Shown: positions 1-64,000 of the stretch, piece after piece
How positions within the stretch are numbered: the first letter of the stretch is position 1
Layout: each line of letters starts with the position of its first letter
From: Polaromonas sp.
GTDB lineage: Bacteria; Pseudomonadota; Gammaproteobacteria; Burkholderiales; Burkholderiaceae_C
Length of the DNA: 64,000 nt
Reading direction: 5' to 3'
Assembly: GCA_043728315.1 (NCBI GenBank)
Contig: JAYTMT010000002.1
Span: 17,138 to 81,137, forward strand
Notes under the pieces: generated by a model
The model's database searches: none
The model's input: only the letters and a program-made list of their open reading frames with translations
What the model was told of the DNA's origin: nothing
Program-made: the position numbers and the translations under genes

Positions 1-652
1 CGGTTTTGCGAAGATTCTCGAAATCAATTCGTAACTCATCAAGTGCTACCAGTAGACTATCTATCTGACTCATAAATCCGGAGTCATTTAAACTTGTTAG
101 CCCAGGTATGATTGCATGCTGCTCATTCCCTAGCCGTGATGCTATTGCGGATAGAAATGCTGAGATACCGAATATTGAACCGGATAAACACGCAATCCGA
201 GTGATTATTGGACCTGGTACGCATTCATAAATTTCTCTTGCGTAGAAGGTCTCATATCTCCGCGAAATGGTATCGACATTCAGAATGATCGCGGACAACG
301 GACACTTTCCACTTGGAACGGCGGTTTTAAGGTAACTGATGCGGGAATGGAGGTCGTCGATCATCATCATAGCGTGATGGCTAACGCGCACAACAAGCTT
401 TGTCTCATCTTCATTGCGTACGATAAGGTTGTGGCATAGCAGCCGGGTAGCAACTGCAGCTACCAATATCGCAGCAAGTGCGGCTGCTGTAGCAGGAAGG
501 AGGGTAAGTAGCTTTTCCGATTGGCCTTCATAAGTTACCCATGCGCCATAGCATAGAAGCGCTATGAGCAATAGCGCGACTACTGACTGCAGGACACGTA
601 CTGTGCGATCTGCCCAAACAAAGCTTCGATTGAGTTTCTCTCGTTCGGTCAT
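1..652 (-). CDS. hypothetical membrane protein, N-terminal 217 codons only (gene runs off the window start)
   Basis: Own translation of the minus strand from ATG (complement of 650-652): MTEREKLNRSFVWADRTVRVLQSVVALLLIALLCYGAWVTYEGQ... It stays open to position 1. It is absent from the ORF track because it has no in-window stop. The sequence is AT-rich and has hydrophobic stretches. Confidence 0.5.
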   Translation of the reverse strand, partial: MTEREKLNRSFVWADRTVRVLQSVVALLLIALLCYGAWVTYEGQSEKLLTLLPATAAALAAILVAAVATRLLCHNLIVRNEDETKLVVRVSHHAMMMIDDLHSRISYLKTAVPSGKCPLSAIILNVDTISRRYETFYAREIYECVPGPIITRIACLSGSIFGISAFLSAIASRLGNEQHAIIPGLTSLNDSGFMSQIDSLLVALDELRIDFENLRKT

Positions 653-688
653 TTCACTGCGCTCATGGAAAGAGCGCAGTGAAATGAC
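648..688 (-). promoter_or_regulatory. perfect 17-bp stem / 7-nt loop hairpin containing the start codon of the 1..652 ORF
   Basis: 648-664 gtcatttcactgcgctc is the exact reverse complement of 672-688 gagcgcagtgaaatgac. The loop is atggaaa. The ATG (650-652 complement) lies inside the 3' arm on the minus-strand transcript. Confidence 0.5.
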
Positions 689-916
689 AACGCAATGGTA
701 CGACTGATGCTAAAATTCATTATGAAATACCTTTGAAACTGTCTCTGTTGTTTGGCTTTAAGATTTTATTTTGTGAATATACAGCGATATTCGACATCAT
801 GATGCTACTCAATACTTTAAATAGCTGACGGACTTAAGCAACTAAAGAACAGGCATTAGTATTTGGTGCAGGATAGAACGTCAACTTTTCTATTCAAGGT
901 CAGGAACTAGCTCAAA

Positions 917-960
917 TACTATAAAAACGTAGCGAACTATCACGATATGGCGCTGACATT
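917..960 (-). repeat. degenerate copy (I) of the dispersed AATGTCAGCGTCATATGGTCATA...TATAGTA repeat
   Basis: The reverse complement reads aatgtcagcgccatatcgtgatagttcgctacgtttttatagta. This aligns along its whole length with the consensus from the other 8 copies. Confidence 0.55.
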
Positions 961-1130
961 GCCGCTATTTTCCTTAAGAAATTAAATTTACGCCAATAAC
1001 CCTATTCGAATTACCACCCAGACGCGGACGACCAGAGAATGCAAAACATCGTGTGAAGCCATTGACAAGCTCAGAGCGAACGGCGTAAAAATCGCAGATC
1101 GAGCGGAGAATGGCGAGTACAAGTCGATAC

Positions 1131-2030
1131 CTAACCAACCCCATCAAACCCAAACCCCGCCAACAAAGCCCGCGCCGCCGCCGTTTGCATGTAATCTACA
1201 AACGCCTGCGCCCCCACCCCCCCCCGTTTGAGCGCTACCATGCGTTGGTGCAGCGGGGTGTGCAGGTCGGCGGGCAGCAGCAGGTGCTGCAAGCGCGTGC
1301 CCAGTGCGGCGGCGCGCAGCAGGGGCAGGGCGGATATGCCTGCTTGCGCGGCGCCCGTGCTTACAAACTGGGTGGCTTGCGCGATGTTTTCGCCCACCAC
1401 CAGTTTGCTTTGCACGGTCTGCCATAGCCCCAGTGATGTGAGCGCCTGCTTAGCGGCTAGCCCATAGGGGGCGTGTTCTGGGTTGGCAATTGAAAATTTT
1501 TGAGCGGCTTGAATGTGCGCCGCAAACTGCGCTCCATGCCTTAACTTAAACTGCGCAGCGGAAAGCGCAGTGGCAGAAGCGTCAACCTCCGCTGGTGCAA
1601 AAGGCGAACCAGTAGCCCCCGCCCCCCACACCCACACCACCCGCCCCAGCCCATACAGCGCCCCCGCATTTTGCGTGAGCCCCCCAGTGGCCAGCCTTGC
1701 AACGAGCGCCTCGTCGGCCGACATGAACACGTCGGCGGGCAGGCCTTGGGCGATTTGCTGCGCCAGCTGGCCCGATGAACCCAGCGTGACTATTAGCCGC
1801 CAGCCGCTGACCTGCTCAAAAGCGGGGGCAATGGCTTGCAGCGCAAACTGCAAATCGCTGGCTGCGGCCACGCGCAGCGTGCCCTTATGAGCTGTTCTGG
1901 CAGCAGTTGTTTGCGCGCTTGCCGCGCCACCCCAAACGGGTAGCCCAGCGGCCAGCCCAGTAGCAAAGCCATGGCGATGGAGCTGGTACGAGACCAAGGG
2001 CAATGCCGTTAAAAGTTTGCGGCGTAGCAT
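1131..2030 (-). CDS. modA: molybdate ABC transporter substrate-binding protein
   Basis: 299-aa ORF with a signal peptide. ModA-like blocks: LRVAAASDLQFALQAI, VTLGSSGQLAQQIAQGLPADVFMSAD, SIANPEHAPYGLAAKQAL, VGENIAQATQFVSTGAAQAG. Confidence 0.8.
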   Translation of the reverse strand: MLRRKLLTALPLVSYQLHRHGFATGLAAGLPVWGGAASAQTTAARTAHKGTLRVAAASDLQFALQAIAPAFEQVSGWRLIVTLGSSGQLAQQIAQGLPADVFMSADEALVARLATGGLTQNAGALYGLGRVVWVWGAGATGSPFAPAEVDASATALSAAQFKLRHGAQFAAHIQAAQKFSIANPEHAPYGLAAKQALTSLGLWQTVQSKLVVGENIAQATQFVSTGAAQAGISALPLLRAAALGTRLQHLLLPADLHTPLHQRMVALKRGGVGAQAFVDYMQTAAARALLAGFGFDGVG

Positions 2031-2056
2031 GCCCAGCGATTTCCGGTCAAAAAGAA

Positions 2057-2332
2057 CTACTGCGCAGGCGTGGCGGCATTAACTGGGACAGAATCAATCC
2101 AAAGCATTTCTGGTGCAATGTCGATGTCGCCTGGCCAAGTGATCGTGCGGTGGGCGATGCGCGCCTGTCCGAAGAGGTGGGGATTTTTCAAGGGCTCGAA
2201 AAACGGGTAGTTCAGTAGCGACTCCACGCTAAAGCGGCGTAGGCTCGCGTCACTGAACTCAATAAGTAGGTTGGGATGGCTAATAGCCTCTATCCTGATG
2301 GGGCTTGGGTCGCGCATGGTGCGGGCACTCAC
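2057..2332 (-). CDS. DUF2442 domain protein
   Basis: 91-aa ORF (GTG at 2332 or ATG at 2317). It is small, and the 'ITWPGDIDIAPEMLW' type C-terminus is typical of DUF2442. It overlaps the upstream DUF4160 gene by 4 nt. Confidence 0.6.
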   Translation of the reverse strand: MSARTMRDPSPIRIEAISHPNLLIEFSDASLRRFSVESLLNYPFFEPLKNPHLFGQARIAHRTITWPGDIDIAPEMLWIDSVPVNAATPAQ

Positions 2333-2595
2333 AGGGGGGCAATTTTGTAGGGGGCTTGGCCAGTGGAGGCAAGCTTCCAGTCTGCCACGAGCTCGTCATG
2401 GCGCAGGTCAATCCAAGCGACGAGTAGTTTGTGCTGCCGAGATGGCAGCTTGCCTTCTAAAACTTCACCATCTACTAAGCTGTAGACAGCCTCGTGCTCC
2501 GCGTATTCAACATGAATATGCGGGAGATGGTGTCGTTGTATATCGAGCACATACATCCTCACGAGGATGCCGTAAAACATGGAAATAGTAGGCAT
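2329..2595 (-). CDS. DUF4160 domain protein
   Basis: 88-aa ORF starting MPTISMFYGILVRMYVLDIQRHHLPHIHVEYAEHEA. This is the characteristic DUF4160 N-terminus (F.GI.I.MY..DH.PPH.H). Confidence 0.7.
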   Translation of the reverse strand: MPTISMFYGILVRMYVLDIQRHHLPHIHVEYAEHEAVYSLVDGEVLEGKLPSRQHKLLVAWIDLRHDELVADWKLASTGQAPYKIAPL

Positions 2596-2898
2596 ATTGC
2601 TATTTTATATGCGCAGGACGCAAACAGCTCACTGCATGCTCAACTGCAAACCTATGCATAAACCCATGCGCCGATTGCATAGTTTTCACCGTAACCGCTT
2701 GGTAACTGACGGCTAGGCTTCTTAAAATAGGCATCCCACTGACCACAAATTGGTGCAAACCCTTGCGTTTTGATTGCGCTGTGATTCAAGCCCGATTCCA
2801 ACTAGGAAGCCACCCGCCCCGCGCCGCGCTCCACCCCACGCATGTGCCCGCTCAGTAGCTTCCTAGCTGAAATCAGGTTTTAACTTTAGGAGCTTCCC

Positions 2899-4821
2899 AT
2901 GAACTCACCCGTGATGCAGGGCCTGGCCCTCAACACCCCCGCGTATGTCAAAAATGCCCGCCTTATCGCGTGGGTGGCCGACATGGTTGCCCTGTGCAAG
3001 CCCCGCGCCATCCACTGGTGCGACGGCTCGCAGGCCGAATACGACCAGTTTTGCGCCCAGCTGGTGGCGGCTGGCACATTCAAGCCGCTAAACCCCGTGC
3101 TGCGCCCCAACTCATTCCTAGCCTGCTCCGACCCCACCGACGTGGCCCGCGTAGAAGACCGCACCTATATTTGCAGCGCCCGCAAAGAAGATGCAGGCCC
3201 GACCAACAATTGGGCTGATCCCGCTGAGATGCGCGGCATATTAGAAACCGGCACGGCTGGCAAAAAAGCTTTATTCGACGGCTGCATGCAAGGCCGCACC
3301 ATGTATGTCGTGCCCTTTAGCATGGGCCCGCTGGGCAGCCCCATTGCCCACATCGGCATCGAGCTGTCCGACAGCGCCTATGTGGCGGTCAACATGCGCA
3401 TCATGACCCGCATGGGCAAGGCCGTGTATGACGTGCTGGGCGTAGAGGGCGAATTTGTGCCCTGCGTACACACCGTGGGCGCACCGCTGGCCGCTGGCCA
3501 ACAAGACGTGAGCTGGCCTTGCAACAGCACCAAATACATCGTGCATTACCCAGCCACCCGAGAAATCTGGAGCTACGGCTCGGGCTACGGCGGAAACGCG
3601 CTCTTGGGTAAAAAGTGCTTTGCGCTGCGCATTGCATCCACCATGGGCAAAAACGATGCACAAGGCCCCTCCGGTAGCCCAGGCTGGCTCGCAGAGCACA
3701 TGCTCATTCTAGGCGTGACCAATCCGCAAGGCAAAAAATACCACGTGGCGGCTGCCTTCCCCAGCGCCTGCGGCAAAACCAATTTCGCCATGCTGATTCC
3801 GCCCGCAGGCTTTGAAGGCTGGAGCGTCACCACCATTGGCGATGACATTGCATGGATCAAGCCCCAAGCCGACGGTACATTACGTGCTATCAATCCAGAA
3901 GCGGGCTACTTCGGCGTAGCGCCGGGCACCAACACATTGACTAACCCCAACTGCATGGCCAGCTTGGACAAAAACACCATTTTCACCAACGTGGCCCTCA
4001 CCGACGACGGCGACGTGTGGTGGGAAGGCATGGGCCCAGCCCCCGCCCACGCCATCGACTGGCAAGGCAAAGACTGGAGCCCCCAAATCGCCAAAGAAAC
4101 CGGCGCAAAGGCGGCGCACCCCAATGCCCGCTTCACAGTAGCCGCCATCAACAACCCCGCGCTCGATGCCGCATGGGACGACGCAGCCGGCGTCAAAATC
4201 GACGCCTTCATCTTCGGCGGCCGCCGCAGCACCACAGTGCCGCTGATCACCGAAGCGCGCAACTGGACCGAAGGCGTCTACATGGCCGCCACCATGGGCA
4301 GCGAGACCACAGCAGCAGCCACCGGCCAAGCAGGCGTGGTCCGCCGCGACCCATTCGCCATGCTGCCGTTTTGCGGCTACAACATGGCCGACTACTTCCA
4401 GCACTGGCTAGACATGGGCGAGAAGCTGGCCAAATCCAATACTAATAACGCAGGCAACACAAGCGTTGCGCTCCCCAAAATCTACACCGCCAACTGGTTC
4501 AGAAAAGGCGCAGCCGGCCAATTCGTCTGGCCCGGCTACGGCGAAAACATGCGCGTGCTCGCATGGATGATCGACCGCATAGAAGGCAAAGCCCCCCAAG
4601 GCACCGACCACCTACTAGGCACCAGCCCCCGCTACCAAGACATCACCTGGACGGGCCTGAACTTCACCGCCGATCAGTTCACCCAAGTCACCAGCATCGA
4701 CAAAGCCGCTTGGCAAGCCGAGCTAAAACTCCACGACGAATTATTCGCCCAACTGCACCACCACTTGCCGCAGGCGCTGGTGGAGACTAAGGCCAAGCTG
4801 GAGGCGCGATTAGCCGCGTAA
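2899..4821 (+). CDS. pckG: phosphoenolpyruvate carboxykinase (GTP)
   Basis: 640-aa ORF with an AGGAG RBS. It carries the GTP-PEPCK hallmarks FPSACGKTN (P-loop), GDDIAWI and NWF. Confidence 0.95.
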
Positions 4822-4861
4822 GTTTGTAGCGCTTGCCGAGCGAAAAGGCCTTACCCAATGC

Positions 4862-4891
4862 AAAAAGCCGCTGAAATTCAGCGGCTTTTTT
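4862..4891 (+). terminator. rho-independent terminator of pckG
   Basis: Stem gccgctg (4867-4873) / cagcggc (4879-4885), loop aaatt, followed by tttttt (4886-4891). Confidence 0.8.
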
Positions 4892-5014
4892 ATTTTTAGG
4901 CTATTTGTTACACATTCGTCATCAATATTGAGGATGCGCCGCTTCACCTAAACAAATAAACTGATTTCGTGTTTAATGCACGCCCATCACACTAATTTTA
5001 AGAAAGACATATTT

Positions 5015-5362
5015 ATGCCAATCCAAATCAAAAATAATCCAATCACCACAAGCACTAGCCTGAGACTTGAAATGAGTGACACAGGCGGCGCATTTGTATC
5101 GCTGTATTTTGTAGTCCCTGGCCGTGATCCATACGTATTTCGAGAAACCTATAGCGGGAAAATGGACATTAAACTTGATCTACCAAAAGGTACACATCAA
5201 TGTCAATTTCATGTTTTCGCATTTCCGGATGGTGCAGTAAGCCCTACAGTAAATTCAACTCTTAAGATAGATGGTAAGAAAGTGGCTACTTTGAGTGCTT
5301 CAACTCCTGCCGGCGGTGGTGGGCTGCATGAGTCAGCAGCAGTAACTCTGGTAGTCGCATGA
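5015..5362 (+). CDS. hypothetical small protein (AT-rich islet)
   Basis: Track ORF 4976..5362. The likelier start is ATG 5015 (MPIQIKNNPITT...). I recognise no motif. It is 10 nt upstream of the next ORF and has an AT-rich composition. Confidence 0.45.
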   Translation: MPIQIKNNPITTSTSLRLEMSDTGGAFVSLYFVVPGRDPYVFRETYSGKMDIKLDLPKGTHQCQFHVFAFPDGAVSPTVNSTLKIDGKKVATLSASTPAGGGGLHESAAVTLVVA

Positions 5363-5372
5363 GAATAAAATC

Positions 5373-6473
5373 ATGAAAAATAGTACAAAAATTGATTGTT
5401 TGAGGCGTACAAAGAGGCCAAAATTTATAGTCGTTGCCACTTGTGTTGTTTCTTTGTCTCAAGCCGTGCATGGCCAGGAAGCAAAATCAATAAAAGACTA
5501 TCTCGTCGATATAGAACCTTCTCCCGTATCTGCTGCCGAAATGATTGGTGCAACAGGTAGCGCTATTCATAATGTTCAGTTCCCAAAGGATATTTGGCTT
5601 GCATTCAGTCCAATTTCAGACCGCAACACCAAAACTGGTTACGGCTTGGCCATGGCTCCAGCGCGTACATCTTTTCTTGGAATCGGAGGGCAAACTTATT
5701 TTAAAAATCCGTTGAACCGTTTATGGGGTGGGACGAGCTTTAGTTACGCTGAGAACGCATCTGAAATATCAGGGATCACATACAAAAAACAAGGGTTTTC
5801 AATTCAAGCGAGTTCATATTTCGATGAAAAAGATGACCCCATATGGATTAACTATAACGCCGCTTTAGCGTGCAAAGGCAGTAACGACGTAATGGACGAG
5901 ATAGTCCTAAATAAACCAATTGGAGCGGCAAAGTCTGAGTTGTTGAAAAAAGCACAGCTGGCCCTAAAGAAATGCCAAGCTGATGCAAAGCAACCCAAGT
6001 GGAACGCTGGTAAGTACTCTATATCGTATGGTGGCGCTACGATTCGGTCATCTTCTGGCGCGGCGCAATCGATAGCACTTGGCGATACTATGGCGTTGGG
6101 CATGGTTGTGCCAGCTGGAGCCAACGGCGCATTCAACATATCACTGCGTCGTACTCACAATGAGTTGGATTTGTCTACTCTCGGCGGTACGCCAGCATAC
6201 AAGAAGTCAAGTATCGGCGCTGTGCGATATACGATGGGTGTAGCTGAGGACGATAATTTTCGCCTGTTAGCTGAGATCAGCAATGCAAATAGCGCCCAGT
6301 CGTTGCTAAGTAATGCCGTTTTCAAATCTGCTTTGGGTATCGACTGGCGTATCGTGGAGGGTGCTTGGCTTGAGTTCCGTTTTGGCAGGGGTAAGGCAAT
6401 TGATAATGGATCTTTGGAAACTAAAGGTCTTGTGAGTTTCAATATTTCGCCGAGTGCTGCGGGCTTTAAATAG
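5373..6473 (+). CDS. hypothetical exported protein, possibly a beta-rich outer-membrane protein
   Basis: 366-aa ORF with a signal-peptide-like N-terminus (KFIVVATCVVSLSQAVHG-QE). Alternating hydrophobic beta-strand-like segments occur towards the C-terminus (AWLEFRFGRG, GLVSFNIS). AT-rich. Confidence 0.5.
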   Translation: MKNSTKIDCLRRTKRPKFIVVATCVVSLSQAVHGQEAKSIKDYLVDIEPSPVSAAEMIGATGSAIHNVQFPKDIWLAFSPISDRNTKTGYGLAMAPARTSFLGIGGQTYFKNPLNRLWGGTSFSYAENASEISGITYKKQGFSIQASSYFDEKDDPIWINYNAALACKGSNDVMDEIVLNKPIGAAKSELLKKAQLALKKCQADAKQPKWNAGKYSISYGGATIRSSSGAAQSIALGDTMALGMVVPAGANGAFNISLRRTHNELDLSTLGGTPAYKKSSIGAVRYTMGVAEDDNFRLLAEISNANSAQSLLSNAVFKSALGIDWRIVEGAWLEFRFGRGKAIDNGSLETKGLVSFNISPSAAGFK

Positions 6474-6585
6474 ACTTGCGATTGAACTACAGCGTTATCG
6501 GTGACCAATTTGATTTACTTCGGCGACATTGAAGTATTGTTCGAGGATGTTTTTCGGGAGCCTTAGCCGTGACGGCAGGTAGTTG

Positions 6586-7638
6586 CTACTTCGTGAGTGC
6601 AGGAGCTAATTCTGGCACCAGTGTAGCCAGCGCCGTCCTCCCTTGCCGCGCCCGCTTCTGCCAACCCTGACCACGCGACATAGCATCTTGCCACGCGGCT
6701 TGCAGGCCATCTGGATCGCGCTCCGCGCAATAGGCTATCAATGCCGCTGCTTGCGCTAAATCTTTGGACACTTTGGCTTTGAACGCACCAGTGCGTTCGC
6801 CAATGATGAGTAGTTTGTGCACGGCGTAGCGCTCTGGCGCGGGCAGAGTCACCACCACGCTGCGGCCTGTGGCATCGAGCAGGGTGGCTTGCTGCACTTG
6901 CTCTAATGAAAATTCCATGAAGCGCAGGGGTTGCAGCGCCACGTCTAAGTTGTCTACCAAGATCGGGGCGTCGTTGTCGGCTATGCGGGGGCACAAAAAA
7001 TCGATTTGGTATTCGGCTTGGGTGGGGTGCTTGTAGCTGGCGCCTGCTGCGCCTCGGTATTGCACCAGTGGCAAAAAGCCTTCTGCCATGGTGGTGATGG
7101 CGGCGTGGGGTTCGGCTCTGATGTTGCTGGGCAGGGCAATAGAAATGTTGCGCCCTGCGTGTGCAAAGTCAATGTCTGCGGTTTGATCAGCGCTGGCCCA
7201 GCGGATGCCCAGCATATTGGCATAGCTTAAAAACGCATGGGTGCCCACCAGCACACCACCAGCCCTGAAAAATCCGTATTCGTTGAGCCGCAAGATCACG
7301 CTCAAATGCGCGCGCTGCGTGGTGGCGCAGCCCAGTGTGTGCGCCACTTTGGCCAGCGGTTTTACGGCGGCATGTGGCATAGCGCTGCGCGCTTGCGCTA
7401 GGAGTGTTTGCGTGGCCTCGTTGTCAGGGCCAACATAGATTTGCCGAATGCGTTGGTCGGCCTCGCGGTATGAAAAGTACCAATGCAGTTTGCCTTTGAT
7501 ATTTTTGGTGGAGTAGCTGCCCTGCAAATGCGACACATCTCTGGACAGCTCCACGCCCATGGCTGCGGTATGCAGCTGTGCATAGGCGGTAGATGTGCCT
7601 ACTGGTTGGTTGGTGAAGTATTGGGTGCTTGTGCTCAC
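6586..7638 (-). CDS. nucleotidyltransferase-fold protein (GSU2403-family-like; tentative)
   Basis: 350-aa ORF with a GTG start. The N-terminal 'KGKLHWYFSYREADQRIRQIYVGP' block and overall size match my recollection of GSU2403-type / AbiEii-like NTase-fold proteins. This needs HMM confirmation. Confidence 0.5.
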   Translation of the reverse strand: MSTSTQYFTNQPVGTSTAYAQLHTAAMGVELSRDVSHLQGSYSTKNIKGKLHWYFSYREADQRIRQIYVGPDNEATQTLLAQARSAMPHAAVKPLAKVAHTLGCATTQRAHLSVILRLNEYGFFRAGGVLVGTHAFLSYANMLGIRWASADQTADIDFAHAGRNISIALPSNIRAEPHAAITTMAEGFLPLVQYRGAAGASYKHPTQAEYQIDFLCPRIADNDAPILVDNLDVALQPLRFMEFSLEQVQQATLLDATGRSVVVTLPAPERYAVHKLLIIGERTGAFKAKVSKDLAQAAALIAYCAERDPDGLQAAWQDAMSRGQGWQKRARQGRTALATLVPELAPALTK

Positions 7639-7643
7639 CCGTC

Positions 7644-7677
7644 AACTATACAACAAATTTTATTTTGTTGTATAGTT
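7644..7677. promoter_or_regulatory. perfect 14-bp inverted repeat (operator candidate) 6 nt upstream of the NTase-fold gene start
   Basis: aactatacaacaaa (7644-7657) and tttgttgtatagtt (7664-7677) are exact reverse complements separated by 6 nt. Confidence 0.5.
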
Positions 7678-7685
7678 CGCGCAAT

Positions 7686-8129
7686 TTACGCCGCAGCCCG
7701 CATCCTAGCCGCATCAATCTCCGCCAACACGCGGCTGTCGGTGAGGGCGCTTTCCCAGTAGATTTTGTCTTGGGCTGCGGCTGCGCTTTTGGCTTGCCAT
7801 TGGGTAAACGATGCGCTCGCAGCGCTGGCGGCGCGGCGGATGGGGGCGGCTAGCAGGGCCAAGGCGGCAAAGGCCACTGTCCAAAGCACCACCCAAGCAG
7901 CAAACAAATGCTGGTCGGTCCAGGTATCCATCAGTTGGTTGGCGGCAAACACAGCGGCTGACACGGCGGCAGCTATGGCTACTGTGCCTAGGCCTTTGGT
8001 GCTGAAGAATTCTTTGTGGGTGGCTTGCTTGATGCTGGTGGCCACTTCGCCCATGGCGGCGGCTACGTCGGCAGCGCGGACCACGCCGGGGTGTTCGGTA
8101 AAGTATGCGGGTTGGATGAAAGTGCTCAT
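7686..8129 (-). CDS. hypothetical membrane protein
   Basis: 147-aa ORF with two central hydrophobic helices (GTVAIAAAVSAAVFAANQL; AAWVVLWTVAFAALALLAAPI). It is divergent from the LysR gene. Confidence 0.55.
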   Translation of the reverse strand: MSTFIQPAYFTEHPGVVRAADVAAAMGEVATSIKQATHKEFFSTKGLGTVAIAAAVSAAVFAANQLMDTWTDQHLFAAWVVLWTVAFAALALLAAPIRRAASAASASFTQWQAKSAAAAQDKIYWESALTDSRVLAEIDAARMRAAA

Positions 8130-8242
8130 GGCGGACTCCTTGTCAATATTCCTGATAGCGGATTTGCTTTTGGAATAGGGTGATATTAGCGTTTACCCTA
8201 GTGTTTGACCACTTTAGAATAGTGATGCATACTATTCATCAT

Positions 8243-9205
8243 ATGAATTTTAGAACACTAGATTTGAACCTGCTGCGCGTCTTTGACGAGGTGATGGCCG
8301 AGCGCAGCCTCACGCGCGCAGCGCACAACCTGTCACTCACCCAGCCAGCGGTGAGCAATGCGCTCAAGCGCCTGCGCTATGCCTTGGGCGATGAGCTGGT
8401 GCAGCGCGCTGGCTTTGGCATGCAGCCCACACCCAAGGCGCTGGAGCTGTGGCCAGCCGTGCGCAGCGCGCTACACAGTTTGCAGCACACGCTAGCGCCC
8501 GGGCGCTTTGATGCGGCCACGTCTAGCGCCACCTTTGTGTTAGCCATGGCCGATGCCACCGCCGCCGAGCTAGTGCCCGCGCTGGTTGAAAACATCGAAG
8601 CCCATGCGCCGGGCGTGTCGCTGCAAATTGTGCCGCTCTCCACCCGCGACCCACGGCGCTTGCTAAACGAAGGTGTGATGGACGTGGCGGTGGGGTTCTT
8701 TCCGGCGGCGCTGGCTGATTTGACGGCCAAGGCCGCGCAATCGGAAGACGGCGCTTACGAGCACCAGCGCTTGTACGATGGGGAATACGTGTGCGTGATG
8801 CGCAAAACGCATCCGCTGGCCAAAATCACTGCCAGAAAGCCGCTAAGCCTCGACCAATTTTGCGCGGCGCACCACCTGCTGGTGAGCTTCAGCGGCCGCT
8901 CCTTTGGTTATGTGGATGAAGCGCTGGCAGGGCTGGGGCGCAAGCGGCGCATTGTGCTCACGGCCAACCAGTTTTTCACGGCGGGGCGGGTGGTGGCACG
9001 GTCGGATTTGCTAACCGTGCTGCCGCGCCATTTTGTGAGCGTGGCCGACAGCGCTCGCGAGCTGGTGGTGCGCGAGCTGCCCTTTGCCATGCAGCCAGTA
9101 CACGTGGATGCCCTGTGGCACCGCCGCCGCAGCAACGACAGCGCCCACCAATGGCTGCGCCTTGCATTGCTGGGGGCAGCAGACTCGGTGTTTAGCAAAA
9201 GTTGA
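8243..9205 (+). CDS. LysR family transcriptional regulator
   Basis: The N-terminal HTH is LDLNLLRVFDEVMAERSLTRAAHNLSLTQPAVSNALKRLR. Track ORF 8180..9205; ATG 8243 (or 8225) gives the canonical N-terminus. Confidence 0.85.
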   Translation: MNFRTLDLNLLRVFDEVMAERSLTRAAHNLSLTQPAVSNALKRLRYALGDELVQRAGFGMQPTPKALELWPAVRSALHSLQHTLAPGRFDAATSSATFVLAMADATAAELVPALVENIEAHAPGVSLQIVPLSTRDPRRLLNEGVMDVAVGFFPAALADLTAKAAQSEDGAYEHQRLYDGEYVCVMRKTHPLAKITARKPLSLDQFCAAHHLLVSFSGRSFGYVDEALAGLGRKRRIVLTANQFFTAGRVVARSDLLTVLPRHFVSVADSARELVVRELPFAMQPVHVDALWHRRRSNDSAHQWLRLALLGAADSVFSKS

Positions 9206-9226
9206 AGATCAAAATACAGAAATACA

Positions 9227-9492
9227 GAAATACAGAACTGCCGAACGCAGAGGGCACAAAAGTTAAGCAGAAGACGCAAAAGCATACCAAAACAGACAGG
9301 ATATGAGTAATATATAAAAAATACTGTTAATGTCACTGTCAAATGGTCATATTATGCTATTAAAATTATAGTACATAATTCGCATATGAAAATCAAAGTT
9401 GAACTTCAGATACCTTCCTTGACAACATTTTGGCTGTTCTTTTGCGTCTTCTGCGTAACTTTTGCGCCCTCCGAGTTCGGCAGTCCGTATTC
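9227..9492 (+). mobile_element. MITE-like hairpin element A (~65-bp imperfect terminal inverted repeats around a dispersed-repeat core)
   Basis: The left arm 9227-9294 aligns with the reverse complement of the right arm 9426-9492, roughly 85% identical by eye. The core repeat lies at 9329-9373. The left end abuts a tandem (atacagaa)x3 at 9214-9237. No ORF of 60 aa or more lies wholly inside (only track ORF 9084..9266 overlaps the left edge). Confidence 0.65.
9329..9373 (+). repeat. dispersed repeat core, copy A
   Basis: aatgtcactgtcaaatggtcatattatgctattaaaattatagta, preceded by aaaaaatactgtt (subfamily 1 left flank). Confidence 0.8.
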
Positions 9493-9535
9493 AGAGCTTT
9501 AAAAGTGCCAGCCTCAATCGATACACTACAAAACC

Positions 9536-10366
9536 ATGCGCATCCAACTCTTGTCCGACTTGCACCTAGAGGCGCACCCGCATTTCAAACCGCAGCCTGC
9601 TGCGGGTGCAGACGTGTTGGTGCTGGCCGGCGATATTGGGTCTTACCAAGCTGGCAGCAGCTTGCGCACCGATGACTGGGGCTTGGCCCGGTTTTCGCCT
9701 ACGCCAGCGCTGGGCGGGCAGGGCACATGGCCAACACCTGTGCTTTTTGTGCCTGGCAACCATGAATACGACGCGCGGGATGTGGACGCTACGCAGGCCC
9801 AGCTTATGGCTGTGTGCCAGCGGCTAGGTATTACTTGGCTTGACCGCCAAACCGTGCAAATGGGCGATGTGCGCTTCATTGGCACGACGTTATGGACAGA
9901 CTTTGACGTGTTGTCAGCCCCCAATGAGCCCATGACCAGCGCCATGAAAAAGCGCAATAAGGCATTCAGCGCGGCCAATTTCCACCTTAAAAAAGCGCAA
10001 ATGCAGCGCGGAGGAGCGCTTTTTTTGGCAGAAAACGTGCGCGAAGAGGGGCTAAGCTGCCAAGCATGGCTCAGAGCTGCGCTAGCCCAGCCAAAGCCGC
10101 GCAGCCTTGGCAAAACCGTGGTCGTCACGCATTTTGCCCCCAGCCTCAAAAGCCACGACCCCGTATACGGCGTGCAGCCGGGCACGGCGGGGTTTTGCAA
10201 TGCGCTCGATGACTTGTTGCCCTGCGCGGACCTGTGGCTGCATGGCCATCTGCATTGCCAGCTTGATTACACGGTGGGGCGCTGCCGCGTGGTGGCCAAT
10301 CCGCTGGGCTATGTGCGCAAAAATGAGCAACTGGGTTTCGCGCCGCAACTGGTGCTCGAAGTTTAG
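9536..10366 (+). CDS. metallophosphoesterase (calcineurin-like)
   Basis: The motifs SDLHLE, LAGDIG, PGNHEYD and LHGHLH are present in the canonical order. Confidence 0.8.
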   Translation: MRIQLLSDLHLEAHPHFKPQPAAGADVLVLAGDIGSYQAGSSLRTDDWGLARFSPTPALGGQGTWPTPVLFVPGNHEYDARDVDATQAQLMAVCQRLGITWLDRQTVQMGDVRFIGTTLWTDFDVLSAPNEPMTSAMKKRNKAFSAANFHLKKAQMQRGGALFLAENVREEGLSCQAWLRAALAQPKPRSLGKTVVVTHFAPSLKSHDPVYGVQPGTAGFCNALDDLLPCADLWLHGHLHCQLDYTVGRCRVVANPLGYVRKNEQLGFAPQLVLEV

Positions 10367-10483
10367 CCAAAACTTCTAAGCCCCGTGCATGCGATAGACA
10401 GCGCGATTCACACCGCATGAAAAAGCGTAATATGAGGCATTAGACAGCGTGCAAAATCAGCCGATTGGGGTATCCTTAGCGTT

Positions 10484-11638
10484 ATGACCGAGACAAGCAA
10501 GCATTCCCCTACCGCGCCCCACGAGCACGACAAGTCCCACGGCAAGGAGCAGTCGCTGCTGGACAAAGACATGGCAGAGATGGCGCGGCGCAATCCGGGG
10601 CGCTTTTGGCTGCTGCTGGCGGTGTTTGCAGGGCTGGGGCTGATGGTGTTGTCGGCTTTTAGGCAAGGCTGGTTCACGCCCACTGAGTATTTGTATGTGC
10701 AGTTGCCCAGCGTCACGGGGGTGTCGATTGGCACGGCGGTGAAGCTCAAGGGCTTCAAAATTGGCGAGGTGGACCAAATTACCCTAGAGCCCAATTTAAA
10801 TGTGAAAGTGCGTCTGAAAGTGGTGCAAGAGCGCATGGCCATGCTCAGTGCCGATGCGGCGGCCAAGTTTGGGCGCGACGGACCCATCAGCGGCAAATTC
10901 ATAGATATTTTGCCAGGTACGCGGCCTATAGACACTTCTGGCAAAGGGGCGCTCAGCGGCGCTACATTCAAGCCGCTTGCACCCAACTCCACCCTGTCGA
11001 TGGACAGCGGCAGTGAGCTAGAAGACGTAATGGCCAACGTGAAAATTGCCGTAGAAAAGCTGGCCAGCGCCATCGGCAAGGTAGAACCGATTTTGGACGA
11101 CACCAAAAAACTCACGGGCGAAGCAGCGGCCATGCGCCAAGACATCCGCGGCGCTATCACCCAGATATTGGCCGACGCGCAGGCCATGAGCGCGCAGCTC
11201 AAGCGCGTGGGTGACAACGCAGTGCAGGTGGCTGGCAAGGTGGATGGTGACCGTGCGGCGTTGGTGGCCGATGTACGGCGTATTTTGGCGCAATCGGAAG
11301 CGGCCAGCGTGAGCGCCAAAGCGGCATTGAAATCACTCGAAATAGACTTGCCGCAAGTGCTGGACAAAACCAAAAGCAGCCTAGACAACGTGCGTGATGT
11401 CACCAGCAAAGCCCAAGACATAAGCGCCAACCTGCGCCAAACCACGGCCGATGTGAAAGCCATCACCGGCGAGGCACGCCAAGACATTCCTCCCATGCTG
11501 CGCAACGCCCGCTCTGCTACACAAAACTCAGCCGACATCACCCAAGGCATCAAAGAGTCATGGCCGATTAACGGATTGATCAAAGCGCCTGATGACCCTG
11601 CGCTGCCGCTGGATGGCTTTGAGGGGAAGGCTAAATGA
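10484..11638 (+). CDS. MlaD/MCE-domain protein
   Basis: N-terminal TM segment followed by an MCE domain (YVQLPSVTGVSIGTAVKLKGFKIGEVDQITLEP) and a long helical C-terminus. Confidence 0.75.
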   Translation: MTETSKHSPTAPHEHDKSHGKEQSLLDKDMAEMARRNPGRFWLLLAVFAGLGLMVLSAFRQGWFTPTEYLYVQLPSVTGVSIGTAVKLKGFKIGEVDQITLEPNLNVKVRLKVVQERMAMLSADAAAKFGRDGPISGKFIDILPGTRPIDTSGKGALSGATFKPLAPNSTLSMDSGSELEDVMANVKIAVEKLASAIGKVEPILDDTKKLTGEAAAMRQDIRGAITQILADAQAMSAQLKRVGDNAVQVAGKVDGDRAALVADVRRILAQSEAASVSAKAALKSLEIDLPQVLDKTKSSLDNVRDVTSKAQDISANLRQTTADVKAITGEARQDIPPMLRNARSATQNSADITQGIKESWPINGLIKAPDDPALPLDGFEGKAK

Positions 11639-12582
11639 GCGCGCGTTTGGCATCTTCGCGCAAGGGCTTGGCTGGCGCATTGCCTGTGGATACTGCGTCT
11701 GCTGGGCGCTGTGTGGGCACGACTGATCGGGCATCTGCAAGCGCCGTATTATTCGCGTGTGTCTTGACCGCCGCCTTGCTGGGCGGCTGCGCTAGCTCAA
11801 AACCTGCTGCGCCTGTGCCCAGCCCCGCCCTGCAAAGCGCCCATGCGCTGGAGCAGCGGGCGGCCAAGGCGTTTGCACAGGGCGATTTTGAGCGCGCGCT
11901 CAAAGATTTTGATACTGCAGCATCGGTGTATGCATCATTGGCCATGACCGATGCCCATGCGCAGGCGCAGCTCAATGGTGCGCGCGTGTTGGCTGATTCG
12001 GGGCAAACGGCCGCTGGGCAAGCGCGCGTGGCTGCGGTGCTGGCATCTGTGGTGCCGCTGTCTGCTTCTGTGCGAACCACGGCGCATGGCCGCGCCGCCG
12101 CGCTGGCCTTGGCCAGTGCTGACTTGCCGCTGGCCGCTACGTCACTGGCTGCGGCGCAGGCAGCTTGTGGCGCAAGCTGCCCCGCAAGCGCAGCGTTGGC
12201 TGTATTGGCCGCGCGCTTGCAGCTGGCCAGCGGCAAAGCCGCAGAGGCGCTGGCCACTGCCAACCAAGCTGTTGCGTTAGCGCCCATGCTATCAAACACT
12301 GCAATGGGCACTGCCAATGCCCAGCAAGCCGACCATGCCAATGCCCTGCGCGTGCGGGCGCAGGCGCATGCCGCGCTGCAAAGCCACGGCGCTGCGCTGG
12401 CCGATGCGCAAGCGGCCTTGGCCATTGACCAAACTTTGGGCTTTGCCGCACGCGTGGCACTTGATTTGCAACTCATGGCGGCGGCGCAGCGCGGCTTGGG
12501 CTTGGCTGATGCTGCAGCGCGCAGCGCGGCGCTGGCCGAGCAGTCGCTGGCCGCTGCGCAGCGTTTGCATGGTGATAAGTAG
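11635..12582 (+). CDS. Ala-rich (TPR-like) lipoprotein
   Basis: ATGA overlap with the MlaD gene. Lipobox LLGGC. The remainder is highly Ala-rich and helical. Confidence 0.55.
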   Translation: MSARLASSRKGLAGALPVDTASAGRCVGTTDRASASAVLFACVLTAALLGGCASSKPAAPVPSPALQSAHALEQRAAKAFAQGDFERALKDFDTAASVYASLAMTDAHAQAQLNGARVLADSGQTAAGQARVAAVLASVVPLSASVRTTAHGRAAALALASADLPLAATSLAAAQAACGASCPASAALAVLAARLQLASGKAAEALATANQAVALAPMLSNTAMGTANAQQADHANALRVRAQAHAALQSHGAALADAQAALAIDQTLGFAARVALDLQLMAAAQRGLGLADAAARSAALAEQSLAAAQRLHGDK

Positions 12583-12600
12583 CTATTCAATTAGTCGCAT

Positions 12601-13389
12601 ATGTCCCAACCATTAAGCCTGAATGCCGCCGTGCTTGGCCCTGTGCGCTCGCGCTGGCTGGGTCTGCGCGAGCTGTGGTTGTACCGCAGCTACTGGCGGC
12701 TACCCCAGGGGCGCAACGCCATGGAGCGCGAGCGCGACAAAGAAATGGCCGAGGTCATGCCCGTGCTCTTGGTAATTGCCTTGGTGGCGGGTGTGCTGAT
12801 TTTTGAGGTCATGCCCGCATCCTTGGTAGACCAAAACGCATCGGTGCTGGCCACCATGTGGCCAGTGTGGGTGGTGCAGGTAGCACCCATGATTTGCGCC
12901 CAAATGCTGGCCATGCAAAACGCCCCTGACATCGCGCTGGCCATGACTGAGCGTGCAGGCCGTGGTGGCTACTCCACCAGCCCGCGTGTGCGTGCAGCCC
13001 AAGCGGCGCACACCGCAGTGCCCACCATCATGGCACATGCTACGGTTTGCGCAGCAGCGGCGTGTTTGTTGGTGCTGTTCACTTTGGTGTTTGGCTTGAT
13101 TGCTGGTTTGGTGATGGACGAAGGCGATTTGCGTGAATCAATCAACATTGTGTTCAACCGCGTATCCCCGCTGCTGTGGATTCGGGCGTTTTTTCAGGCA
13201 TGGGTGCTCGGTGGTGTGTGCGTCACCGCTGCCGTATTATTCGCATGGCCTGGCACGCAGGTGAGCGGCAAAGGGCTCGACGCGCACCGCCTAGGCCTGC
13301 GCGCCATGCTGGCCAGCTCCGCCGCTTGCGCCGTGGCAGGGCTGTCGATGAATTGGGTAGCCAATTTGTTTGGCTGGGGCGCGGGCTAG
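12601..13389 (+). CDS. integral membrane protein, possibly a divergent MlaE-like permease
   Basis: 262-aa ORF with several TM segments and an operon position next to MlaD. The canonical MlaE motifs are not clearly seen. Confidence 0.4.
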   Translation: MSQPLSLNAAVLGPVRSRWLGLRELWLYRSYWRLPQGRNAMERERDKEMAEVMPVLLVIALVAGVLIFEVMPASLVDQNASVLATMWPVWVVQVAPMICAQMLAMQNAPDIALAMTERAGRGGYSTSPRVRAAQAAHTAVPTIMAHATVCAAAACLLVLFTLVFGLIAGLVMDEGDLRESINIVFNRVSPLLWIRAFFQAWVLGGVCVTAAVLFAWPGTQVSGKGLDAHRLGLRAMLASSAACAVAGLSMNWVANLFGWGAG

Positions 13390-13396
13390 CAATAGT

Positions 13397-14875
13397 TCAA
13401 GCAATTAGCACCAAGGCACCAACGGTCTGCCGTGATTCCAAGCGCGTATGCGCCTGCGCAGCCGCACTCAAGGAATATTGCTCAATGGGTGGGCGTTTAA
13501 GTGCGCCAGATTCCAAAGCAGCCCACACACGCGCTGCGCGCTCAGCCAGAGCTTGCTGCGTTGCCGTGTAGTGAAATACCACGGGGCGCGAAAGTGTCAC
13601 GGATTTTTGTGTAAGCCAATCGGGTGCAATCGCAGCCAAGGGTCCGCTAGCTTGCCCTAGGCTAATCCAATGCCCCATCGATGCAATCGCGGCCATGTTT
13701 TCGCTGCGCGCCGCATCGCCCAAGCCATCCACAATCACATCGGCCCCACCCACTTGGCGCTGCACGGTTTCGGCAAATCGATAATCCGCTGTGACGATCA
13801 CATGCTCGCAGCCATACTCTCTGGCCAGCCGCGCCTTAGATTCGTTGGAAACGGTGCCCAACACAGTTGCACCCATGGAGCGCGCCCAAGAGCACAGCAG
13901 CAGCCCCAGTCCTCCGGCAGCCGCATGCACCAAAATTCGAGTGCCTTTTTGCACACGCCCCAAATCACGCAGCACATAATCGGCGGTGATACCTTTGAGT
14001 AAAAGCGCCGCAGCAGTTGTATCCTCCACCGCGGCAGGCAAGCGCACCACATGCTCGCTGCTCACCGTGCGCACTGAGCAATACGAGCCAGGCTGCGGGC
14101 ATAGATATGCCACGCGATCGCCGGGCAGCAAGCCACCTACACCATCGCCCACATCCAGCACCGTGCCCATGGCCTCCATGCCCAGGCCGGCAGGGGGCTC
14201 CACCATACCCGGCACCCAACCTCGCCGCACATAGATATCAAAGTAATTCACGCCAACAGCACGTTGCGCGATCCGCACTTGTCCGGCGGCGGGCGCAGGA
14301 GCTTGCACAGTATGCAGCTCAAGCACGGAAGCATCACCAAAGCGCGATATCTGCACCTGCCGCGAAGCGATTGACACGGCCTGCGTGGCCGATGCGCTGG
14401 CCTTCATGCCCGAGCTTGAACCTGTATGCGAACCACCACCCAGCAAATAGCGCCGCAAACCATCAAAGCCCGCCTCATAGACGCCCTCAGCCACCAACTC
14501 ACCCAAGGCACGCTCTTGACCAGGCGGCGTAGCAAAGCTCGATTCCCAATGCCACAGTGTGCGATTACCATCGGTGATGCGCTTGAGCGTCACGGTAGCC
14601 ACATAGCGCTCCAGCGGTACAGTGCTTTGCACAATGCAGTAGGTCGACACATGATCGACATCTGAAAGTGCAATCAGTTGCTCGCGGATATGGTTGCCAT
14701 CTTGGAGTTTGAAATTGCGCACACAGCCAACCTGATCACTGCGCTCACCGCCCTCGATCGAGCTGCTGGCAATCGCAGGATGCCAGCGGTCATGGCTGTT
14801 GAAATCGCGCAGCACATCCCACACACGCTCAATTGGCGCGTCGATCACAGTAGAGCGAACGATTTTTTGAAGCAT
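13397..14875 (-). CDS. SRPBCC domain fused to an NADPH:quinone oxidoreductase-like (MDR) domain
   Basis: N-terminal ~150 aa are SRPBCC-like (DAPIERVWDVLRDFNSHDRWHP). The C-terminal ~330 aa are a zeta-crystallin/QOR type MDR (VNYFDIYVRRG..., HAAAGGLG). Confidence 0.75.
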   Translation of the reverse strand: MLQKIVRSTVIDAPIERVWDVLRDFNSHDRWHPAIASSSIEGGERSDQVGCVRNFKLQDGNHIREQLIALSDVDHVSTYCIVQSTVPLERYVATVTLKRITDGNRTLWHWESSFATPPGQERALGELVAEGVYEAGFDGLRRYLLGGGSHTGSSSGMKASASATQAVSIASRQVQISRFGDASVLELHTVQAPAPAAGQVRIAQRAVGVNYFDIYVRRGWVPGMVEPPAGLGMEAMGTVLDVGDGVGGLLPGDRVAYLCPQPGSYCSVRTVSSEHVVRLPAAVEDTTAAALLLKGITADYVLRDLGRVQKGTRILVHAAAGGLGLLLCSWARSMGATVLGTVSNESKARLAREYGCEHVIVTADYRFAETVQRQVGGADVIVDGLGDAARSENMAAIASMGHWISLGQASGPLAAIAPDWLTQKSVTLSRPVVFHYTATQQALAERAARVWAALESGALKRPPIEQYSLSAAAQAHTRLESRQTVGALVLIA

Positions 14876-14881
14876 GGGCGC

Positions 14882-15334
14882 TTAAGAGCGGCGGCCAAAA
14901 TGGCTCTTCAATGCGTCAAAGCCGGTTTGGAACACACCATTGCCAATTTGCTCAGACAGCGCATGCTCGCGCCCGGGCTCACAATCAAACTCAGCACTCC
15001 ATTCAATAAAGCAACGCGCGCCATCGGTAATCGGTGTGAGCTTGAGCGTGGCCACATAGTTGTCCACGCCCATCGGACTTTCCAAAATCGAATAGACGCA
15101 GCTGAAATCATAGTCAGACAAGGTGAGCAACTTCTCGCGAATCATTCCGCCATCGCGGGTATGAAAATGGCGGATACAACCGATCTTGTCGCTGGGCTCG
15201 TTCTTTTCAATACGGCTATCCGCAATGATGGTGTGCCATACAGGCAAGGCATTGAAATCACGCACGCGCGACCACACACTGTCAGCCGTGGCATCAATCA
15301 CACTAGAAACATAAATGCGAACCATGGTGTTCAA
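14882..15334 (-). CDS. SRPBCC family protein
   Basis: 150 aa. It is a paralog of the N-terminal domain of the adjacent gene (SVWSRVRDFNALPVWH). Confidence 0.75.
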   Translation of the reverse strand: MNTMVRIYVSSVIDATADSVWSRVRDFNALPVWHTIIADSRIEKNEPSDKIGCIRHFHTRDGGMIREKLLTLSDYDFSCVYSILESPMGVDNYVATLKLTPITDGARCFIEWSAEFDCEPGREHALSEQIGNGVFQTGFDALKSHFGRRS

Positions 15335-16998
15335 TCTTTACTTGGGGTGCTGGTCAGCCCGCTCACGAGTTTGTTGATGTTGCCGCCTTCTAAGCCAATT
15401 TCTTTGAGCAACTGATCGACGATGGGCGCTTGTGCACGAAAACGCAACGCAGAATTGGTCACATCGTCAGCAAAGCCACCACTGGTCATGGCACCATCGC
15501 CACCGGAGCCACCACCACCCAAACCATTGACATGCATGATTTTGATGCCTTCGATGCGCTCCATCGGCTTGACCGCTTCACGAATGATGGCCTCGGCTTT
15601 TTCAACCAAACGCATACGCAGCGCAGAAGCGCTGGCCTCTGGCGAAAGTGCATTGTGTGCTTCGTTGAGCAGGCGTAGGCCATCCGCTTGCACTTCAGCG
15701 CTGATGCGCTGTGCAGTAGATTTGATAGTTTCTGCATCTGCATCGGCCTGCGCTTGGGCACGGATCGCTATGCCGCGATCTGCGCTGGCATCTTTTTCTG
15801 CTTTAGCCGCCGAGGTTAGGCGCAATGCATCGCGTTCTGCGGCTTGCTGTGCTTGAATCAGATCAATGGTTTTCTTGCGTTGTGCTGTTTCAACATCACG
15901 TGCAGTAAATACCTTTTCTTCAGCTTCGACAGCGCCAGCGCGCGCTTTGTCTGCGGCGGTTTGTGCCTCGCTCAAGTTTTTGCTTTCGTGCGCTAGGGCA
16001 ATGGCTCGCTGCTGCTCGGCCAATTCCAAAGATTTGCGACGCTCAATCTCGGCTGTTTCAATCGTGCGCTCTTTGCTGATGCGCTCCTGCTCTACCGACT
16101 GCTCCGAGCGAATACGTGCGGCCTCGATGGCCAGTTTGGCGGCAATCTGAGCACTTTCAGAGCTTTGCATGCTTTGCGCCCGTTCGGTACTCAGCTCAGC
16201 TTGTTGGCGTGCACGCGCAATCTCCACCTCACGCTGCTGGGCCAAGCGTGCGTATTCAGCATCGCGATCAATCGTAAGCGACAGTTTCTCGGCTTCGAGG
16301 TTTTTGTTGCGAATCGCAATCAAGGTATCTTGTTCCACATCATTGCGCTGCTTCTTGCGATGCTCAATTTGCTCAGTCAGGCGAGTCAAACCTTCTGCGT
16401 CAAAGGCATTGCTGGGGTTGAAATACTCCATCGAGGTTTGATCCAATTGCGTGAGTGAAGCAGCTTCCAGCTCCAAGCCGTTTTTTGTTAGATCCTCTGC
16501 GACTGAATCGCGCACGCGCTTGACGTAAGTGCCGCGCTTTTCGTGCAGCTCTTCCATGGTCATCTCGGCGGCGGCTGTACGCAGCGCATCGACGAACTTG
16601 CCCTCTACCAATTCTTTAAGCTGGTCTGGCTCCATCGTGCGCAAGCCTAGTGTTTGCGCGGCGGCCGCCACGGATTCGGCTGTGGCGGCAACACGCACAT
16701 AAAACTCAGCAATCACATCAACGCGCATGCGATCTTTGGTGATCAGGGCCTTGTCACGCCCACGAGACACTTCTAAACGCAAAGTGTTCATGTTTACCGG
16801 GATCACATCGTGCACGATCGGCAGCACAAAAGCGCCGCCTCCAAGCACCACTTTTTGTCCCCCCATTCCAGTGCGCACAAAAGATCTCTCTTTGCTGCTG
16901 CGCAAATATAGCCAATGAAAGAGCCAAACAACGATGGCGACAATAATCACCACCACAATCAAGCCAAGAATAAATGCTCCGAAATCGCTGCCAGTCAT
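15331..16998 (-). CDS. flotillin family (SPFH/Band 7) protein
   Basis: N-terminal TM segment, an SPFH domain (VRTGMGGQKVVLGGGAFVLPIVH) and a long A/E/Q/R-rich coiled coil; YqiK-like. Confidence 0.85.
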   Translation of the reverse strand: MTGSDFGAFILGLIVVVIIVAIVVWLFHWLYLRSSKERSFVRTGMGGQKVVLGGGAFVLPIVHDVIPVNMNTLRLEVSRGRDKALITKDRMRVDVIAEFYVRVAATAESVAAAAQTLGLRTMEPDQLKELVEGKFVDALRTAAAEMTMEELHEKRGTYVKRVRDSVAEDLTKNGLELEAASLTQLDQTSMEYFNPSNAFDAEGLTRLTEQIEHRKKQRNDVEQDTLIAIRNKNLEAEKLSLTIDRDAEYARLAQQREVEIARARQQAELSTERAQSMQSSESAQIAAKLAIEAARIRSEQSVEQERISKERTIETAEIERRKSLELAEQQRAIALAHESKNLSEAQTAADKARAGAVEAEEKVFTARDVETAQRKKTIDLIQAQQAAERDALRLTSAAKAEKDASADRGIAIRAQAQADADAETIKSTAQRISAEVQADGLRLLNEAHNALSPEASASALRMRLVEKAEAIIREAVKPMERIEGIKIMHVNGLGGGGSGGDGAMTSGGFADDVTNSALRFRAQAPIVDQLLKEIGLEGGNINKLVSGLTSTPSKD

Positions 16999-17014
16999 GA
17001 TGGGCTCCTATTTT

Positions 17015-17848
17015 TCAATCGCGGGTAATTTGAGTAAAACGGCGTGTTGTCTCTGTCAACGCCACTTCGGTAGGTAGCCGCTCCATAGAGCTGGCACCAT
17101 AAAAACCATGACAGTCTGGGCACTGAGACAAGATGTAGCTAGCATCTTGAGGCGTTGCAATCGGGCCGCCATGGCACAACACGATCACATTAGGATTAAC
17201 TGACTTGGCCGCTTGGGCCCAAGCATTAATTGGCGCGACACAGTCGGCGAGTTTGAGCGCTGTTTCAGCACCAATAGCTCCACCCGTTGTCAGGCCTAAA
17301 TGGCACACCACTATATCTGCACCCGCATGCGCCATATTTCGTGCGTCGTTCTCACTAAAAACATAAGGCGTAGTCAGTAGATCCAGAGCGCGCGCGCGCG
17401 CGATCATTTCCACTTCCAGACCATAGCCCATGCCAGTTTCTTCGAGATTGGCTCGAAAATTTCCATCAATCAAGCCTACGGTTGGAAAGTTCTGAATGCC
17501 AGAAAATCCCAAGCTGATCAAGCGTTGCAAAAACTGATCAGGAATCATGAATGGATCCGTGCCATTCACCCCAGCCAGCACTGGTGTGTTTTTCACCACC
17601 GGCAGCACCTCGTGCGCCATGTCGCATACGATTTCATTGGCATTTCCATAGGCCAACAAGCCTGCCAACGAGCCACGTCCTGCCATGCGGTAACGTCCAG
17701 AGTTGTAAATCACGATGAGGTCAATACCACCGGCCTCTTCGCATTTGGCAGACAGGCCTGTGCCTGCGCCCCCGCCAATGATAGGAATGCGGCTATCGAT
17801 TTTTTTTCGCAGATTGGCGAGAATATCTTCTCTTGCTATTCTTGGCAT
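17015..17848 (-). CDS. phosphoenolpyruvate hydrolase-like (TIM-barrel, PF09370-type) protein
   Basis: The start [43 protein letters not shown] is typical of the family that partners with UPF0261. Confidence 0.7.
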
Positions 17849-17872
17849 CGTTTTCTTTCTTACGGTGTAGTT

Positions 17873-20119
17873 TCAAAAAGCTCTTTTTTTAACTGCGGGT
17901 GCTTGCACCATCTCGTGCCAAGCCTTCACCAAGGCATCGGAGAAGGCTTCATCATTGATGTGATGAGGCAAGCGGATGAGTTGGCGCTGGCTGCCAGCGC
18001 GAAAATTCTTTTCAATTGCCTCAAACAAGGCGCGATTGGCCTCAGGATCGTGGAAAGGCTGGCCAGGCTTATCAATGGCCGATACGCCACCATCAGGAAT
18101 AAAGAAGCGCACAGGGCCACGCATGGCATTGAGTTTGCGGGCAATGAATTCACCCATCTGTTGGCACTCTTGCGCTGTGGTGCGCATCAATGTCACGGAG
18201 GGATTGTGTTTGTACAGTAAACGATTTTTGAATTTCTCTGGTACGGTGTTGAAGGCACCGAAATTCACCATGTCCAGCGCGCCGCAAGAGCCGATGTAGG
18301 GGATATCGCTTTGGGCAAACACGTCCATACGTGTTGCACCCGCTGAGAAGACACCGCCCACTAACTCATCCGCTATCTCTGTGGTGCTGATATCAAGCAC
18401 ACCGGCCAGCAAACCAGAATCCACCAGTTTTTCCATTGACTGCCCACCTACGCCTGTAGCATGGAAAACCAAGCAGTCATAGTCATGTTCTAGCTGCTTA
18501 GCCACAGCTTGCACGCAAGGCGTGGTCACGCCAAACATTGTCAAACCAATCGCGGGCTTGGTGTCGCTGCTTTGGATTGGCGGCTGCGCCACCATGCCTG
18601 CCAGCGCATGGGCTGCATTGCTCAGCACTTTCTCACTGATGCGATTGATGCCTTGCACATCTGTCACCGAATACATCATGCAAATATCGCTAGGACCCAC
18701 ATAGGGGCGCGTATCCCCGGATGCGACGGTGGAGACCATCACCTTGGGTACGCCAACCGGCAAAGCACGCATCGCGGGTGTGGCCAAAGATGTGCCGCCC
18801 GAGCCGCCTGCAGAAATAATGCCACCCACATCACGCCGCGTTTGGATGTAATGTTCAAAGGCGACAGCCATCGCACTCACCGCGCTGCCGCGATCACCGC
18901 TGAACACAGCGCTTTCTCCTTGCGGATGCAAGCGTGCCACCTCACGAGGATGCACGTTCGCGGTCGATGTACGGCCAGAAGTAGAGAGATCAACCGTGAC
19001 AACGCGCAGTCCGGTTTTCTCCAAGCACTGGCGAATGAAAAACAGCTCTCGCGCTTTGGTGTCAAACGTGCCTGCCACGTAAGCCGCGCGTGTGCTGCTG
19101 GTTGCGACTGGCAATTGCAACCCTTTTGCCATTGAAGCAATGCGTACTACTTGCTTGGATGGTTCGCTTTGAACAGCAAGCAAAGACGGTTGGCGCTCAA
19201 TGTCCGTGACTGCAACTTGCGTACTGCCCACATTCCAGCGATTGAATCCGCGCACACTGCCAGGCGCCGAATCCGACAAAGACTGCAAGCCATCAGCATG
19301 CGATCTTTTCACAGTCCACATCTTGGGAGTGGATTGATCGGTGAGCGCCGCAGGTTTTTCTTCTTCAGCACTATCGCCACTGGAGCGCACGCCAAGCAAA
19401 CGCTCTTGCAGCTCTCGATCAGCAGCAAGCGTGGCTTTATCCATCTGGTGGGCAATACGGCCATTGACCATGACGCCAATGCGATCTGCCACATCAATCG
19501 CCACACCTAGATTTTGCTCAATCAGCAAAATCGCCATCGAGCCCTCAGCAGCCAGCTCGCGCATGGCTTTGGCCACTTGCTCCACAATCACAGGAGCCAA
19601 GCCCTCGGTCGGCTCATCCATCACGAGCAAGCGGGGTTGAAGCAATAGGGCTCTGCCAATCGCTAACATTTGCTGCTCGCCGCCGGACAGCTGTGCTCCA
19701 CCATTGGATTTGCGCTCGGCCAAGCGCGGGAACATGTCATACACACGCTGCACATCGCGCTTGCGCGGAGCGACCAGAAGCAGCGTTTCATCCACTGTGA
19801 GGGATGGCCACACGCGCCGGCCTTGCGGCACATACGCCACACCATGCTTGGTGATGCGATTCGATGGCAGGCCCAAAACCTCTTGCCCCGCCACGCGGAT
19901 GCTGCCTGTGCCGGGTACGATGCCTGTCACGGCGTTGCACAGCGTGGTTTTTCCCATGCCATTGCGCCCCACAATCGCTGTGACGCCACGCTCCAGCGTC
20001 AAGCTCACATCTTGCAACGCATGCGCGCGCCCGTAGTAGACGTTGAGGCCTTTGATCTCCAGCATGGGAACAGACATGCCAGAGGGCTTGTCTGCGCGAT
20101 TTTTGCCAAACCAGCTCAT
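17873..20119 (-). CDS. fusion protein: LivF-like ABC ATPase (N-terminal) + UPF0261/Tm-1-like ATP-binding domain (C-terminal)
   Basis: Single uninterrupted 748-aa ORF. It has Walker [10 protein letters not shown], signature LSGGEQQ and Walker B LLVMDEP. After a ~100-aa linker comes [19 protein letters not shown]... (UPF0261-type). Confidence 0.75.
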
Positions 20120-20940
20120 CAGTGCTTGCCTCCCATATAGATGGTCTGCACTTGCGCATCGTTTTCTATTTCGTTTGGCGTGCCTTCTTTAATCACACGT
20201 CCGTTGTGCATCACTGTGACACGCTCCACCACTTTGAGCGCGATATCCAAATCATGCTCAATCAATACAAAGCTCATGTGAGAAGGCAAGGAAGTCAGCA
20301 GCAGCACCAGCTCACGACGCTCTGCGGGCGACAAACCTGCGGCAGGCTCGTCAAACAATATCAAACGCGGCGCACCCGCCAGCGCCATACCAATTTCCAG
20401 CTGCCTTTGCTGGCCATGTGCGAGGTTAGCGACCGTTTCGTTGGAGATATGCGTCAACCGCGCACGTTCGAGCAAATCTTCAGTTGCAAGCATTGAGGCG
20501 TGCTGCTTACTAGGACGCAAAAAACTGTAGCGTCCAGAAGCTACACCACGCACCGCTAAAAATAAATTATCACGAACTGTTAGCTCGCGAAACAGCAAAG
20601 ACGACTGGTACGTGCGGCGCATGCCTTTGCGAATGCGCTCGAACGGGGTCAACTCAGTGATGTCTTCGCCGAAAAAATGAATCCGCCCAGATGTGGGCGG
20701 AAAGTCGCCAGTGATGGCGTTAAACAACGTGGTTTTACCCGCACCGTTGGAGCCCAAGATCGCATACTTCTGGCCAGCCGCCACAGTCAGGCTTACATCA
20801 TCCACGGCGCGCAAAGCGCCGAAAGCACGCGTCACACCCTTGAGGACAAGAGCGTCATTCGATGCGAGCTGCGATACCGGCGTCTTGGAAGAAGCAGGCA
20901 TAGCGCGCGTGGAGCTTGTTGACATGAGGTGGCTGTCCAA
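20119..20940 (-). CDS. ABC transporter ATP-binding protein (LivG-like)
   Basis: Walker [25 protein letters not shown], Walker B LILFDEP. Confidence 0.85.
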
Positions 20941-20966
20941 TACTTGTTCGTGGGCTCTAACGGGGT

Positions 20967-22223
20967 TTATGGGCAGTTAGGTGCGTCACGCGTACCGATG
21001 ACAAACTCTTCTTTCTTCAAGCCCAGCATCTGATCCACGTTGTCGCTGCGGCTGAGCACTTTGTTAAAGAGATTACCTTGTGCGTCCTTGCTCACCTCAA
21101 CTACGAAACTCGTGCCAATCGCTTGACGGTTAGCATCTAAGCGCACATCACCAGTGGGCGATTTGAGAACCATTTTGCTCAACGTATCACGGTATTTGGC
21201 TTGACCACCCGACAAATCACCGTTCACTGCGGCCAGGCCATCCAAGGCAGCTTTCATATTGAGGTAGTAAGACCAAGCAAACAAGCTGGGTGAGGGATAG
21301 GCACCAGAGGCCACTGTAAAGTTCTTCTGATAATCAGCCACAAAGGCTTTCCATTCTGGCGTGTCCAGCGCATCAGCGTAGGGTGCACCAGACAGAGTAC
21401 CCACCAGAGAATCCCTGCGCTTGCCGCGATAGTTCAGTACGTCTTGGCTCACGGTGATGGAGCCGCCCATGAGAGGCTTGTCTCCACCTGACGCTTCATA
21501 CTGGTTCAAGAAGTTCACAGCATCCGAACCACCCAACACAATCAGCAGAGCATCCACGTCTTTAGGAATACGGGCAATCACGGAGGAATAGTCTTTGCCG
21601 CCCAGTGGCACCCAAGCCTTCAATGGCACTTTGCCACCCAGCTTGCAGTATTCGGTCATGAAGCCTTGCACCTGCGAATAAGGGAAAGAATAGTCTTCCG
21701 CAATGATCATGGTGCGTTTGTAGCCTTTGGCCATCGCCGCTTTACCCAAACCCATCATCCACTGGCTGCCATCGGTGTTGAAACGGAAAAAATTGGGGCT
21801 TGGATTAACCAAAGTGGCAGCTTGTGCGCCCGAGCTACCGTTGATGAAGGTGATATTGGGTTGCGTCTTGGAATAGTCTTTCACTGCAACGCCTTCACCG
21901 CCAGACAGGGGGCCGACCATGATGTCTACTTTGTCTTGCTCTACCAGCTTGCGCGTGGCGTTCACTGCCACATCAGGTTGCGCATTCGAAGATGCCTTAA
22001 TGATTTCAATTTTGCGGCCAGCCACCACGCCATTGCGTTGCTTCACAGCCAACTCAGCACCGCGCATGCCATCCGCACCGCCAGCAGCAAAGGGGCCTTC
22101 TAGCGTCGCTAGTAAACCAATTTTAACGGTTGCACCTGATTGCGCGAACCCCATCGGCATGCAGGCGATAGCAATCGCAGCACCCACCAAGGTACGAGCC
22201 AGTATTCTCTTGTTAGTTTTCAC
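20967..22223 (-). CDS. ABC transporter substrate-binding protein (type 1 PBP, Leu/Ile/Val/amide-binding-like)
   Basis: Signal peptide (AIAIACMPMGFAQ-S). It starts VKIGLLATLEGPFAAGG as LivK/AmiC-type binding proteins do. Confidence 0.8.
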   Translation of the reverse strand: MKTNKRILARTLVGAAIAIACMPMGFAQSGATVKIGLLATLEGPFAAGGADGMRGAELAVKQRNGVVAGRKIEIIKASSNAQPDVAVNATRKLVEQDKVDIMVGPLSGGEGVAVKDYSKTQPNITFINGSSGAQAATLVNPSPNFFRFNTDGSQWMMGLGKAAMAKGYKRTMIIAEDYSFPYSQVQGFMTEYCKLGGKVPLKAWVPLGGKDYSSVIARIPKDVDALLIVLGGSDAVNFLNQYEASGGDKPLMGGSITVSQDVLNYRGKRRDSLVGTLSGAPYADALDTPEWKAFVADYQKNFTVASGAYPSPSLFAWSYYLNMKAALDGLAAVNGDLSGGQAKYRDTLSKMVLKSPTGDVRLDANRQAIGTSFVVEVSKDAQGNLFNKVLSRSDNVDQMLGLKKEEFVIGTRDAPNCP

Positions 22224-22257
22224 AATGATCTCCTTCGTCGTTGATAAAAGGTACGTG

Positions 22258-23394
22258 TTAGCGTACGGTAGTTTTGATAGACAGCTTGGGTAATAGGCGT
22301 GCTTTCATACGCGCCCACAACCCAAGCAAACCATCAGGGGAAAAAAGAACAATTGCCAGAAAAACACCACCGATCACGAGATTAAATCGCTCGCGATTGA
22401 TCAAGTCGATGGCAAAAGTCTGTAGCAGTATAAAAATAATTGCACCCAAGAATGCGCCTATTGGATGCTTCATGCCGCCCAGCACGGCAATCACCAAAAT
22501 ATTGATGAGCCAGCCAGTATTGACCGAGCCTGGCGTGATCAAGCCGTTGTACCAAACCAGCATCACACCGCCCACGGCTGCAATAAAACCCGACACTGCA
22601 TACGCCGCCAAACGATGGGCTGTGACGTTAAAGCCCAGAGAATTCATACGCCTTGCGTTGTCGCGTGTGCCTTGCAATGCAATGCCAAAAGGCGTACGAA
22701 TCAAGTGTTTTACAAAGAAGTACCCCGCCAAGGCGAGCGCTAAGCTCAGGTAATAGAAGGGCAGCGGCGAGCGCCAATCAACACCGAACAATTTCGGTGG
22801 ATAAACTTTTTGAAAGCCTTGAAAACCATTAAAGACGCTGTAGTTTTGCAAAACCAAATAATAAAAAGCTGCACCAATCGCGACTGTGATCATGATCGTG
22901 TAAATGCCTTCGGTGCGCACAGACAAAAAGCCGATCAACACAGAGCACGCAGTGGCTATGGCCAGCGCAAATATAAGCGCCACCCACCATGGCCAATTCA
23001 GACTAATTTCCGGCGAGCCGCTAGCGCCCAAAATAGCGACTGCATAGCCAGCAATACCAGCCACAGTCATTTGCGCAAGCGACACCATGCCGCCATACCC
23101 TCCTAAAAAAGTGAGTGATAGAGCGATCAAACCAAAAATCAAGGACTGTGCACCGATTTGAAACGCCAAAAATGGCGATACCAGCAAGGGAAATGACAGC
23201 ACAAACAACATGATCGCCACATGTCGGATGCCAACGGTTGTGATGGTGTCACGCATCCATTCATAGGAAGGCTGTGCTTGCGCGCCTGCATGCTTGGCAG
23301 CATGCGACCCCGCCGCCTTGCTTACAGAAGTACCTTGACGCAAAGCAGAATTTGCATCGCGGTTCATGGCTTGCCGCCAGCGAGAGGCGCTCAT
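22258..23394 (-). CDS. branched-chain amino acid-type ABC permease (LivM-like)
   Basis: Polytopic membrane protein with a 4-nt overlap with the LivH-like gene. Confidence 0.8.
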   Translation of the reverse strand: MSASRWRQAMNRDANSALRQGTSVSKAAGSHAAKHAGAQAQPSYEWMRDTITTVGIRHVAIMLFVLSFPLLVSPFLAFQIGAQSLIFGLIALSLTFLGGYGGMVSLAQMTVAGIAGYAVAILGASGSPEISLNWPWWVALIFALAIATACSVLIGFLSVRTEGIYTIMITVAIGAAFYYLVLQNYSVFNGFQGFQKVYPPKLFGVDWRSPLPFYYLSLALALAGYFFVKHLIRTPFGIALQGTRDNARRMNSLGFNVTAHRLAAYAVSGFIAAVGGVMLVWYNGLITPGSVNTGWLINILVIAVLGGMKHPIGAFLGAIIFILLQTFAIDLINRERFNLVIGGVFLAIVLFSPDGLLGLWARMKARLLPKLSIKTTVR

Positions 23395-24347
23395 GTTGCT
23401 TTCCCCATGATGCCGCGCGGGCGAAATGCCAAGACCACAATCAAAATCACAAAAGTAAACACCACGCTGTAGGTTGGTGCATAGGCCAAGCCGTAGGTTT
23501 CAGCCAAACCCAAAATTACTGCGCCAATCGCTGCTCCCACGACACTGCCCATGCCACCCACAATCACTACTATCAACGAAGCCAGAAGCAAACGCGTATC
23601 TTCGCCTGGCACGATGGACAGTTCAACCGAACCGATCACGCCACCCAAGCCAGCCAATCCAGCTCCGAGTGCAAACGTGACGGCAAAAATCAAATTTACA
23701 TTCACTCCTGCAGCAGAAAGCATGGCGCGATCATCTACGCCTGCGCGTATCATCATGCCGACTCGGGTTTTGCTAAGTAACAACCACAGTGCAACACCGA
23801 TTACGATACCCATGCCTAGCAGGCTCAGTCGGTAAGCGGAGTATGCATTGATGATGGGCAATCCTCTGATGGGGCCTTGTAGCCACTCGGGCGCTTCCAT
23901 TTGATAGACCTGTGCAGTAAAAACCCACAGCAAAATATCCGCAATCACGATTGACAAACCAATAGTGACCATGGTCTGGCGCAGGTCTTGGTTTTGCATA
24001 TGCCGCAGGATCAGCACCTGCATCAACAGCCCAACCAAAGCAGCAGCGCCAAAGCCAGCAGCAATCGCAAGTACCCAATAACCTGTTTTGGCGGCGACCA
24101 AATAGCCCACGTATCCACCGAGTAAATACAAAGAGCCATGTGCTAAATTCACATTGCGCATCAGTCCAAAAACCAAAGTGAAACCGCTAGCTACTATGAA
24201 ATAGAGCGACGCTAATGTAAGGCTGTTGAGCAGAGTAACAAAATACAGGCGCAGATTGTCCGCAATCGCCCAAGCGCTGAATATGGCGATCGGGCCGCCC
24301 ACCAAAATCCACAAAGCGATCTTTTGATTGCGCGTCATGCTGCCCAC
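23391..24347 (-). CDS. branched-chain amino acid-type ABC permease (LivH-like)
   Basis: 318-aa polytopic membrane protein in a LivH-like position and of LivH-like size. Confidence 0.8.
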   Translation of the reverse strand: MGSMTRNQKIALWILVGGPIAIFSAWAIADNLRLYFVTLLNSLTLASLYFIVASGFTLVFGLMRNVNLAHGSLYLLGGYVGYLVAAKTGYWVLAIAAGFGAAALVGLLMQVLILRHMQNQDLRQTMVTIGLSIVIADILLWVFTAQVYQMEAPEWLQGPIRGLPIINAYSAYRLSLLGMGIVIGVALWLLLSKTRVGMMIRAGVDDRAMLSAAGVNVNLIFAVTFALGAGLAGLGGVIGSVELSIVPGEDTRLLLASLIVVIVGGMGSVVGAAIGAVILGLAETYGLAYAPTYSVVFTFVILIVVLAFRPRGIMGKAT

Positions 24348-25624
24348 CCGCGCATACTGCTGCGGCTATCTAAAGCTGGTGTTTTCACAAACTTACCGTC
24401 TTTCATCACGGCCAGCATGCGATCTGGCTTGCGCAGAATACCCAAATTCGCCAAAGGATCACCGTCAACTAGGAGCAGGTCAGCGAGATAGCCTTCTTTT
24501 ACCAATCCCAGCTCGTGAGGGCGCATCATGATTTGGCCTCCAAGCTGTGTTGCACTGCGTAGCGCTTGAGCTGGCGTGAAGCCGAGGTATTTTACAAAGA
24601 ACTCCAAATCGCGGGCATTTTGGCCATGCGGCGTGAAGGCAAAGCCGTAATCGCCGCCAGGCAAAACACGGATGCCGCGCTTGCGCATCGCGTTCAGGGA
24701 CTGGAGTGCTGCATCCCATTCGATTTGGTAGCCCATCTCTACGGCTTTGGCATGTGTCGTGCCCCAAGGTTCGGCCTCATAGAGCATGGCATACAGGATG
24801 GCAATACCAGGCGCAACAAATACACGATCACGTGCGGCTTCCAGCATATCCAGTGTTTTTTCATCGGTAAAGCTGGCGTGATAAATCAAATCAATGCCAT
24901 GGCGCAGCGCTTGTTGAATGCTCGCGTTGGATCGCGCATGCGCAATGCCTCGCTTGCCTCGCGTGCGCACCTCATGCATGGCCGCTGCTACTTCTTCATC
25001 ACCCATCCAAGTGGTTTCTGCAGGCGCGTCTGGCACAAAATTGTCGCCCGATAGATTGAGCTTGATCGAATCCACACCGTACTTCAAGAATGTGCGTACC
25101 GCTTTGCGCATCTCATCAGCGCCGCTTACAACCACGCCAAAGCTGAACTCTGGGAAAGGTAAGTGGGATAGCATTTCATCACCCAAACCACCCGCCACAG
25201 TGATTTCTTGGCTAGCTGCCAAGTAGCGTGGCCCAGGAATTTGACCGGCGTTGATGGCATTGCGGATCACAACATCCAAGCGTGGCTTAGCGCAAGCGGC
25301 ACCCAGGCATGATGTCCAGCCAGCCATGAGGTATTGCTTGGCCACTTTGGTACACCACAGCACATGCTCTTCCACTGGCATGGTTTGAATAGCGGACAGG
25401 GTGGCAGCATCGTTCCAAGAGAAATGCGTGTGCGCCTCGACCATGCCAGGCATGAGGGTTGCACCTGCGCCATCGATCACCATGGCATCGCCAATAGAGA
25501 GGCCATGGCTGTTGTGGCTGACCCGCTCTATACGCTGGCCTTGCACGATAACGCTGCCCATGAACGGCTGCTCCCCCGTGCCATCGAAGATGCGAACGTT
25601 AGTGAAATGGATCCGATTAGTCAT
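24335..25624 (-). CDS. amidohydrolase family protein (paralog 2)
   Basis: Track ORF 24335..25696. ATG 25624 (MTNRIHFTNVRIFDG) has a GAGG RBS and avoids overlap with the upstream gene. Metal motif EAHTHFSW. Confidence 0.8.
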   Translation of the reverse strand: MTNRIHFTNVRIFDGTGEQPFMGSVIVQGQRIERVSHNSHGLSIGDAMVIDGAGATLMPGMVEAHTHFSWNDAATLSAIQTMPVEEHVLWCTKVAKQYLMAGWTSCLGAACAKPRLDVVIRNAINAGQIPGPRYLAASQEITVAGGLGDEMLSHLPFPEFSFGVVVSGADEMRKAVRTFLKYGVDSIKLNLSGDNFVPDAPAETTWMGDEEVAAAMHEVRTRGKRGIAHARSNASIQQALRHGIDLIYHASFTDEKTLDMLEAARDRVFVAPGIAILYAMLYEAEPWGTTHAKAVEMGYQIEWDAALQSLNAMRKRGIRVLPGGDYGFAFTPHGQNARDLEFFVKYLGFTPAQALRSATQLGGQIMMRPHELGLVKEGYLADLLLVDGDPLANLGILRKPDRMLAVMKDGKFVKTPALDSRSSMRGWAA

Positions 25625-25634
25625 ATTCTTCGCC

Positions 25635-26936
25635 TCATGCATTCCAGCGCGTGGCTTGCGTGTTGCGCACGGGTGGCTTGCGGTGGAATTTGCCATCTTT
25701 CATGACAGAAAGAATGCGTTTCTTGTCTTGCAGCACCGTGATATCCGTCAGTGGATCGCCATCAATGAGTAAGATATCAGCTAGGTAGCCTTCTTGAATT
25801 TTTCCAAGCTGCTTGCCCAACTTCATTATTGGGCCGCCCCATGCTGTTGCAGACAGCAATGCTTCCATATTGGACATGCCCACGTACTTCACAAAGTACT
25901 CCAAATCTCTGGCATTGGTGCCGTGGGGTGTCCAAGCAAATCCGTAATCACCACCGGGCAGGATGCGCACGCCGCGCTTGTGCAAGGCGCGCATGCTTTC
26001 CATAGCTGCATCAAGCTCGCGGAAATAGCCCATTTTCTTTGCCGCCTCGGGCGTGATGCCCCATTCGCTGGCGTTGTGGCAGGTATTGATCAGCCATGCC
26101 AAGCCGGGTGCAATGAAGTGCCTGCGCTTGCTTTCCTCAAGCATGTCCAGTGTTTCGCTGTCTGTGAAGCTGGCGTGATAGATCACTTCGATGCCATGTT
26201 TAATGCATTGCTGAATCGACCAGGTAGATCGCGCATGGGCTGCAACGCGCTTGCCCCAAGCCTTGGCCTCTTGCACGCAGGTTTTGATTTCTTCTTCTGT
26301 GAATTGGCTCATCTCACTTGGCATGCCTGTGATGGATTCACCCGAGAGATTGATCTTGAGCGAATCTACGCCGTATTTGGTGAACATACGCACGCAGCGG
26401 CGCATTTCTTCCACGCCGCTGACCACTGCACCAAAAGCGAATTCTGATTGTGGCAAATGCGGCTGTGTGGTATCTCCCAAGCCCCCCGGTACCGTAATTT
26501 CTTGGCTTGCTGCCAGATAGCGCGGACCAATTATCGTGCCATCATTAATCGCATTGCGGATGACCACGTCAAGCCTAGGCTTAGCAGTCGCTGCGCCCAC
26601 GCAGCTCGTCCAGCCCATATCCAGATACCGCTCGGCTACTTGTGCGCACCACAAAATATGCTCCTCGGGCGGCATGCGCTGAATCGCATCTAGGCTGGGC
26701 TGGTCATTCCAAGAAAAATGTGTGTGCGCTTCGATCATGCCAGGCATCAAAAATGCGCCCGCACCATCAATCGTCTGCACGCCGTGCACGACTGAGCTGC
26801 TGCCATAGGAGGAGCGGCTCACGCGCGCAATCCGATTGCCCTGCACCAGCACTTCACCACGGAAGGGCTGCTCGCCTGATGCATCAAAGATGCGCACATT
26901 AGTAAATAAAACATCGCTCACGGTTGTATCCTTCAA
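25635..26936 (-). CDS. amidohydrolase family protein (paralog 1)
   Basis: 433 aa. It is collinear with and similar to the downstream paralog (FTNVRIFDASGEQPF..., MIEAHTHFSWND). Confidence 0.8.
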   Translation of the reverse strand: MKDTTVSDVLFTNVRIFDASGEQPFRGEVLVQGNRIARVSRSSYGSSSVVHGVQTIDGAGAFLMPGMIEAHTHFSWNDQPSLDAIQRMPPEEHILWCAQVAERYLDMGWTSCVGAATAKPRLDVVIRNAINDGTIIGPRYLAASQEITVPGGLGDTTQPHLPQSEFAFGAVVSGVEEMRRCVRMFTKYGVDSLKINLSGESITGMPSEMSQFTEEEIKTCVQEAKAWGKRVAAHARSTWSIQQCIKHGIEVIYHASFTDSETLDMLEESKRRHFIAPGLAWLINTCHNASEWGITPEAAKKMGYFRELDAAMESMRALHKRGVRILPGGDYGFAWTPHGTNARDLEYFVKYVGMSNMEALLSATAWGGPIMKLGKQLGKIQEGYLADILLIDGDPLTDITVLQDKKRILSVMKDGKFHRKPPVRNTQATRWNA

Positions 26937-27736
26937 CGTTGACGATCAAGAAAATCACGCAGGAGGCGGCGGCATGCATCGACACGCTCCAGCATCGGCC
27001 AATGGCCACATTTGTTCAAAATCTCAAGACGTGTTTGCGGCAGGCGAGCCATCAGCTCCCGCGCTCCCGCAAGGGGAGTGACGACATCTTCATCCCCAGT
27101 CACCAACAACGTGGGGCACTTGATTTTTTCTAAAGTTGTTGGCATTGCCTGCGCAAGCAGCAAACAGTTGCGTGCATAGCCTTCGGGATCTTGCCCCATG
27201 ATGCTTTCACGCACATATGCCACCGTTACAGGTTGTGTTTCTTTGGTTGAAACAGACAGTGCTGCATTGGAGACGGCTATCGCAGCCTCGAAGTTACCCT
27301 TCTCGCGCACCAAGGGTGCACGTGCGTTCATGACGTCGCGCATACCCTGTGGTGGCTGCAAAAGTGAAGCAAAGAGCGTCATACTTTTTACCAGCTTAGG
27401 ATCTTTCACAGCCACAAAGGGGCAGACGATGGTGCTCAATGAATGCCCCACCAAATGCATCTGCTGTACACCCAAGGCCTGACACACATCGATCACAGAT
27501 TGCGCTACCACATCAGCCGTTAGTTGGCCCTTATGCGCCGTGTTTTCAGACAGGGCATAAGCATTATTGGAGCGCCCAGCACCTGGCGTATCAATGCGAA
27601 TCAGTTTGTAGTTTTGCAGCACGGGCATCAGCGGTGCCCACACATTCATCGAACCACCCAAGCCGTGAACCATGACGACGGCCTCACCCTCGCCCTCCAC
27701 GTCAACGGCCATCTTGTCGATCCATTGAATAGCCAT
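26933..27736 (-). CDS. alpha/beta hydrolase
   Basis: VMVHGLGGS oxyanion region and a GHSLS nucleophile elbow. 4-nt overlap with the downstream gene. Confidence 0.8.
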   Translation of the reverse strand: MAIQWIDKMAVDVEGEGEAVVMVHGLGGSMNVWAPLMPVLQNYKLIRIDTPGAGRSNNAYALSENTAHKGQLTADVVAQSVIDVCQALGVQQMHLVGHSLSTIVCPFVAVKDPKLVKSMTLFASLLQPPQGMRDVMNARAPLVREKGNFEAAIAVSNAALSVSTKETQPVTVAYVRESIMGQDPEGYARNCLLLAQAMPTTLEKIKCPTLLVTGDEDVVTPLAGARELMARLPQTRLEILNKCGHWPMLERVDACRRLLRDFLDRQR

Positions 27737-27745
27737 GTTATGCCT

Positions 27746-28612
27746 TCAGACGAAACGGTTTTCGATGGCGCCAATGCCATCGATTTCAACGCGAACCACA
27801 TCAGCGGCCTTCAGATAGCGTGGTGGCTTCATGCCCATGCCCACACCCGCGGGTGTGCCGGTGGCAATCACATCGCCCGGCAGCAGCGTGATGCCGCGCG
27901 AGCAGGTTTCGATCAAAGTTGGGATGTCAAAAATCAGATCTTGGGTGTTGCCATCTTGCCGCAGCTCGCCATTGACCCAACCGCGCACGCGAATGTTGTC
28001 GTGTTTTAGCGCGTCAGATGTCACGATCCATGGCCCCATCGGGCAAAAGGTATCGAAGCTTTTGCCCAGATCCCATTGGGAATGCCGCATTTGCACATCA
28101 CGCGCTGTTACATCGTTGACAACCGTGTAGCCAAAGACATGTTCCATAGCCTGTGCAGCCGTGATGTTTTTGCCACCACGACCGATGATGACGGCTAGTT
28201 CGGACTCATAGTCAATTTGCACAGATACTGCTGCACCGGGGAGTACAACGTCATCATAGGGACCGACTACGCATTGGGCCAACTTAGTGAACACAATTGG
28301 CCATTGGCCTTGGTCGCTTGCATTGCTAGTAAAGACACTGCCTGCTAGCTCGGCTGCATGTGCACGGTAATTGCGCCCTACGCAGAATATGCCGCGCTGG
28401 GCCTTAAACAATGGCGCTAGCAATTGCACGGCACTAACAGGCAAGCGCGTGCCCTTTGCAGCGGGTAGCGCCTCACCCCTTACCAAGCTATGAATCAAGG
28501 GGAGAACACCTAGGGATGAATCCGATATGTCAAGCGCAGTTAATTCCTGCCCATTTGCAGAGACTATACCGATCTGAGGCTTACCGCCCCACAACCAACT
28601 AGCTAAACGCAT
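27746..28612 (-). CDS. fumarylacetoacetate hydrolase (FAH) family protein
   Basis: CVGRNYRAHAAE and GDVIATGTPAGVG motifs. The track ORF starts at TTG 28645; ATG 28612 (MRLASWLWGG) is the likelier start. Confidence 0.8.
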   Translation of the reverse strand: MRLASWLWGGKPQIGIVSANGQELTALDISDSSLGVLPLIHSLVRGEALPAAKGTRLPVSAVQLLAPLFKAQRGIFCVGRNYRAHAAELAGSVFTSNASDQGQWPIVFTKLAQCVVGPYDDVVLPGAAVSVQIDYESELAVIIGRGGKNITAAQAMEHVFGYTVVNDVTARDVQMRHSQWDLGKSFDTFCPMGPWIVTSDALKHDNIRVRGWVNGELRQDGNTQDLIFDIPTLIETCSRGITLLPGDVIATGTPAGVGMGMKPPRYLKAADVVRVEIDGIGAIENRFV

Positions 28613-28683
28613 GAAATTTGCCTCATATACATGGGATTCGCGCAACCCAACTGGAAACTATCTATGCCTCGATTTTGATCAAA

Positions 28684-28701
28684 ATGAGACAGTAGTCTCA
28701 T
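28684..28701. promoter_or_regulatory. 7-4-7 palindrome, candidate TetR operator in the divergent promoter region
   Basis: atgagac-agta-gtctcat lies between the FAH-operon start and the tetR start. Confidence 0.35.
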
Positions 28702-28780
28702 AATGAACTTGCCGTATCATAATCAGATCAATCTTTTGCTGCAATTGCTTTTACAACAATAAAGACTAGGAGTTTCCCTT

Positions 28781-29485
28781 ATGGTCCTTTCTAATGCGCT
28801 GGCGACAGAACCCACCCCCACACCACTGCGCGGTGTCAAAGCTTCTACTTTGAAACTGCTCTTGGATACCGCCATGTCACTGATGACCGAGCGCGGGTAT
28901 ATTCCCTCGATAGCCGAGGTGGCGATGCGCGCGCACGTCTCTCGTGCCACGGCTTACCGCTACTTTGCCAGCCGCAGCGAGCTGATTGCAGCTGTGGTGG
29001 ATATTTCGCTGGGCCCTGTGCGCAGTTTTCATTCAACACTGACTGATGGACGCGCCCGTGTGGCGCAATTGTTTGAAGAAACTTTTCCGCGCTTCAAGGA
29101 GTTTGAACCGCAACTTCGTGCTGCGGCGCAGCTCTCTCTTGAACACCAAGCGCTGGAACGTGCTGGTTTATTAGAAGAAAAGCCTTACCGCCGTGGCCAC
29201 CGCATTGCGATCTTGGCGCACGCCATTGAGCCACTAAGCACACAGCTCACCCCAGAAGTGCATCAAAAACTACACCAAGCCTTGTCTGTGGTTTATGGAA
29301 TTGAGCCCTACATCATCTTGCGCGACATATGGCATGCCACAGACAAACAGATTGAGAACACCGCGTTGTGGATGGCGCAGGCCTTGTTAGATGCAGCAAT
29401 AAAAGAATGCCAAGGCATCCCCTCAGAACCAAGACCCCCAGCACGCGTAACCCGCCGCAGCCGCGCCATGTCACAGCCAGTCTAA
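28781..29485 (+). CDS. TetR family transcriptional regulator
   Basis: N-terminal HTH IAEVAMRAHVSRATAYRYFASR. It is divergent from the catabolic operon. Confidence 0.85.
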   Translation: MVLSNALATEPTPTPLRGVKASTLKLLLDTAMSLMTERGYIPSIAEVAMRAHVSRATAYRYFASRSELIAAVVDISLGPVRSFHSTLTDGRARVAQLFEETFPRFKEFEPQLRAAAQLSLEHQALERAGLLEEKPYRRGHRIAILAHAIEPLSTQLTPEVHQKLHQALSVVYGIEPYIILRDIWHATDKQIENTALWMAQALLDAAIKECQGIPSEPRPPARVTRRSRAMSQPV

Positions 29486-29657
29486 GCCGTATCTGGACTT
29501 GTCGGCTTTAACAGCCAGATAGGCGCTCAGCGCTGGTAAGCGCAAAAACAGTTGCACCATCCCATAAATTAGGGATTGAGCGGAGTGCGCAAGTGGGTAA
29601 CAATTGGTTAAAGTGTGGTTTGCTGCGCAAAGTGCGGCAGTTCACCAATTTTGATGC

Positions 29658-30362
29658 ATGAAAATCTCTGCTATGACTACTATTTCTAATGCTTTTTCGC
29701 GCCATGTGGGCGGTGCTTTTCGTTGCGCCACTCTGGGGGGCGCAGCTGTTCTGTCACTGTCTGCATTGACAGCAGCAGCCCAAGCACCAACTGCAGCGCA
29801 GATGATTGAGCAACTCAAAACCCAGCCCGCGCCAGCAGTGGCTCCCGCCAATGCACCCAGAACACGAAGCTTGCGCAACTTGACCGTGGAGGCAGTCAAC
29901 CCTGCGGCAGCTACTGCCACAGCAGCCGCGCCTGCTACAGTTGGCGCAGCAGCCAGCGCTGGGCCGGCAGCTGCCACTGGAGCGCCTGTAGCAGCGCAAA
30001 CACCTGCACCCACCGAGCCAGCGCGCCCATCGCTGTCCCTGCTGATCCAATTTGACTTCAATTCCGCCCGCGTCAAGCCCGAGAGCCAGCAGGCACTGGC
30101 CAATTTGGCGGTGGCGTTGCAGTCGCCCGAGCTTAAAACCTTTCGCTTCGCCGTAGAAGGCCACACCGATGCCCAAGGCCGCGCCGACTACAACCAAAAG
30201 CTCTCGCAGCAGCGGGCGGATGCCGTGCGTGACCAGCTTAGCAGCCAAGGCGTGGCCGCTGCGCGCCTCTCGCCAGTGGGCAAGGGGTCGAGCGAGTTGG
30301 CCAAGCCCGACGAGCCCTATTCGGCTGAAAATCGCCGCGTGCGCATTGTCAACATGGACTAA
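29658..30362 (+). CDS. OmpA-family (OmpA_C peptidoglycan-binding) exported protein
   Basis: Signal peptide ...LTAAAQA-P, an Ala/Pro-rich linker, then FDFNSARV...VEGHTDAQGRADYNQKLSQQRADAV...NRRVRIV. Confidence 0.85.
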   Translation: MKISAMTTISNAFSRHVGGAFRCATLGGAAVLSLSALTAAAQAPTAAQMIEQLKTQPAPAVAPANAPRTRSLRNLTVEAVNPAAATATAAAPATVGAAASAGPAAATGAPVAAQTPAPTEPARPSLSLLIQFDFNSARVKPESQQALANLAVALQSPELKTFRFAVEGHTDAQGRADYNQKLSQQRADAVRDQLSSQGVAAARLSPVGKGSSELAKPDEPYSAENRRVRIVNMD

Positions 30363-30449
30363 CTCTCTGTGCCCGCTACAGCTATCCGCATCCACGTCGC
30401 CAAGCGTCCAACCAATCAAAAAATGCACTGATTTATGAAATTTAAGCAC

Positions 30450-30494
30450 AATGTCAGCGTCATATGGTCATATTGCGCTATTAAAAATGTAGTG
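30450..30494 (+). repeat. dispersed repeat core, copy B
   Basis: aatgtcagcgtcatatggtcatattgcgctattaaaaatgtagtg, with subfamily 2 left flank atttatgaaatttaagcac. It overlaps the 5' end of the caspase-1 ORF. Confidence 0.85.
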
Positions 30495-32831
30495 AATAAA
30501 ATCGCCGTGGCTTGCTCCATAGTCTGCGGCACATGCAGCCTTGGTCTGCCACCAGCGGCTTGGGCGCAAGCGGCCAAGCCCGCCAGCAGCAAGGACGCCG
30601 ACCGCAATTTGCAGGTTACCGCTGCGCCAGCGGCAGCGTTTCCGGGCCAGTCTGCGGGACGGCGCGTGGCCTTGGTGATTGGCAACAGCGCCTACAAAGA
30701 CTCGCCCCTGCTCAACCCCGTGAACGACGCACGCGCTATCAGCGCCGCGCTGACGGAGTCTGGCTTCACCGTGATTGCCCGCGAAAACACCGACCAGCGC
30801 GGCATGCTGTCAGCCCTGCGCGAGTTTGGCGACAAGCTGCGCGACGGCGGCGTGGGTATTTTTTATTACGCAGGCCATGGCATGCAAATCAAGGGGCGCA
30901 ATTATTTGATCCCCGTGGGCGCAAGCATTGAGCGTGAGGACGAGGTGGCCTACAGCGCGGTGGACGCGCAGGCCGTGCTCGACAAAATGGAAGCTGCAGG
31001 CAACGGCACCAACATAATGATTTTAGATGCCTGCCGCAACAACCCCTTTACCCGCAGCACCCGCAGCGGCCAAGCCGGTTTGGCGCAAATGGACGCGCCC
31101 GTGGGCACTTTGGTGGCCTTTGCCACCAGCCCGGGCGCTGTTGCCAGCGACGGCGGCGGGCAAAACGGCCTGTACACCCAGCACCTGCTCACCGCCATGC
31201 GCCAGCAGGGCGCTAAGGTGGAAGATGTGTTCAAGCAGGTGCGCGCCAATGTGCGACGCGACTCGCAGGGCAAGCAAGTGCCATGGGAGAGCACCTCGCT
31301 GGAAGGGGATTTTTACTTCAAAGTGCCCACTGGTTTGACTGCTGGCGCACCCAGCGCGGGTTTCAACGCAAATGCCGCAGTAGAAGCCGCCCTGTGGGAT
31401 GCTGTGAAAAATAGCTCCACACCCATCGAGCTGCGCGCCTACCTTAACCGCTATCCGCAGGGGCAATTTGCAGCGCCCGCGCGCGCGCGCTTGGAGCAAT
31501 TGCTGCCAGCTACAGCGCAAACAGCTGCTGCGGTAAACCCGGCTACCCAAAGCCCCCGCGTGAATTACCGTGTGGGCGATAGCTGGACATTTGCGGTCGA
31601 TAACTTGCTCACCAACAAGCAAAGCAGCTACACCCACCGCATCACATCAGTGGCGGCCAATGGCGACGGTTTGATAAATGAAGGTGCTGTTGTGTATAGC
31701 GCCACGGCCCAAGCCAAATACATACGCAGCGAAGACCGCGAGCGGTTTTATAGCGATGGCTTTCGCAGCACCCCCAGTCAATTGCGCATCGGCTTTAAAG
31801 AGCCTGTGAGCTACGAAATCATCACCAAAAATAAAGACGGCAGAGATGACAAGTTCATAGCCGCAGGCACGATTGAAGTCGCAGCCCAAGAAAAAGTCAG
31901 CACCCCCGCTGGCGAATTCATGGCTTGGCGCATCAAGCGCATCACCCGCGGCACCTTGGCCAACGGCGATGCGCATTTGCTAGACCACACCTACTGGTAT
32001 GCGCCCGAAATAAAACGCTTGGTAGCCCAAGACACCACCGACACCAATCTCACCACAGGCAAAATCACCTCACGCGCCAAGGTGAGCTTGCAAAAATACT
32101 ACTTAGCAGATGCCACCCTGAGCGCCAGCGCAGATGGCATAGCCGCCGTAGAGAAGCGCACCGACGAGTTGCTGGCGCAGCTGGCACTGGCTAAGCCCGC
32201 AAGCAGTGGCAGCCCTAAGCCAAGCATTGCGAGCAACAGCTTTGGCTACACCGTGGGTGACCGCTGGCGCTACCAAACGGTAGACCGCTACAAATCAGAG
32301 GTCACAGGCAATTGGTCGCGTCAGGTGGATAAATTTGATGCACAAGGCGGCATCACCATGCGCGGGGGCACTGTACGCTGGTCAGCAGACGGCTCGTGGC
32401 GCTACCAGCGCGATGCAGATGGCAGCACGCTGGAGTATTCTGATAATTTCAAAATGGTGCCTGCCACGCTCAAGGCGGGTCACTCAGAGAAAGCAAAGTT
32501 CACGCTCACGTGGAAAAACAGCGGTGGAAACGGACAAGAGGAACGCAGCGGTGATGTCAAGGTGCTTGGCCTAGAAAAAATCAAAGTGCCCGCTGGGGAA
32601 TTTGACGCTTGGAAAATCGAGCACAAAGGCTTCATCACAGGTAAAAACCTCAGCGCTTCCACCGCCTATAACCAAAGCTACACCTTGGTGCAATGGTATG
32701 TGCCCGCTCTGCGCGCCTATGTGGCAGAAGACTATGAACGGCGCGATAGCCGTGGCAATATCGACCGCTTTGTTCGCCAAGAGCTCACCAGCTTTGAGGT
32801 GGCAGGGGCTCAGCACCTCGCCCAGCGCTAA
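30492..32831 (+). CDS. exported caspase-family (peptidase C14) protein with two C-terminal beta-rich repeat domains (caspase-1)
   Basis: Signal peptide ...LPPAAWA-QA. C14 blocks VALVIGNSAY, NPVNDA, YYAGHGMQ (His) and LDACRNNPF (Cys). The start is ambiguous: ATG 30435 lies inside the repeat flank, and in-frame GTG 30492 gives a normal-length signal peptide. Confidence 0.8.
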   Translation: MNKIAVACSIVCGTCSLGLPPAAWAQAAKPASSKDADRNLQVTAAPAAAFPGQSAGRRVALVIGNSAYKDSPLLNPVNDARAISAALTESGFTVIARENTDQRGMLSALREFGDKLRDGGVGIFYYAGHGMQIKGRNYLIPVGASIEREDEVAYSAVDAQAVLDKMEAAGNGTNIMILDACRNNPFTRSTRSGQAGLAQMDAPVGTLVAFATSPGAVASDGGGQNGLYTQHLLTAMRQQGAKVEDVFKQVRANVRRDSQGKQVPWESTSLEGDFYFKVPTGLTAGAPSAGFNANAAVEAALWDAVKNSSTPIELRAYLNRYPQGQFAAPARARLEQLLPATAQTAAAVNPATQSPRVNYRVGDSWTFAVDNLLTNKQSSYTHRITSVAANGDGLINEGAVVYSATAQAKYIRSEDRERFYSDGFRSTPSQLRIGFKEPVSYEIITKNKDGRDDKFIAAGTIEVAAQEKVSTPAGEFMAWRIKRITRGTLANGDAHLLDHTYWYAPEIKRLVAQDTTDTNLTTGKITSRAKVSLQKYYLADATLSASADGIAAVEKRTDELLAQLALAKPASSGSPKPSIASNSFGYTVGDRWRYQTVDRYKSEVTGNWSRQVDKFDAQGGITMRGGTVRWSADGSWRYQRDADGSTLEYSDNFKMVPATLKAGHSEKAKFTLTWKNSGGNGQEERSGDVKVLGLEKIKVPAGEFDAWKIEHKGFITGKNLSASTAYNQSYTLVQWYVPALRAYVAEDYERRDSRGNIDRFVRQELTSFEVAGAQHLAQR

Positions 32832-32863
32832 GCCCTGCATCGCTAGCCCCTCACCGCCAACCC

Positions 32864-34507
32864 ATGAACCTCTGGCAACGCAGTACCCAAGCCCTAGGCG
32901 CGCTCCCCGCGCGGCGCGTCACGTGGGTGTTGGCCATCGTATTTAGCCTGTGGGCGGTGGCCGATATGGCGTATTTCAAGGTATCTAGCGGCTTGGCGCA
33001 AAACAGCTACGACGCGATGGTGCGCGCCCGCCTGTATGCCCCGCCCGCCGACCCGCGCGTGCTGATCATCGACATTGACGAAGCATCGCTCTCGCGCATG
33101 GCCAGTGAGTTTGGCCGCTGGCCGTGGCCGCGCGACACGCTGGCTACCGTGCTTGATTACATCGAAAAGCAAGCGCCCGCCGCCGTGGTGTGGGATGTGC
33201 TGTTTGCCGACCCGGACCGCCTCTCGCCTGGCGGCGACAAAGCTTTTGACGAGGCGGCCAAGCGCAGTGCCCACAGCCATTTTCCGGTGGTGCGCCTGCC
33301 CGCTGCCAACGACGGCAAAAGCAAACTGAGCCGCAGCGGTTTGCCCAATTTGTGGCTGCCCAGCACAGATGCGGCGGTGAACCAAAGCACGCAAACGCTG
33401 GCTGTGATCCCTCCATTTTTGGCAAGCATTGCCAACAGTCGCTTGGGCTACAACAACGGCTACCCCGACAACGATGGCGTGCTGCGCCGCTACCGCTATG
33501 TGGAGCGCCTGCCCGGAGGCGGCGTGATCCAGTCCATTCCCGTGAGCGTGGCGCGCAGCCTGAATGCTGCGCAAATGCAAAATACTTCTAATTTAATAGC
33601 AGAAGACGACGCTTTCACGCCGACATCAGGTAAAAAAATCTTAAAAGACAAGCTCATGGTGTGGCGCAAAAATGCCAACGCCTACCCGCGCGTGGCTTTT
33701 GCCGATGTGTTCAACGCCGCCGAGGGCGGCAAGCCCCTGAAAGCGCTGCCCGATTTCAAAGGCAAAATCATCGTCATAGGGTCCACTGCGCCCAGTTTGC
33801 ATGACATCCACCCCACGCCGCTGGCGCCCACGCAGGCTGGCGTAGACAGCTTGGCCACCGCCATCGACAACGCTGTGAACGGCCATTTCGTGGCCGAGCT
33901 GCCGCGCTGGCTGCAAGCGGGGCTGGCCGTGCTCATGTGTGTGCTGCTGGCCTACTGGGTGAGCGGTTTTCAGGGCGGCAAAGGCTTGGCCTCATTAGAC
34001 CCAGCCTTGTTGATCTTGCCGGGCACTTTGCTGGCCATCAGCTTTGCCAGCCTCAATGGCACGCCCTTGTTCGTTGACTTGCAGCTGGCCGCAGGCACTG
34101 CCTTGCTTTTTTTAGCGGCGCTGCGCACATGGAATGGCTGGCGGCGCGACCACTGGTGTGGCTACTCGCCCGCCCCAGAAGCGCTTGTTGGTGTGCACGC
34201 CTCCCAGCCGCTGGCCGGTGTGGGCCTGGACCGCTTGATTGGCATGTTGGCCAAACACGCCCCCGCTTGCCGCGTGGTGGCCGGTGATGCCAGCGCCACA
34301 TGGCCGGCCAGCCTGCGCTGGAGCGAGTTGGCGCGCTTTTGTGCCGTATGCGGCCCCGCTGAGCAGCTTGCGGCTTTGGCGCAAGCGCCTTGGCCAGACG
34401 GCACGCAGTTTGGCGCCACGCAAATGCTGGCTAATTTGCCTGCCGACAACCCGCAGCGCAGCGCCCACATTGCCCAAGCAGCAGTGCGTGCTTGCGCCGC
34501 TTTATAA
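32864..34507 (+). CDS. CHASE2 domain membrane protein without recognisable output domain
   Basis: N-terminal TM segment and the CHASE2 hallmark VLIIDIDEASLSRMASEFGRWPWPRDTLATVLDYI...VVWDVLFADPD. Three C-terminal TM helices are followed by a ~130-aa tail in which I recognise no motif. Confidence 0.8.
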   Translation: MNLWQRSTQALGALPARRVTWVLAIVFSLWAVADMAYFKVSSGLAQNSYDAMVRARLYAPPADPRVLIIDIDEASLSRMASEFGRWPWPRDTLATVLDYIEKQAPAAVVWDVLFADPDRLSPGGDKAFDEAAKRSAHSHFPVVRLPAANDGKSKLSRSGLPNLWLPSTDAAVNQSTQTLAVIPPFLASIANSRLGYNNGYPDNDGVLRRYRYVERLPGGGVIQSIPVSVARSLNAAQMQNTSNLIAEDDAFTPTSGKKILKDKLMVWRKNANAYPRVAFADVFNAAEGGKPLKALPDFKGKIIVIGSTAPSLHDIHPTPLAPTQAGVDSLATAIDNAVNGHFVAELPRWLQAGLAVLMCVLLAYWVSGFQGGKGLASLDPALLILPGTLLAISFASLNGTPLFVDLQLAAGTALLFLAALRTWNGWRRDHWCGYSPAPEALVGVHASQPLAGVGLDRLIGMLAKHAPACRVVAGDASATWPASLRWSELARFCAVCGPAEQLAALAQAPWPDGTQFGATQMLANLPADNPQRSAHIAQAAVRACAAL

Positions 34508-34619
34508 GCTTGCTACAAATACCCTGTTTCAAATACCCTGCCAATGCCAACCCTGCACATTCCGCACGCTAGACCGCATGCCATCCATTTTTAGACAATT
34601 ACCCACCAAGGAGCGAACT

Positions 34620-36740
34620 ATGAACCACCACCAATTTACCCCATTTGCACGCAGCCTGAGCGCCATTGCATGGTGTTTGGCCGCCGCAGGCGCAGGCGCG
34701 CAAAGCACCGCGCCCGTGCAGGTGCTGCGCAGCACCGAGCTGCGCAGCGACAAAATTCCAAGCGCTGAAGCCATGGCACAAGTAGCCGCAGGCAGCAGCT
34801 TGCAAGTGCTCAGCTTAGAAGGCGGCTGGGCCTATGTGGAGGCGGGCGGCAAACGCGGCTGGGTGCGCGCATCGGTGCTTAACCTGAGCGCCACCACCAG
34901 TGCCGCCGCCGCGCAAGACTCTGCGCGTGGCGCATCGGGCAACACCGCGCTTACGCTGGGTGTGCGCAGCCTCACGCCGCGGGTGGACCGCCACGCCCTG
35001 ATCATTGGCGTGGGCGTGTATGCAGACAAAGACACCCCGCCCTTGCCGGGGACCAAAATTGACCGCGAATCGGCCACCCAAATTGCGCAAGCCATGCAAG
35101 TGCCAGTAGGCAATATTGCCTATCTGCACGACGCTGCAGCCACGGGCGATGCCATCCGCAAAGCGCTGACTGACCTGAACAGCCGCGTGCAAGACGGCGA
35201 CAAAGTGTTCATCCATTACAGCGGCCACGGCACGCGCTACAAAGACGATGCCTCCGGAGGCTGCGTAGAAGCCTTGTTGGCCTACGATGGCGGACAAAAA
35301 GGCACGATCACCAACCGCGAGATGGCCGATTTGCTCAAGCCGATTACAGGCAAAACCGACAAGCTCATGGTGATTTATGATGCCTGCCACTCGGGCGGCC
35401 TGATCAAAGCCGATGCACCCCTGCGCTCGCGCGGCATCAGTGTGCTGGGGGATGAAGGCGCGCTGCGTCCCAAATTCTCCAGCATCACCGAAGAGTGCGG
35501 GCGCCCTGTCAACATCAAAACCCGCAACCTCACGGTAGAGCAGGTCAGCAAGGGCGCGCTGCCCCAAGACATCATCCACATCAGCGCCGCGCGCGACAAC
35601 GAGATCAGCTTTGACGATGAGTTCAAAGGTGGCTTGGCCACCCAATTTATCCGCGACTGCATGCTGCGCGATGCCAAAGACCTGGATGGCTCAGGCGCTA
35701 TCAGTATGAAAGAAGTGCAGATGTGCGCCCAAGAAAAAGTCAACAACCGCATGAAGAACGATGCCAACTTCAAGGCGCACAACATCACCCTGTCGGGTAA
35801 CGGCGAGTTCGTGCCAGCATGGTTTAGCCAAGCGGCCATAGCGGCCACTTCTGCGGCAGCACCTGTTGTGATGGCTGCCGCTATACCCTCGGCGGCTTCT
35901 GCCGCCGCCGCGGTGGCGGCCGCCCCAGCAGCTGTGGGAGCGGCCACCTCAGCCGCAGGCGCTGTGGCTAGCGCCATAGGCGCAGTGGCCTCCACGGCCG
36001 CCGCTGTTAAACCCACGGCAACGCCCGCCCCTGTGGTAGCCAGTGCCCCAGCCAGCCCTGCGCGCCCCCCCACAACAGCCCCTGTCGCCGTGGCTGTTGC
36101 ACCCCCTGTTCGTCCGCAAACGCCTGCGCCAGCCGTTGCAGCCGCTGCGCAAGTAGCAGCCGCAGTGGCCGTGCCTGTCGTAGCCGTAGCACCCGTAGCC
36201 CCGCCTGCTCTGTCAGGCGAGCAAGCCCTGCGCCAAATGTATGACCAGCGCGATGCCAAGCGCAATGTGCGCGTGGTCACCAGCAAAGACAAACTCAAAA
36301 TCGGTGAAGATTCGTTTGACTTTTCCGTGCAGTCCGAAAAAGACGGCTATGTGTATGTGGCCATGGCAGGCTCAGACAACAAAAGCATGTATTTGCTGTT
36401 TCCTAACGACTTGGACCAAAACAACAAAATAGAAGCAGGCAAACAGCTGCTGCTGCCCCGCCCCAACTGGCGTTTAAAGGCCAGCGGCCCTGCAGGCACA
36501 GACACTATTCTTGTCTTTGTGGCCGACGGTCCACGCGACCTCACCAGCCTTGCTGGCAGCAAAGCCGGGCCCTTCGTCACATCGCTCAACGACAGCACTG
36601 GCCGCGCCCGCCTAGGCGCGCTCATGAGCACCAGCAAAACCGTTACCACCCAAGAGTGCAGCGGCGCAGCCCGCAAAAACAACCCCCTGTGCTCGGACGC
36701 TTATGGTGCTGCGATGATCAGTGTGGAAGAGGTGAAATAG
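34620..36740 (+). CDS. exported SH3b - caspase (C14) - Ala/Pro linker - DUF4384 protein (caspase-2)
   Basis: ATG 34620 has an AAGGAG RBS (track ORF 34239 is an upstream extension overlapping the CHASE2 gene). Signal peptide ...AGAGA-QS. SH3b-like GWAYVEAGGKRGWV. C14 blocks HYSGHG and YDACHSGG. The C-terminal 'DGYVYVAMAGSDNKSMYLLFPN' is typical of DUF4384. Confidence 0.8.
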   Translation: MNHHQFTPFARSLSAIAWCLAAAGAGAQSTAPVQVLRSTELRSDKIPSAEAMAQVAAGSSLQVLSLEGGWAYVEAGGKRGWVRASVLNLSATTSAAAAQDSARGASGNTALTLGVRSLTPRVDRHALIIGVGVYADKDTPPLPGTKIDRESATQIAQAMQVPVGNIAYLHDAAATGDAIRKALTDLNSRVQDGDKVFIHYSGHGTRYKDDASGGCVEALLAYDGGQKGTITNREMADLLKPITGKTDKLMVIYDACHSGGLIKADAPLRSRGISVLGDEGALRPKFSSITEECGRPVNIKTRNLTVEQVSKGALPQDIIHISAARDNEISFDDEFKGGLATQFIRDCMLRDAKDLDGSGAISMKEVQMCAQEKVNNRMKNDANFKAHNITLSGNGEFVPAWFSQAAIAATSAAAPVVMAAAIPSAASAAAAVAAAPAAVGAATSAAGAVASAIGAVASTAAAVKPTATPAPVVASAPASPARPPTTAPVAVAVAPPVRPQTPAPAVAAAAQVAAAVAVPVVAVAPVAPPALSGEQALRQMYDQRDAKRNVRVVTSKDKLKIGEDSFDFSVQSEKDGYVYVAMAGSDNKSMYLLFPNDLDQNNKIEAGKQLLLPRPNWRLKASGPAGTDTILVFVADGPRDLTSLAGSKAGPFVTSLNDSTGRARLGALMSTSKTVTTQECSGAARKNNPLCSDAYGAAMISVEEVK

Positions 36741-36763
36741 GGTAAATTATAAAAAATACTACT

Positions 36764-36807
36764 GATGTCATCGTCATATGGTCATAGTGTGCTATTAAAT
36801 TAATACT
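36764..36807 (+). repeat. dispersed repeat core, copy C
   Basis: gatgtcatcgtcatatggtcatagtgtgctattaaattaatact, preceded by aaaaaatactact. It ends 18 nt before the caspase-3 GTG. Confidence 0.8.
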
Positions 36808-36825
36808 CAAACGAGGAGATAAGCG

Positions 36826-38418
36826 GTGATTCATAAATTCTCAAAACGGCTTGCATGCTTGGCGGCATCCACGCAAATTTCACGCACTTTGGCCAAATCT
36901 GCACTGGCCCTGGCCATCACAGCTTCGCTGCTGCCGCTGTCTGCCCAAGCCCCGGTTGACCTGCGCATTGCCTTGGTGATTGGCAACGCTGCGTATGCAG
37001 GCGCAGCCGCGCTGGCCAACCCTGCCAACGATGCCAAGGCCATGGGCGAGGCGCTGCGCGGCCTAGGCTTTGCCGTGGTTGAGATCCGCGACGGCAGCCG
37101 CGCCCAGATGGCAGAGGCTATAGGCAAGGTGCAAGCAAGCCTCAAAGGCAAGCAAGGCATAGGCATGCTTTACTACGCAGGCCACGGCCTGCAAGTCGAT
37201 TGGCGCAACTTCATGGTGCCCATTGATGCCAAGCTGGCCAAAGCCGCCGATGTGCCAGAGCAAACCATAGATTTGGGGAGCGTCATCGACGCATTCAAAT
37301 CAGCTGGCAACCGCATGAACATTGTGGTGCTCGATGCCTGCCGCGACAACCCGTTTGAAACAGGCGGCAACAAAGTGTCCACAGGCAAAGGCCTAGCACC
37401 GCTTGATGCGCCTACGGGCACATTCCTAGCCTATGCCACCGCGCCTGGCAATGTGGCCGAAGACGGCGATACCAAAAGCGTGGACGGAAAAGCAGGCAAT
37501 GGCCTGTACACCCAATTTTTATTGCAAGAGCTCAAAAAACCAGCAGCCAAAATCGAAGACGTGTTCAAGCGTGTGCGCCTGAACGTGCGCCAAAAATCCG
37601 AAGGCAGACAAATCCCGTGGGAGTCCACCAGTTTAGAAGACGACTTTTATTTCAACGCAGGCCTCAAGTCCACGCAAAAAGAATCCGACAGCGACAAAGA
37701 AAAAGCCTTTGCACTAGAAAAAGCCGATTGGGACAAGATCAAAGACAGCAAAGCGGCCAACGACTTTTATGCGTTTTTGCAGAAATACCCCAGTGGTTTT
37801 ATTACCGAGCAGGCGCAATTCAAAGTAGAGCAACTTCAAAAGGCGCAAACAAACGCGGTTGCTAATCGCGACGGTGTGACCCCAATTGCCGCCAGCGCAC
37901 GCAGATTTCGTCTGGGCGACGAGACAGAATTGGACATCATTGACGGATTTACCAAACTGAGTCGCCGAGTGAAAATAACGGTGGTTAAGGCCAATGACGA
38001 AGAAGTTGAACTTAGCGCAGGACAGATTTGGGGGCAAACAGGTACATTGCTGAAAAATAACTTTGGCACGCACAGCCCCGGCATTTTGATTTCCCCATCA
38101 GATTTGGCATTAGGTAAGCGTTGGAAAACCGCTTTTCAAACCAAAAGACCAGATGGTGTACTGGAAACCTCGTTTTGGGAATACCACGCAAAAGCATACG
38201 AGACGATTACTGTGCCGCAAGGGACATTCAAGGCGATCTATGTAGTTGGCAGTGGTCAGGCGCGCTGGCCTAATGGCATCACCCATTTAGAGGCCAAGTC
38301 GTGGTTTGATCCCGTTAGTTTGCGCAGGCTGCGTCACGAAAGTATTTTTCGCAACAGCGGAAAAATTACCCATTTTCAAATCATTGATTCGGTGTCTTTT
38401 AAACAAGGCGCGGGTTGA
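36826..38418 (+). CDS. exported caspase-family (C14) protein with one C-terminal beta-rich repeat domain (caspase-3)
   Basis: GTG start after a GAGGAG RBS. Signal peptide ...LPLSAQA-PV. C14 blocks ALVIGNAAY, NPANDA, YYAGHGLQ and LDACRDNPF. It is a close paralog of the caspase-1 protease domain. Confidence 0.85.
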   Translation: MIHKFSKRLACLAASTQISRTLAKSALALAITASLLPLSAQAPVDLRIALVIGNAAYAGAAALANPANDAKAMGEALRGLGFAVVEIRDGSRAQMAEAIGKVQASLKGKQGIGMLYYAGHGLQVDWRNFMVPIDAKLAKAADVPEQTIDLGSVIDAFKSAGNRMNIVVLDACRDNPFETGGNKVSTGKGLAPLDAPTGTFLAYATAPGNVAEDGDTKSVDGKAGNGLYTQFLLQELKKPAAKIEDVFKRVRLNVRQKSEGRQIPWESTSLEDDFYFNAGLKSTQKESDSDKEKAFALEKADWDKIKDSKAANDFYAFLQKYPSGFITEQAQFKVEQLQKAQTNAVANRDGVTPIAASARRFRLGDETELDIIDGFTKLSRRVKITVVKANDEEVELSAGQIWGQTGTLLKNNFGTHSPGILISPSDLALGKRWKTAFQTKRPDGVLETSFWEYHAKAYETITVPQGTFKAIYVVGSGQARWPNGITHLEAKSWFDPVSLRRLRHESIFRNSGKITHFQIIDSVSFKQGAG

Positions 38419-38454
38419 TACATTAGCCCAAAATACATCCATCTTTTTTACATA

Positions 38455-38694
38455 ATGCCTCAAAAAACTCCCCCCTTAGCTAGTGCTGCCGATACCGAAC
38501 GCGACGCTTTAGAGTTGCGCACTCGTAAGCTGCAAGTGCGTGCTGCGTTACGCGCCAAGCATGCAGAGCGCTCCGCACGCGCAGCTTCTTGTGCCAGCAT
38601 GGTTGGCATATTACCCAAACCAAGTGACCAGTGCAGAACCTTGGTTATCGGCAACGCCTACTCAGGCAAGGCTGCTTTGGCCAACGATGCCTAG
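38455..38694 (+). pseudogene. remnant of a fourth caspase gene (only the first ~25 codons of the C14 domain, ending at TAG)
   Basis: 38636-38710 (ccttggttatcggcaacgcc...gccaacgatgccTAGgccatgggcg) aligns with caspase-3 36970-37046 (ccttggtgattggcaacgct...gccaacgatgccAAGgccatgggcg). Similarity stops ~12 nt before the convergent EamA stop. Confidence 0.5.
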
Positions 38695-38721
38695 GCCATG
38701 GGCGCGGGGAGTACTGCTGGG

Positions 38722-39645
38722 CTATTTGGTTCGACTTCCCATCACCGCCGCGCCCACTATCAGCAAGGTGGCGATGGCAATGCTCCAATTGAGCGCCCTG
38801 CCCGTGGCCAGCATCAGCAGCACGGTGGAGGCCACAGGAGTGGCGTAGCTCAAAATACCGATTTGCCGCGCATCGCCCAACTTGAGCGCTTTGTCCCACA
38901 AAAAGAAGGCGGCGCCAAGCGGGCCCAAACCCATCACAGCCATCAAGCCCCAGTCTTGCCCGCTTAGCGCCGTGCGCGGCTCTAGCGCTGCGTGGCACAG
39001 CAGGGATAACAGGCCGCTGACGAGGCCAAACAGACCAATGGCAGCAGTGGGAAAGCTGCGCCCTGTGCTGGCCAAACGCTTGGTCATGAGTGAGTAGCTG
39101 GCCCAAATGAAGGCTGAGCCGAGTGCGGGGATGTAGCCCCAAGCAAAGCCAGAGAGCGCACCTGAAGGCACACCGACAGAAGCGCCTGCTGCAGCGCCGC
39201 CAGACGCACCCACCGACAAGCCCGCCACTGCACCACTGCTAGCGCCAAGTATGGCGATACAAGCTCCCGCAAACCCGATCAAGGCGGCGGCCACATGCGC
39301 CGTTGAAAGGCGCACGCCAGCCAAAAACAGCGGCGCAAGCACCACTATGAAAAGTGGCCACAAGTAGTTGACCAAATTGGCCTCCACCGCTGGTGCGTGG
39401 CGCAGGGCAATAAAGAGCAAAAAGTGGAAACCAAACAGCCCGTAAATGCCCAAGGCCAACACGCCTTTAGACACCCGCCATTGCCTAAAAAATGGCCAAG
39501 CGGGGATGCTGCCAATCAAAAGCGCAATGCCAGTGAGCAAAAACGGCGGTACATGCTTGAGTGCCAAACCCAGCACAGCCAGTGACGACCACAGCGCGAT
39601 GGCGCAGGCGGCCAGAAAAATGGGTGAAGACAGAAGTTTTTTCAT
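38722..39645 (-). CDS. EamA/DMT family transporter
   Basis: 307 aa with ~10 TM helices and two EamA-like halves. Confidence 0.75.
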   Translation of the reverse strand: MKKLLSSPIFLAACAIALWSSLAVLGLALKHVPPFLLTGIALLIGSIPAWPFFRQWRVSKGVLALGIYGLFGFHFLLFIALRHAPAVEANLVNYLWPLFIVVLAPLFLAGVRLSTAHVAAALIGFAGACIAILGASSGAVAGLSVGASGGAAAGASVGVPSGALSGFAWGYIPALGSAFIWASYSLMTKRLASTGRSFPTAAIGLFGLVSGLLSLLCHAALEPRTALSGQDWGLMAVMGLGPLGAAFFLWDKALKLGDARQIGILSYATPVASTVLLMLATGRALNWSIAIATLLIVGAAVMGSRTK

Positions 39646-39721
39646 GAATATATTTTTGCGTTTTGCGCATCTTTTTTGCGCTTTTAGCGTTACCTAAATC
39701 CGTGCTGATCCTAACGCCCAA

Positions 39722-41287
39722 TCAAAGCCCCGCGAAATTACTTTGCAGCCGCTGCACATTCACCACGCACACCGCACGCAGCTCGGCGCTGATGCTGCCA
39801 AGCGCCTGTGCGCGCTGCCAATAGCCAATCGCCCACTCCCGTGCCAGCGCGGCCTCGGCGGCGTAGCCTGCGGGCAGATGCTGCGGGCGAATCGGCTGGG
39901 CATCGAGCGTGCCGGTGTGGATGCTGGGCCGCCACTGCATGGGCAGCATGTCGTACACGGGGGTGATGCGAAACTGCGGCCTGTGCACATCGGCCACAAA
40001 GAATGACAAGTTGCCAAAATGCATGTCGGTGTTGCCAATATAGTGGCCAAACCTGTAAATCAGCGCGACTTGGCGCAAGTCTTCAGCGGGCAGCAGTTTG
40101 AGCGCCACCAAGGCTTCACAAGTAGCCACCCAGTGCTGGCGCGGCGTATTCACAAATGCATCGTGCACGGCCGACGCGGCCACCACATGGCGTTTGCCCG
40201 CTGTGCCCATGCGGTCAAAGCGCTGGGACTCTAGGTAGCTGCGCTGGGCGCTTTCTAGCACCCGCGTGTGGGCGCAGGCAATGCCGTGGCCACGTAGCAC
40301 TTCGTTGGCCAAGTGCTCTAGGTGCAGCAAATCATGCCAGCGCTCGCCAAAAGGCGTGCCGCGTGGGGGCGTGTATTTGACGATGGCATGGATGTGTGGC
40401 GTGGTGGCTGAGGGTTGGGATGGCGCGCCTTCTTGCGCGGCCTGCAATGGCGGGGATTGCAAGCTGGTTTGCAAGCGCACGACAAACTTGGGTTGCTCAC
40501 CGCCTGCGGATGAGCCCGCAGGCAGGCGCGTTCCAGTTTGCGCGGCCAGCGCGTCGTAATAGGTGGGCAAAAGCGGGTCGGCGCTGTTTAACCAGCTGCT
40601 GTCGGGTTCGCCGCCCAATGGACTGATTAGTACGCCACTTATTGGGCCGCTTCGCGCGCCAAGGCTTGATGCAGCATGGCCCAAGCCAGCGCCTGCTGGC
40701 GCGCTGCGGCGCGTGCCCAACTCCAGCGCGCCGGGCGGGTCGGTGGCGTGGTTGGCGGCTATGTAGAGCACTTGCTCGGTAGTCCAAGCGTCTGGGTCAG
40801 GCGGAAAATCAGGCCGCAAGGTGGTGTATTGCCTGCCCAAAAAGCCCTGTGGCCGCAGCCCTGCCAAAAACCAGGGCAGCGCCTTGTTGCCCAGCCATTC
40901 ACCCCATGGTTGAGCCGCTGGCGCGGGTGACGGGCCGGGGCGCTGTAGCGCAGTGGGCAGACTGCGAAGCAGCTGCACTGCACTGCGCACATGCACATCA
41001 CCGTTGTGCAAAAAACTTAAAGTCCCAAAGGCTTGCGCTGCACCACCATCACCCGTCCAATACAAGCTTTGCTTAGCGGGCAGGCCAAGAATAGGCTGGG
41101 TGAGCGCATAGCGCGTACTGCGCGCCGCGCCCAGCTTGCACACCCTGCTGCCCAGCGCTTGCAATGCCAAAGAAATGCTCGGCTGGCTCTTGCCCGTGGC
41201 CGCTTGCAGCTGCGCCGCCGTCAACGCAGGCGCTTGTGCCAGCAGGCCGAGCAGGCTGTCTGTGAGGGTGTTGTCAACAGGATTCAT
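39722..41287 (-). CDS. HipA-family Ser/Thr kinase with N-terminal HTH domain (YjjJ/HipH-like)
   Basis: N-terminal wHTH-like LTAAQLQAATGKSQPSISLALQALG. HipA_C motifs GGEQPKF and GNTDMHFGNLSF. No separate hipB-like gene is adjacent. Confidence 0.7.
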   Translation of the reverse strand: MNPVDNTLTDSLLGLLAQAPALTAAQLQAATGKSQPSISLALQALGSRVCKLGAARSTRYALTQPILGLPAKQSLYWTGDGGAAQAFGTLSFLHNGDVHVRSAVQLLRSLPTALQRPGPSPAPAAQPWGEWLGNKALPWFLAGLRPQGFLGRQYTTLRPDFPPDPDAWTTEQVLYIAANHATDPPGALELGTRRSAPAGAGLGHAASSLGARSGPISGVLISPLGGEPDSSWLNSADPLLPTYYDALAAQTGTRLPAGSSAGGEQPKFVVRLQTSLQSPPLQAAQEGAPSQPSATTPHIHAIVKYTPPRGTPFGERWHDLLHLEHLANEVLRGHGIACAHTRVLESAQRSYLESQRFDRMGTAGKRHVVAASAVHDAFVNTPRQHWVATCEALVALKLLPAEDLRQVALIYRFGHYIGNTDMHFGNLSFFVADVHRPQFRITPVYDMLPMQWRPSIHTGTLDAQPIRPQHLPAGYAAEAALAREWAIGYWQRAQALGSISAELRAVCVVNVQRLQSNFAGL

Positions 41288-41364
41288 TAATAGATACTTT
41301 TTTATAAGTATCTGTCAATAATCAAATTTTGTCAAATTTTTAATAAATAAATTAATAGATACTT
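41286..41364. promoter_or_regulatory. AT-rich promoter/operator region of the HTH-HipA gene: 14-bp perfect direct repeats plus an 8-bp palindrome
   Basis: attaatagatactt occurs at 41286-41299 and 41351-41364. agatactt (41292-41299) and aagtatct (41306-41313) form an inverted repeat. Confidence 0.45.
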
Positions 41365-41376
41365 CAATTGAACCAC

Positions 41377-44300
41377 CTAGCGCACCGCATGCAGTGGCTT
41401 GAGCAGTTCGGCCAAATCGTTTTCGGTAAACAAGGGTTGTTTGCGTGCGGCGGCATCGCTGTACATGCTTTCGGCCAGCTGGGCTTTGCGCTCTTGCAGT
41501 TGCAGCATGCGCTCCTCAATCGTGCCTTGGGCTACCAATTTGTAAACCATGACTTGCTGGGTTTGGCCAATGCGGTGGGCGCGGTCAGTGGCTTGGTTTT
41601 CCACCGCTGGATTCCACCAGGGGTCGTAGTGAATCACGGTGTCGGCCTGCGTGAGGTTGAGCCCCACACCGCCCGCTTTGAGGCTGATTAAAAACAAGGG
41701 CACTTCGCCGCTGGTAAAGCGCGTGATGATGGCATCGCGTTTTTGGCTTTGACCCGTAAGCTTGACCCAAGGGATGGACTGCTTGGCCAGCTCTTCTTCA
41801 ATCAATTCGAGCATGCTGGTAAATTGCGAAAAAAGCAGCACTTTGCGGCCTTGGGCCAGCAGCTGGGGCAGCAGCTCCATCAGCAGTTCGAGTTTGGCCG
41901 ACTGTTTGATTTTTTTGGCGGACGCGGTGGGCACCAAGCGCGGGTCGCAGCAGACTTGGCGCAGCTTGAGCAAAGCATCGAGCACTTGAATTTGCGAGCG
42001 CGCCAAGCCTTTGTTGGCCAGCGCTTCCTGCACGGCTTTTTCGGTGGTTAGGCGGATGGTTTCGTACAAATTGGCCTGCTTGTCGCCCAGCTCTACGCTG
42101 GTGATGCTGGTTTGCTTGTCCGGCAGCTCGGTGGCCACCTCACGTTTGGCGCGGCGCAGCATGAAGGGCGTGACGCGGCGGCGCAGGTGCGCCAAACGTG
42201 CCGTGTCGCCGTGTTTTTCAATGGGGGTGCGAAACAACTCTTTGAAGCGCGTTTGGCTGCCCAAAAACCCTGGCATCAGAAAATGGAACAAGCTCCACAA
42301 TTCGCCCAAATGGTTTTCCATGGGCGTGCCCGACAGGCACAGGCGGTGGCGGGTATTGAGCTGGCCAGCGGCTTGCGCGGCGAAGGTGTGGGCGTTTTTG
42401 ATGTTTTGCGCCTCATCGAGCACCACCAAGTGCCAAGCTTGCTTAGCCCAGTGCTCAGAATCACGCGCCAGCAGTGAATAGGAGGTGATGAGGATGTCTT
42501 GTTTGCCAATGTGCGCCGCGTCTTCATGCCGCTCAGCACCGTGCCAGATCAAGCTGGTAAGTGCGGGTGTGAAGCGCCCAATTTCGCGCTGCCAGTTGCC
42601 CAGCACGCTCACGGGGGCCACGATCAACACAGGCAAATCCAAGCGCCCAGCGGCTTTTTCGGCGGCTATGTGTACCAAGGTTTGCAGGGTTTTGCCCAGC
42701 CCCATGTCGTCGGCCAAAATGCCAGATAACTGGTGGGTGCGCAAAAATTGCAGCCAATTGAGGCCCTGCTGCTGGTAGGGGCGCAGCTGGGCATTGACAC
42801 CATCGGGCAACGCCACCTCGGGCATTGTGTCCACGCCATGGAGCTGCTGCACCATGAGGCGCAAACTATCCGCCCCCGCCCATACCGCACCAGCGCCCAG
42901 CGATGCGCCCATTTGCAATGCCTCAAAGCGCGACAGCCGCAGCGTATCAGCGCCCGCTGCAATGGGCCGGTCACCCACCAGCTCGATCAAGGCTTGCAGC
43001 CAAGGCCGCAGTGGCTCGGTGGGCAGGCGCAGGTATTGGCCCTCTGGCGTTGGCAAATACACATAGGTTGGCAGCTGTAGGCTGGTGCTTTCATCGCTAG
43101 TGGCTTGCGCAATGCCGTCTGGCCCAGACGCACTGCGGTGCACCACGGTTTGCAGCTGCGCCAGCAAGCTGGGGAGCATGGGCAAAATGTTGTGGCGCTG
43201 GCCGTTGATGCTGATGCCCAGCGACAGGTCAAACCATGGCGACTGGCTGTCGTCCGTGCCGGCCAAATCTGCACTGCCTTGGCCCGCAAGCTGCACATGC
43301 AGGTCGTCTGCGCGTTTGATCCAGTCTTGCAAGTTGGGCTCTAATGTGATCTCAAAGCCCAGCGCCCGAAGCTGGGCGTAGTCGCTGTCGGCCCACGCTA
43401 GCCACTGCGGCAATTGCGCACTGGGCGTGAAGGCCAAGCTGAAGTGGCCTCGGGCATCGCCCGCTAGCCCCAGGGCAATCAGGCGGCTGATGCTGCTTTG
43501 CTCAAAGGCCATGTCGCGGTGCAGCAGCCAGCGCTCGCTGGGCGCTGCTGCAGCGCCGCTGAGCGCCGCATCTTTTTCAATGACGATGGGGTTGGCCAAG
43601 CTTTGGGTGAAATGCGCCACGGCCCCGTAGTCAAAGCGCAGGGTGGCCATCAGGGGGCCAAAGCGCGCCACATCATGGGCGGCTACTGCGGCAATGTGCA
43701 AGCGCGCCGTGGGCGTGATGCCTTGCAACACCTGCGGCGGGTGCATCACGGGCGGCAGGGGCAGGCCAGCCAAGCGGCGCAAAAAGCTGGTTTCATGCTT
43801 GGCAAAAGCCGACTGCGGAATCGGTGGTGCTTTGACCAGCAAGGCCAAATGCGCACTGGATACGCCGGGCATCTCTAGCAAGCCATACTCACCGCTGTCG
43901 ATATCTATGTACATGGGCGGCGTGTTGAAATACCAGCGCTCGTGCACTTGCGCTTTGCTGCGGTCTGGGCTCAAAGCCCACGAAGGCTCGGTGGATTTTA
44001 AGTTGGTCACCTCGTTCCACTTCCAGGCCATGGGGCGTGGCGCACCTGTTTGCATGGCTGCGCCTAGGCTGCGCTCTTGCTCGCAAAAAAACAAATGCCC
44101 GCTGCTGGCGGCCAACTGCATGGCCAGCACCCCAGTTGAGCCAGCCAGCACGCATTGGTGCTCCGAAAGGTTGCTGTAATAGTATTGCGCGCCGGACATG
44201 CTTTTCACCAAGCGCTGGATATCTGCAGCCAATGGGCTGGTTTTTTCTCGGTCGTAATAGGGGATGGTTTTGAGTTTAGACCAGTTGCCGTTGCGCAAGC

Positions 44301-44904
44301 GTTTGGCGATGCCCATGGTGAGGTTTAGCACCTCGTAGTGGTCCACATGCTTGGCGCTGAGTGCATACACCACCGTGTTTTCGCTGCCTTTGGCAGCAAA
44401 GCTGTCTGGCGCATCGCTGGTATCGGGCATGGCCTGCGCATCGCCAAATAAATCAAGCCACTGCGTGACTTTGTGCTGTGCAACGCGTTGCTCTTGTTCT
44501 AGGGCTTGGCGGGCTTGCAGATCTTTGAGGCGCTGCTGCTCAGCGTGGGTGGGCAATGCAGGCGCATTTGCTCTGGCTAAGCCCGATATGCCCGCTTTGT
44601 AAGCTGCTTTGAGCGTGACAGCCAAGCAGTGGTTGCAATCTATGCCTACCGGGCAACTGCAGGTTCCTTCGTAATAGGTAACGCTGCCTTGCGCATTGGT
44701 TTCTAGCGCTACCTCTACGTTGTAGTTGTCGTATTTGCTGCCCAGCACCAAACCATCAATGAACCATTCATTTTGCGCGCCAGAGGCTATGCTGCACTCC
44801 AACACATGCTGACTATGGTAGACCGCTAAACCGCGTTGGTAGGTGGCATCAGAAAAATGGTCGGTGAGCGAGTGGGGGTTGATTAAAAATGCGCTGTTGT
44901 CCAT
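41377..44904 (-). CDS. SNF2-family helicase with N-terminal SWIM zinc finger
   Basis: 1175 aa. SWIM motif CSCPVGIDCNHCLAV. Helicase motifs LADDMGLGKT, DEAQNIKN, SGTPMENHL and QATDRAHRIGQ. Confidence 0.85.
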   Translation of the reverse strand: MDNSAFLINPHSLTDHFSDATYQRGLAVYHSQHVLECSIASGAQNEWFIDGLVLGSKYDNYNVEVALETNAQGSVTYYEGTCSCPVGIDCNHCLAVTLKAAYKAGISGLARANAPALPTHAEQQRLKDLQARQALEQEQRVAQHKVTQWLDLFGDAQAMPDTSDAPDSFAAKGSENTVVYALSAKHVDHYEVLNLTMGIAKRLRNGNWSKLKTIPYYDREKTSPLAADIQRLVKSMSGAQYYYSNLSEHQCVLAGSTGVLAMQLAASSGHLFFCEQERSLGAAMQTGAPRPMAWKWNEVTNLKSTEPSWALSPDRSKAQVHERWYFNTPPMYIDIDSGEYGLLEMPGVSSAHLALLVKAPPIPQSAFAKHETSFLRRLAGLPLPPVMHPPQVLQGITPTARLHIAAVAAHDVARFGPLMATLRFDYGAVAHFTQSLANPIVIEKDAALSGAAAAPSERWLLHRDMAFEQSSISRLIALGLAGDARGHFSLAFTPSAQLPQWLAWADSDYAQLRALGFEITLEPNLQDWIKRADDLHVQLAGQGSADLAGTDDSQSPWFDLSLGISINGQRHNILPMLPSLLAQLQTVVHRSASGPDGIAQATSDESTSLQLPTYVYLPTPEGQYLRLPTEPLRPWLQALIELVGDRPIAAGADTLRLSRFEALQMGASLGAGAVWAGADSLRLMVQQLHGVDTMPEVALPDGVNAQLRPYQQQGLNWLQFLRTHQLSGILADDMGLGKTLQTLVHIAAEKAAGRLDLPVLIVAPVSVLGNWQREIGRFTPALTSLIWHGAERHEDAAHIGKQDILITSYSLLARDSEHWAKQAWHLVVLDEAQNIKNAHTFAAQAAGQLNTRHRLCLSGTPMENHLGELWSLFHFLMPGFLGSQTRFKELFRTPIEKHGDTARLAHLRRRVTPFMLRRAKREVATELPDKQTSITSVELGDKQANLYETIRLTTEKAVQEALANKGLARSQIQVLDALLKLRQVCCDPRLVPTASAKKIKQSAKLELLMELLPQLLAQGRKVLLFSQFTSMLELIEEELAKQSIPWVKLTGQSQKRDAIITRFTSGEVPLFLISLKAGGVGLNLTQADTVIHYDPWWNPAVENQATDRAHRIGQTQQVMVYKLVAQGTIEERMLQLQERKAQLAESMYSDAAARKQPLFTENDLAELLKPLHAVR

Positions 44905-44939
44905 GGCGACTGAGAGTGGTGCTAATTGAAGCTTTGGGT

Positions 44940-45935
44940 TCAGGTGGCTTGGTTGCCGCCCAATACCCCATGCGCCTGCTCGTCTGCGTGGTAGCTCGAA
45001 CGCACCATAGCTCCCACGGCGGCGTGGCTAAAACCCATCTTGTAAGCCTCGGCTTCAAACATTTTGAAGACATCGGGGTGCACGTAGCGTTTGACTGGCA
45101 AATGCGACAGGCTTGGCGCGAGGTATTGGCCAATGGTGAGCATGTCGATGTGGTGCTCGCGCATGTCGCGCATGGTTTGCAAAATTTCTTCGTCAGTCTC
45201 GCCCAAGCCGACCATGATGCCGCTTTTGGTGGGTACATTGGGGAACAGCGCTTTGAATTTTTTGAGTAAGTTGAGGCTAAAAGCGTAGTCAGAGCCGGGG
45301 CGGGCTTCTTTGTAAAGCCTTGGGATGGTCTCTAGGTTGTGGTTCATCACGTCGGGGGGCGCGAGTTTGAGGATCTCTAGCGCGCGGTCGTCGCGGCCTC
45401 TGAAATCGGGCACCAGCACTTCAATGGTGGTGCCCGGCGAGAGCTCGCGGGTTTTGCGGATGCATTCGACAAAATGCGCCGCGCCGCCGTCGCGCAGGTC
45501 GTCGCGGTCCACGCTGGTGATCACCACGTATTTGAGCTTGAGCTTGGCGATTGTTTTAGCCATGTTCTCTGGCTCAAGCGCGTCCAGCGGGTCTGGGCGG
45601 CCATGGCCCACATCGCAAAACGGGCAGCGGCGGGTGCATTTGTCGCCCATGATCATGAAAGTGGCCGTGCCTTTGCCAAAACATTCGCCGATGTTGGGGC
45701 AACTGGCCTCTTCGCACACTGTGTGCAAATTGCTCTCGCGCAGGATTTGCTTGATTTCGTAAAAGCGCGTGCTGGGCGAGCCCGCTTTCACGCGGATCCA
45801 GTCGGGTTTTTTCAGCACTTCGCCGCGCTCCACCTTGATGGGGATGCGGCTGAGCTTGGCAGCCGCTTTTTGCTTGGCCAGCGGGTTGTAGGCTTCTTGG
45901 GATTGGGCGTCGCGCACGACTTCTAGGGTACTCAT
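44940..45935 (-). CDS. lipA: lipoyl synthase
   Basis: [12 protein letters not shown] and radical-SAM CTRRCPFC motifs. ATG 45935 (MSTLEVV) is chosen; the track ORF's 65-codon upstream extension overlaps lipB. Confidence 0.95.
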
Positions 45936-46072
45936 GGGGCTATTGTCGCCGACTGGGCAAGGGGCTGCTGAAATGGGGCTGACGGGGTAGCGCTTAGTGT
46001 GGGCCAAGCCTGCATGGAATTGGCGCGTGAAGAAAGCCTTTGGCGACGCTTTACCGCAGGGCTTTTCTTCGC

Positions 46073-46855
46073 TCAGGCCGCCAAATAGCGCGTGAGTTTG
46101 TCTGCCAACACCTGCGCCACTTCGTTCCAACTGGCTTGCACCCCCAGCGTAGCCATGTCAATGGTTTGCAGCCCCGCATAGCCGCAGGGGTTGATGCGCG
46201 AAAACGGCTCTAAATCCATCGCCACATTCAGCGCCACCCCGTGGTAAGTGCAGTGGCGGCTCACCTTGATGCCCAGCGCCGCGATTTTGCCAAGGCCCGT
46301 GAAATCCAAAGAATTAGGGTCAGAACCTAATTGTTTGGCGCTTGGCGCGTTGGAGTCTGGCAAATAATTAGGTTCTGACCCTAATTCTTTTTTCTGAGGC
46401 CGCTGCGCAAAGGGGCTGTGGCCAAAGGGGTCATCCAACCGCACGTAGATGCCCGGCGCGCCTGCCAAGCGGTGGCCAGTGATGCCAAAATGCAGCAGGG
46501 TTTTAAGCACCGATTCTTCGATTTTATAAACGTATTCTTTGACAAAATAACCAGCGCGCTTGAGATCTATCAGCGGATACGCCACCACCTGCCCAGGTCC
46601 ATGGTAGGTCACCTGCCCGCCCCGGTTGGTTTGCACCACGGGGATGCCAGCAGCGTTAAAAATATGTTCTGCCTTGCCCGCCAACCCTTGGGTAAACACC
46701 GCATCATGCTCGCATATCCATAGCGTATTATGACCATATGACGCTGACATTGGGCTAATTTTATTCAAATTACCGTTCAAACGGTCATCTGTATAGGCCT
46801 GCATCGCCGCATACGTGTCGGCGTAGTTCACGCGGCCTAGAAAACGGGTGTGCAT
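46073..46855 (-). CDS. lipB: octanoyltransferase carrying two in-frame repeat insertions
   Basis: Motifs [29 protein letters not shown] and INPCGYAGL. At 260 aa it is longer than typical LipB because of the segments encoded by 46721-46766 and 46308-46390. Confidence 0.9.
46308..46390. repeat. palindromic element (25-bp perfect inverted repeat, 33-nt spacer) inside lipB
   Basis: aaagaattagggtcagaacctaatt (46308-46332) is the exact reverse complement of aattaggttctgaccctaattcttt (46366-46390). It is read in frame as ...[28 protein letters not shown]... Confidence 0.85.
46721..46751 (-). repeat. dispersed repeat core, copy D (left half only) inside lipB
   Basis: The reverse complement reads aatgtcagcgtcatatggtcataatacgcta with left flank aatttgaataaaattagccc. 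It is translated in frame as [14 protein letters not shown]. Confidence 0.8.
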
Positions 46856-46874
46856 GGCTGTGCAGCGGGTGGTT

Positions 46875-47147
46875 TCACAACACCACTTTCACCATCGGGT
46901 GCGTGCTCATGGTGCGGTACACCTCGTCGAGCTGCTCTCGGCTGGTGGCGGTGATGGTGACGGTAACACCTAGGTATTTGCCGCCGCTGGATTCGCGCAG
47001 CTCGATGCTGCTGGCATCAAAATGGGGGTCAAACTGCTGGGCAATATGGGTGACTGCTGCCACCATGCCCTCTACCTTGAGCCCCATGACTTTGATGGGG
47101 AACTGGCAGGGGTATTCGATCAGGGATTGTTCGGGAGGGATGTCCAT
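46875..47147 (-). CDS. ybeD: YbeD-family (DUF493) protein
   Basis: 90 aa, [11 protein letters not shown] motif, and the conserved position upstream of lipB. Confidence 0.85.
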
Positions 47148-47251
47148 GGCTCGGGTTTTTGGAGTTTGAGGTTACGAATGCTTGGCAATTGATGCGCTGT
47201 CACGCGATTGTGCGCGCTAAATCGGCGCGGTATGTTGGCAGCTGCCTTGGT

Positions 47252-48265
47252 TTAGGCTGTGACAGTGGCGGCCTTGGCCGCTTGGTAGGCGGCGTAGAGT
47301 TTTTGGTAAACGGGGCCGGGTTGGCCTGCGTGGCTTTGATTTTGGCCGACTTTTTTGCCGTCTAGCGTTGTCACAGCCAGCACTTCTTTGGTGGCGGATG
47401 ACAAAATGAGTTCGTCGCAGTTCAGCACTTCCTCACGGCTTAAGCGGCGCAGTTCAAAGGGAATTCCACTGGCGGCGCACATGTCGGCAATCAGGCCGTA
47501 GCGGATGCCTTCGAGCACCAAGTTGTCTTTGGGCGGGCCGTAGACCACACCGTTTTTCACCACCCACACATTGCTGGAAGCGGCTTCTGAGAGGTAATCA
47601 CCGCGAAACATCACGGTTTCCACTGCGTCTGCATCTACGCTGATTTGGCGGGCAAACACCGAGCCGAGCAGGCTGGTGGACTTGATGTGGGCCTTTTGCC
47701 AGCGGAAATCATCGGCGCTTACGCAGGCCACGCCGCGCTCGCGCTGCGCGGGGCTGGGGCGGGGCAGGCGGTTGCACATGGCAAACACGGTGGGCGTGAT
47801 GCCTGCGGGCATGGCGTGGTCGCGCAGGGCCACGCCGCGCGTGAGCTGGATGTAGATCAGGTGGTCGGTGGGGCTTTCAGGGCTGTCTTTAGCGCTGCTT
47901 TGGGGCGCTGGCGCGCTATCCGCTGGCGCCAAAGTGCCCGCAGCGCTGTCAAGCGCTGAATTTACAGAATTTTTGGCTAATGTCAGCGTAAAATGGTCAT
48001 AGTGCGCTATGAGTTGCATAGCAATAGCTTTCCATTCACCCCGCGTATGGGGGTTGGCAATGCGCATCTCAGCCAAGCTGCGCTCCAGCCGCGCCATGTG
48101 CTGCTCAAAGCGAAACACCCGCCCGCCGTAGCTGGCCAACACCTCATACACCCCATCGCCAAAGATAAACCCTCGGTCCATCACGCTGACCTTGGCTTCG
48201 TTAAGCGGGGTGTAGGCACCGTTGAGGTAACAGGGGGTGGCGGGGATGTCTTGGGTGGTTTGCAT
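47252..48265 (-). CDS. dat: class IV (D-amino-acid/branched-chain) aminotransferase with an in-frame insertion
   Basis: VSVMDRGFIFGDGVYEV, IYIQLTRG and a class IV C-terminus. An extra ~45 aa precede the IYIQLTRG block. Confidence 0.8.
   Translation of the reverse strand: MQTTQDIPATPCYLNGAYTPLNEAKVSVMDRGFIFGDGVYEVLASYGGRVFRFEQHMARLERSLAEMRIANPHTRGEWKAIAMQLIAHYDHFTLTLAKNSVNSALDSAAGTLAPADSAPAPQSSAKDSPESPTDHLIYIQLTRGVALRDHAMPAGITPTVFAMCNRLPRPSPAQRERGVACVSADDFRWQKAHIKSTSLLGSVFARQISVDADAVETVMFRGDYLSEAASSNVWVVKNGVVYGPPKDNLVLEGIRYGLIADMCAASGIPFELRRLSREEVLNCDELILSSATKEVLAVTTLDGKKVGQNQSHAGQPGPVYQKLYAAYQAAKAATVTA
47979..48010 (+). repeat. dispersed repeat core, copy E (left half only) inside dat, antisense to the gene
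   Basis: aatgtcagcgtaaaatggtcatagtgcgctat, read on the minus strand as IAHYDHFTLTLA. Confidence 0.75.
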
Positions 48266-48298
48266 GGTTTGGCGTAGTTGGCGGGTTGGCTTGGGTCA

Positions 48299-48539
48299 TA
48301 TTCGGGTTTCCGGCCGCGAAGGGCGCGAAAGTTGCGCTAAAAACGCGAAAGGAAAACCAAAAAATAAGAAAAAATAAAAATACTAGCAATGTCAGCGTGA
48401 TATGGTTATTTTATGCTATTAAAAATATAGTATATAGAAAAAAATGCTAAACTTTATATGCTTTCGCAGATATTACTTTGGCTGTTTTTTAGCGTTTTTC
48501 GCGCAACTTTCGCGCCCTTCGCGGCCGGAAGTCCGAATA
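48299..48539 (+). mobile_element. MITE-like hairpin element F (~64-bp inverted arms around a dispersed-repeat core)
   Basis: The left arm 48299-48362 aligns with the reverse complement of the right arm 48476-48539 (tattcgggtttccggccgcgaagggcgcgaaagttgcgc... vs tattcggacttccggccgcgaagggcgcgaaagttgcgc...). Confidence 0.7.
48388..48433 (+). repeat. dispersed repeat core, copy F
   Basis: aatgtcagcgtgatatggttattttatgctattaaaaatatagtat, preceded by aaaaatactagc. Confidence 0.8.
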
Positions 48540-48552
48540 ACCCCCCAAGCAA

Positions 48553-49656
48553 CTAGCGACGCACAGCAAGCCGCCGAGTCTCCCCAACAGCCATCAAAAA
48601 GAAATCATCCTCAGAAATCTTGTGTGCCAGCCGCGCCGCCGCCAAGTCGCGCGGGGGCTGGTCCAGTGGCTCGTCGGTGAGGTTGAATGTGCCACAATGC
48701 ACGCCCACGCTGCGTTTAGCGCCTAGGTCTTTGTGGATTTGCACGGCTTCGTCGGGGTTCACATGTTGCGATTTCATGAACCAGCGCGGCTCGTAAGCCC
48801 CCACTGCTATCAAAGCAATATCAAAGCCGCCGCCTAGGGCTGCGCTTTGGCGCTCGGCAAAGCGCTTTTTGGTGTCTGCAAAATCCTGCGAATACCCCGT
48901 GTCGCCGCTGAAATACCAATGAAACTGCGGGCCAATAGCGGCCCAGCCGCCCCACAGGGTTTGGCTGCGGTCGCCCACGCCGCGCGCGGACCAGTGCTGC
49001 ACGGGGGTGAAGGTAAATTCGGTCTCGCCTAGCTTGGCGGTATCCCACTAGTCAAGTTCTTTGACATTGGTGACCCCAAGGTTTTCCATCCAAGGCTTGA
49101 TGCCCAGTGGCACTAAAAACAGGGTTTTGCCTTTAGATGCTGCGTTCAGCGCCAACACCGAGTCTTTGTCCAAATGGTCATAGTGGTTGTGCGAGATCAG
49201 CACCACGTCAATGGCTGGCAGCTGGTCTATGCGCAGCCCGGGCGGCTGGGCTCGCTTGGGGCCGGCAAACTGCACTGGCGAAGCGCGCTCTGAAAACACG
49301 GGGTCGGTCAGCACATTCAGGCCATTCGATTGCACCAGCATGGTGGCATGCCCCACCCAGGTGATGGCGGGCTGCATGGCAGCACCAGCCTTGGCATTAG
49401 CGCTCACAAAAGCGAGATCGGGGGCGGTCACGGGTGTGGCAGTTTCAGGCTTCGCTGGCGGCATGCCCTTGAGCAAACGCTCCCATTGCCAACGCGCAAA
49501 CGCGCCAAAGCCCTTTTCCTGTGCGGCAGGGTCGTTGTTTTTGAAGCCTACAGGAGTATGGTGGGATTTTAAGCGGTCGTAATAGGGGTTCACAGCGGTG
49601 CATCCGGTAAGTCCTGTGAGGAAGCTAAGGCAAATGAGGGCGGAGATGCGGCGCAT
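48553..49656 (-). pseudogene. MBL-fold metallo-hydrolase lipoprotein interrupted by one in-frame TAG
   Basis: Track ORFs 49048..49656 and 48553..49002 are in the same frame. Reading through TAG (49048-50) gives ...VKELD*WDTAKLGETEFTFTPVQHWSARG... Lipobox LTGC and metal motif SHNHYDHLD are present. Confidence 0.7.
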
Positions 49657-49673
49657 GTTAAAAATAAAGTCGT

Positions 49674-49715
49674 TATAAAATTAATAGCACACTATGACCA
49701 TATGACGCTGACATT
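49674..49715 (-). repeat. dispersed repeat core, copy G
   Basis: The reverse complement reads aatgtcagcgtcatatggtcatagtgtgctattaattttata with left flank aatttatagattttcagcac. It ends 17 nt upstream of the MBL gene ATG (49656). Confidence 0.85.
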
Positions 49716-49750
49716 GTGCTGAAAATCTATAAATTAACAGCCAAACAGCA

Positions 49751-50218
49751 TCACACAGCCAAACGCACAGCCGCAATGGCGAGCCAGCCCAATACAAAGT
49801 TAAGCAGCACCATTTTTTGGATCAATGCCGCAGCAGCCCCGGCCGCAGGCCACTGCGCCTGTGCCACGGCGCGTTTGAATCTTTTAAAGCTGGCGAAATA
49901 AATATGCCCAAAAATCAAAATCATCGCAATGCCCAGTACCAGCATCACATTCCAGCCAATGGGCACGCCAGCCGTGCCAGTGGCCAGCCTAGTAGCGCGA
50001 AAACCTGCGGTGTACAAATGGCTACCCGTGGCAAAAAGCACCACAATAGCCCCTAAAACAACAGCAAAAAAGCGTTGCCAAACTTGCGCCATGAGCGGGG
50101 CGCGCACGCTGGGCTCAAGGCTAGCTACACTAGATTTGAGCGCAAAAATCATGAACGTCATGCCGCCCATCCAGACGATGGCGGCTACTAAATGCAGGAG
50201 TTTTATAAGGGAGTACAT
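49751..50218 (-). CDS. integral membrane protein (CopD-like, tentative)
   Basis: 155 aa with 4 TM helices. The N-terminus LIKLLHLVAAIVWMGGM resembles CopD-type proteins. Confidence 0.5.
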   Translation of the reverse strand: MYSLIKLLHLVAAIVWMGGMTFMIFALKSSVASLEPSVRAPLMAQVWQRFFAVVLGAIVVLFATGSHLYTAGFRATRLATGTAGVPIGWNVMLVLGIAMILIFGHIYFASFKRFKRAVAQAQWPAAGAAAALIQKMVLLNFVLGWLAIAAVRLAV

Positions 50219-50562
50219 AGTGCTATGGGTAGGCTAAAAGGTGGATGGGCACACAAGCTGCCCGCCGACACAGCCAATCAGGCTTGGCAGCGCTCGCTTG
50301 AGAACGGGGAGCAAAACAAGGCAGATATTAGCGCGCAAAGCCCATGTTCGCCGCTGGGGCTTGGATTGGCCTGCGTATGGGTGTGTTTGCAGGCTCGAAT
50401 ACAGACCTGTTTGTGCCGCGCAACATGTGCAGCCTCCTAAAACCCTGATTTGCCGAGCGATTATTGGGTTATGGCCAAGTCGCACGGGTTTCTACGTATA
50501 ATCAGAGGCTTTGCTGCATGCGGCGCTTTGTAACGCTTGTGTAATCTCGGGGTTTTATACTG

Positions 50563-51069
50563 ATGAAGACGATGCCATCACCTGATCCTTACCCAAGCTT
50601 GGACAATGCGCCCAGTGGATTGGGCAGTGAGGTGGCAAGTGAGCCAGTGTTCAAGCGCTGGACGGCCGAGGAAGCTAAGGCTTTGCGCGCCAAGTCCCCC
50701 AGTATCTCGCCTTGGCGGGTGGTGGCGTGGCAGGGTGTGGCGGCTGTGGTAATCACGCTGCTGGCTTGGCTGCTGTTTGACAAAACGGTGGCACTGTCGG
50801 CGGGTTACGGTGCTTTGGTGGTAATGATTCCAGCGGCTGTATTGGCCAGAGGCATCATGTCACCCATGTCGAGCCTGAATGCGGTGAGTGCCGCCTTGGG
50901 TTTCATGGTCTGGGAAATGGTGAAAATAGGGCTGAGCGTGGCGATGTTTTTTGCCGCGCACCAGCTCATTGAGAATTTAAGTTGGGTTGCGCTGCTAGTC
51001 GGCGTGATTCTGACGATGAAGGTGTATTGGGTGGCGGCTATTTATAAGCCCAAGCCCACGCAGGTTTAG
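50563..51069 (+). CDS. atpI: ATP synthase protein I
   Basis: Small polytopic protein immediately upstream of atpB. The N-terminal extent is uncertain. Confidence 0.65.
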   Translation: MKTMPSPDPYPSLDNAPSGLGSEVASEPVFKRWTAEEAKALRAKSPSISPWRVVAWQGVAAVVITLLAWLLFDKTVALSAGYGALVVMIPAAVLARGIMSPMSSLNAVSAALGFMVWEMVKIGLSVAMFFAAHQLIENLSWVALLVGVILTMKVYWVAAIYKPKPTQV

Positions 51070-51127
51070 CGCTTTGTCCGTGTGGGCGAAGATTGTTTTG
51101 GTTTTGTGAATTTTTGGAAATAACAAG

Positions 51128-51985
51128 ATGGCAGCTGAGAATGGACCAACGTCTGGTGAATACATTGTTCACCACCTGACGCACTGGCAAAACAAAGCGC
51201 AAACTGAAGTCGTTGATTTCAGCGTGTTCAACATCGATTCGCTGATTTTCAGTATCACACTGGGCGTGATCGGCTGCTTCTTGCTCTGGAAAGCCGCAAG
51301 CAAAGCCACCGCAGGTGTGCCCGGCCGCTTCCAAGCCGCTGTGGAAATGCTGGTTGAAATGGTTGACGCGCAAGCCAAAGGCATTGTGCATAGCGCCAGC
51401 AGCCGCAAGCTAGTAGCGCCGCTGGCGCTCACCGTGTTTGTTTGGATCTTCTTGATGAACGCTATGGACATGTTGCCCGTAGACCTGCTTCCATGGATCT
51501 GGGAGCGCATTGTTGGCGCAACTGGCGGCGACCCACACCACGCCTATATGCGAGTGGTGCCCACCGCTGACCTGTCCATCACCATGGCGCTTTCTTTAGG
51601 TGTATTGATTGTTTGCTTGGTCTACAACGTGAAAATGAAGGGCTTGGGCGGCTGGATCCACGAGCTGTTCAGCGCCCCGTTTGGCTCGCACCCATTACTA
51701 TGGTTGCCCAACTTTGCCATGCAAATCATCGAATTCGTGGCTAAAACTGTCTCCCACGGCATGCGATTATTCGGCAACATGTACGCTGGCGAATTGATCT
51801 TTATGCTGATTGCCCTGCTGGGCGGCGGCTGGACATTGTCGGCCACAGGCCTAGGCTTGGCGGCTCTACACATCATTGCGGGCACAGCTTGGTCGATTTT
51901 CCACATTCTGATTATTGTGTTGCAAGCCTTTGTGTTCATGATGTTGACTCTGGTCTACATCGGCCAAGCGCACGACGCACACTAA
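51128..51985 (+). CDS. atpB: F0F1 ATP synthase subunit a
   Basis: 285 aa with the conserved SHGMRLFGNMYAGE block. Confidence 0.95.
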   Translation: MAAENGPTSGEYIVHHLTHWQNKAQTEVVDFSVFNIDSLIFSITLGVIGCFLLWKAASKATAGVPGRFQAAVEMLVEMVDAQAKGIVHSASSRKLVAPLALTVFVWIFLMNAMDMLPVDLLPWIWERIVGATGGDPHHAYMRVVPTADLSITMALSLGVLIVCLVYNVKMKGLGGWIHELFSAPFGSHPLLWLPNFAMQIIEFVAKTVSHGMRLFGNMYAGELIFMLIALLGGGWTLSATGLGLAALHIIAGTAWSIFHILIIVLQAFVFMMLTLVYIGQAHDAH

Positions 51986-52018
51986 CCCTTGTTTTCTAGT
52001 CTCTCGTTTTTTTCGTAA

Positions 52019-52309
<291 letters not shown>

Positions 52310-52386
52310 TTTCGTTTTCTCCTTGGATTGCCCGTCAGGTACTTGCAAAAGCACCCGCCTAAGTCCACATATAAAAGGATGTTGAC

Positions 52387-52857
52387 GTGAACATTAACGC
52401 CACTCTGATCATTCAATTGGTCGTGTTCCTGATCTTGGTCTGGTTCACCATGTCATTTGTTTGGCCTCCCATTGCCAAGGCGCTGGACGAACGCGCTGCC
52501 AAAATCGCTGACGGCTTGGCCGCTGCCGACAAAGCCAAAACCGAACTCTCTGCGGCTAACAACCGCGTAGAGGCCGAGTTGGCCAAGTCGCGCACCGAGA
52601 CTGCTGCACGCTTGGCTGATGCTGACCGCCGCGCGCAGTCGATTATCGAAGAAGCCAAAGGCCGTGCTACGGAAGAAGGCAACAAGATCATCACCGCTGC
52701 CAAGGCTGAGGCTGACCAACAAACCATCAAAGCCCGTGAGGTCTTGCGCGAGCAAGTGGCCGCATTGGCGGTGAAGGGCGCAGAGCAGATTCTCCGCAAG
52801 GAAGTCAACGCTGGCGTGCATGCTGATTTGCTCGGTCGCCTCAAGGCCGAACTCTGA
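52387..52857 (+). CDS. atpF: F0F1 ATP synthase subunit b
   Basis: 156 aa, GTG start, an N-terminal TM segment plus a long charged helix. Confidence 0.9.
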
Positions 52858-52883
52858 ACCACAAAGCAGAGAAAGCACGCACC

Positions 52884-53414
52884 ATGGCCGAACTCGCCAC
52901 CATCGCCCGCCCCTACGCCGAAGCGCTGTTCAAAGCCAGCAAGAGTGATCTTGCAGGCGCACAGCAGTGGTTAGACGCGATTGCCCAAGTCGCTGCGAAC
53001 CCGCAGCTGCAGCAGTTTGCCAATAACCCACAAACCAAGGCCGAACAGGTCTTTGACGTGCTCGCCCAAGTGTCCAAAGCCAACTTGTCTGAACAAGGCA
53101 AGAACTTCTGCCACACGGTGATCGACAACGGCCGCGTCAACGCGCTGCCCGAAATCGCAGCCCAGTTTCGCGCCCTGAAAAACGCGCAAAGCGGCACGTC
53201 AGATGCCACGGTTTTCAGTGCATTCGCCATCGATGGCGCAGCACTGGCCGAGGTGTCCACTTTGCTGGAAAAGCGGTTTGCCCGCAAGCTCAATGTATCG
53301 GTGCAAATCGAGCCTGAGCTGATCGGTGGCATCCGTGTGGTGGTCGGTGACGAGGTGCTTGACACCTCTGTCAAAGCCCGTTTAGAACAAATGAAGGTTG
53401 CGCTCACGGCTTGA
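52884..53414 (+). CDS. atpH: F0F1 ATP synthase subunit delta
   Basis: 176 aa, starts ARPYAEALF, in the expected operon position. Confidence 0.9.
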
Positions 53415-53451
53415 TGCCGCGTGCGCCCATTAATGAAAGAAGGAACGAGCC

Positions 53452-55005
53452 ATGCAACTCAATCCCGCAGAAATCTCTGAATTGCTGAAAAGCCGTATCG
53501 AAGGCTTGTCAGGTTCCGCCGACATCCGCAACCAAGGCACCGTGGTCTCTGTGACTGACGGTATTTGCCGCATACATGGCCTGTCCAATGTGATGCAGGG
53601 CGAGATGCTCGAATTTGCTCCCGCACCAGACGGCACCGCTACATTCGGTCTGGCGCTTAATCTTGAGCGTGACTCAGTGGGTTCGGTGATCTTGGGCGCT
53701 TATGAGCACATCTCCGAAGGCCAAGTGGTCAAGTGCACAGGCCGTATTCTCGAAGTGCCAGTGGGCCCTGAGCTCAAAGGCCGTGTGGTCAATGCGTTGG
53801 GTCAGCCTATCGATGGCAAAGGCCCAATTAACGCCAAAATGACCGACGTGATTGAAAAAGTTGCGCCCGGCGTGATTGCCCGCCAGTCGGTGAGCCAGCC
53901 TTTGCAAACCGGCCTCAAGTCGATTGACTCGATGGTGCCAGTTGGCCGTGGCCAGCGCGAGCTGATCATTGGTGACCGCCAAACCGGTAAAACAGCCGTG
54001 GCGATTGATGCCATCATCAACCAAAAAGGCCAAGACGTTACTTGCGTCTATGTGGCCATTGGCCAAAAAGCATCGAGCGTGAAAAACGTCGTGCGTGCGC
54101 TTGAGCAAGCTGGCGCAATGGAATACACCATCGTGGTGGCGGCTACTGCCTCTGAGTCGGCGGCTATGCAGTTCGTATCGGCCTACTCTGGCTGCACCAT
54201 GGGCGAGTATTTCCGTGACCGTGGCGAAGACGCACTGATTGTGTACGACGACCTGTCCAAGCAAGCCGTGGCGTATCGCCAAGTGTCTTTGTTGCTTCGC
54301 CGCCCACCGGGCCGCGAAGCCTACCCTGGCGACGTGTTTTACCTCCACAGCCGCTTGCTAGAGCGTGCCGCCCGCGTCAACGAAAAATACGTCGAAGATT
54401 TCACCAAAGGTGCAGTCAAAGGCAAAACGGGCTCGCTCACCGCGTTGCCTATCATCGAAACCCAAGCGGGTGACGTGTCTGCCTTCGTGCCCACCAACGT
54501 GATCTCGATCACTGACGGCCAGATCTTCTTGGAAACCAGCCTTTTCAACGCTGGCATTCGCCCCGCAATTAACGCTGGCATCTCGGTGTCCCGCGTCGGT
54601 AGCGCAGCGCAAACCAAGCTGGTGAAAAACCTCTCTGGCGGTATCCGTACCGACTTGGCGCAGTACCGCGAATTGGCTGCTTTTGCACAGTTCGCTTCTG
54701 ACCTTGACGAAGCCACCCGCAAGCAGCTAGACCGCGGCGCGCGTGTGACTGAATTGCTCAAACAAGCCCAGTACAGCCCGCTGTCGATCAGCAACATGGG
54801 CGCGACTTTATTTGCCGTGAACAAAGGCTTCATGGACGACTTGGAAGTCAAGAAAGTGCTGCCTTTTGAGCACGGCCTGCACGCCTACCTCAAAGACAAA
54901 CACGCTGCATTGATGGCAACGCTAGAGTCTGAAAAAGCCATGAGCAAAGACTCGGAAGCCGAGCTGACTGCTGCAGTGGTTGCGTTCAAAAAGACCTTCG
55001 CTTAA
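53452..55005 (+). CDS. atpA: F0F1 ATP synthase subunit alpha
   Basis: 517 aa with Walker A GDRQTGKT. Confidence 0.97.
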
Positions 55006-55033
55006 TTTCCCCAACTGACTGAGGAAATCCACT

Positions 55034-55900
55034 ATGGCAGCAGGCAAGGAAATACGCGGCAAGATCAAATCGGTGGAAAACACCAAGAAGATCACCAAGG
55101 CCATGGAAATGGTGGCCGCGTCCAAAATGCGCAAGGCGCAGGAGCGCATGCGCGCTGCCCGCCCTTACAGCGACCGCATCCGCAATATCGCAGCCAACCT
55201 CGGCAAGGCCAATCCAGAATACACGCATCCGTTCATGCAAACGAACGATGCCAAATCTGCGGGCTTTATCGTGGTGTCAACCGACAAAGGCTTGTGCGGC
55301 GGCATGAATACCAATGTGTTGCGTGCACTCACCAACCAGTTGCGTGCAAACCAATCTGCGGGCATCAGTTCGCAAGCGGTCGCCATTGGTAACAAGGGCT
55401 TGGGCTTTTTGAACCGCGTGGGCGCAAAAGTGGTGGCGCATGTCACCCAATTGGGTGACACACCGCACTTGGACAAATTGATTGGCCCGGTGAAGGTGCT
55501 GCTTGATGCGTATGCCAAGGGCGAAGTCAAATCAGTGCACCTGTGCTACACGCGTTTTATCAACACCATGAAGCAGGAACCGGTGATGGAGCAATTATTG
55601 CCCCTGACCAGCGAGACGCTCAAGGCTGACAAAGGCGCGCACGGCTGGGACTACATTTACGAACCCGATGCGCAGGCGGTGATTGACGATTTGCTGGTGC
55701 GCTATGTGGAATCGCTGGTGTACCAAGCGGTGGCAGAAAACATGGCATCTGAGCAGTCTGCACGCATGGTGGCCATGAAGTCGGCCACTGATAACGCGGG
55801 CAGCGTGATTGCCGAGTTGAAGTTGATTTACAACAAAACCCGCCAAGCAGCGATCACCAAAGAGTTGTCCGAAATTGTCGCTGGCGCGGCTGCGGTCTAA
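55034..55900 (+). CDS. atpG: F0F1 ATP synthase subunit gamma
   Basis: 288 aa, with [36 protein letters not shown]. Confidence 0.95.
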
Positions 55901-55948
55901 AGTCTATTGATTTTAGATTGATTGATTTTTAGGTTTATTGATTTTTAA

Positions 55949-57361
<1,413 letters not shown>

Positions 57362-57487
57362 TAAAGCGCGTATTCGGGCGTCCTGCGTTGTTGCTGTGCT
57401 CAATGTGCTTGTTGCACATTTCCGCGCAGCGCCTAGCAGGCCATCCCGACTACGCACTTTCTTTCCACTTTTTTAAAAGGAAATACT

Positions 57488-57904
57488 ATGAACACTATCC
57501 GTGTTGATGTTGTGAGCGCTGAAGAGTCGATCTTCTCTGGCGAGGCCAAGTTTGTGGTTTTGCCGGGGGAGGCGGGCGAGCTAGGGATTTATCCTCGCCA
57601 CACGCCTTTGATTACCCGCATTCGCCCGGGCTCGGTGCGCATTGAAATGGCTGATGGCAAAGAAGAGTTCATCTTTGTGGCGGGAGGCATCTTGGAGGTG
57701 CAGCCTAACTGCGTGACGGTGCTGTCTGACACGGCAGTGCGCGGCAAAGATTTGGACGATGAAAAAGCCGCTTCAGCCAAAGCCGCTGCAGAAGAAGCTG
57801 TGAAAAACGCCAAAAACGAGCTTGATTTGGCCAAGGCGCAGTCAGAGCTTTTTGTGATGGCCGCGCAAATTGCGGCTTTACGCAAGTTTCGCCAGAAGAA
57901 GTAA
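57488..57904 (+). CDS. atpC: F0F1 ATP synthase subunit epsilon
   Basis: 138 aa; last gene of the operon. Confidence 0.9.
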
Positions 57905-57921
57905 TTGAAGGTAAGTGTTTG

Positions 57922-57949
57922 AAAAATGCCACCGAAAGGTGGCATTTTT
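57922..57949 (+). terminator. rho-independent terminator of the atp operon
   Basis: aaaaatgccacc / gaaa / ggtggcattttt forms a perfect 12-bp stem with a T-run. Confidence 0.8.
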
Positions 57950-58054
57950 CATGCTTTATCCGTATTTGACCACAGAGATTACGCTCAAATGGTTACAAAT
58001 CACAGGCAAATTTGGTAGAGTCAGTTTTAAGATTATTTGTTACAAAAAGCGCCC

Positions 58055-58633
58055 ATGGTCAAGACTACTGCCAGTAAAACAATTGCCATGTCGCAAAGCG
58101 AGGCGGCCGAGCTGCTAGTGACACCCACTGCCTTCGGCGAACTGAGCGCAGACGATGCCAAACAAGTGATTGCCTTCATGCGACCCAAGCGCATCCCTGA
58201 GGGCACGGTGTTTATCAAAGAAGGCGAATCAGCGCATACCGATTACATGCTTTTGGTGCTCAAAGGCGATGTGACGGTGGAGAGCGAGACCAATGCCTCA
58301 CAGGATAACTTGATTGTGAGCGTGATGGGGCCTGGCAGTTTGATTGGAGAAATGGGTATTTTGGATGGTGCGCCTCGCTCGGCCACCTGCACTGCCGCTA
58401 GCGAGGTGACTGTGGCAGTGCTGGCGCGCGATGATTTGAGGCGGCTGATGGAGCAACAACCGAAAGTAGCGGCGCGATTTTTGATGGCGATGTCGACGCG
58501 CATGGCCGATCGTTTGCGCGAGACCACGCGCAAACTCAAAAGGTTCAGCCAAGTTAACAGGGCATTGCAGCAAGAGCTCAACGTGCTAATGGACAGCAGG
58601 ATGCCAAATACGCTTGGTGTGCGGGTAAAATAA
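58055..58633 (+). CDS. cyclic nucleotide-binding domain protein
   Basis: The cNMP-binding cassette GEMGILDGAPRSATCTA is present. Track ORF starts at TTG 58037; ATG 58055 is used here. Confidence 0.75.
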   Translation: MVKTTASKTIAMSQSEAAELLVTPTAFGELSADDAKQVIAFMRPKRIPEGTVFIKEGESAHTDYMLLVLKGDVTVESETNASQDNLIVSVMGPGSLIGEMGILDGAPRSATCTAASEVTVAVLARDDLRRLMEQQPKVAARFLMAMSTRMADRLRETTRKLKRFSQVNRALQQELNVLMDSRMPNTLGVRVK

Positions 58634-58667
58634 CCAGTGATGATTGATTAAAATACCCAGTGTCACC

Positions 58668-59297
58668 ATGCAGCCGTCACATAACGCTACTATTTATATA
58701 GTTGATGACGATGCCAGCGTGCGCGATGCACTGGCCTGGCTGCTGCGCTCGCGGCGCTTGCCCAGCCAAGCCTTTGACAGTGCCGAGGCTTTTTTGCAGC
58801 ATCTGAGCAGCAATCGCCCGACTGTTGGCGAACCCTGCTGTCTGCTGCTAGATGTGCGCATGCCCGGTATGAGCGGTTTGGCGTTATTTGACGAGCTGGC
58901 TAGCAGTGGCCAGCACCTGCGCATGCCGGTGATTTTTCTCACCGGGCATGCCGATGTGCCCACCGCAGTTGACATGCTCAAGCGGGGTGCTTTTGATTTT
59001 TGTGAAAAACCTTTTTCTGACAACGCCTTGGTAGACCGCGTGGAGCTGGCGTTGGCCGCCTCGGCCAAGCTCATGGCCGACGATGTGGGGGTGGACAAAT
59101 TGCGCCAATTGCTGGCCGAGCTGACCGAGCGCGAGCGCGATGTCATGCGCTTGGTGACCGAGGGTCTGCCCAACAAGCTGATTGCCGACCAGTTGAGTAT
59201 CAGCGTGCGCACAGTGGAAGTGCACCGCGCCCGCGTGTTTGACAAAATGGATGTGAAATCGGCCGTGGAACTGGCCAATTTGCTGCGAAAAATATAG
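58668..59297 (+). CDS. response regulator, FixJ/LuxR family
   Basis: Receiver domain (IYIVDDDASVRDAL..., LLLDVRMPGMSG) plus a LuxR HTH (LTERERDVMRLVTEGLPNKLIADQLSISVRTVEVHR). ATG 58668 lies within the track ORF starting at 58644. Confidence 0.85.
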   Translation: MQPSHNATIYIVDDDASVRDALAWLLRSRRLPSQAFDSAEAFLQHLSSNRPTVGEPCCLLLDVRMPGMSGLALFDELASSGQHLRMPVIFLTGHADVPTAVDMLKRGAFDFCEKPFSDNALVDRVELALAASAKLMADDVGVDKLRQLLAELTERERDVMRLVTEGLPNKLIADQLSISVRTVEVHRARVFDKMDVKSAVELANLLRKI

Positions 59298-59308
59298 TAC
59301 CGCAGCGC

Positions 59309-59554
59309 CTATACTTGGGCTTGGTCGGACTTGGTGGGTACGCTAGTGGCGGGCAACCCAACGCTGGAATTGCTGGCGCTTGCTGTAGTGGATGCCGTGG
59401 CGGTGTGTGCCGTGGTAGCGGATGTGGGCGCAGTGGCTTCCTCTGCCTCATCTGCCACAGGCTCACCGCCATTTCGGCCAGAAAACATGGTCCACCAAAC
59501 GATCAACACCAAGAGCAGCATCGCGCCAAGCGCCTCAAGCAAAAGAAGGGTCAT
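59309..59554 (-). CDS. possible small membrane protein (conflicts with the long version of mltA)
   Basis: An internal ATG of track ORF 59309..59662 gives MTLLLLEALGAMLLLVLIVWWTMFSG..., one clean TM helix plus an acidic/Thr-Ala-rich tail. There is no homology evidence. Confidence 0.25.
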   Translation of the reverse strand: MTLLLLEALGAMLLLVLIVWWTMFSGRNGGEPVADEAEEATAPTSATTAHTATASTTASASNSSVGLPATSVPTKSDQAQV

Positions 59555-59558
59555 CACC

Positions 59559-60785
59559 GTGCATTCGACAAAATTTAAACGACCAGCCAAGCGCTGGCTA
59601 CTTGCGGCGATTGTAGGCCTGCTTGCTGCTTGTGGCACTGCACCACCCCGCATGGCCGACACAGCGCCTCAGTCTGCGCCTGCTTCACCGGCAGCATCTA
59701 CAACGCCCGCAGCTGGCTCATCCCCCGCTGTAGCAGCGCCAGCGCCGCCAGCGGTAGCCTTGCCAGCTGGCAGCCCAATGCCCAGCACTGAAGCGGGCAC
59801 ACTCACGCAGCCCAAAAGCCGCTGGGTGGCGGTGCAGTGGTCTGAGCTGCCCGGTTTTAACGACGACGCGCTGCATGAGGCGTGGAATGCGTGGATCAAG
59901 AGCTGCGAGCGCCCACACCCCAAGTTTGCGCCACTGTGCCCCGAAATTCGCCGCTTGAGCATTGCAGCGGGCGACGAGCAGCGCGCTTGGATGGGCCAAC
60001 GCCTGCAGCCCTACCGCGTGGAAGCGCTCGATGGCAAAACCGAGGGCATGCTCACGGGTTACTACGAGCCCATGCTGCCCGCCGCCCGCCAAGCAGGCAA
60101 TGGCTACGCCGTGCCCCTGTATAGCCTGCCTGCCATGGCCAAGCGCCCGTGGTATACCCGCCAAGAGATGGACACCGCTCCGCAGGCGCTTGCCGCCTTG
60201 CAAGGCAAGGCCATTGCCTACTTAGCTGACCCCGTGGACGCACTGGTACTGCACATCCAAGGCTCGGGCCGCTTGCGCGTGACCGAGGCCGACGGCAGCC
60301 AGCGCACGGTGCGGGTGGCCTTTGCGGGCACGAATGAGCAGCCTTACAAATCGGTGGGACGTTGGCTCTTGGATGCAGGAGAGATCAAAGATGCCAGCTG
60401 GCCGGGTATCAAAGCATGGGTACAGCGCAACCCGCAGCGCGTGCAAGAAATGCTGTGGAGCAACCCGCGCGTGACGTTTTTTAAGGAAGAGCCGCTGCCA
60501 GACATGGATTCGAGCCTGGGCCCCAAGGGCGCGCAGGGCGTGCCGCTCACGCCCGGGCGCTCTATAGCGGTAGACCGCCAGAGCATTCCGTATGGCACAC
60601 CGGTGTGGATGCAGTCCAAAGGCGAGGCCGTGGACGTGCAAAAACTGGTGATGGCGCAAGACACGGGCAGCGCTATTTTGGGCGCGGTGCGGGCCGATTA
60701 TTTTGTCGGATGGGGGTCTGAAGCGGGGGACGTGGCGGGTCGATTAAAGCAAGCGCTCAAGCTGTGGGTGCTGTGGCCTAAATAA
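59559..60785 (+). CDS. mltA: membrane-bound lytic murein transglycosylase A
   Basis: GTG 59559 has an RBS (aagaaggg) and gives the lipoprotein signal KRWLLAAIVGLLAAC-G. MltA/3D-domain blocks are GYYEP, LVLHIQGSGRL, FFKE and AVDRQSIPYGTPVWM. The track ORF begins at 59331. Confidence 0.85.
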   Translation: MHSTKFKRPAKRWLLAAIVGLLAACGTAPPRMADTAPQSAPASPAASTTPAAGSSPAVAAPAPPAVALPAGSPMPSTEAGTLTQPKSRWVAVQWSELPGFNDDALHEAWNAWIKSCERPHPKFAPLCPEIRRLSIAAGDEQRAWMGQRLQPYRVEALDGKTEGMLTGYYEPMLPAARQAGNGYAVPLYSLPAMAKRPWYTRQEMDTAPQALAALQGKAIAYLADPVDALVLHIQGSGRLRVTEADGSQRTVRVAFAGTNEQPYKSVGRWLLDAGEIKDASWPGIKAWVQRNPQRVQEMLWSNPRVTFFKEEPLPDMDSSLGPKGAQGVPLTPGRSIAVDRQSIPYGTPVWMQSKGEAVDVQKLVMAQDTGSAILGAVRADYFVGWGSEAGDVAGRLKQALKLWVLWPK

Positions 60786-60804
60786 GTTTTGAAAAGGAGA
60801 ATTT

Positions 60805-61164
60805 ATGAAAAAACAAGGCAATGTCAGCGTCATATGGCCATATACCGCTATATTAATTATAGTATTGACAGGGCTTGTAGCTTGCGCTGCACCAGAGCCT
60901 AGCGGCCTAGCCAAGGCCAGTTTGCCCTTTTACCGCTGCGAACACGGCATCGCCTTCACTGCCAAATTTGATGGCGATGCGGTAACTCTGGATTCAAGCC
61001 GTGGCTACGACCTATTGTTTGCCCGCAGCAAGGCCGAACAAGACAAACAGGAATACAGCAATCCGCGCATGAGCGCCAGCTTTGGCCTAGGCAGCAGCGG
61101 GCGCGAGGCGCAGTTGCGCTACCCCTTATTGCCATTGATTGCGCGTTGCGTGCGGGATAATTAG
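60805..61164 (+). CDS. small lipoprotein, MliC-like (tentative)
   Basis: Lipobox LTGLVAC, 119 aa, Cys near both ends of the mature part, and adjacent to mltA. The signal peptide is encoded by repeat copy H. Confidence 0.55.
   Translation: MKKQGNVSVIWPYTAILIIVLTGLVACAAPEPSGLAKASLPFYRCEHGIAFTAKFDGDAVTLDSSRGYDLLFARSKAEQDKQEYSNPRMSASFGLGSSGREAQLRYPLLPLIARCVRDN
60820..60864 (+). repeat. dispersed repeat core, copy H
   Basis: aatgtcagcgtcatatggccatataccgctatattaattatagta, with left flank aatttatgaaaaaacaaggc. Confidence 0.85.
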
Positions 61165-61322
61165 AAAAACTGCGTATTTTCAAAGCCGATAGGTAATAAA
61201 GGCAGGAAAAATCCGAATTGCAGCAATATCGTTTCTAAAAGCTGTGATTTCAAACCCATAAAAGAAAACACCTTTTGCCAGAACCCGCATACACTGATGC
61301 ATCTTTTTAGAGAGCACAGTCT

Positions 61323-64000
61323 ATGAACGCCCCACTGCCCGAGCACATCCGCAAAGCCCTAGAAACCGTCACGCTGGATGACAAATACTCTCTAGACTAC
61401 GGGCGCGCCTTCATGAGCGGCGTGCAGGCCTTGGTCAAGCTGCCCATGCTGCAGCGCCTGCGCGACCAGCAGCTGGGCAAAAACACGGCGGGCTTTATCA
61501 GCGGCTACCGCGGCTCGCCGCTGGGCGGCTATGACCAAGCCCTGTGGGCGGCCAAAAAGCACCTCGAAGCGCGCCATGTGGTGTTTCAGCCCGGGGTGAA
61601 TGAAGAGCTGGCAGCAACGGCTATTTGGGGCACGCAACAGCTGGGCTTTGCGCCTGCGGGCAGCAATAAATACGACGGTGTGTTTGGTATTTGGTATGGC
61701 AAAGGCCCGGGCGTGGACCGCACCAGCGATGTCTTCAAACACGCCAACATGGCGGGCACCACCGCATGGGGCGGCGTGATCGCCGTGGCGGGGGACGACC
61801 ACGTTGCCAAAAGCTCCACCGCAGCCCACCAAAGCGACCATATTTTCAAAGCCTGCGGCCTGCCGGTATTTTTTCCGGCCAGCGTGCAAGAGATTTTGGA
61901 TTTGGGCATCCACGCCTTTGCCATGAGCCGCTATGCAGGTGTGTGGGCAGGTATGAAGACGATTCAAGAGATTGTCGAGAGCAGCGCCACGGCCATGATT
62001 GACCCCGACCGCGTGCAGATTGTGATGCCCACAGACTTTGCCATGCCCCCAAGCGGTGTACACATCCGCTGGCCTGATGCCGCGCTGGACCAAGAAAAGC
62101 GCTTGTTTGACACCAAATGGTATGCCGCGCTGGCCTATATCCGCGCTAATCGCTTGAATTACAACGCCATCGAAGGTAAAAACGACCGCTTCGGCCTGAT
62201 AGCCAGCGGCAAAGCCTACAACGACACCCGCCAAGCCCTACTGGATTTGGGGCTAGACGACGACACTTGCCACCGCGTGGGCATCCGGTTGCACAAAGTG
62301 GGTGTGGTGTGGCCGCTAGAAGCCCAGCTCACGCGCGAGTTCGCCACTGGGTTACAGGAAATTTTGGTGGTGGAAGAAAAGCGCCAAGTGATTGAATACC
62401 AGCTCAAAGAAGAGCTGTACAACTGGCGCAGCGATGTGCGGCCAACGATAGTGGGCAAGTTTGACGACTCGACCACCGAGGGCTATTTAGGTGGCGAGTG
62501 GAGCATGCCCAACCCGAGCGCCAGCACCCTGCTGCGGGCGAACGCAGATTTGTCGCCCGCCCTGATTGCCCAAGCGATTGCCAAGCGCCTGATGAAGCTG
62601 GGTGTGGATGCGGACACAGCCGCACGCATGAAGCACAGGCTTGATGTGATTGAAGCCAAAGAGCGCGCCATGCAAGTGATTGAGGTGGCCAGCAAAAACG
62701 GCACGGGCGTAGATGCCGAGCGCCAGCCTTGGTTTTGCTCGGGCTGCCCGCACAACACCAGCACCAAAGTGCCCGAGGGCTCGCGCGCTATGGCGGGCAT
62801 TGGCTGCCATTTCATGAGCATTTGGATGGACCGCAGCACCGTGGGATTCACCCAAATGGGCGGCGAAGGCGTACCTTGGGTGGGCCAGCAGCCCTTTAGC
62901 CACGACCAGCACATGTTTGCCAATCTGGGTGACGGCACCTATTTTCACAGCGGCCTGCTGGCGGTACGCCAAAGTGTGGTAGCAGGGGTGAACATTACCT
63001 ACAAAATACTTTACAACGATGCTGTGGCCATGACTGGTGGCCAGCAAATTGGCGAGCGCGCCGAAGGCCACAGCGTGCTACAAATTGCCAACAGCATGCG
63101 CGCCGAGGGCGCACAGCGCATCGTGGTGGTGACCGATGAACCCGAGAAATACGACGGATTTAGCAGTGCCGTGGGCGAGGCGCTGGCGCTGCCCACGGGC
63201 GTGCAAGTGTTCCACCGCGACGAGCTCGACCGCATCCAACGCGAGATGCGTGAGATCAAGGGCACAACCGTCATCATTTATGACCAAACCTGCGCCACCG
63301 AGAAACGCCGGCGCAGAAAGCGCGGCAAAATGCTTGACCCAGCCATCCGCGTGGTGATCAATGAGCTGGTCTGCGAGGGCTGCGGCGACTGCGGCGTGCA
63401 GTCTAACTGCATGAGCGTTGAGCCGCTAGAGACCGAGTTTGGCCGCAAACGCCAAATCAACCAAAGCACTTGTAACAAAGACATCAGCTGTGTGAAAGGC
63501 TTTTGCCCTAGCTTTGTCACGGTGGAAGGCGGCAGTTTCAAAAAGAAAAGCAAATCTGCTGCGCCCTCAAGTCCAATTTCAAGCCCAACCTTGAACCCAA
63601 CATCGAGCGCAGCGCAGAGCGCGTTGACTGCACCTTTTGACGTGACCCTGCCAGAGCCAGAGTTGCCCAGTATCGCCCACCCTTGGGGCATCATCGTAGC
63701 CGGTGTGGGCGGCACGGGCATCATCACCATTGGCCAGCTTTTGGGCATGGCCGCCCACATGGAGGGCAAGGGCATCGTCACGCAAGACGCGGCAGGCTTG
63801 GCGCAAAAAGGCGGGGCCACGTGGAGCCATGTGCTGATTGGGGAGAGCCAAGACGCCATCCGCACCACGCGGGTGAGCATGGCGCAGGCCGATTTAATTG
63901 TGGGTTGCGACCCGATTGTGGCAGCGGGCAAAGAAACCCTGCTGCGCATGCAGCCGGGTAAAACCCATGTGGCGCTCAACGCCCACAGCACGCCCACGGC
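61323..64000 (+). CDS. indolepyruvate ferredoxin oxidoreductase family protein (fused alpha/beta), 5' ~892 codons; continues past the window end
   Basis: Own translation from ATG 61323: MNAPLPEHIRKALETVTLDDKYSLDYGRAFMSGVQALVKLPMLQR...GFISGYRGSPLGG. A 4Fe-4S motif CEGCGDCGVQSNC lies at ~63372-63410. It is absent from the track because it has no in-window stop. Confidence 0.85.
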   Translation, partial: MNAPLPEHIRKALETVTLDDKYSLDYGRAFMSGVQALVKLPMLQRLRDQQLGKNTAGFISGYRGSPLGGYDQALWAAKKHLEARHVVFQPGVNEELAATAIWGTQQLGFAPAGSNKYDGVFGIWYGKGPGVDRTSDVFKHANMAGTTAWGGVIAVAGDDHVAKSSTAAHQSDHIFKACGLPVFFPASVQEILDLGIHAFAMSRYAGVWAGMKTIQEIVESSATAMIDPDRVQIVMPTDFAMPPSGVHIRWPDAALDQEKRLFDTKWYAALAYIRANRLNYNAIEGKNDRFGLIASGKAYNDTRQALLDLGLDDDTCHRVGIRLHKVGVVWPLEAQLTREFATGLQEILVVEEKRQVIEYQLKEELYNWRSDVRPTIVGKFDDSTTEGYLGGEWSMPNPSASTLLRANADLSPALIAQAIAKRLMKLGVDADTAARMKHRLDVIEAKERAMQVIEVASKNGTGVDAERQPWFCSGCPHNTSTKVPEGSRAMAGIGCHFMSIWMDRSTVGFTQMGGEGVPWVGQQPFSHDQHMFANLGDGTYFHSGLLAVRQSVVAGVNITYKILYNDAVAMTGGQQIGERAEGHSVLQIANSMRAEGAQRIVVVTDEPEKYDGFSSAVGEALALPTGVQVFHRDELDRIQREMREIKGTTVIIYDQTCATEKRRRRKRGKMLDPAIRVVINELVCEGCGDCGVQSNCMSVEPLETEFGRKRQINQSTCNKDISCVKGFCPSFVTVEGGSFKKKSKSAAPSSPISSPTLNPTSSAAQSALTAPFDVTLPEPELPSIAHPWGIIVAGVGGTGIITIGQLLGMAAHMEGKGIVTQDAAGLAQKGGATWSHVLIGESQDAIRTTRVSMAQADLIVGCDPIVAAGKETLLRMQPGKTHVALNAHSTPT

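Follow-up and report, generated by a model that had tools for sequence, protein, structure and literature searches.

A lineage-restricted ~66-bp interspersed repeat with a conserved core in Polaromonas-like Comamonadaceae

A dispersed repeat in a 64-kb Polaromonas window

The window that we analysed, 64,000 nt of a Polaromonas sp. contig (GCA_043728315.1, JAYTMT010000002.1), carries nine copies of a short repeat beside or inside genes that include those for LysR, Peptidase_C14, LipB, class IV aminotransferase and MBL-fold proteins (Table 1). All nine had been listed in the original prediction and proved genuine, aligning over the proposed core at every coordinate given. A profile HMM built from the nine copies recovered them within the window with E-values of 1.5e-18 to 1.6e-13, and its next-best matches were two decayed copies. 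A degenerate 31-mer (RATGTCANYGTNAWATGGYYATWNNNYGCTA) matched 8 of the 9 copies, while 100 shuffles gave no match.

Table 1. Repeat copies and flanking ARM repeats in the window
Feature	Coordinates	Strand	Evidence	Setting
Copy A	914..980	-	nhmmer E = 4.3e-15	Past the stop of solute-binding-protein gene 1131-2030(-) (Pfam), directed to lower coordinates
Left ARM repeat, copy B	9235..9288	-	nhmmer with ARM profile; sequence	
Copy B	9309..9375	+	nhmmer E = 1.5e-14	Centre of ARM-bracketed composite; LysR gene 8180-9205 on one side, phosphoesterase gene 9536-10366 on the other (Pfam)
Right ARM repeat, copy B	9433..9487	+	ARM profile; sequence	
Copy C	30430..30496	+	nhmmer E = 1.5e-18	Overlaps possible starts ATG 30435 and GTG 30492 of Peptidase_C14 gene 30435-32831 (Pfam)
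Decayed copy	33582..33650	-	nhmmer E = 3.7e-4; sequence GATGTCGGCGTGAAAGCGTCGTCTTCTGCTATTAAATTAGAAGTAT	Antisense within CHASE2 gene 32864-34507(+)
Copy D	36744..36810	+	nhmmer E = 2e-16	85-nt spacer of Peptidase_C14 genes 34239-36740 and 36826-38418
Copy E	46705..46771	-	nhmmer E = 1.1e-17	Sense, in-frame in lipB 46073-46855(-)
Copy F	47959..48025	+	nhmmer E = 7.2e-17	Antisense, in-frame in class IV aminotransferase gene 47252-48265(-)
Left ARM repeat, copy G	48304..48353	-	ARM map	
Copy G	48368..48434	+	nhmmer E = 1.6e-13	Centre of second ARM-bracketed composite; antisense, minus-strand genes on either side; orthologue in L118
Right ARM repeat, copy G	48481..48535	+	ARM map	
Copy H	49669..49735	-	nhmmer E = 2.4e-17	Flanked by CopD-like gene 49751-50218(-) and MBL-fold gene, start 49656(-)
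Decayed copy	58644..58703	+	Weak nhmmer hit; GCTACTATTTATATAGT palindrome; sequence	At start of ORF 58644-59297
Copy I	60800..60866	+	nhmmer E = 8e-17	

Counted from the first A of AATGTCA, the unit spans about -20 to +46, or ~66 bp; beyond these limits information content is at background. The core had been placed correctly in the original prediction and the left edge had not, as conservation continues ~20 nt further left. An AT-rich left arm is followed by an asymmetric core of 32 bp (consensus AATGTCAsCGTCAwATGGTCATAgtnyGCTAT) and an AT-rich right arm. Three GTCA direct repeats lie within the core, which has a three-block layout over about three helical turns, and the right arm closes a palindrome, GCTAY-N7-RTAGY. 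Copies E and F, given shorter coordinates earlier, are not truncated and retain a diverged right part, which in copy F reads GCTAT-GAGTTGC-ATAGC. Two left-flank subfamilies do exist, with memberships other than those first assigned, where the letters had been shifted: ATAAAAAATACT is found in the copies at 9329, 36764 and 48388, and the AATTTATGAAA type in those at 30450, 46751, 47979, 49715 and 60820. No stable hairpin was detected in the copies (z-scores -1.9 to +0.9), no terminal inverted repeats except a 7-bp TATAAAA/TTTTATA resemblance, no target duplication of at least 6 bp and no matching Rfam family, in agreement with the original prediction, in which no described REP/ERIC/Correia-type element had been recognised. 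The palindrome likewise showed no covariation.

An abundant repeat confined to one clade

Beyond the window, the profile returned 79 hits in 299 kb of the Polaromonas-like clade, with a density outside the seeded sites of about 1 per 7 kb, and none in 463 kb of loci from other Comamonadaceae, which bears out a dispersed repeat family. Among the matches listed in a genome scan, three MAGs were represented, all of Polaromonas/Comamonadaceae. The repeat is restricted to the Polaromonas-like clade of Comamonadaceae, and in one lineage of this kind it probably reaches hundreds of copies per genome. Genes in the 35 MAG loci used below were called crudely, and the calls were consistent with those of the database (L116, L118, L122) and with Pfam checks.

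In-frame copies inside housekeeping genes

Many copies lie in frame within housekeeping genes, namely those for LipB, class IV aminotransferase, EarP, MetH, PEP carboxylase, DprA and HscB. The host ORFs are real, since Pfam domains continue across the insertion points (EarP, PEP carboxylase, HscB, AlkA, DprA and a GNAT acetyltransferase). Intragenic copies use three reading frames, and the consensus TAG has been lost from those that are in frame. Some in-frame copies are predicted to supply signal peptides. The left-arm ATG 60805 of copy I opens a 119-aa ORF (60805-61164), an arrangement repeated in L015, and from its sequence the copy would encode a lipoprotein-type signal peptide (MKKQGNVSVIWPYTAILIIVLTGLVAC).

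Entry of the copies by insertion is supported by protein alignments, as the insertion sites in LipB, the aminotransferase and MetH hold 12-19 residues that homologues lack. Copy E encodes 17 residues in a LipB loop at which homologues are 8-12 residues shorter, and the MetH copy accompanies 19 residues more than in the solved human enzyme. Around copy F, whose coding product is LIAHYDHFTLTLAKNSVNS, the aminotransferase of the window has 33 additional residues (homologues lack ~33) and that of L118 has 14, the repeat-specific part in L118 being 42 nt. At EarP site 1, the net length change relative to other Comamonadaceae is ~0. As net length change at intragenic copies is variable, overprinting or conversion would fit too. 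No clean pair of filled and empty sites with alignable flanks was obtained. Copy content varies among clade members: upstream of earP, L125 has two copies and L122 one, and the difference is not a simple insertion.

This distribution resembles that of Rickettsia palindromic elements (RPE), short lineage-specific repeats that occupy spacers and, unusually often, lie in frame in unrelated housekeeping genes with intact products (PMC10969869). RPE are palindromic, ~100-150 bp long and belong to obligate intracellular Alphaproteobacteria, whereas the hairpin-free, ~66-bp repeat described here occurs in free-living Betaproteobacteria.

Orthologous copies share a slowly evolving core

The syntenic relative L118 has orthologues of copies D, E, F, G and H at the corresponding sites, with a core that is 28/32 identical for copy D and 29/32 for copy H, the flanks of the latter being unalignable. 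Copy E, retained in L010, L118, L121 and P0001-P0004, is found in every LipB of the clade, in decayed form in some members (PLSTPYGH and PLSPPYGH in P0002 and P0003). An outgroup genome with a GC content of 66.6% carries decayed relics at both EarP sites. Across orthologous copies, core identity was 137/160 (86%) versus 570/873 (65%) at four-fold sites (binomial p = 6e-9), and the arms were ~63% identical. Core conservation was independent of strand and of intergenic or intragenic location.

Because the core changes more slowly than synonymous sites, an alternative offered in the original prediction, a binding site for some factor, gains some support from these comparisons. The copies might form a host-serving network of binding sites, for instance for a nucleoid-associated protein or a global regulator, with insertional spread being secondary. 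Conservation of the core in whatever context, fixation of copies across clade members and the three-block layout would all be expected of such a network. We nevertheless consider it unlikely: the LipB copies have decayed in P0002 and P0003, no positional logic by gene or strand is apparent, and gene conversion among copies, rather than selection, could be the source of the constraint.

Comparison with known repeat systems

It is distinctly unlikely, despite several shared traits, that the repeat is of the REP/REPIN type and depends on a RAYT-like HUH transposase. As in REP, BIME and REPIN-RAYT systems, copies are probably numerous, occur in both orientations and are common at gene ends, with 9 between convergent genes and 3 between divergent ones. 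They are inherited vertically and fixed at orthologous sites, and REPIN-RAYT systems are described as persistent, vertically inherited and similar in sequence over the long term. The palindrome in its GCTAC-N7-GTAGC form includes GTAG-like motifs, and some copies of a related repeat, 'Z', have GC-rich stems of 7-8 bp. However, the repeat itself has neither a stable hairpin with a GC-rich stem nor a covarying palindrome, its copies are mostly singletons instead of inverted doublets, and many are intragenic rather than strictly extragenic.

The 'Z' repeat belongs to other Comamonadaceae. It has the same GCTAY-N7-RTAGY palindrome and sits, with matching relative orientation, in the LipB loop and the aminotransferase helix-loop that hold the clade repeat, but the two profiles do not match outside the palindrome, and Z runs on into a hairpin-like segment rich in GC. 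Correia/NEMIS, ERIC and similar MITEs are likewise small, non-coding, multicopy insertions with promoter-like hexamers and occasional in-frame ORF fusions; they differ from the repeat in their terminal inverted repeats and target duplications, and no related IS was found for it. In neisserial intergenic mosaic elements, inverted dRS3 repeats enclose the repeat units. A similar mosaic is seen for 12 of 78 copies, which lie in a fixed layout between ~50-bp inverted ARM repeats, but the sequences are unrelated, the other 66 copies are without ARMs, and one ARM pair encloses no copy.

Among published repeats of related bacteria, the beta-proteobacterial repeat element BRE also has Polaromonas among its hosts and is mostly intergenic with some copies in coding sequences (PMC3110155). 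BRE is, however, 75-91 bp long, 69% GC and often tandem (PMC3110155), whereas the present repeat is AT-rich and never tandem. Spaced motifs reported from P. naphthalenivorans CJ2 (ATAGCT(N)22CAAAAG) and A. ebreus (GCTTAT(N)5AAGCG) are 81-94% intergenic, many between convergent genes (PMC5217627), a distribution similar to that of the clade repeat. Both motif strings were absent from the clade's loci, and a link to these motifs is possible as a lead only.

We also weighed an uptake-signal-like motif under molecular drive, in which biased uptake or recombination would favour core-bearing DNA, as for DUS/USS. The extended Haemophilus USS has AT-rich flanks about a conserved core, similar to the repeat. 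Orientation neutrality, presence in both genes and spacers, retention of the core at orthologous sites and the unchanged length at EarP site 1 fit such a motif, as does lineage specificity, sister lineages having a different motif, Z, at the orthologous positions. This origin is still highly improbable: a 32-bp core at ~1 per 7 kb is much longer and rarer than the 9-12 bp at ~1 per kb of uptake sequences, ~80% of copies are intergenic by the crude gene calls, and point substitution is insufficient to produce copies that enter as insertions and add 12-19 residues to MetH, LipB and aminotransferase.

Position and orientation relative to genes

The original prediction read the repeat as a mobile promoter or 5'-leader cassette, whose -35/-10 pair would drive or lead the downstream gene. 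Its distances were correct (18 nt to GTG 36826, 17 nt to ATG 49656 and 162 nt to ATG 9536), and the sense-upstream bias in 6 of 9 copies holds in this window. Over 78 copies the bias disappears, with 27 pointing at a gene start, 26 facing a gene 3' end and at least 16 intragenic. Orientation was split 21 to 23 relative to the G-rich strand and 32 to 27 relative to the majority gene strand. For at least five of the nine copies between convergent genes, this arrangement was confirmed by Pfam matches of both genes that extend to the C-termini.

As orientation and position are random relative to genes, the promoter cassette is refuted by the test that the original prediction had itself proposed, and we regard it as the least probable reading of all, even though the consensus holds TGGTCA-N17-TATAGT and 7 of the 27 start-directed copies end 6-20 nt ahead of the start codon, a spacing that leaves almost no leader. 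Mean -10 match hardly varies by class (4.2 vs 3.9 of 6), and orthologues of copies D and H have kept the upstream core but not the -10-like hexamer. Between 30 and 49.9 kb, where six copies lie, a consensus promoter scan made no sense calls and two antisense calls in the copies, and its regional count of 9 was near the expected 7.3. The promoter-like hexamers are probably a by-product of the AT-rich arms.

A probable old family of insertion elements

Overall, the original interpretation is partly supported: the dispersed repeat is genuine, yet its role as a promoter cassette is unsupported. We consider it moderately probable that the repeat is an ancient family of short interspersed insertion elements, non-autonomous and restricted to one lineage, in which the core remains under constraint. 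Copies spread in the ancestor of the Polaromonas-like Comamonadaceae clade. They landed, in either orientation, in short spacers between genes, and also in protein loops or N-termini that tolerate them, where only in-frame, stop-free versions survived. The present copies are essentially fixed and passed on vertically at orthologous sites, with the 32-bp core probably protected from mutation while the arms drift. This combination of a held core and drifting arms is best explained by the core being a recognition site, presumably for a trans-acting DNA-binding protein, which may be an element-moving enzyme or a host factor. No enzyme candidate was found, which counts against the insertion-element reading, as do the lack of terminal inverted repeats, hairpin and target duplication, the lack of a clean filled and empty site pair, the variable length change at intragenic copies and the chance that gene conversion keeps the core uniform.

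More tentatively, the mobile unit may be limited to 42-57 nt, made up of the left arm and two-thirds of the core from its left end, inserted beside a pre-existing GCTAY-N7-RTAGY palindrome common to other Comamonadaceae. A recognised core would make the family comparable to REP/REPIN-RAYT systems in persistence and to RPE in intragenic behaviour. The repeat thus resembles old selfish DNA with a protected 32-base core, and not a portable gene switch.

A dispersed repeat of about 66 bp

The repeat forms a dispersed family of ~66-bp units in random orientation, with in-frame copies inside genes that bring extra residues, and with copies fixed at orthologous sites. The nine copies in the window that made up the original prediction (A–I; see table) are all present and clearly related, each matching a profile HMM at E = 1.5e-18 to 1.6e-13, and the profile detected two further, decayed copies. 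As the exact 45-mer first proposed for the family finds one copy only, even with up to three mismatches allowed, a profile is needed to recover it. A degenerate 31-mer over the core matches eight of the nine copies, versus none in 100 dinucleotide shuffles. The two left-flank variants described earlier do exist, with the letters assigned to them shifted, and copies E and F, previously taken as short, are not truncated and retain a diverged right part.

Built from 59 good copies, the information profile gave a unit of ~66 bp composed of two arms, a variable link and a core. The palindrome formed at its right side has seven matches in the window versus 0.35 expected. Scanning species-representative genomes with the 31-mer yielded at least 35 stretches; among the matches listed, all lay in three metagenome-assembled genomes (MAGs) from glacier-fed streams, labelled Polaromonas or Comamonadaceae. 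The window sequence is also matched by an ENA glacier-stream scaffold. A profile search of the window and the 31-mer loci identified 79 copies in 299 kb. Without the copies that had seeded the loci, density was ~1 per 7 kb, equal to that of the window, which by extrapolation probably corresponds to several hundred copies per genome of this Polaromonas-like lineage (the clade). Other Comamonadaceae, represented by 80 metagenome loci (463 kb) fetched via the aminotransferase gene, gave no profile match at E < 0.01.

Parts of the repeat and positions of copies and associated sequences (window coordinates unless a locus is named)
Feature	Position	Detail
Left arm		taTTTataaAAAATa (information profile)
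Variable link		5 nt, after left arm
Core		32 bp, AATGTCAgCGTCATATGGTCATAgt.tGCTAT (information profile)
Right arm		taAttttatAgtat; with GCTAT makes GCTAY-N7-RTAGY
Copy A	914-980(-)
Copy B	9309-9375(+)
Copy C	30430-30496(+)
Copy D	36744-36810(+)
Copy E	46705-46771(-)	lipB
Copy F	47959-48025(+)	class IV aminotransferase gene
Copy G	48368-48434(+)
Copy H	49669-49735(-)
Copy I	60800-60866(+)
Decayed copy	33582-33650(-)	profile HMM
Decayed copy	58644-58703(+)	profile HMM
ARM pair	9235-9288 / 9433-9487	inverted repeats
ARM pair	48304-48353 / 48481-48535	inverted repeats
'Z' repeat	L082 4671-4758, L086 7697-7785, L084 7693-7780, L092 7723-7811	control loci
'Z' repeat within genes	L082 1254-1309 and 2335-2399, among others	control locus

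Copies inside protein-coding genes

Copy E is in-frame in lipB, and copy F is antisense and in-frame in its host gene. Homologues from other Comamonadaceae have 8–12 residues fewer at the LipB loop and ~33 fewer at the aminotransferase site. Further hosts in the clade, with copies within Pfam-spanned domains, are HscB, an Ada/AlkA-like protein, PEP carboxylase, a GNAT acetyltransferase and MetH, the last having 19 additional residues compared with the solved human enzyme; EarP hosts two copies on opposite strands, and DprA also hosts two. Three reading frames recur, namely NV(S/T)VIWSY.AI, (P/A)MS(A/P)S(Y/N)GH and the antisense IA.YDH(M/L)T(L/V)T. In the first of these, ATG-AAA-AAA from the left arm together with a hydrophobic run provides the N-terminus of four exported proteins, including the small lipoprotein at 60805 of the window, and these N-termini would function as signal peptides.

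Two protein-level features were seen at host genes. In locus L125, from the same sample as the window, the database call for EarP (1713-3188, 491 aa) has ~100 additional residues at its N-terminus, beginning directly behind a copy (1628-1690), and its start is probably mis-called because of the repeat. The lipB gene of the window (46073-46855) contains an 18-residue internal duplication at residues ~155–190, which is also found in LipB protein clusters P0001 and P0002 and not in P0003, P0004 or loci L010 and L118.

Position relative to genes and the promoter reading

The original prediction saw the family as a mobile promoter or 5′-leader cassette, or as the binding site of an unknown global factor, and its distances from copies to neighbouring start codons were correct on re-measurement. 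We called genes with a codon log-odds model and classified 78 copies. Whereas 27 pointed at the start of a downstream gene, 26 faced a gene 3′ end; 16 were inside genes and nine had an ambiguous context. Because database gene calls for L118 and L122 place 7 of 15 copies within genes, the intragenic share of 20% from our own calls is a lower estimate. In clean spacers between co-directional genes, 14 copies were sense and 15 antisense, and nine more were located between convergent and three between divergent genes. Five convergent cases were checked, and Pfam matches of both neighbours reached the C-termini, for example in a short-chain dehydrogenase gene facing a homoserine dehydrogenase gene. 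Strand preference was absent (G-rich strand, 21:23; majority gene strand, 32:27), which rejects a Chi- or KOPS-type polar motif, and intragenic copies are found on both strands.

Promoter-like hexamers are part of the consensus (TGGTCA-N17-TATAGT), with mean matches of 3.6 (−35) and 4.0 (−10) of six. The −10 match is about equal in copies able and unable to drive a gene, and between orthologous copies it is not conserved while the upstream core is. Of the six copies in the 30–49.9 kb region, none was called as a sense-strand promoter by a promoter scan, and a sigma-54 promoter was rejected as GG and GC in TGGTCATAGTnTGCTA are one base too close for the consensus. Random placement relative to genes had been named from the outset as contrary to a promoter cassette, and the balance between starts and gene ends, with convergent pairs confirmed, is of this kind. 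The promoter part of the reading is not supported; its 'mobile' and 'unknown factor' parts survive.

Age of the family and constraint on the core

A large protein collection holds merely four close LipB clusters (84–91% identity). All carry copy E, which is decaying in two of them, and the next relatives, at most 70% identical, are without it. Copies D, E, F, G and H have counterparts at the same sites in L118, a syntenic relative whose genes are ~85% identical at the nucleotide level. The core evolves more slowly than synonymous sites: between orthologous copies, 137/160 positions of the 32-bp core were identical versus 570/873 four-fold degenerate sites from eight neighbouring genes (binomial p = 6e-9), and the arms were ~63% identical. 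In intergenic copies D and H and in a copy upstream of earP, 28–29 of 32 core positions were identical and the flanking spacer was unalignable.

Decayed but recognisable relics, ATAGCA..CAT.CGACGCTG and CGTCAATGGGTCATTCTTCGCTAT, persist at the two sites in the EarP gene (10001-11167) of an outgroup genome (GCA_016707245, 66.6% GC; locus L124). They include the rare codon ATA, and no intact copy was found in 21 kb of this outgroup. Copy content varies within the clade, as L125 has two copies upstream of earP versus one in L122. No empty site was found at this position, where the flanks of L029 and L122 are unalignable and the difference between L122 and L125 goes beyond a simple insertion. Together, shared orthologous sites, relics and the constrained core indicate that the family is old and mostly fixed. 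The core is kept in this clade only, through selection or homogenisation.

A shared palindrome and a possible target

The palindrome, and sites in two genes, are common to another repeat. The control loci of other Comamonadaceae carry this 'Z' repeat (TTGCTACAAAATTAATAGCTACTCGCGCATATCCCACGAGGGCT...) in spacers as well as within genes, and it is also in-frame at the LipB loop and aminotransferase segment that hold copies E and F, oriented in the corresponding way. Profiles of the two repeats agree over GCTAY-N7-RTAGY only: the ACTCGCGCATATCCCACGAGGGCT-type segment that adjoins the palindrome in 'Z' has no counterpart in the profile of the window repeat, and the 'Z' profile has no match in clade locus L122.

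In the L118 aminotransferase gene, the repeat-specific part is exactly 42 nt (left arm plus core positions 0–19), flanked by the palindrome (plus 9 nt) and a Z-like remainder, and its junctions show no duplication. LipB genes with a short native loop encode LWIC as CTC TGG ATC TGC; all insertion-bearing LipB genes and a few without a loop insertion use CTA TGG ATT TGT, giving the palindrome-like GCTCACAAATCCATAGC. Judging from this 42-nt part and the LWIC codon usage at the two gene sites, 42–57 nt may have been inserted next to a target that was already present and now forms the right third of the 'element'. In P. naphthalenivorans and A. ebreus, Tong et al. (PMC5217627) described over-represented spaced motifs that are similarly distributed. 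As the exact strings ATAGCT(N)22CAAAAG and GCTTAT(N)5AAGCG are absent from clade loci, a link to these motifs is only a lead; one control-locus match to the second string is a plain hairpin without the palindrome.

Comparison with known repeat families

Closest in behaviour are the palindromic elements of Rickettsia and REP/REPIN systems. The former likewise insert in-frame into unrelated protein genes with the host protein retained; by description they are set apart as palindromic and 100–150 bp long, whereas the repeat here is ~66 bp, has no palindromic fold and belongs to a Comamonadaceae host. REP/REPIN behaviour is a close match in abundance, persistence and vertical inheritance, and many copies, both orientations and persistence at orthologous sites are shared features. 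However, the present repeat does not keep to extragenic locations and is without a stable stem-loop, as the consensus and six copies, folded as DNA, did no better than shuffles (z = −1.9 to +0.9), and no compensatory changes were found in the GCTAT-N7-ATAGY palindrome.

MITEs such as Correia and ERIC have terminal inverted repeats, and none were found here: the arms share merely a 7-bp TATAAAA/TTTTATA resemblance in the logo, and folds showed no end-to-end pairing. Nor was target duplication detected, flank repeats of at least 6 bp being no commoner than in permuted flank pairs, a comparison that leaves room for duplications of up to 3 bp. A DNA uptake sequence has a short core at very high density and arises by substitution without length change, whereas this 32-bp core occurs at ~1 per 7 kb and copies add 12 to 19 amino acids at three genes, with EarP site 1 ambiguous. 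An RNA element was rejected, with no Rfam match at gathering score across the whole window and no support from folds or covariation, and a phage or plasmid origin was rejected with no match to the repeat in IMG/VR or PLSDB. A transposon whose inverted ends would be copies E and F (46721-48010, containing ybeD-like and aminotransferase genes) is dismissed as both copies are inside conserved genes, a terminator as no stem followed by a T-run is found at copies, and BRE as size and composition differ. The earlier view that the repeat falls outside REP-, ERIC- and Correia-type elements was borne out. Lacking the structural features of Rickettsia palindromic elements, REP/REPIN and MITEs, it is filed under short interspersed bacterial repeats, in no named family.

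Neighbouring sequences in the window

Some copies are bracketed by 'ARM' sequences, ~50-bp inverted repeats made of GACGCARAG-like 9–10-mers, which also occur in L005, L009, L012, L028, L033 and L035. The arrangement around the 12 copies (of 78) that they surround is fixed, ARM-(12–38 nt)-repeat-(25–101 nt)-ARM, and one pair, in L017 (5861-6037), encloses no copy. ARM conservation between the window and L118 is ~92%. Three units of the heptamer AAATACAG (~9205-9232) adjoin the left ARM of copy B, and comparable ATACCG/ATACAG units extend ARMs in L009.

The MBL-fold hydrolase gene at 48577-49650(-) has an in-frame TAG (ELD*WDT, ~49003-49005), which splits the call into two ORFs (202 and 149 aa); its L118 orthologue is intact (372 aa). 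Between eamA and lipA, positions 39722-44904 hold a HipA_C-domain gene and a 1175-aa SNF2/DEAD helicase gene. Both are missing from L118, where lipB and lipA are instead separated by a TctC gene, and the segment looks like an inserted block. A cluster at 29658-38418, partly syntenic in L118, comprises an OmpA-family gene, three caspase-like Peptidase_C14 genes, one with SH3 and DUF4384 domains, and a CHASE2 sensor gene.

A putative repeat-plus-protein system

Hairpins or inverted ends account for the movement of REPs and MITEs, and this repeat has neither. As its core is nevertheless protected at fixed sites, a protein partner is implied. Copies would have arisen in an ancestor via insertion of non-autonomous DNA, with the core as presumed recognition site of a trans-acting protein and GCTAY-N7-RTAGY as a possible target. 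On a more speculative reading, which we consider rather unlikely, the family and a protein together make up a repeat-plus-protein system that is inherited vertically: a 32-bp tag at what are probably several hundred fixed sites, some of them in loops of essential enzymes, would be actively kept in sequence by selection or templated homogenisation, and its variable module would have been swapped, from Z type to the present type, at the same orthologous sites beside the shared palindrome.

Short repeats that invade proteins in-frame are best known from Rickettsia, and this would be a comparable case in free-living cold-water Betaproteobacteria that touches the housekeeping enzymes LipB, MetH, EarP, PEP carboxylase and DprA. 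The repeat also seems to have been recruited as a signal peptide on several occasions. In practice, it will mislead promoter prediction and start-codon calling and break metagenome assemblies of the lineage, and it is a sharp lineage marker. Its significance would be greater if the core is actively maintained by a dedicated system. Were the repeat-plus-protein reading true, Comamonadaceae would possess trans-acting machinery that recognises GCTAY-N7-RTAGY and writes or maintains adjacent DNA, and does so with none of the hairpins, inverted repeats or duplications seen in known transposition systems.

Follow-up and report, generated by a model that had tools for sequence, protein, structure and literature searches.

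A strongly conserved operon of caspase-like proteases, a CHASE2 membrane protein, and an OmpA-like protein in a freshwater Polaromonas-type bacterium

Why would a bacterium encode several caspase-like proteases, all with predicted export signals, next to a CHASE2 membrane protein and an OmpA-like protein? The question is raised by a locus of a freshwater Polaromonas-type bacterium, within the 64,000-nucleotide stretch of DNA analyzed here (the window). This caspase-CHASE2-OmpA locus is a strongly conserved operon without earlier characterization: in the literature, we found neither a paper on an exported caspase-CHASE2-OmpA system nor a published system with the same architecture and a defined function. 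A preliminary description of this DNA had called the locus a candidate undescribed system, which holds for the function of the system but not for the associations within it, as OmpA-metacaspase and CHASE2-metacaspase pairings are already in the survey literature (PMC3501461, PMC3914696). OmpA is present in 14 metacaspase operons (PMC3501461), and in Psychroflexus torquis a CHASE2 protein lies beside four metacaspases in a cluster where some genes have signal peptides (PMC3914696). Overall, the observation in the preliminary description was confirmed and its interpretation partly supported. The locus is best read as a cell-envelope protease-receptor module, present here in reduced form, and it provides a testable handle on the roles of bacterial caspases and CHASE2 sensors.

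Components of the operon

Open reading frames were found at all coordinates given in the preliminary description, and Pfam matched every claimed domain (OmpA, C14 three times, CHASE2, SH3_3, and DUF4384) above its gathering score, as well as a DUF3108_like domain in caspase-1. The first gene (29658..30362, plus strand) encodes a predicted exported OmpA_C-type peptidoglycan-binding protein (Pfam OmpA, E = 2.1e-21; 76.5 bits against PF00691, cut-off 27.2), consisting of a signal peptide, an N-terminal peptide, an Ala/Pro-rich linker, and OmpA_C at residues 132-224. Read from the sequence, the wall-binding motif GHTD...LSxxRA is kept with its conserved Asp and Arg (EGHTDAQG...NQKLSQQRADAV). No NCBIfam equivalog reached its cut-off for this protein, and no NCBIfam family fits the locus proteins. 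The Arg-rich N-terminal peptide behind the signal peptide (QMIEQLK..PRTRSLRNLTVE, residues ~48-78) is invariant in the family (77 homologues), including a Rhizobacter variant that lacks CHASE2. In the automatic annotation of the source contig, this protein begins at Met49, which would delete the signal peptide; because homologues conserve residues upstream of Met49, with signal peptides there, the long open reading frame is right.

Export was assessed with a heuristic, rather than SignalP, that looks for basic residues, a hydrophobic stretch, and a small-x-small site. By this measure, all four soluble components, the OmpA-like protein and caspases-1, -2, and -3, have Sec-type N-termini, as had been claimed for the three caspases. 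The proposed AWA-QA cut stands for caspase-1. Since Pro at +1 blocks signal peptidase I, however, LSA-QAP in caspase-3 and AAA-QAP in the OmpA-like protein are more likely cuts than AQA-P, and the site proposed for caspase-3 is revised accordingly.

The four-transmembrane CHASE2 protein (32864..34507, plus strand; Pfam CHASE2, E = 3.4e-47; 161.6 bits against PF05226, cut-off 26.3) has a first transmembrane helix at residues ~19-38, an ectodomain at ~40-345, three further helices within ~348-431, and an alpha/beta tail at 435-547. This layout draws on the family alignment and on hydrophobic segments (~19-38, 350-368, 374-392, and 402-420) with which the AF2 model agrees (pLDDT 83.9, pTM 0.79); the N-terminus is predicted to be inside. 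The family-specific tail (34151..34504, plus strand) is the sole cytoplasmic part of the system. Residues 430-547 gave no Pfam match at E <= 1 and no NCBIfam match, profile search and Foldseek returned no PDB relative of the tail, and only 25 clusters among 1.84 billion representatives match it. In matches of 364-560 aa, the matching part lies near the C-terminus, and the remaining matches, which are short, are probably fragments. Eleven tail residues are invariant in the family alignment (L455, D456, A466, P467, R470, D475, W480, P481, W486, E488, and G497). Unlike CHASE2 proteins of the cyclase, kinase, and GGDEF types, this one has no recognizable enzymatic output domain behind its last transmembrane helix, and no solved structure was found to be similar to it.

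Caspase-2, the invariant partner of the CHASE2 protein (34620..36740, plus strand; Pfam C14 4e-22, DUF4384 5.4e-17, SH3_3 1.4e-6; 79.5 bits against PF00656, cut-off 21.4), comprises a signal peptide, SH3b, a metacaspase-like C14 domain, a loop with an EF-hand pattern, an Ala/Pro/Val-rich linker, and DUF4384. Its dyad, H203/C256, is invariant in 42 homologues, and its nearest solved relatives are the metacaspases AtMC4 (1.5e-8), Yca1, and GSU0716. The EF-hand-type Ca2+-binding loop pattern (DLDGSGAISMKEV, residues 354-366; 35679..35717, plus strand) is flanked by invariant C347 and C369 and was matched in 42/42 family members by a regular expression written after PROSITE PS00018. We infer from this pattern that the loop binds calcium. 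Together with six invariant non-catalytic Cys, which make up three invariant pairs, the loop is as expected of a Ca2+-dependent, disulfide-stabilized periplasmic enzyme. The DUF4384 domain is an Ig-like beta-sandwich with a Cys-pair tail, and its model matches the beta-sandwiches of GbpA, pilus chaperones, and RbmA.

The resemblance of this last domain to surface and matrix proteins, along with the signal peptides on the soluble components, would suit proteases that are secreted or surface-exposed and serve feeding, antagonism (towards neighbours or eukaryotic grazers), or biofilm matrix processing, with CHASE2 sensing the products; the P. torquis cluster has been suggested to act in algal interactions (PMC3914696). 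However, two soluble components bear peptidoglycan-binding modules, OmpA_C and the SH3b of caspase-2, which indicate retention at the cell's own wall, the operon has no secretion-system genes, and on reading the locus proteins, neither a lipobox nor an outer-membrane beta-barrel was seen. Secretion beyond the outer membrane is possible; as an account of the locus, we consider it very unlikely.

Caspase-1 (30435..32831, plus strand; Pfam C14 3.7e-41, DUF3108_like 3.5e-8; 141.8 bits against PF00656, cut-off 21.4) is a predicted exported MALT1/paracaspase-like C14 peptidase whose nearest solved relative is MALT1 (3.5e-13). Its dyad is H129/C181 (numbered from the 30492 start), and its C-terminal beta-rich DUF3108-like domain is duplicated, residues 570-779 being the repeat. 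It is a paralogue of caspase-3 (34% identity over 485 aa), a second predicted exported MALT1-like C14 peptidase (36826..38418, plus strand; Pfam C14 4.7e-39; 134.9 bits, same cut-off) with dyad H120/C172 and one C-terminal beta-rich domain. The catalytic contexts of caspases-1, -2, and -3 are exactly those claimed (YYAGHG/LDACRNNPF, HYSGHG/YDACHSGG, and YYAGHG/LDACRDNPF, respectively), and all three keep an Asp at position -2 relative to the catalytic Cys. Their nearest relatives, metacaspases and the MALT1 paracaspase, combine an Asp at this position with cleavage after Arg or Lys, and the present proteases are probably Arg/Lys-specific as well.

A dispersed element of ~65 nt, which the preliminary description had seen before caspase-1 and caspase-3, indeed precedes both genes and has four copies in the window against zero expected. 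The copy at the caspase-1 5' end (30425..30490, plus strand, by alignment) may be a promoter-type cassette, and diverged copies lie at the same caspase-1 site in loci L001, L099, and L101. Because it overlaps the 5' end, the caspase-1 start is ambiguous (ATG 30435, GTG 30492, or GTG 30507); the hydrophobic core and the signal peptidase site are retained whichever start is chosen. The second copy (36735..36800, plus strand; 91% identical over 35 nt) stops 26 nt short of the GTG that starts caspase-3, a start preceded by a GGAG Shine-Dalgarno sequence.

The caspase remnant reported at the end of the locus (38455..38705, plus strand; tblastn, blastn) was also recovered: caspase-3 matches 38419-38721 by tblastn (E = 3.6e-5), in an alignment interrupted by an in-frame stop codon and by two gaps. 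This short trailing open reading frame is a decayed fourth caspase of the caspase-1/3 type. It retains the N-terminal strand and helix (TLVIGNAYSGKAALANDA*) and ends at the 3' end of a convergent EamA gene. In L101, a close relative whose caspase-2 is 85% identical, this position holds an intact fourth caspase of 595 aa, which matches the remnant by tblastn (E = 3.8e-5) and, by blastn, with 89% and 70% identity.

Conserved core and variable paralogues

We surveyed 80 metagenome loci, selected by the CHASE2 gene alone, which fell into 51 non-redundant clusters. The genes had been proposed to belong together, and they co-occur far beyond chance: the gene immediately after CHASE2 is the SH3b-C14-DUF4384 gene (caspase-2) in all 51 of 51 loci and all 37 of 37 informative clusters, and the one immediately before it is the OmpA-like gene in 44/47 non-redundant clusters. 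Pairwise CHASE2 identity in these loci is 42-100%, locus GC 0.51-0.69, and the distance between the called CHASE2 and caspase-2 genes -8 to +113 nt. Downstream of caspase-2, relatives often encode a 150-170-aa protein (~160 aa, p165; 22/33) and a TPR-CHAT protease (16/28), both with export signals. The Polaromonas locus, without p165 and without the TPR-CHAT gene, is a reduced form of this wider operon.

The OmpA/CHASE2/caspase-2 core shows 52-61% mean column identity and sits at conserved chromosomal sites beside lipA/lipB, ptsI, or murB. The preliminary description had called the locus accessory and evolving, which is true of the caspase-1/3-type paralogues alone. Their copy number differs between close relatives: some loci have none, others as many as about five or six C14 open reading frames, along with pseudogenes. 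These paralogues join a conserved protease domain to variable C-terminal domains. Caspase-3 is a peripheral, variable one: L101 has it intact, L099 and L100 have a truncated form of 199 aa, and many loci lack it. Likewise, "triple-caspase" describes the present strain but not the system, whose invariant protease is caspase-2.

Such conservation among housekeeping genes and the two wall-binding modules would also fit an inside-out role in envelope maintenance, in which CHASE2, as a membrane anchor or regulator, positions wall-tethered proteases or switches them on, these process or turn over specific proteins of the envelope, such as those linked to the wall or tethering the outer membrane, and no signal enters the cytoplasm. 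No surveyed locus has a conserved output partner (sigma factor, response regulator, or cyclase) next to the operon, and the Rhizobacter variant L097 retains the proteases and the OmpA-like protein without CHASE2; these can therefore work without it. However, CHASE2 is the sensor part of a receptor in the characterized cases that we found (PMC3501461, PMC13001267), and 11 invariant residues in the cytoplasmic tail are hard to square with a mere anchor. We consider this role somewhat unlikely.

The variable paralogues could instead be diversifying sensors in defence or programmed death, with exported caspases and CHAT proteases that sense, in the periplasm, an attack by phages or toxins and then trigger self-damage or a defence response. 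Copy-number variation with pseudogenes, variable domains joined to the conserved protease domain, PIN and ParD-like genes inserted in one relative locus, the HipA-like kinase and SNF2 helicase genes that adjoin the present one, and the link of a periplasmic TPR-CHAT domain to phage defence in DdvA (PMC11506125) would agree with this. On the other hand, the core is vertically conserved and syntenic rather than island-like, L015 likewise has the HipA-SNF2 pair as a conserved neighbour, and the operon has no killing effector (pore-former, nuclease, or NADase). PADLOC-DB v2 gave no single-system match and nothing for CHASE2, only its generic "caspase" model (best E 1.6e-21) and ZorB/MotB-like models matching the OmpA domain. 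The phage sensing or abortive infection suggested earlier thus lacks contextual support, and we regard a defence role as improbable.

A tentative protease-receptor model

In our preferred, if tentative, model of the module, CHASE2 links transmembrane signalling to proteases that are tethered to the wall and are probably specific for Arg/Lys. The proteases would be tethered to the sacculus and cut a periplasmic protein. This could be the OmpA-like protein, within its Arg-rich N-terminal peptide, p165 (the ~160-aa protein) in relatives, or the CHASE2 ectodomain; CHASE2 would sense the cleavage, and its tail would relay the event to the cytoplasm. The C-terminal beta domains of caspases-1 and -3 vary, and these two proteases may act as exchangeable input or helper modules. 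The substrate and the direction of signalling are guesses, and the lack of a conserved output partner in the surveyed loci, the tail without a recognizable function, and the CHASE2-less L097 count against signalling. The literature offers precedents. In S. meliloti, CHASE2 cyclases respond, by way of an outer-membrane partner, to a signal that is itself a protein (PMC13001267). The gene for a CHASE2 histidine kinase shares an operon with that for a periplasmic LysM/FecR protein that binds the wall (PMC5192318), and we found operons of this type as well. For DdvA, proteolysis by the periplasmic TPR-CHAT domain has been proposed as the trigger of signalling (PMC11506125).

It is also conceivable, although unlikely, that the operon encodes a proteolytic cascade in the periplasm that follows the logic of insect Toll/Spaetzle. 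Here, detection of damage or foreign molecules in the envelope would fall to the wall-binding modules together with the variable MALT1-like caspases as sensors. These would switch on caspase-2, as a Ca2+-dependent, metacaspase-like enzyme, and in relatives also TPR-CHAT. The activated protease would clip an operon-encoded pro-ligand, either the Arg-rich peptide of the OmpA-like protein or p165, and the product would be the ligand of CHASE2, with the signal leaving through a new cytoplasmic output domain. If true, this would be a long-sought kind of CHASE2 receptor ligand.

Comparison with known systems

Among characterized systems, the anti-sigma factor DdvA (DdvA/DdvS, Myxococcus xanthus; PMC11506125) comes closest, through its periplasmic TPR-CHAT domain, and it also makes outdated the earlier premise that characterized bacterial caspase-like proteases are all cytoplasmic. 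Both systems have a periplasmic (here predicted) clan-CD His/Cys protease domain, relatives of the present locus also encode exported TPR-CHAT proteins (as separate proteins), and in DdvA the protease is physically coupled to a membrane protein whose cytoplasmic domain is small, with proteolysis as the proposed first signalling step. However, the DdvA protease is fused to the anti-sigma factor, and its partner ECF sigma is encoded alongside, whereas the present locus has separate soluble proteases and a four-transmembrane CHASE2 protein whose tail is unrelated, with neither a sigma factor nearby nor a CHAT gene in the window. The features of a DdvA-type system (zinc-binding anti-sigma domain in the cytoplasm, TPR-CHAT in the periplasm on the same chain, and partner ECF sigma gene) are absent here, and a Pfam scan of the ten open reading frames between 28781 and 46855 found no sigma-factor, anti-sigma, or CHAT domain.

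Among CHASE2 receptors, S. meliloti CyaD1, CyaD2, and CyaK act with the outer-membrane protein NsrA (PMC13001267) and resemble the present system in having a CHASE2 ectodomain and an envelope partner, the signal in S. meliloti being a protein. The Burkholderia "BiofilmReg" operon (PMC5192318) encodes a response regulator, a LysM/FecR protein that binds peptidoglycan, and a CHASE2 histidine kinase. These receptors share the topology of the present one (first transmembrane helix, ectodomain, and three transmembrane helices) at 23-29% ectodomain identity, but their output is a cyclase or kinase and their partners are not proteases, whereas the present protein ends in a 110-aa tail without known fold or family.

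Gasdermin-activating proteases, Craspase (Csx29), and EACC/TRADD-N caspases (PMC8195603; bioRxiv 10.1101/2022.08.17.504292) belong to the same protease superfamily. The EACC1-type caspase model has weak HMM similarity to the present proteins (70.8 bits against a cut-off of 140), and DUF4384 is also the C-terminal domain of some Csx30 proteins. Those systems are cytoplasmic and tied to NTPase, CRISPR, or gasdermin partners, all absent here, whereas the present proteases are predicted to be exported and wall-tethered; neither a gasdermin gene nor Cas7-11 with Csx30/31 was found among gene-like open reading frames of at least 200 aa from 28781 to 46855.

The best alignments of caspase-2 are with AtMC4, Yca1, T. 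brucei MCA2, and Geobacter GSU0716, and take in the motifs HYSGHG and DACHSGG. Of these proteins, the eukaryotic metacaspases (AtMC4, Yca1, and MCA2) are intracellular and not known to carry a signal peptide, and we know of no characterized metacaspase or orthocaspase with SH3b, DUF4384, and a CHASE2 partner. Ca2+-dependent metacaspases are known, and the Ca2+-loop pattern of caspase-2 is in line with them.

Gene content and conservation of the caspase/CHASE2 operon

Six open reading frames lie where the preliminary description had placed them, and every domain it had claimed scored above the curated Pfam cut-off. They encode an OmpA_C protein (29658-30362), a C14 peptidase with a DUF3108-like C terminus (caspase-1, 30435 or 30492 to 32831), a CHASE2 protein (32864-34507), an SH3_3-C14-DUF4384 protein (caspase-2, 34620-36740), a second plain C14 peptidase (caspase-3, 36826-38418), and a caspase remnant. 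The His and Cys contexts of the three caspases are exactly those first quoted. The window comes from a Polaromonas-type bacterium of the Comamonadaceae. Its CHASE2 protein is 90% identical to that of a Polaromonas metagenome bin, and caspase-2 has an identical counterpart on an 82-kb metagenome scaffold.

Metagenome contigs were scanned with a CHASE2 alignment, which yielded 80 loci picked by the CHASE2 gene alone (51 clusters at a 90% identity threshold; CHASE2 pairs at least 42% identical; locus GC 0.51 to 0.69), and their open reading frames were searched with the domains of the window. Counting only contigs long enough to tell, an SH3b-C14(-DUF4384) gene followed immediately 3' of CHASE2 in 51 of 51 loci (37/37 non-redundant clusters), and an OmpA-like gene immediately preceded it in 66 of 72 (44/47 clusters). 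Two further components recurred downstream of caspase-2: an exported protein of 150-170 aa without a Pfam family, here called p165 (27/42 loci, 22/33 clusters), and, within 2.5 kb, an exported TPR-CHAT protease of about 1,000 aa (19/33 loci, 16/28 clusters). Extra genes of the caspase-1/3 type were present somewhere in the locus in 8 of 20 cases. The same gene picture was seen on Pfam-annotated contigs from Variovorax terrae, Polaromonas bins, and other bins, where the spacing between CHASE2 and caspase-2 ranged from an 8-nt overlap to a gap of 113 nt. The window has neither p165 nor TPR-CHAT, and caspase-3 and a pseudogene stand in their place; its locus is one instance, a reduced copy, of a larger and strongly linked operon.

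A single-protein scan of the genome collection returned only five close loci. All named carriers belong to the Burkholderiales, apart from one metagenome bin whose Cytophagales label we doubt, and the named genera, Variovorax, Polaromonas, and Rhizobacter among them, include culturable strains. Among 72,556 plasmids, tblastn detected nothing closer than distant CHASE2 kinases and cyclases, at 23-29% identity where the alignment covered more than half of the query. Plasmid-borne copies of the operon were also considered and rejected, as the three neighborhoods inspected were instead operons of response regulator, FecR, and CHASE2 genes.

Several loci carry additional features. The p165 gene (e.g., 13573-14088 in the relative's locus L018 and 6314-6763 in L044, with about 25 other loci) often shares 4 nt with the end of caspase-2 and encodes a conserved PALRPRALVPQIDILKPEP stretch, while TPR-CHAT genes (e.g., L002 13701-16853 (-), L025 14098-17097, L059 14076-17027) sometimes occur as two tandem copies. 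In L007/L008, the OmpA-like gene and CHASE2 are separated by an inserted PIN-domain gene with a small partner (9300-9940), and a ParD-like gene sits some 2 kb upstream from the OmpA-like gene. Loci L013/L014 encode another CHASE2 protein, of the type combined with guanylate cyclase, about 4.5 kb downstream of the operon (14000-16150) and next to the gene for a cNMP-binding sulfate-transporter/STAS protein, which shows that the tail-type protein and classical CHASE2 receptors occur together.

Predicted export and protein architecture

Signal peptides were scored on the N termini by a scripted heuristic (basic residues, hydrophobic core, small-x-small site). By this measure, all four soluble proteins of the window carry the three elements in order. 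Export is further supported by p165 and TPR-CHAT of the relatives, which likewise begin with signal peptides, and by OmpA-like homologues, which have them ahead of their conserved motif. Two of the cleavage sites proposed earlier have Pro at +1 and are better placed two residues further upstream. The start of caspase-1 is uncertain because a dispersed element overlaps the 5' end of the gene; its hydrophobic core and AWA|QA site are kept under every choice of start. The six non-catalytic cysteines of caspase-2 are invariant in 42 homologues, as would be expected of disulfides in an oxidizing compartment, and so lend support to export. Use of the exported proteases outside the cell altogether seems to us a long shot. 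By the positive-inside rule and the AlphaFold2 (AF2) model, the CHASE2 ectodomain is predicted to face outward and the last 110 residues of the protein to lie inside.

Caspase-2 is metacaspase-like, with Arabidopsis metacaspase-4, yeast Yca1, and Geobacter GSU0716 as its best solved relatives, and the nearest solved relative of caspase-1 is the MALT1 paracaspase. In metacaspases and MALT1, cleavage after Arg or Lys is associated with an Asp at the second position before the catalytic Cys. All three caspases keep this Asp, from which we infer, by analogy, that they would cut after the same two residues. A loop of caspase-2, DLDGSGAISMKEV, matches a PROSITE-type EF-hand pattern in 42/42 homologues and is flanked by two invariant cysteines. 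Its DUF4384 C terminus is modeled (AF2, pLDDT 74) as an Ig-like beta-sandwich similar to domains found in GbpA, RbmA, and pilus chaperones, a generic fold that would be compatible with an extracytoplasmic binding or spacer role without being specific for it. The C-terminal domain of caspase-3 had no match below E 0.1 among PDB sequences. In the OmpA-like protein, the signal peptide is followed directly by the near-invariant peptide QMIEQLKPAPRTRSLRNLxVE and then by a variable linker.

The AF2 model of the CHASE2 protein is confident (pLDDT 83.9). A profile search of PDB sequences found no relative, and the best Foldseek match had an E value of 0.27; no caspase was among the Foldseek matches in the PDB, and the idea of CHASE2 as an inactive caspase-like fold pairing with the caspases was dropped on the strength of these searches. 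The cytoplasmic C-terminal domain, which we call the tail (34151-34504 (+)), has eleven invariant residues and no Pfam match. When 1.84 billion representative proteins were searched exhaustively, the tail appeared in only 25 clusters, all consistent with the CHASE2-tail family, and none of the 25 offered another architecture as a clue to function.

Conserved core and variable periphery

The locus had been called accessory, a view that does not hold for its core: mean column identity is 52% for CHASE2 and 61% for caspase-2, and the operon sits at conserved chromosomal positions with ptsI, murB, or lipA/lipB adjoining, unlike a mobile accessory island. In the window, a TetR regulator lies upstream, and EamA, a HipA-like kinase, an SNF2 helicase, lipA, and lipB lie downstream on the opposite strand. 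The HipA_C/YjjJ-like kinase (39722-41287 (-)) and the 1,175-aa SNF2 helicase (41377-44904 (-)) adjoin; over its C-terminal 700 residues, the helicase matches PADLOC's DpdE model PDLC02842 (E 5e-214), with ZorD-like matches too. As this pair also stands beside lipA/lipB in the relative's locus L015, it is a conserved neighbor rather than an obvious island. GC is 0.60-0.62 over 30001-36000 versus 0.53-0.55 in the 10 kb upstream. The Ala/Pro-rich linkers in caspase-2 and the OmpA-like protein probably account for part of the excess, and synteny in relatives argues against recent transfer.

The periphery is more fluid. Caspase-1 and caspase-3 are paralogues (34% identity over 485 aa), and the caspase-1 C-terminal domain is duplicated in the window strain. 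One close relative has caspase-3 shortened to 199 aa and another caspase on the opposite strand, while a second has an intact 595-aa fourth caspase exactly at the position of the window's remnant. The deletion scar noted earlier is thus real, yet limited to genes of the caspase-1/3 type. Such turnover favors a defense or cell-death role; we nevertheless consider that role improbable, given that the core is conserved and syntenic, that a killing effector is absent, and that no PADLOC system was matched. Membership of a known defense system was rejected, PADLOC and NCBIfam having given only sub-threshold or generic matches.

An element of about 65 nt with the core GTCAnCGTCATATGGTCATAnTGnGCTATTAAA occurs four times in the window, where no copy is expected by chance: 9300-9365 (+), 30425-30490 (+), 36735-36800 (+), and 49745-49680 (-). 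Each copy stops about 21-27 nt upstream of a candidate start codon, and three relatives (L001, L099, and L101) have diverged copies at the 5' end of caspase-1. Our guess is a portable promoter cassette, with TGGTCA, 17 nt, and TATAGT as putative boxes in the copy at 9332. Rfam had no match across the whole window, and a scan for sigma-70 promoters called neither of the two copies in the locus.

Proposed role and relation to known systems

To our knowledge, the role of bacterial caspase homologues outside a few cytoplasmic defense systems and the ligands of CHASE2 ectodomains have been open for more than twenty years. The operon joins both questions by near-perfect genetic linkage in named Burkholderiales genera, and it points to specific candidates for the substrate, the receptor, and the output domain. 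We tentatively favor, at somewhat short of even odds, a wall-tethered periplasmic protease module coupled to the CHASE2 membrane protein, in which (i) the caspases would remain at the sacculus, need Ca2+, and cut after Arg or Lys; (ii) they would cleave an operon-encoded protein or the CHASE2 ectodomain; and (iii) CHASE2 would report the cleavage event to the cytoplasm. The main weakness of such coupling is that a gene for a cytoplasmic partner is absent nearby, and a variant without CHASE2 also counts against it. Inside-out housekeeping, that is, the processing of envelope proteins, is a rather unlikely alternative to the coupled module.

The variant is found in Rhizobacter sp. J219 (L097, 6925-15045). 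It has three caspase-3-type genes in tandem and also encodes exported proteins of 273 and 143 aa, an OmpA-like protein that keeps the Arg-rich N-terminal peptide (ATRSSRNLI), and a C14-DUF4384 protein without SH3b; GerE-type regulator and histidine-kinase genes come next.

Should the link between proteases and CHASE2 prove functional, the operon would represent the first system of caspase-type proteases with several components in the Gram-negative periplasm, and at least three families without known function (DUF4384, p165, and the CHASE2 tail) would gain a role. Full-text literature searches found no paper describing the operon. The association of caspases with CHASE2 had nevertheless been glimpsed before: a genomic island of Psychroflexus torquis has a CHASE2 protein beside four metacaspases, with some genes of the cluster flagged as having signal peptides (PMC3914696), and cytoplasmic caspase-CHASE2 fusions are already listed (PMC3501461; PMC8195603). 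A 2012 survey found OmpA in 14 metacaspase operons and an N-terminal helix, possibly a signal peptide, in many metacaspases (PMC3501461). All domain families are known, whereas the operon itself, robust, multi-component, and including three families of no known function, was nowhere found described.

A periplasmic caspase-fold protease in signaling has one precedent, the TPR-CHAT domain of the Myxococcus anti-sigma factor DdvA, whose self-cleavage is proposed to start signaling (PMC11506125); the earlier statement that characterized bacterial caspase-like proteases are all cytoplasmic is contradicted by it. On the receptor side, CHASE2 cyclases of S. meliloti perceive a protein signal via the outer-membrane protein NsrA (PMC13001267), and in Burkholderia the gene for a CHASE2 histidine kinase shares an operon with that for a periplasmic LysM/FecR wall-binding protein (PMC5192318), the type of operon met in the plasmid search. 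Among characterized systems, DdvA, the S. meliloti cyclases, and the Burkholderia kinase are the closest functional precedents for the operon.

Follow-up and report, generated by a model that had tools for sequence, protein, structure and literature searches.

What does it take for a housekeeping gene to carry two different repeat elements in its reading frame, and how did the elements come to be there? The question is raised by lipB in a stretch of Polaromonas DNA of 64,000 nt (the window, below). The gene, encoding octanoyltransferase, occupies positions 46073..46855 of the minus strand as an intact ORF of 260 aa, between a DUF493/YbeD-like gene upstream (46875..47147, minus strand) and the lipoyl synthase gene lipA downstream (44940..45935, minus strand; TIGR00510, 426.6 bits against a cut-off of 310), the ybeD-lipB-lipA neighbourhood being intact. 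The ORF reads as quoted in an earlier note made from the sequence: two repeat segments lie in frame within it, and neither contains a stop codon. One (element 1) is a copy of a dispersed repeat near the N-terminus; the other (element 2) is a palindrome ahead of the invariant Lys190. Both segments form AT-rich dips (GC 0.38-0.45) within a gene of about 60% GC. The length of 260 aa was confirmed, but not the view that it is unusual: LipB proteins of Comamonadaceae span 232-274 aa, so that this one is unremarkable for its family.

Analysis of the predicted protein indicates that lipB is intact and under selection. LipB scores 165.7 bits with TIGR00214 (cut-off 83.55), above the family threshold, and matches Pfam LplA-B_cat (PF21948, 94.8 against a cut-off of 27); it falls slightly under the cut-offs of both clade-specific models, NF010923 and NF010922, the loop splitting the match in two. 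An AF2 model (pLDDT 80 [80.3], pTM 0.81) adopts the LipB fold when compared with PDB entries 1w66 (E 1.6e-20, TM 0.82) and 2qhs (TM 0.84; both TM values normalised to the target). The same two entries are also matched at the sequence level, with PDB matches breaking at query positions 139/186. Residues K190 and C224 are invariant among 121 homologues, and in 1w66 the RKVAAIG lysine and the VPCG cysteine occupy the aligned positions; we take K190 and C224 to be the catalytic dyad, as in M. tuberculosis LipB. Values of dN/dS of 0.04-0.11 at dS 0.4-0.78 denote purifying selection. Thus, family score, fold and dN/dS all point to a functional gene, and the loss of function that the earlier note had envisaged was not seen. 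The related suggestion of a lipB pseudogene in decay, or of a structure created by the assembly, is effectively refuted. Nothing was found in its favour, although misassembly of long palindromes is possible in principle; the dN/dS values and the invariant catalytic residues oppose decay, and the two-arm structure of element 2 recurs in assemblies that were made independently and from different samples (the window, L005, L006, L121 and L122). The AF2 model further bears out the expectation that the repeats would lie in loops: both embedded segments map to low-confidence loops, residues 31-38 and 157-178, which are the only parts of the model with pLDDT below 50.

Element 1 belongs to a family of dispersed repeats that is specific to the clade. 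The lipB copy is in the sense orientation and spans 46720..46774 (minus strand; approximately aa 28-45), this being the part of clear similarity within an interval that the repeat search placed at 46720-46782. Its 22-nt core, ATGTCAGCGTCATATGGTCATA, is the same as the family consensus at every base, which bears out its identification as a true family member. The copy ends directly after GCTAT, lacking the AT-rich tail and the ATAGT motif; residues 31-38 in this region are those with pLDDT below 50, and the N-terminal segment of LipB exceeds that of repeat-free Comamonadaceae by about 12 aa. The dispersed unit measures about 55-65 nt and consists of an AT-rich left part, a lineage-specific core of about 25 nt, AGCTAT, seven AT-rich bases and ATAG. 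Nine copies with at most four mismatches are present in the window, and four more in 8.9 kb of scaffold beyond it, making 13 in 73 kb; among 86 Comamonadaceae loci, the core is confined to this clade. Alignment of the nine copies revealed neither terminal inverted repeats nor a target-site duplication. Copies are mainly found between genes. One at 929..991 (minus strand) is intergenic; one at 30428..30491 (plus strand) lies directly upstream of a caspase-like (Peptidase_C14) gene; one at 36742..36805 (plus strand) begins 2 nt past a stop codon, upstream of a paralogous gene; and one at 49684..49746 (minus strand) precedes a metallo-beta-lactamase-fold gene and has an orthologous copy at L001:2886. 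Two others, at 9307..9370 and 48366..48429 (both plus strand), sit inside a larger palindromic element of 250 bp whose arms measure 56-96 nt (9237-9484 and 48266-48572, respectively).

The window copies contain the arrangement TGGTCA-17-TATAGT, and a promoter scan picked up CTGACA-16-TAAATT in two copies, on their reverse strand. Several identities for the repeat were considered and discarded: a sigma-70 promoter, since the -35-like part is not kept in other lineage groups and counts are at background; a sigma-54 promoter, since the spacing misfits; a mini-ORF (MSASYGH..), since the fourth codon is a stop in 3 of 14 dispersed copies and other groups do not keep the frame; and a target of DGR-like mutagenic homing, since variation from copy to copy is not adenine-specific.

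Besides lipB, element 1 lies within at least four other genes, encoding an aminotransferase, a lipoprotein (in the signal peptide), heptosyltransferase II and an FAA-family hydrolase. The class IV (D-amino-acid) aminotransferase gene, dat (47252..48265, minus strand), carries an in-frame antisense copy at 47957-48020, translated as AMQLIAHYDHFTLTLAKNSVNS. The copy at 60798..60861 (plus strand) forms the start of the lipoprotein ORF 60805-61164, whose Shine-Dalgarno sequence, ATG and first 20 or so codons, specifying the signal peptide, all come from the repeat. In heptosyltransferase II (waaF), this clade has a different sequence in place of a 15-aa block that hardly varies across more than 50 homologues; the length is unchanged, the DNA matches the repeat, and in the clade of the window 8 of the 15 block residues differ. 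Since the repeat here takes the place of native codons without a change in length, overwriting in place does happen. The whole repeat, left and right parts included, is significantly similar to the heptosyltransferase II segment for GKTSLxQAIHAQAASKIIV, a motif native to that protein family.

A copy of element 1 is present in lipB of every one of the six clade lineages sampled. The search for an empty site, proposed in the earlier note, found none in close relatives; rather, in at least five lineages the orthologous site holds a version of the repeat family peculiar to the lineage, and element 1 is therefore not a simple recent hit. As no empty-site allele was found, its insertion is deduced from repeat-free genera only. 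Each of five Polaromonas/Rhodoferax lineage groups has its own dispersed core, which matches the codons of its own lipB: the agreement between lipB codons and dispersed copies is 0.67-0.96 within a group, as against about 0.3-0.7 with the copies of other groups. At one position, in the sequence CATAAT, all six clade lipB copies have an A, and each of the 12 dispersed copies tabulated has T or G. The co-variation of genic and dispersed copies probably reflects concerted evolution, with ectopic gene conversion into coding DNA.

Element 2 is of a different kind. Its perfect part consists, as first described, of two 25-nt arms (46308-46332 and 46366-46390) with a 33-nt spacer; allowing for 97% complementarity, the arms extend to 30 nt (46308-46337 and 46361-46390) and the gap shrinks to 23 nt. 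The first arm in the gene (46361..46390, minus strand; AAAGAATTAGGGTCAGAACCTAATTATTTG) encodes KELGSEPNY and has no variable column in three lineages. The centre of the spacer (46338..46360, minus strand) drifts approximately neutrally and carries an indel, and the second arm (46308..46337, minus strand; CAAACAATTAGGTTCTGACCCTAATTCTTT) ends five codons ahead of the invariant Lys190. Each arm is itself a near-palindrome and contains one of 21 nt, the two copies being inverted; the 21-mer AATTAGGGTCAGAACCTAATT occurs in the 64 kb at just the two arm sites (shuffles expect 0.00). Judged by its sequence, element 2 is an inverted doublet of a small palindrome of the GGGTC(A/T)GACCC class, REPIN-like in form. 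The corresponding mRNA hairpin has a predicted energy of -56.3 kcal/mol (z = -7.9). The A6 run that precedes the hairpin was inspected as a site of programmed -1 frameshifting and dismissed: the heptamer A AAA AAG lies outside the zero frame, and the run forms part of the base of the stem. No match at the gathering threshold was obtained with Rfam across the whole window, and a literature search by the palindrome sequence returned nothing relevant.

The two parts of the palindrome have evolved differently. None of 50 arm columns is variable, whereas the spacer varies at 52% of its columns (17 of 33) and the remainder of the gene at 17.7% (P ~6e-5); the spacer of L005 has in addition a 12-nt indel. 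The arms are identical in three lineages at dS 0.42-0.62, as well as in the single arm of L001, and use non-preferred codons such as TTA. The absence of variable columns and the codon choice argue for constraint at the nucleotide level over mere tolerance, which the earlier note had assumed and which does not predict conservation at synonymous sites. Perfectly kept arms and a drifting spacer in one ORF thus offer a natural experiment, setting DNA- or RNA-level against protein-level constraint.

Comparison with relatives reduces the amount of sequence that can be called an insertion. L001, L004 and L007 have a single arm and a loop of 32 aa, exactly typical of the family, which aligns without gaps to the E-x-G-S-x-P-x-x-x-D-F of the repeat-free genera Delftia and Hydrogenophaga. 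Hence only 18 aa (the spacer and one arm) are demonstrably extra, while the remainder of the segment fits the usual loop; to this extent the sequence may be ancestral, which partly refutes, in the earlier note's own terms, the idea of an inserted palindrome. At the DNA level, the second arm and spacer amount to 54-66 nt. L004 and L005, separated by a dS of just 0.07, nonetheless differ by a 66-nt in-frame indel, and L001 retains the other arm. Decay has begun in the arms of L004 and L007, and G3-type lineages lack the palindrome altogether. Among other Polaromonas lineages, some have hairpins of a related GSEP/GSDP type in this loop, with z from -4.4 to -5.7, and others a REP-like hairpin of -89 kcal/mol that is unrelated; in the repeat-free loop of Hydrogenophaga there is no hairpin (z 0.07). 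The loop is thus a hot spot, and it is hypervariable across the whole LipB family.

A scan for further copies of the palindrome, also proposed at the outset, was negative outside lipB in 73 kb of scaffold (64 kb plus 8.9 kb) and in about 40 kb from close relatives, and essentially so in 1.43 Mb around lipB from 86 Comamonadaceae loci; the case for its mobility in this lineage is consequently indirect. It belongs to the widespread GGGTC(A/T)GACCC class, whose members lie between genes in many other bacteria. A metagenome scan yielded 34 loci, none in lipB; 31 of the 34 are perfectly palindromic, lie between genes and often occur several to a contig, and L105 has four dispersed copies of one and the same asymmetric variant. 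The core is common to bacteria of 37 to 70% GC, the 21-mer being conserved in unrelated bacteria. Related units elsewhere lie between genes, singly or in pairs, at times providing a stop codon.

Comparison of the lineages shows both elements to be old, predating the split of lineages at dS 0.4-0.8. On balance, we think it probable that lipB is a functional octanoyltransferase gene in which two permissive loops have been colonised by short repeats of a non-coding type, read as disordered peptide. The segments would persist because the loops accept any in-frame sequence devoid of stops. Ectopic gene conversion, as opposed to repeated fresh insertion, would keep the genic copies of element 1 at the current repeat consensus of the genome. 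The long palindrome, in turn, may collapse repeatedly to one arm through slippage between direct repeats, AATTAGG/CCTAATT, that form part of its arms. It is possible, though we consider it unlikely, that the sequences are instead selected as nucleic-acid elements, the 25-29-bp hairpin acting as an RNase III or decay site, or the paired 21-bp near-palindromes as a protein-binding site tuning lipB/lipA, with the peptide as a by-product. About 12 synonymous sites and a tree length of about 0.8 predict some 9-10 changes in the arms, which are unchanged next to a nearly neutral spacer; the hairpin is highly stable, several lineages have a hairpin in this loop of lipB, and the same 21-mer is kept in unrelated bacteria. 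Against this, the one-arm alleles of L001, L004 and L007 and the palindrome-free G3-type lineages show the hairpin to be dispensable, the arms of L004 and L007 are decaying, promoter and terminator signals do not exceed background, and no Rfam family is matched; covariation between the arms is unavailable as evidence because the arms do not vary.

Two further alternatives concern the origin of the segments. The loops might be ancestral LipB coding sequence that drifted, or was converted in place, toward the repeat and the palindrome. The family-typical 32-aa loop of the one-arm alleles and its gap-free alignment with Delftia and Hydrogenophaga, the unchanged length of heptosyltransferase II with its repeat in native codons, and the presence of AGCT(G/A)TGG at the Leu-Trp codons of repeat-free lipB are all consistent with this proposal. 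We regard it as improbable, however, given that the N-terminal loop has about 12 additional residues, is rich in AT and resembles both the core of the repeat and its AT-rich left part, that the second arm and spacer add DNA, and that drift could hardly place an unrelated REP-like palindrome in the same loop of other lineages. It seems improbable, too, that a genic master (lipB or, more plausibly, heptosyltransferase II) continually spawns dispersed copies which then track the gene. Co-variation in every lineage group and the similarity of the entire repeat to a segment of heptosyltransferase II with a family-native motif would fit. But the A of CATAAT, specific to lipB in all six clade copies, is absent from the 12 tabulated dispersed copies, so that lipB is not their direct source and was rejected as the master; the 8 of 15 changed residues in heptosyltransferase II look like replacement from a drifted non-coding copy; and conversion would still be needed to update lipB and dat. 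A more far-reaching proposal is doubtful but conceivable: active sequence-specific copying, homing-like or by nuclease-triggered ectopic conversion, might continually rewrite patches of about 50 nt in this group of Comamonadaceae, some of them at hundreds of sites between genes and others at fixed positions in the housekeeping genes for heptosyltransferase II, LipB and the D-amino-acid aminotransferase, with the family derived from a conserved segment of heptosyltransferase II and the lipB palindrome a selected cis-element. The proteins of each lineage would then bear its current repeat "dialect".

The survival of repeats in frame extends beyond reduced intracellular genomes to a free-living freshwater (glacier-stream) bacterium, in which several core genes are affected, among them lipB and those for a transaminase, a lipoprotein and an LPS heptosyltransferase, one case including a block replacement inside a conserved enzyme motif. 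For annotation, it matters that repeat-bearing genes miss some curated thresholds and have split HMM matches though seemingly functional. The obvious parallel is with the Rickettsia palindromic elements (RPE), reportedly described by Ogata et al. in 2000. As with RPE, short repeats lie in frame in conserved, seemingly functional genes, their peptide outside the conserved fold, and, for element 1 (5 genes, 13 copies in 73 kb) though not for element 2, several genes per genome are affected. Unlike RPE, to which they have no sequence relation, the elements here measure 55 nt and 83 nt rather than about 100-150 nt, and the host is a free-living member of the Comamonadaceae and not an organism with a reduced intracellular genome; element 1, moreover, is not strongly palindromic, its genic copies co-vary with the dispersed copies of the lineage, and one gene has been overwritten at constant length. 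By this comparison the resemblance is one of behaviour only; organism, length and sequence type differ.

Other families of small repeats enter genes as well. Intragenic REP copies are on record (Di Nocera et al. 2013, PMC3733652, where RPE are also summarised), as have small mobile sequences or MITEs within genes (Delihas, PMC2229807, PMC3184786), including Coxiella MITEs (PMC5896051). The statement that in-frame insertions are otherwise rare outside Rickettsia was consequently too strong, in-frame REP, MITE and RPE copies being documented (PMC3733652, PMC2229807, PMC5896051). No transposase, RAYT or nuclease came to notice here. Element 2 resembles REPs and REPINs in that near-palindromic units of 21-30 nt form an inverted doublet, but its arms, AAAGAATTAGGGTCAGAACCTAATT, have no GTAG or CGTC tag (tag criterion from PMC3733652), it is present at one locus in 73 kb of scaffold as opposed to high copy number, and its core is shared by bacteria of 37-70% GC, whereas REPs are usually lineage-specific. 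Like MITEs and small mobile sequences, the repeats are non-autonomous, lie between and within genes, add peptide and can supply gene starts; unlike MITEs, the orthologous sites of element 1 stay filled, their sequences being updated across lineages. DNA uptake sequences (USS/DUS) of 9-12 nt occur in coding DNA. Compared with these, the unit of element 1 is longer (about 45-60 nt) and rarer (about 1 per 6 kb), and nothing ties it to transformation. As with USS/DUS, and with the species-specific palindromic units said to have been described by Gilson et al. in 1987, orthologous copies follow the consensus of the lineage, in the manner of concerted evolution or molecular drive, and genic copies are free of indels where the peptide is tolerated. 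The lineage-by-lineage match of genic to dispersed copies is a rare and testable case of concerted evolution of short repeats in coding DNA.

The lipB gene (46073-46855, minus strand) encodes a 260-aa ORF to which the LipB peptides quoted in the earlier note correspond exactly. In the window it is accompanied by an intact ybeD-like gene upstream and an intact lipA downstream. The window itself belongs to a scaffold of 82 kb from the metagenome of a glacier-fed stream; among GTDB species representatives the closest is a Polaromonas MAG (LipB identity 88%). The product passes TIGR00214 (165.7 bits; cut-off 83.55) as well as Pfam LplA-B_cat, and matches LipB of M. tuberculosis and T. thermophilus by sequence and by fold (AF2 model: pLDDT 80.3, pTM 0.81; Foldseek TM 0.82-0.84 on targets). 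Residues K190 and C224 do not vary among 121 homologues. Excluding two loops (see below), comparison with five close relatives from metagenome and MAG contigs (L001 and L004-L007) gave dN/dS values of 0.04-0.11 at dS 0.07-0.78. Judged from sequence, modelled fold and selection, lipB appears to be a working gene. No Rfam match at gathering score was obtained in all 64 kb (window 1-64000). Side observations at the locus include a TctC-family gene between lipB and lipA in one close relative (L001:6699-7709), where the window has the two adjacent, and, in the Polaromonas-like contig L066, a partial duplicate of the lipB 5' part (L066:4182-4254; AMKHFTAARS...QLLICEHFAV; 82% identity over 73 nt) located 2.4 kb upstream of lipB itself.

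The AF2 model drops below pLDDT 50 only in the two repeat-derived segments, namely residues 31-38 (between helix 11-26 and strand 44-49) and residues 157-178 (between strand 136-139 and strand 188-194), in agreement with the loop location expected for both. Each segment is an AT-rich dip within lipB. The stretch between the conserved Arg and Leu-Trp spans 7 residues in repeat-free Comamonadaceae and 19 in the window. That between PGIYV and GLGKI, 50 aa in the window, ranges from 21 to 58 aa in 86 Comamonadaceae loci, 32 aa being the commonest length. HMM and PDB matches break in two at the central loop, whose end lies five residues short of the invariant Lys190.

The N-terminal loop contains element 1 (46720-46774, sense to lipB), a copy of a dispersed repeat whose core, ATGTCAGCGTCATATGGTCATA, occurs nine times in the window at ≤4 mismatches and four more times in 8.9 kb of scaffold sequence beyond it. 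The lipB copy has 0 mismatches. The empty sites sought in other strains did not materialize: element 1 is present in all six lineages of the window's clade. In four further Polaromonas/Rhodoferax-type groups (G2: L014, L018, L024, L037, L045, L053 and L066; G3: L009, L013, L016 and L029; G4: L083; G5: Rhodoferax L010 and L012), the homologous lipB codons match dispersed short sequences of their own or closely related genomes. The dispersed sequences of all groups have a common architecture (core, AGCTAT or AGCTAC, 7 AT-rich bases, ATAG) that formed no part of the search query. Identity across the 24 nt preceding AGCTAT is 0.67-0.96 between lipB and its group's own dispersed copies, against ~0.3-0.7 for other groups, the G4 and G5 values being derived from one dispersed copy per group. 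Similarity between lipB and repeat ends each time at GCTAT|GG, the Leu-Trp codons of LWICEH. Among other repeats in the region, two ~250-bp palindromic elements (9237-9484 and 48266-48572; arms of 56-96 nt with common GCGYAACTTTYGCGCCCTYCG) each enclose one repeat copy, and one more match resembling their arms lies at L001:4089-4109. A repeat copy also precedes each of two caspase-like (Peptidase_C14) paralogs (30435-32831 and ~36829-38700). Separate, diverged tandem duplicates (25178-25478 and 26472-26772; ~70% identity) lie 1294 nt apart.

Several other genes also carry the repeat. The class IV (D-amino-acid) aminotransferase gene beside ybeD (47252-48265) carries an in-frame antisense copy at 47957-48020, and in its orthologues from many Polaromonas/Rhodoferax lineages the antisense strand reads ..AGCTATTAATTTAGTAGC.., which encodes IAxKLIA with rare codons. 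The protein is below NCBIfam cut-offs, its match being split into two; after the repeat copy comes a hypervariable loop of ~40 aa, rich in Ala, Pro and Ser. A conserved lipoprotein ORF of 119 aa (60805-61164; MKKQGNVSVIWPYTAILIIVLTGLVAC) derives its Shine-Dalgarno sequence, ATG and first ~20 codons (signal peptide) from the copy at 60798-60861; among 70 homologues, this N-terminus is limited to the window's clade. On the same scaffold, an FAA-family hydrolase gene contains a repeat-like sequence with 4 mismatches, translated HNISVKSSYSAPHSV (L123:20460-20482), and a heptosyltransferase II gene that lies outside the window (L123:12993-13988) a full-length copy that leaves its length unchanged. 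Here the motif NLAGKTSLAQAIHAQAASKIIVTNDSG, found in >50 homologues, is replaced by NLAGKTPLVSAIWSLFASKSVVTNDSG in the window's clade, changing 8 of 15 near-invariant residues beside the NDSG motif. In other Polaromonas-like lineages, heptosyltransferase II DNA (..CATGCGCAAGCAGCTAGTAAAATCATAGTC..) is significantly similar to the G2, G3, G4 and G5 repeats (local-alignment z 5-14 in all comparisons but one); the window genome's gene resembles only the repeats of its own group, G1 (z 11-17). In a high-GC relative the segment uses GC-rich codons and no repeat similarity was seen by eye.

These relationships could mean that a genic copy is the master from which dispersed copies are made. That direction is less favored than flow from dispersed copies into genes, because the heptosyltransferase residues were replaced as a block in this one clade and because one lipB-specific base is missing from all 12 dispersed copies examined. 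The family probably originated from the heptosyltransferase segment or captured it very early, and ectopic gene conversion would keep the copies in each genome alike, including those fixed in genes. Neither a transposase nor a nuclease turned up, and that the conserved AGCTAT-N7-ATAG palindrome serves as recognition site for conversion is only a guess.

Element 2, in the central loop, is the one inverted repeat reported in lipB (46308-46337 / 46361-46390; 30-nt arms, 97% complementary, 23 nt apart). The repeat search confirmed its perfect part as described, 25 nt spaced by 33 nt. The 21-mer AATTAGGGTCAGAACCTAATT is confined to this palindrome within 64 kb, none being expected by chance, and each arm is itself a near-palindrome, 3 positions off its own reverse complement. 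The predicted mRNA stem has 25-29 bp (-56.3 kcal/mol, z -7.9); folded as DNA, the palindrome gives -31.7 kcal/mol (z -10.5). Among close relatives, L005 and L006 are also two-armed, L001 retains arm 1 alone, and L004 and L007 just one arm-2-type unit. The one-arm loops are all 32 aa long and align without gaps to the E-x-G-S-x-P-x-x-x-D-F of repeat-free genera, so that the clearly extra DNA, 54-66 nt, amounts to one arm and the spacer. When aligned by eye, the spacers in the window, L006 and L005 vary at 17 of 33 columns with one 12-nt indel, a roughly neutral divergence; if they are homologous, as we take them to be, the two-arm state would be ancestral in these lineages. L004 and L005, in spite of a dS of 0.07, are set apart by an in-frame indel of 66 nt, whose junctions would fit slippage between AATTAGG or CCTAATT parts common to the arms. 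As to the "tolerated insertions" of the earlier note, the observation itself is confirmed; the events are old, and the extra length in the central loop is 18 aa.

The arms vary at 0 of 50 columns across the three lineages (P ~6e-5), as compared with 17.7% of columns in other parts of lipB and 39.8% of third codon positions. Some 9-10 synonymous changes were to be expected at ~12 such sites over a tree length of ~0.8, and the arms contain codons disfavored by the host genome, such as TTA. Tolerance alone is thus insufficient to account for them. This constancy keeps alive the idea that the arms have a function, be it as a hairpin in the RNA or as a binding site for a protein, unlikely as we consider it.

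Further copies of the palindrome, sought elsewhere in the genome, did not turn up: the core was absent outside lipB from the window, 8.9 kb more of scaffold and ~40 kb of close relatives, and in the window's lineage the unit is known from lipB alone. A relaxed core search of 1.43 Mb around lipB in 86 loci picked up three sites not in the lipB loop: two resemble chance matches and are without AT-rich flanks, and the third is a loose match with two mismatches. A metagenome scan with AATTAGGKTCWGAMCCTAATT yielded 34 loci (GC 37-70%), 0 in lipB; 31 are the perfect palindrome GGGTC(A/T)GACCC, though only 2 of 8 permitted variants are palindromic, and they are intergenic, often with several related units on one contig. 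The asymmetric variant of the window's arms, GGTTCTGACCC, has four dispersed intergenic copies on contig L105 (positions 2029, 2795, 7166 and 10528; GC 0.59). Given these loci and copies, the lipB unit belongs, on sequence grounds, to a genuine class of small and widespread palindromes whose habit is REP-like. Two of the L105 copies sit within a longer common repeat. On contig L097 (GC 0.68), GGGTC(A/T)GACCC palindromes are paired between genes (741-795 and 1514-1568); the stop codon of a 3'-5' exonuclease-like ORF comes from one of them, and a spurious ORF begins MGSDPNF. In the same lipB loop, Polaromonas-like lineages L014, L024, L018, L053 and L008 have related GSEP...GSDP doublets, L033 a single unit, and L083 a unit in another frame (KWGQTPF). 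An unrelated GC-rich REP-like palindrome, translated PSPASGRGSE...PLPLAGEGRGEG, occupies it in L015 (hairpin -89 kcal/mol, z -12), L052, L066 and L067; folding found no structure in the Hydrogenophaga loop. With related or unrelated hairpins in several lineages, the central loop is a recurrent home of such structures.

The simplest reading has three parts: both lipB loops would be permissive, any in-frame sequence without stops surviving there; gene conversion would homogenize element 1; and element 2 would be an old REPIN-like doublet, prone to one-arm collapse, with arms nonetheless held constant. The earlier interpretation is partly supported. What goes beyond it is the apparent concerted evolution extending into several housekeeping genes; the age of the events, the fact that in-frame repeats are already known and the small gain in the central loop make the case less striking.

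In-frame repeats are also less rare than had been supposed. Closest in behavior to the lipB case are Rickettsia RPEs, intragenic small mobile sequences and MITEs (reviewed by Delihas; found in Coxiella) and intragenic REPs, which are reported from genes of several species (PMC3733652). The lipB elements are not members of any named family that could be tested: the palindrome has neither a GTAG or CGTC tag nor, in 73 kb of scaffold and ~40 kb of relatives, a high copy number, and alignment of nine copies of element 1 revealed no terminal inverted repeats. In its lineage-specific consensus at orthologous sites, element 1 recalls species-specific palindromic units and the "dialects" of uptake sequences, with a unit much longer than either.
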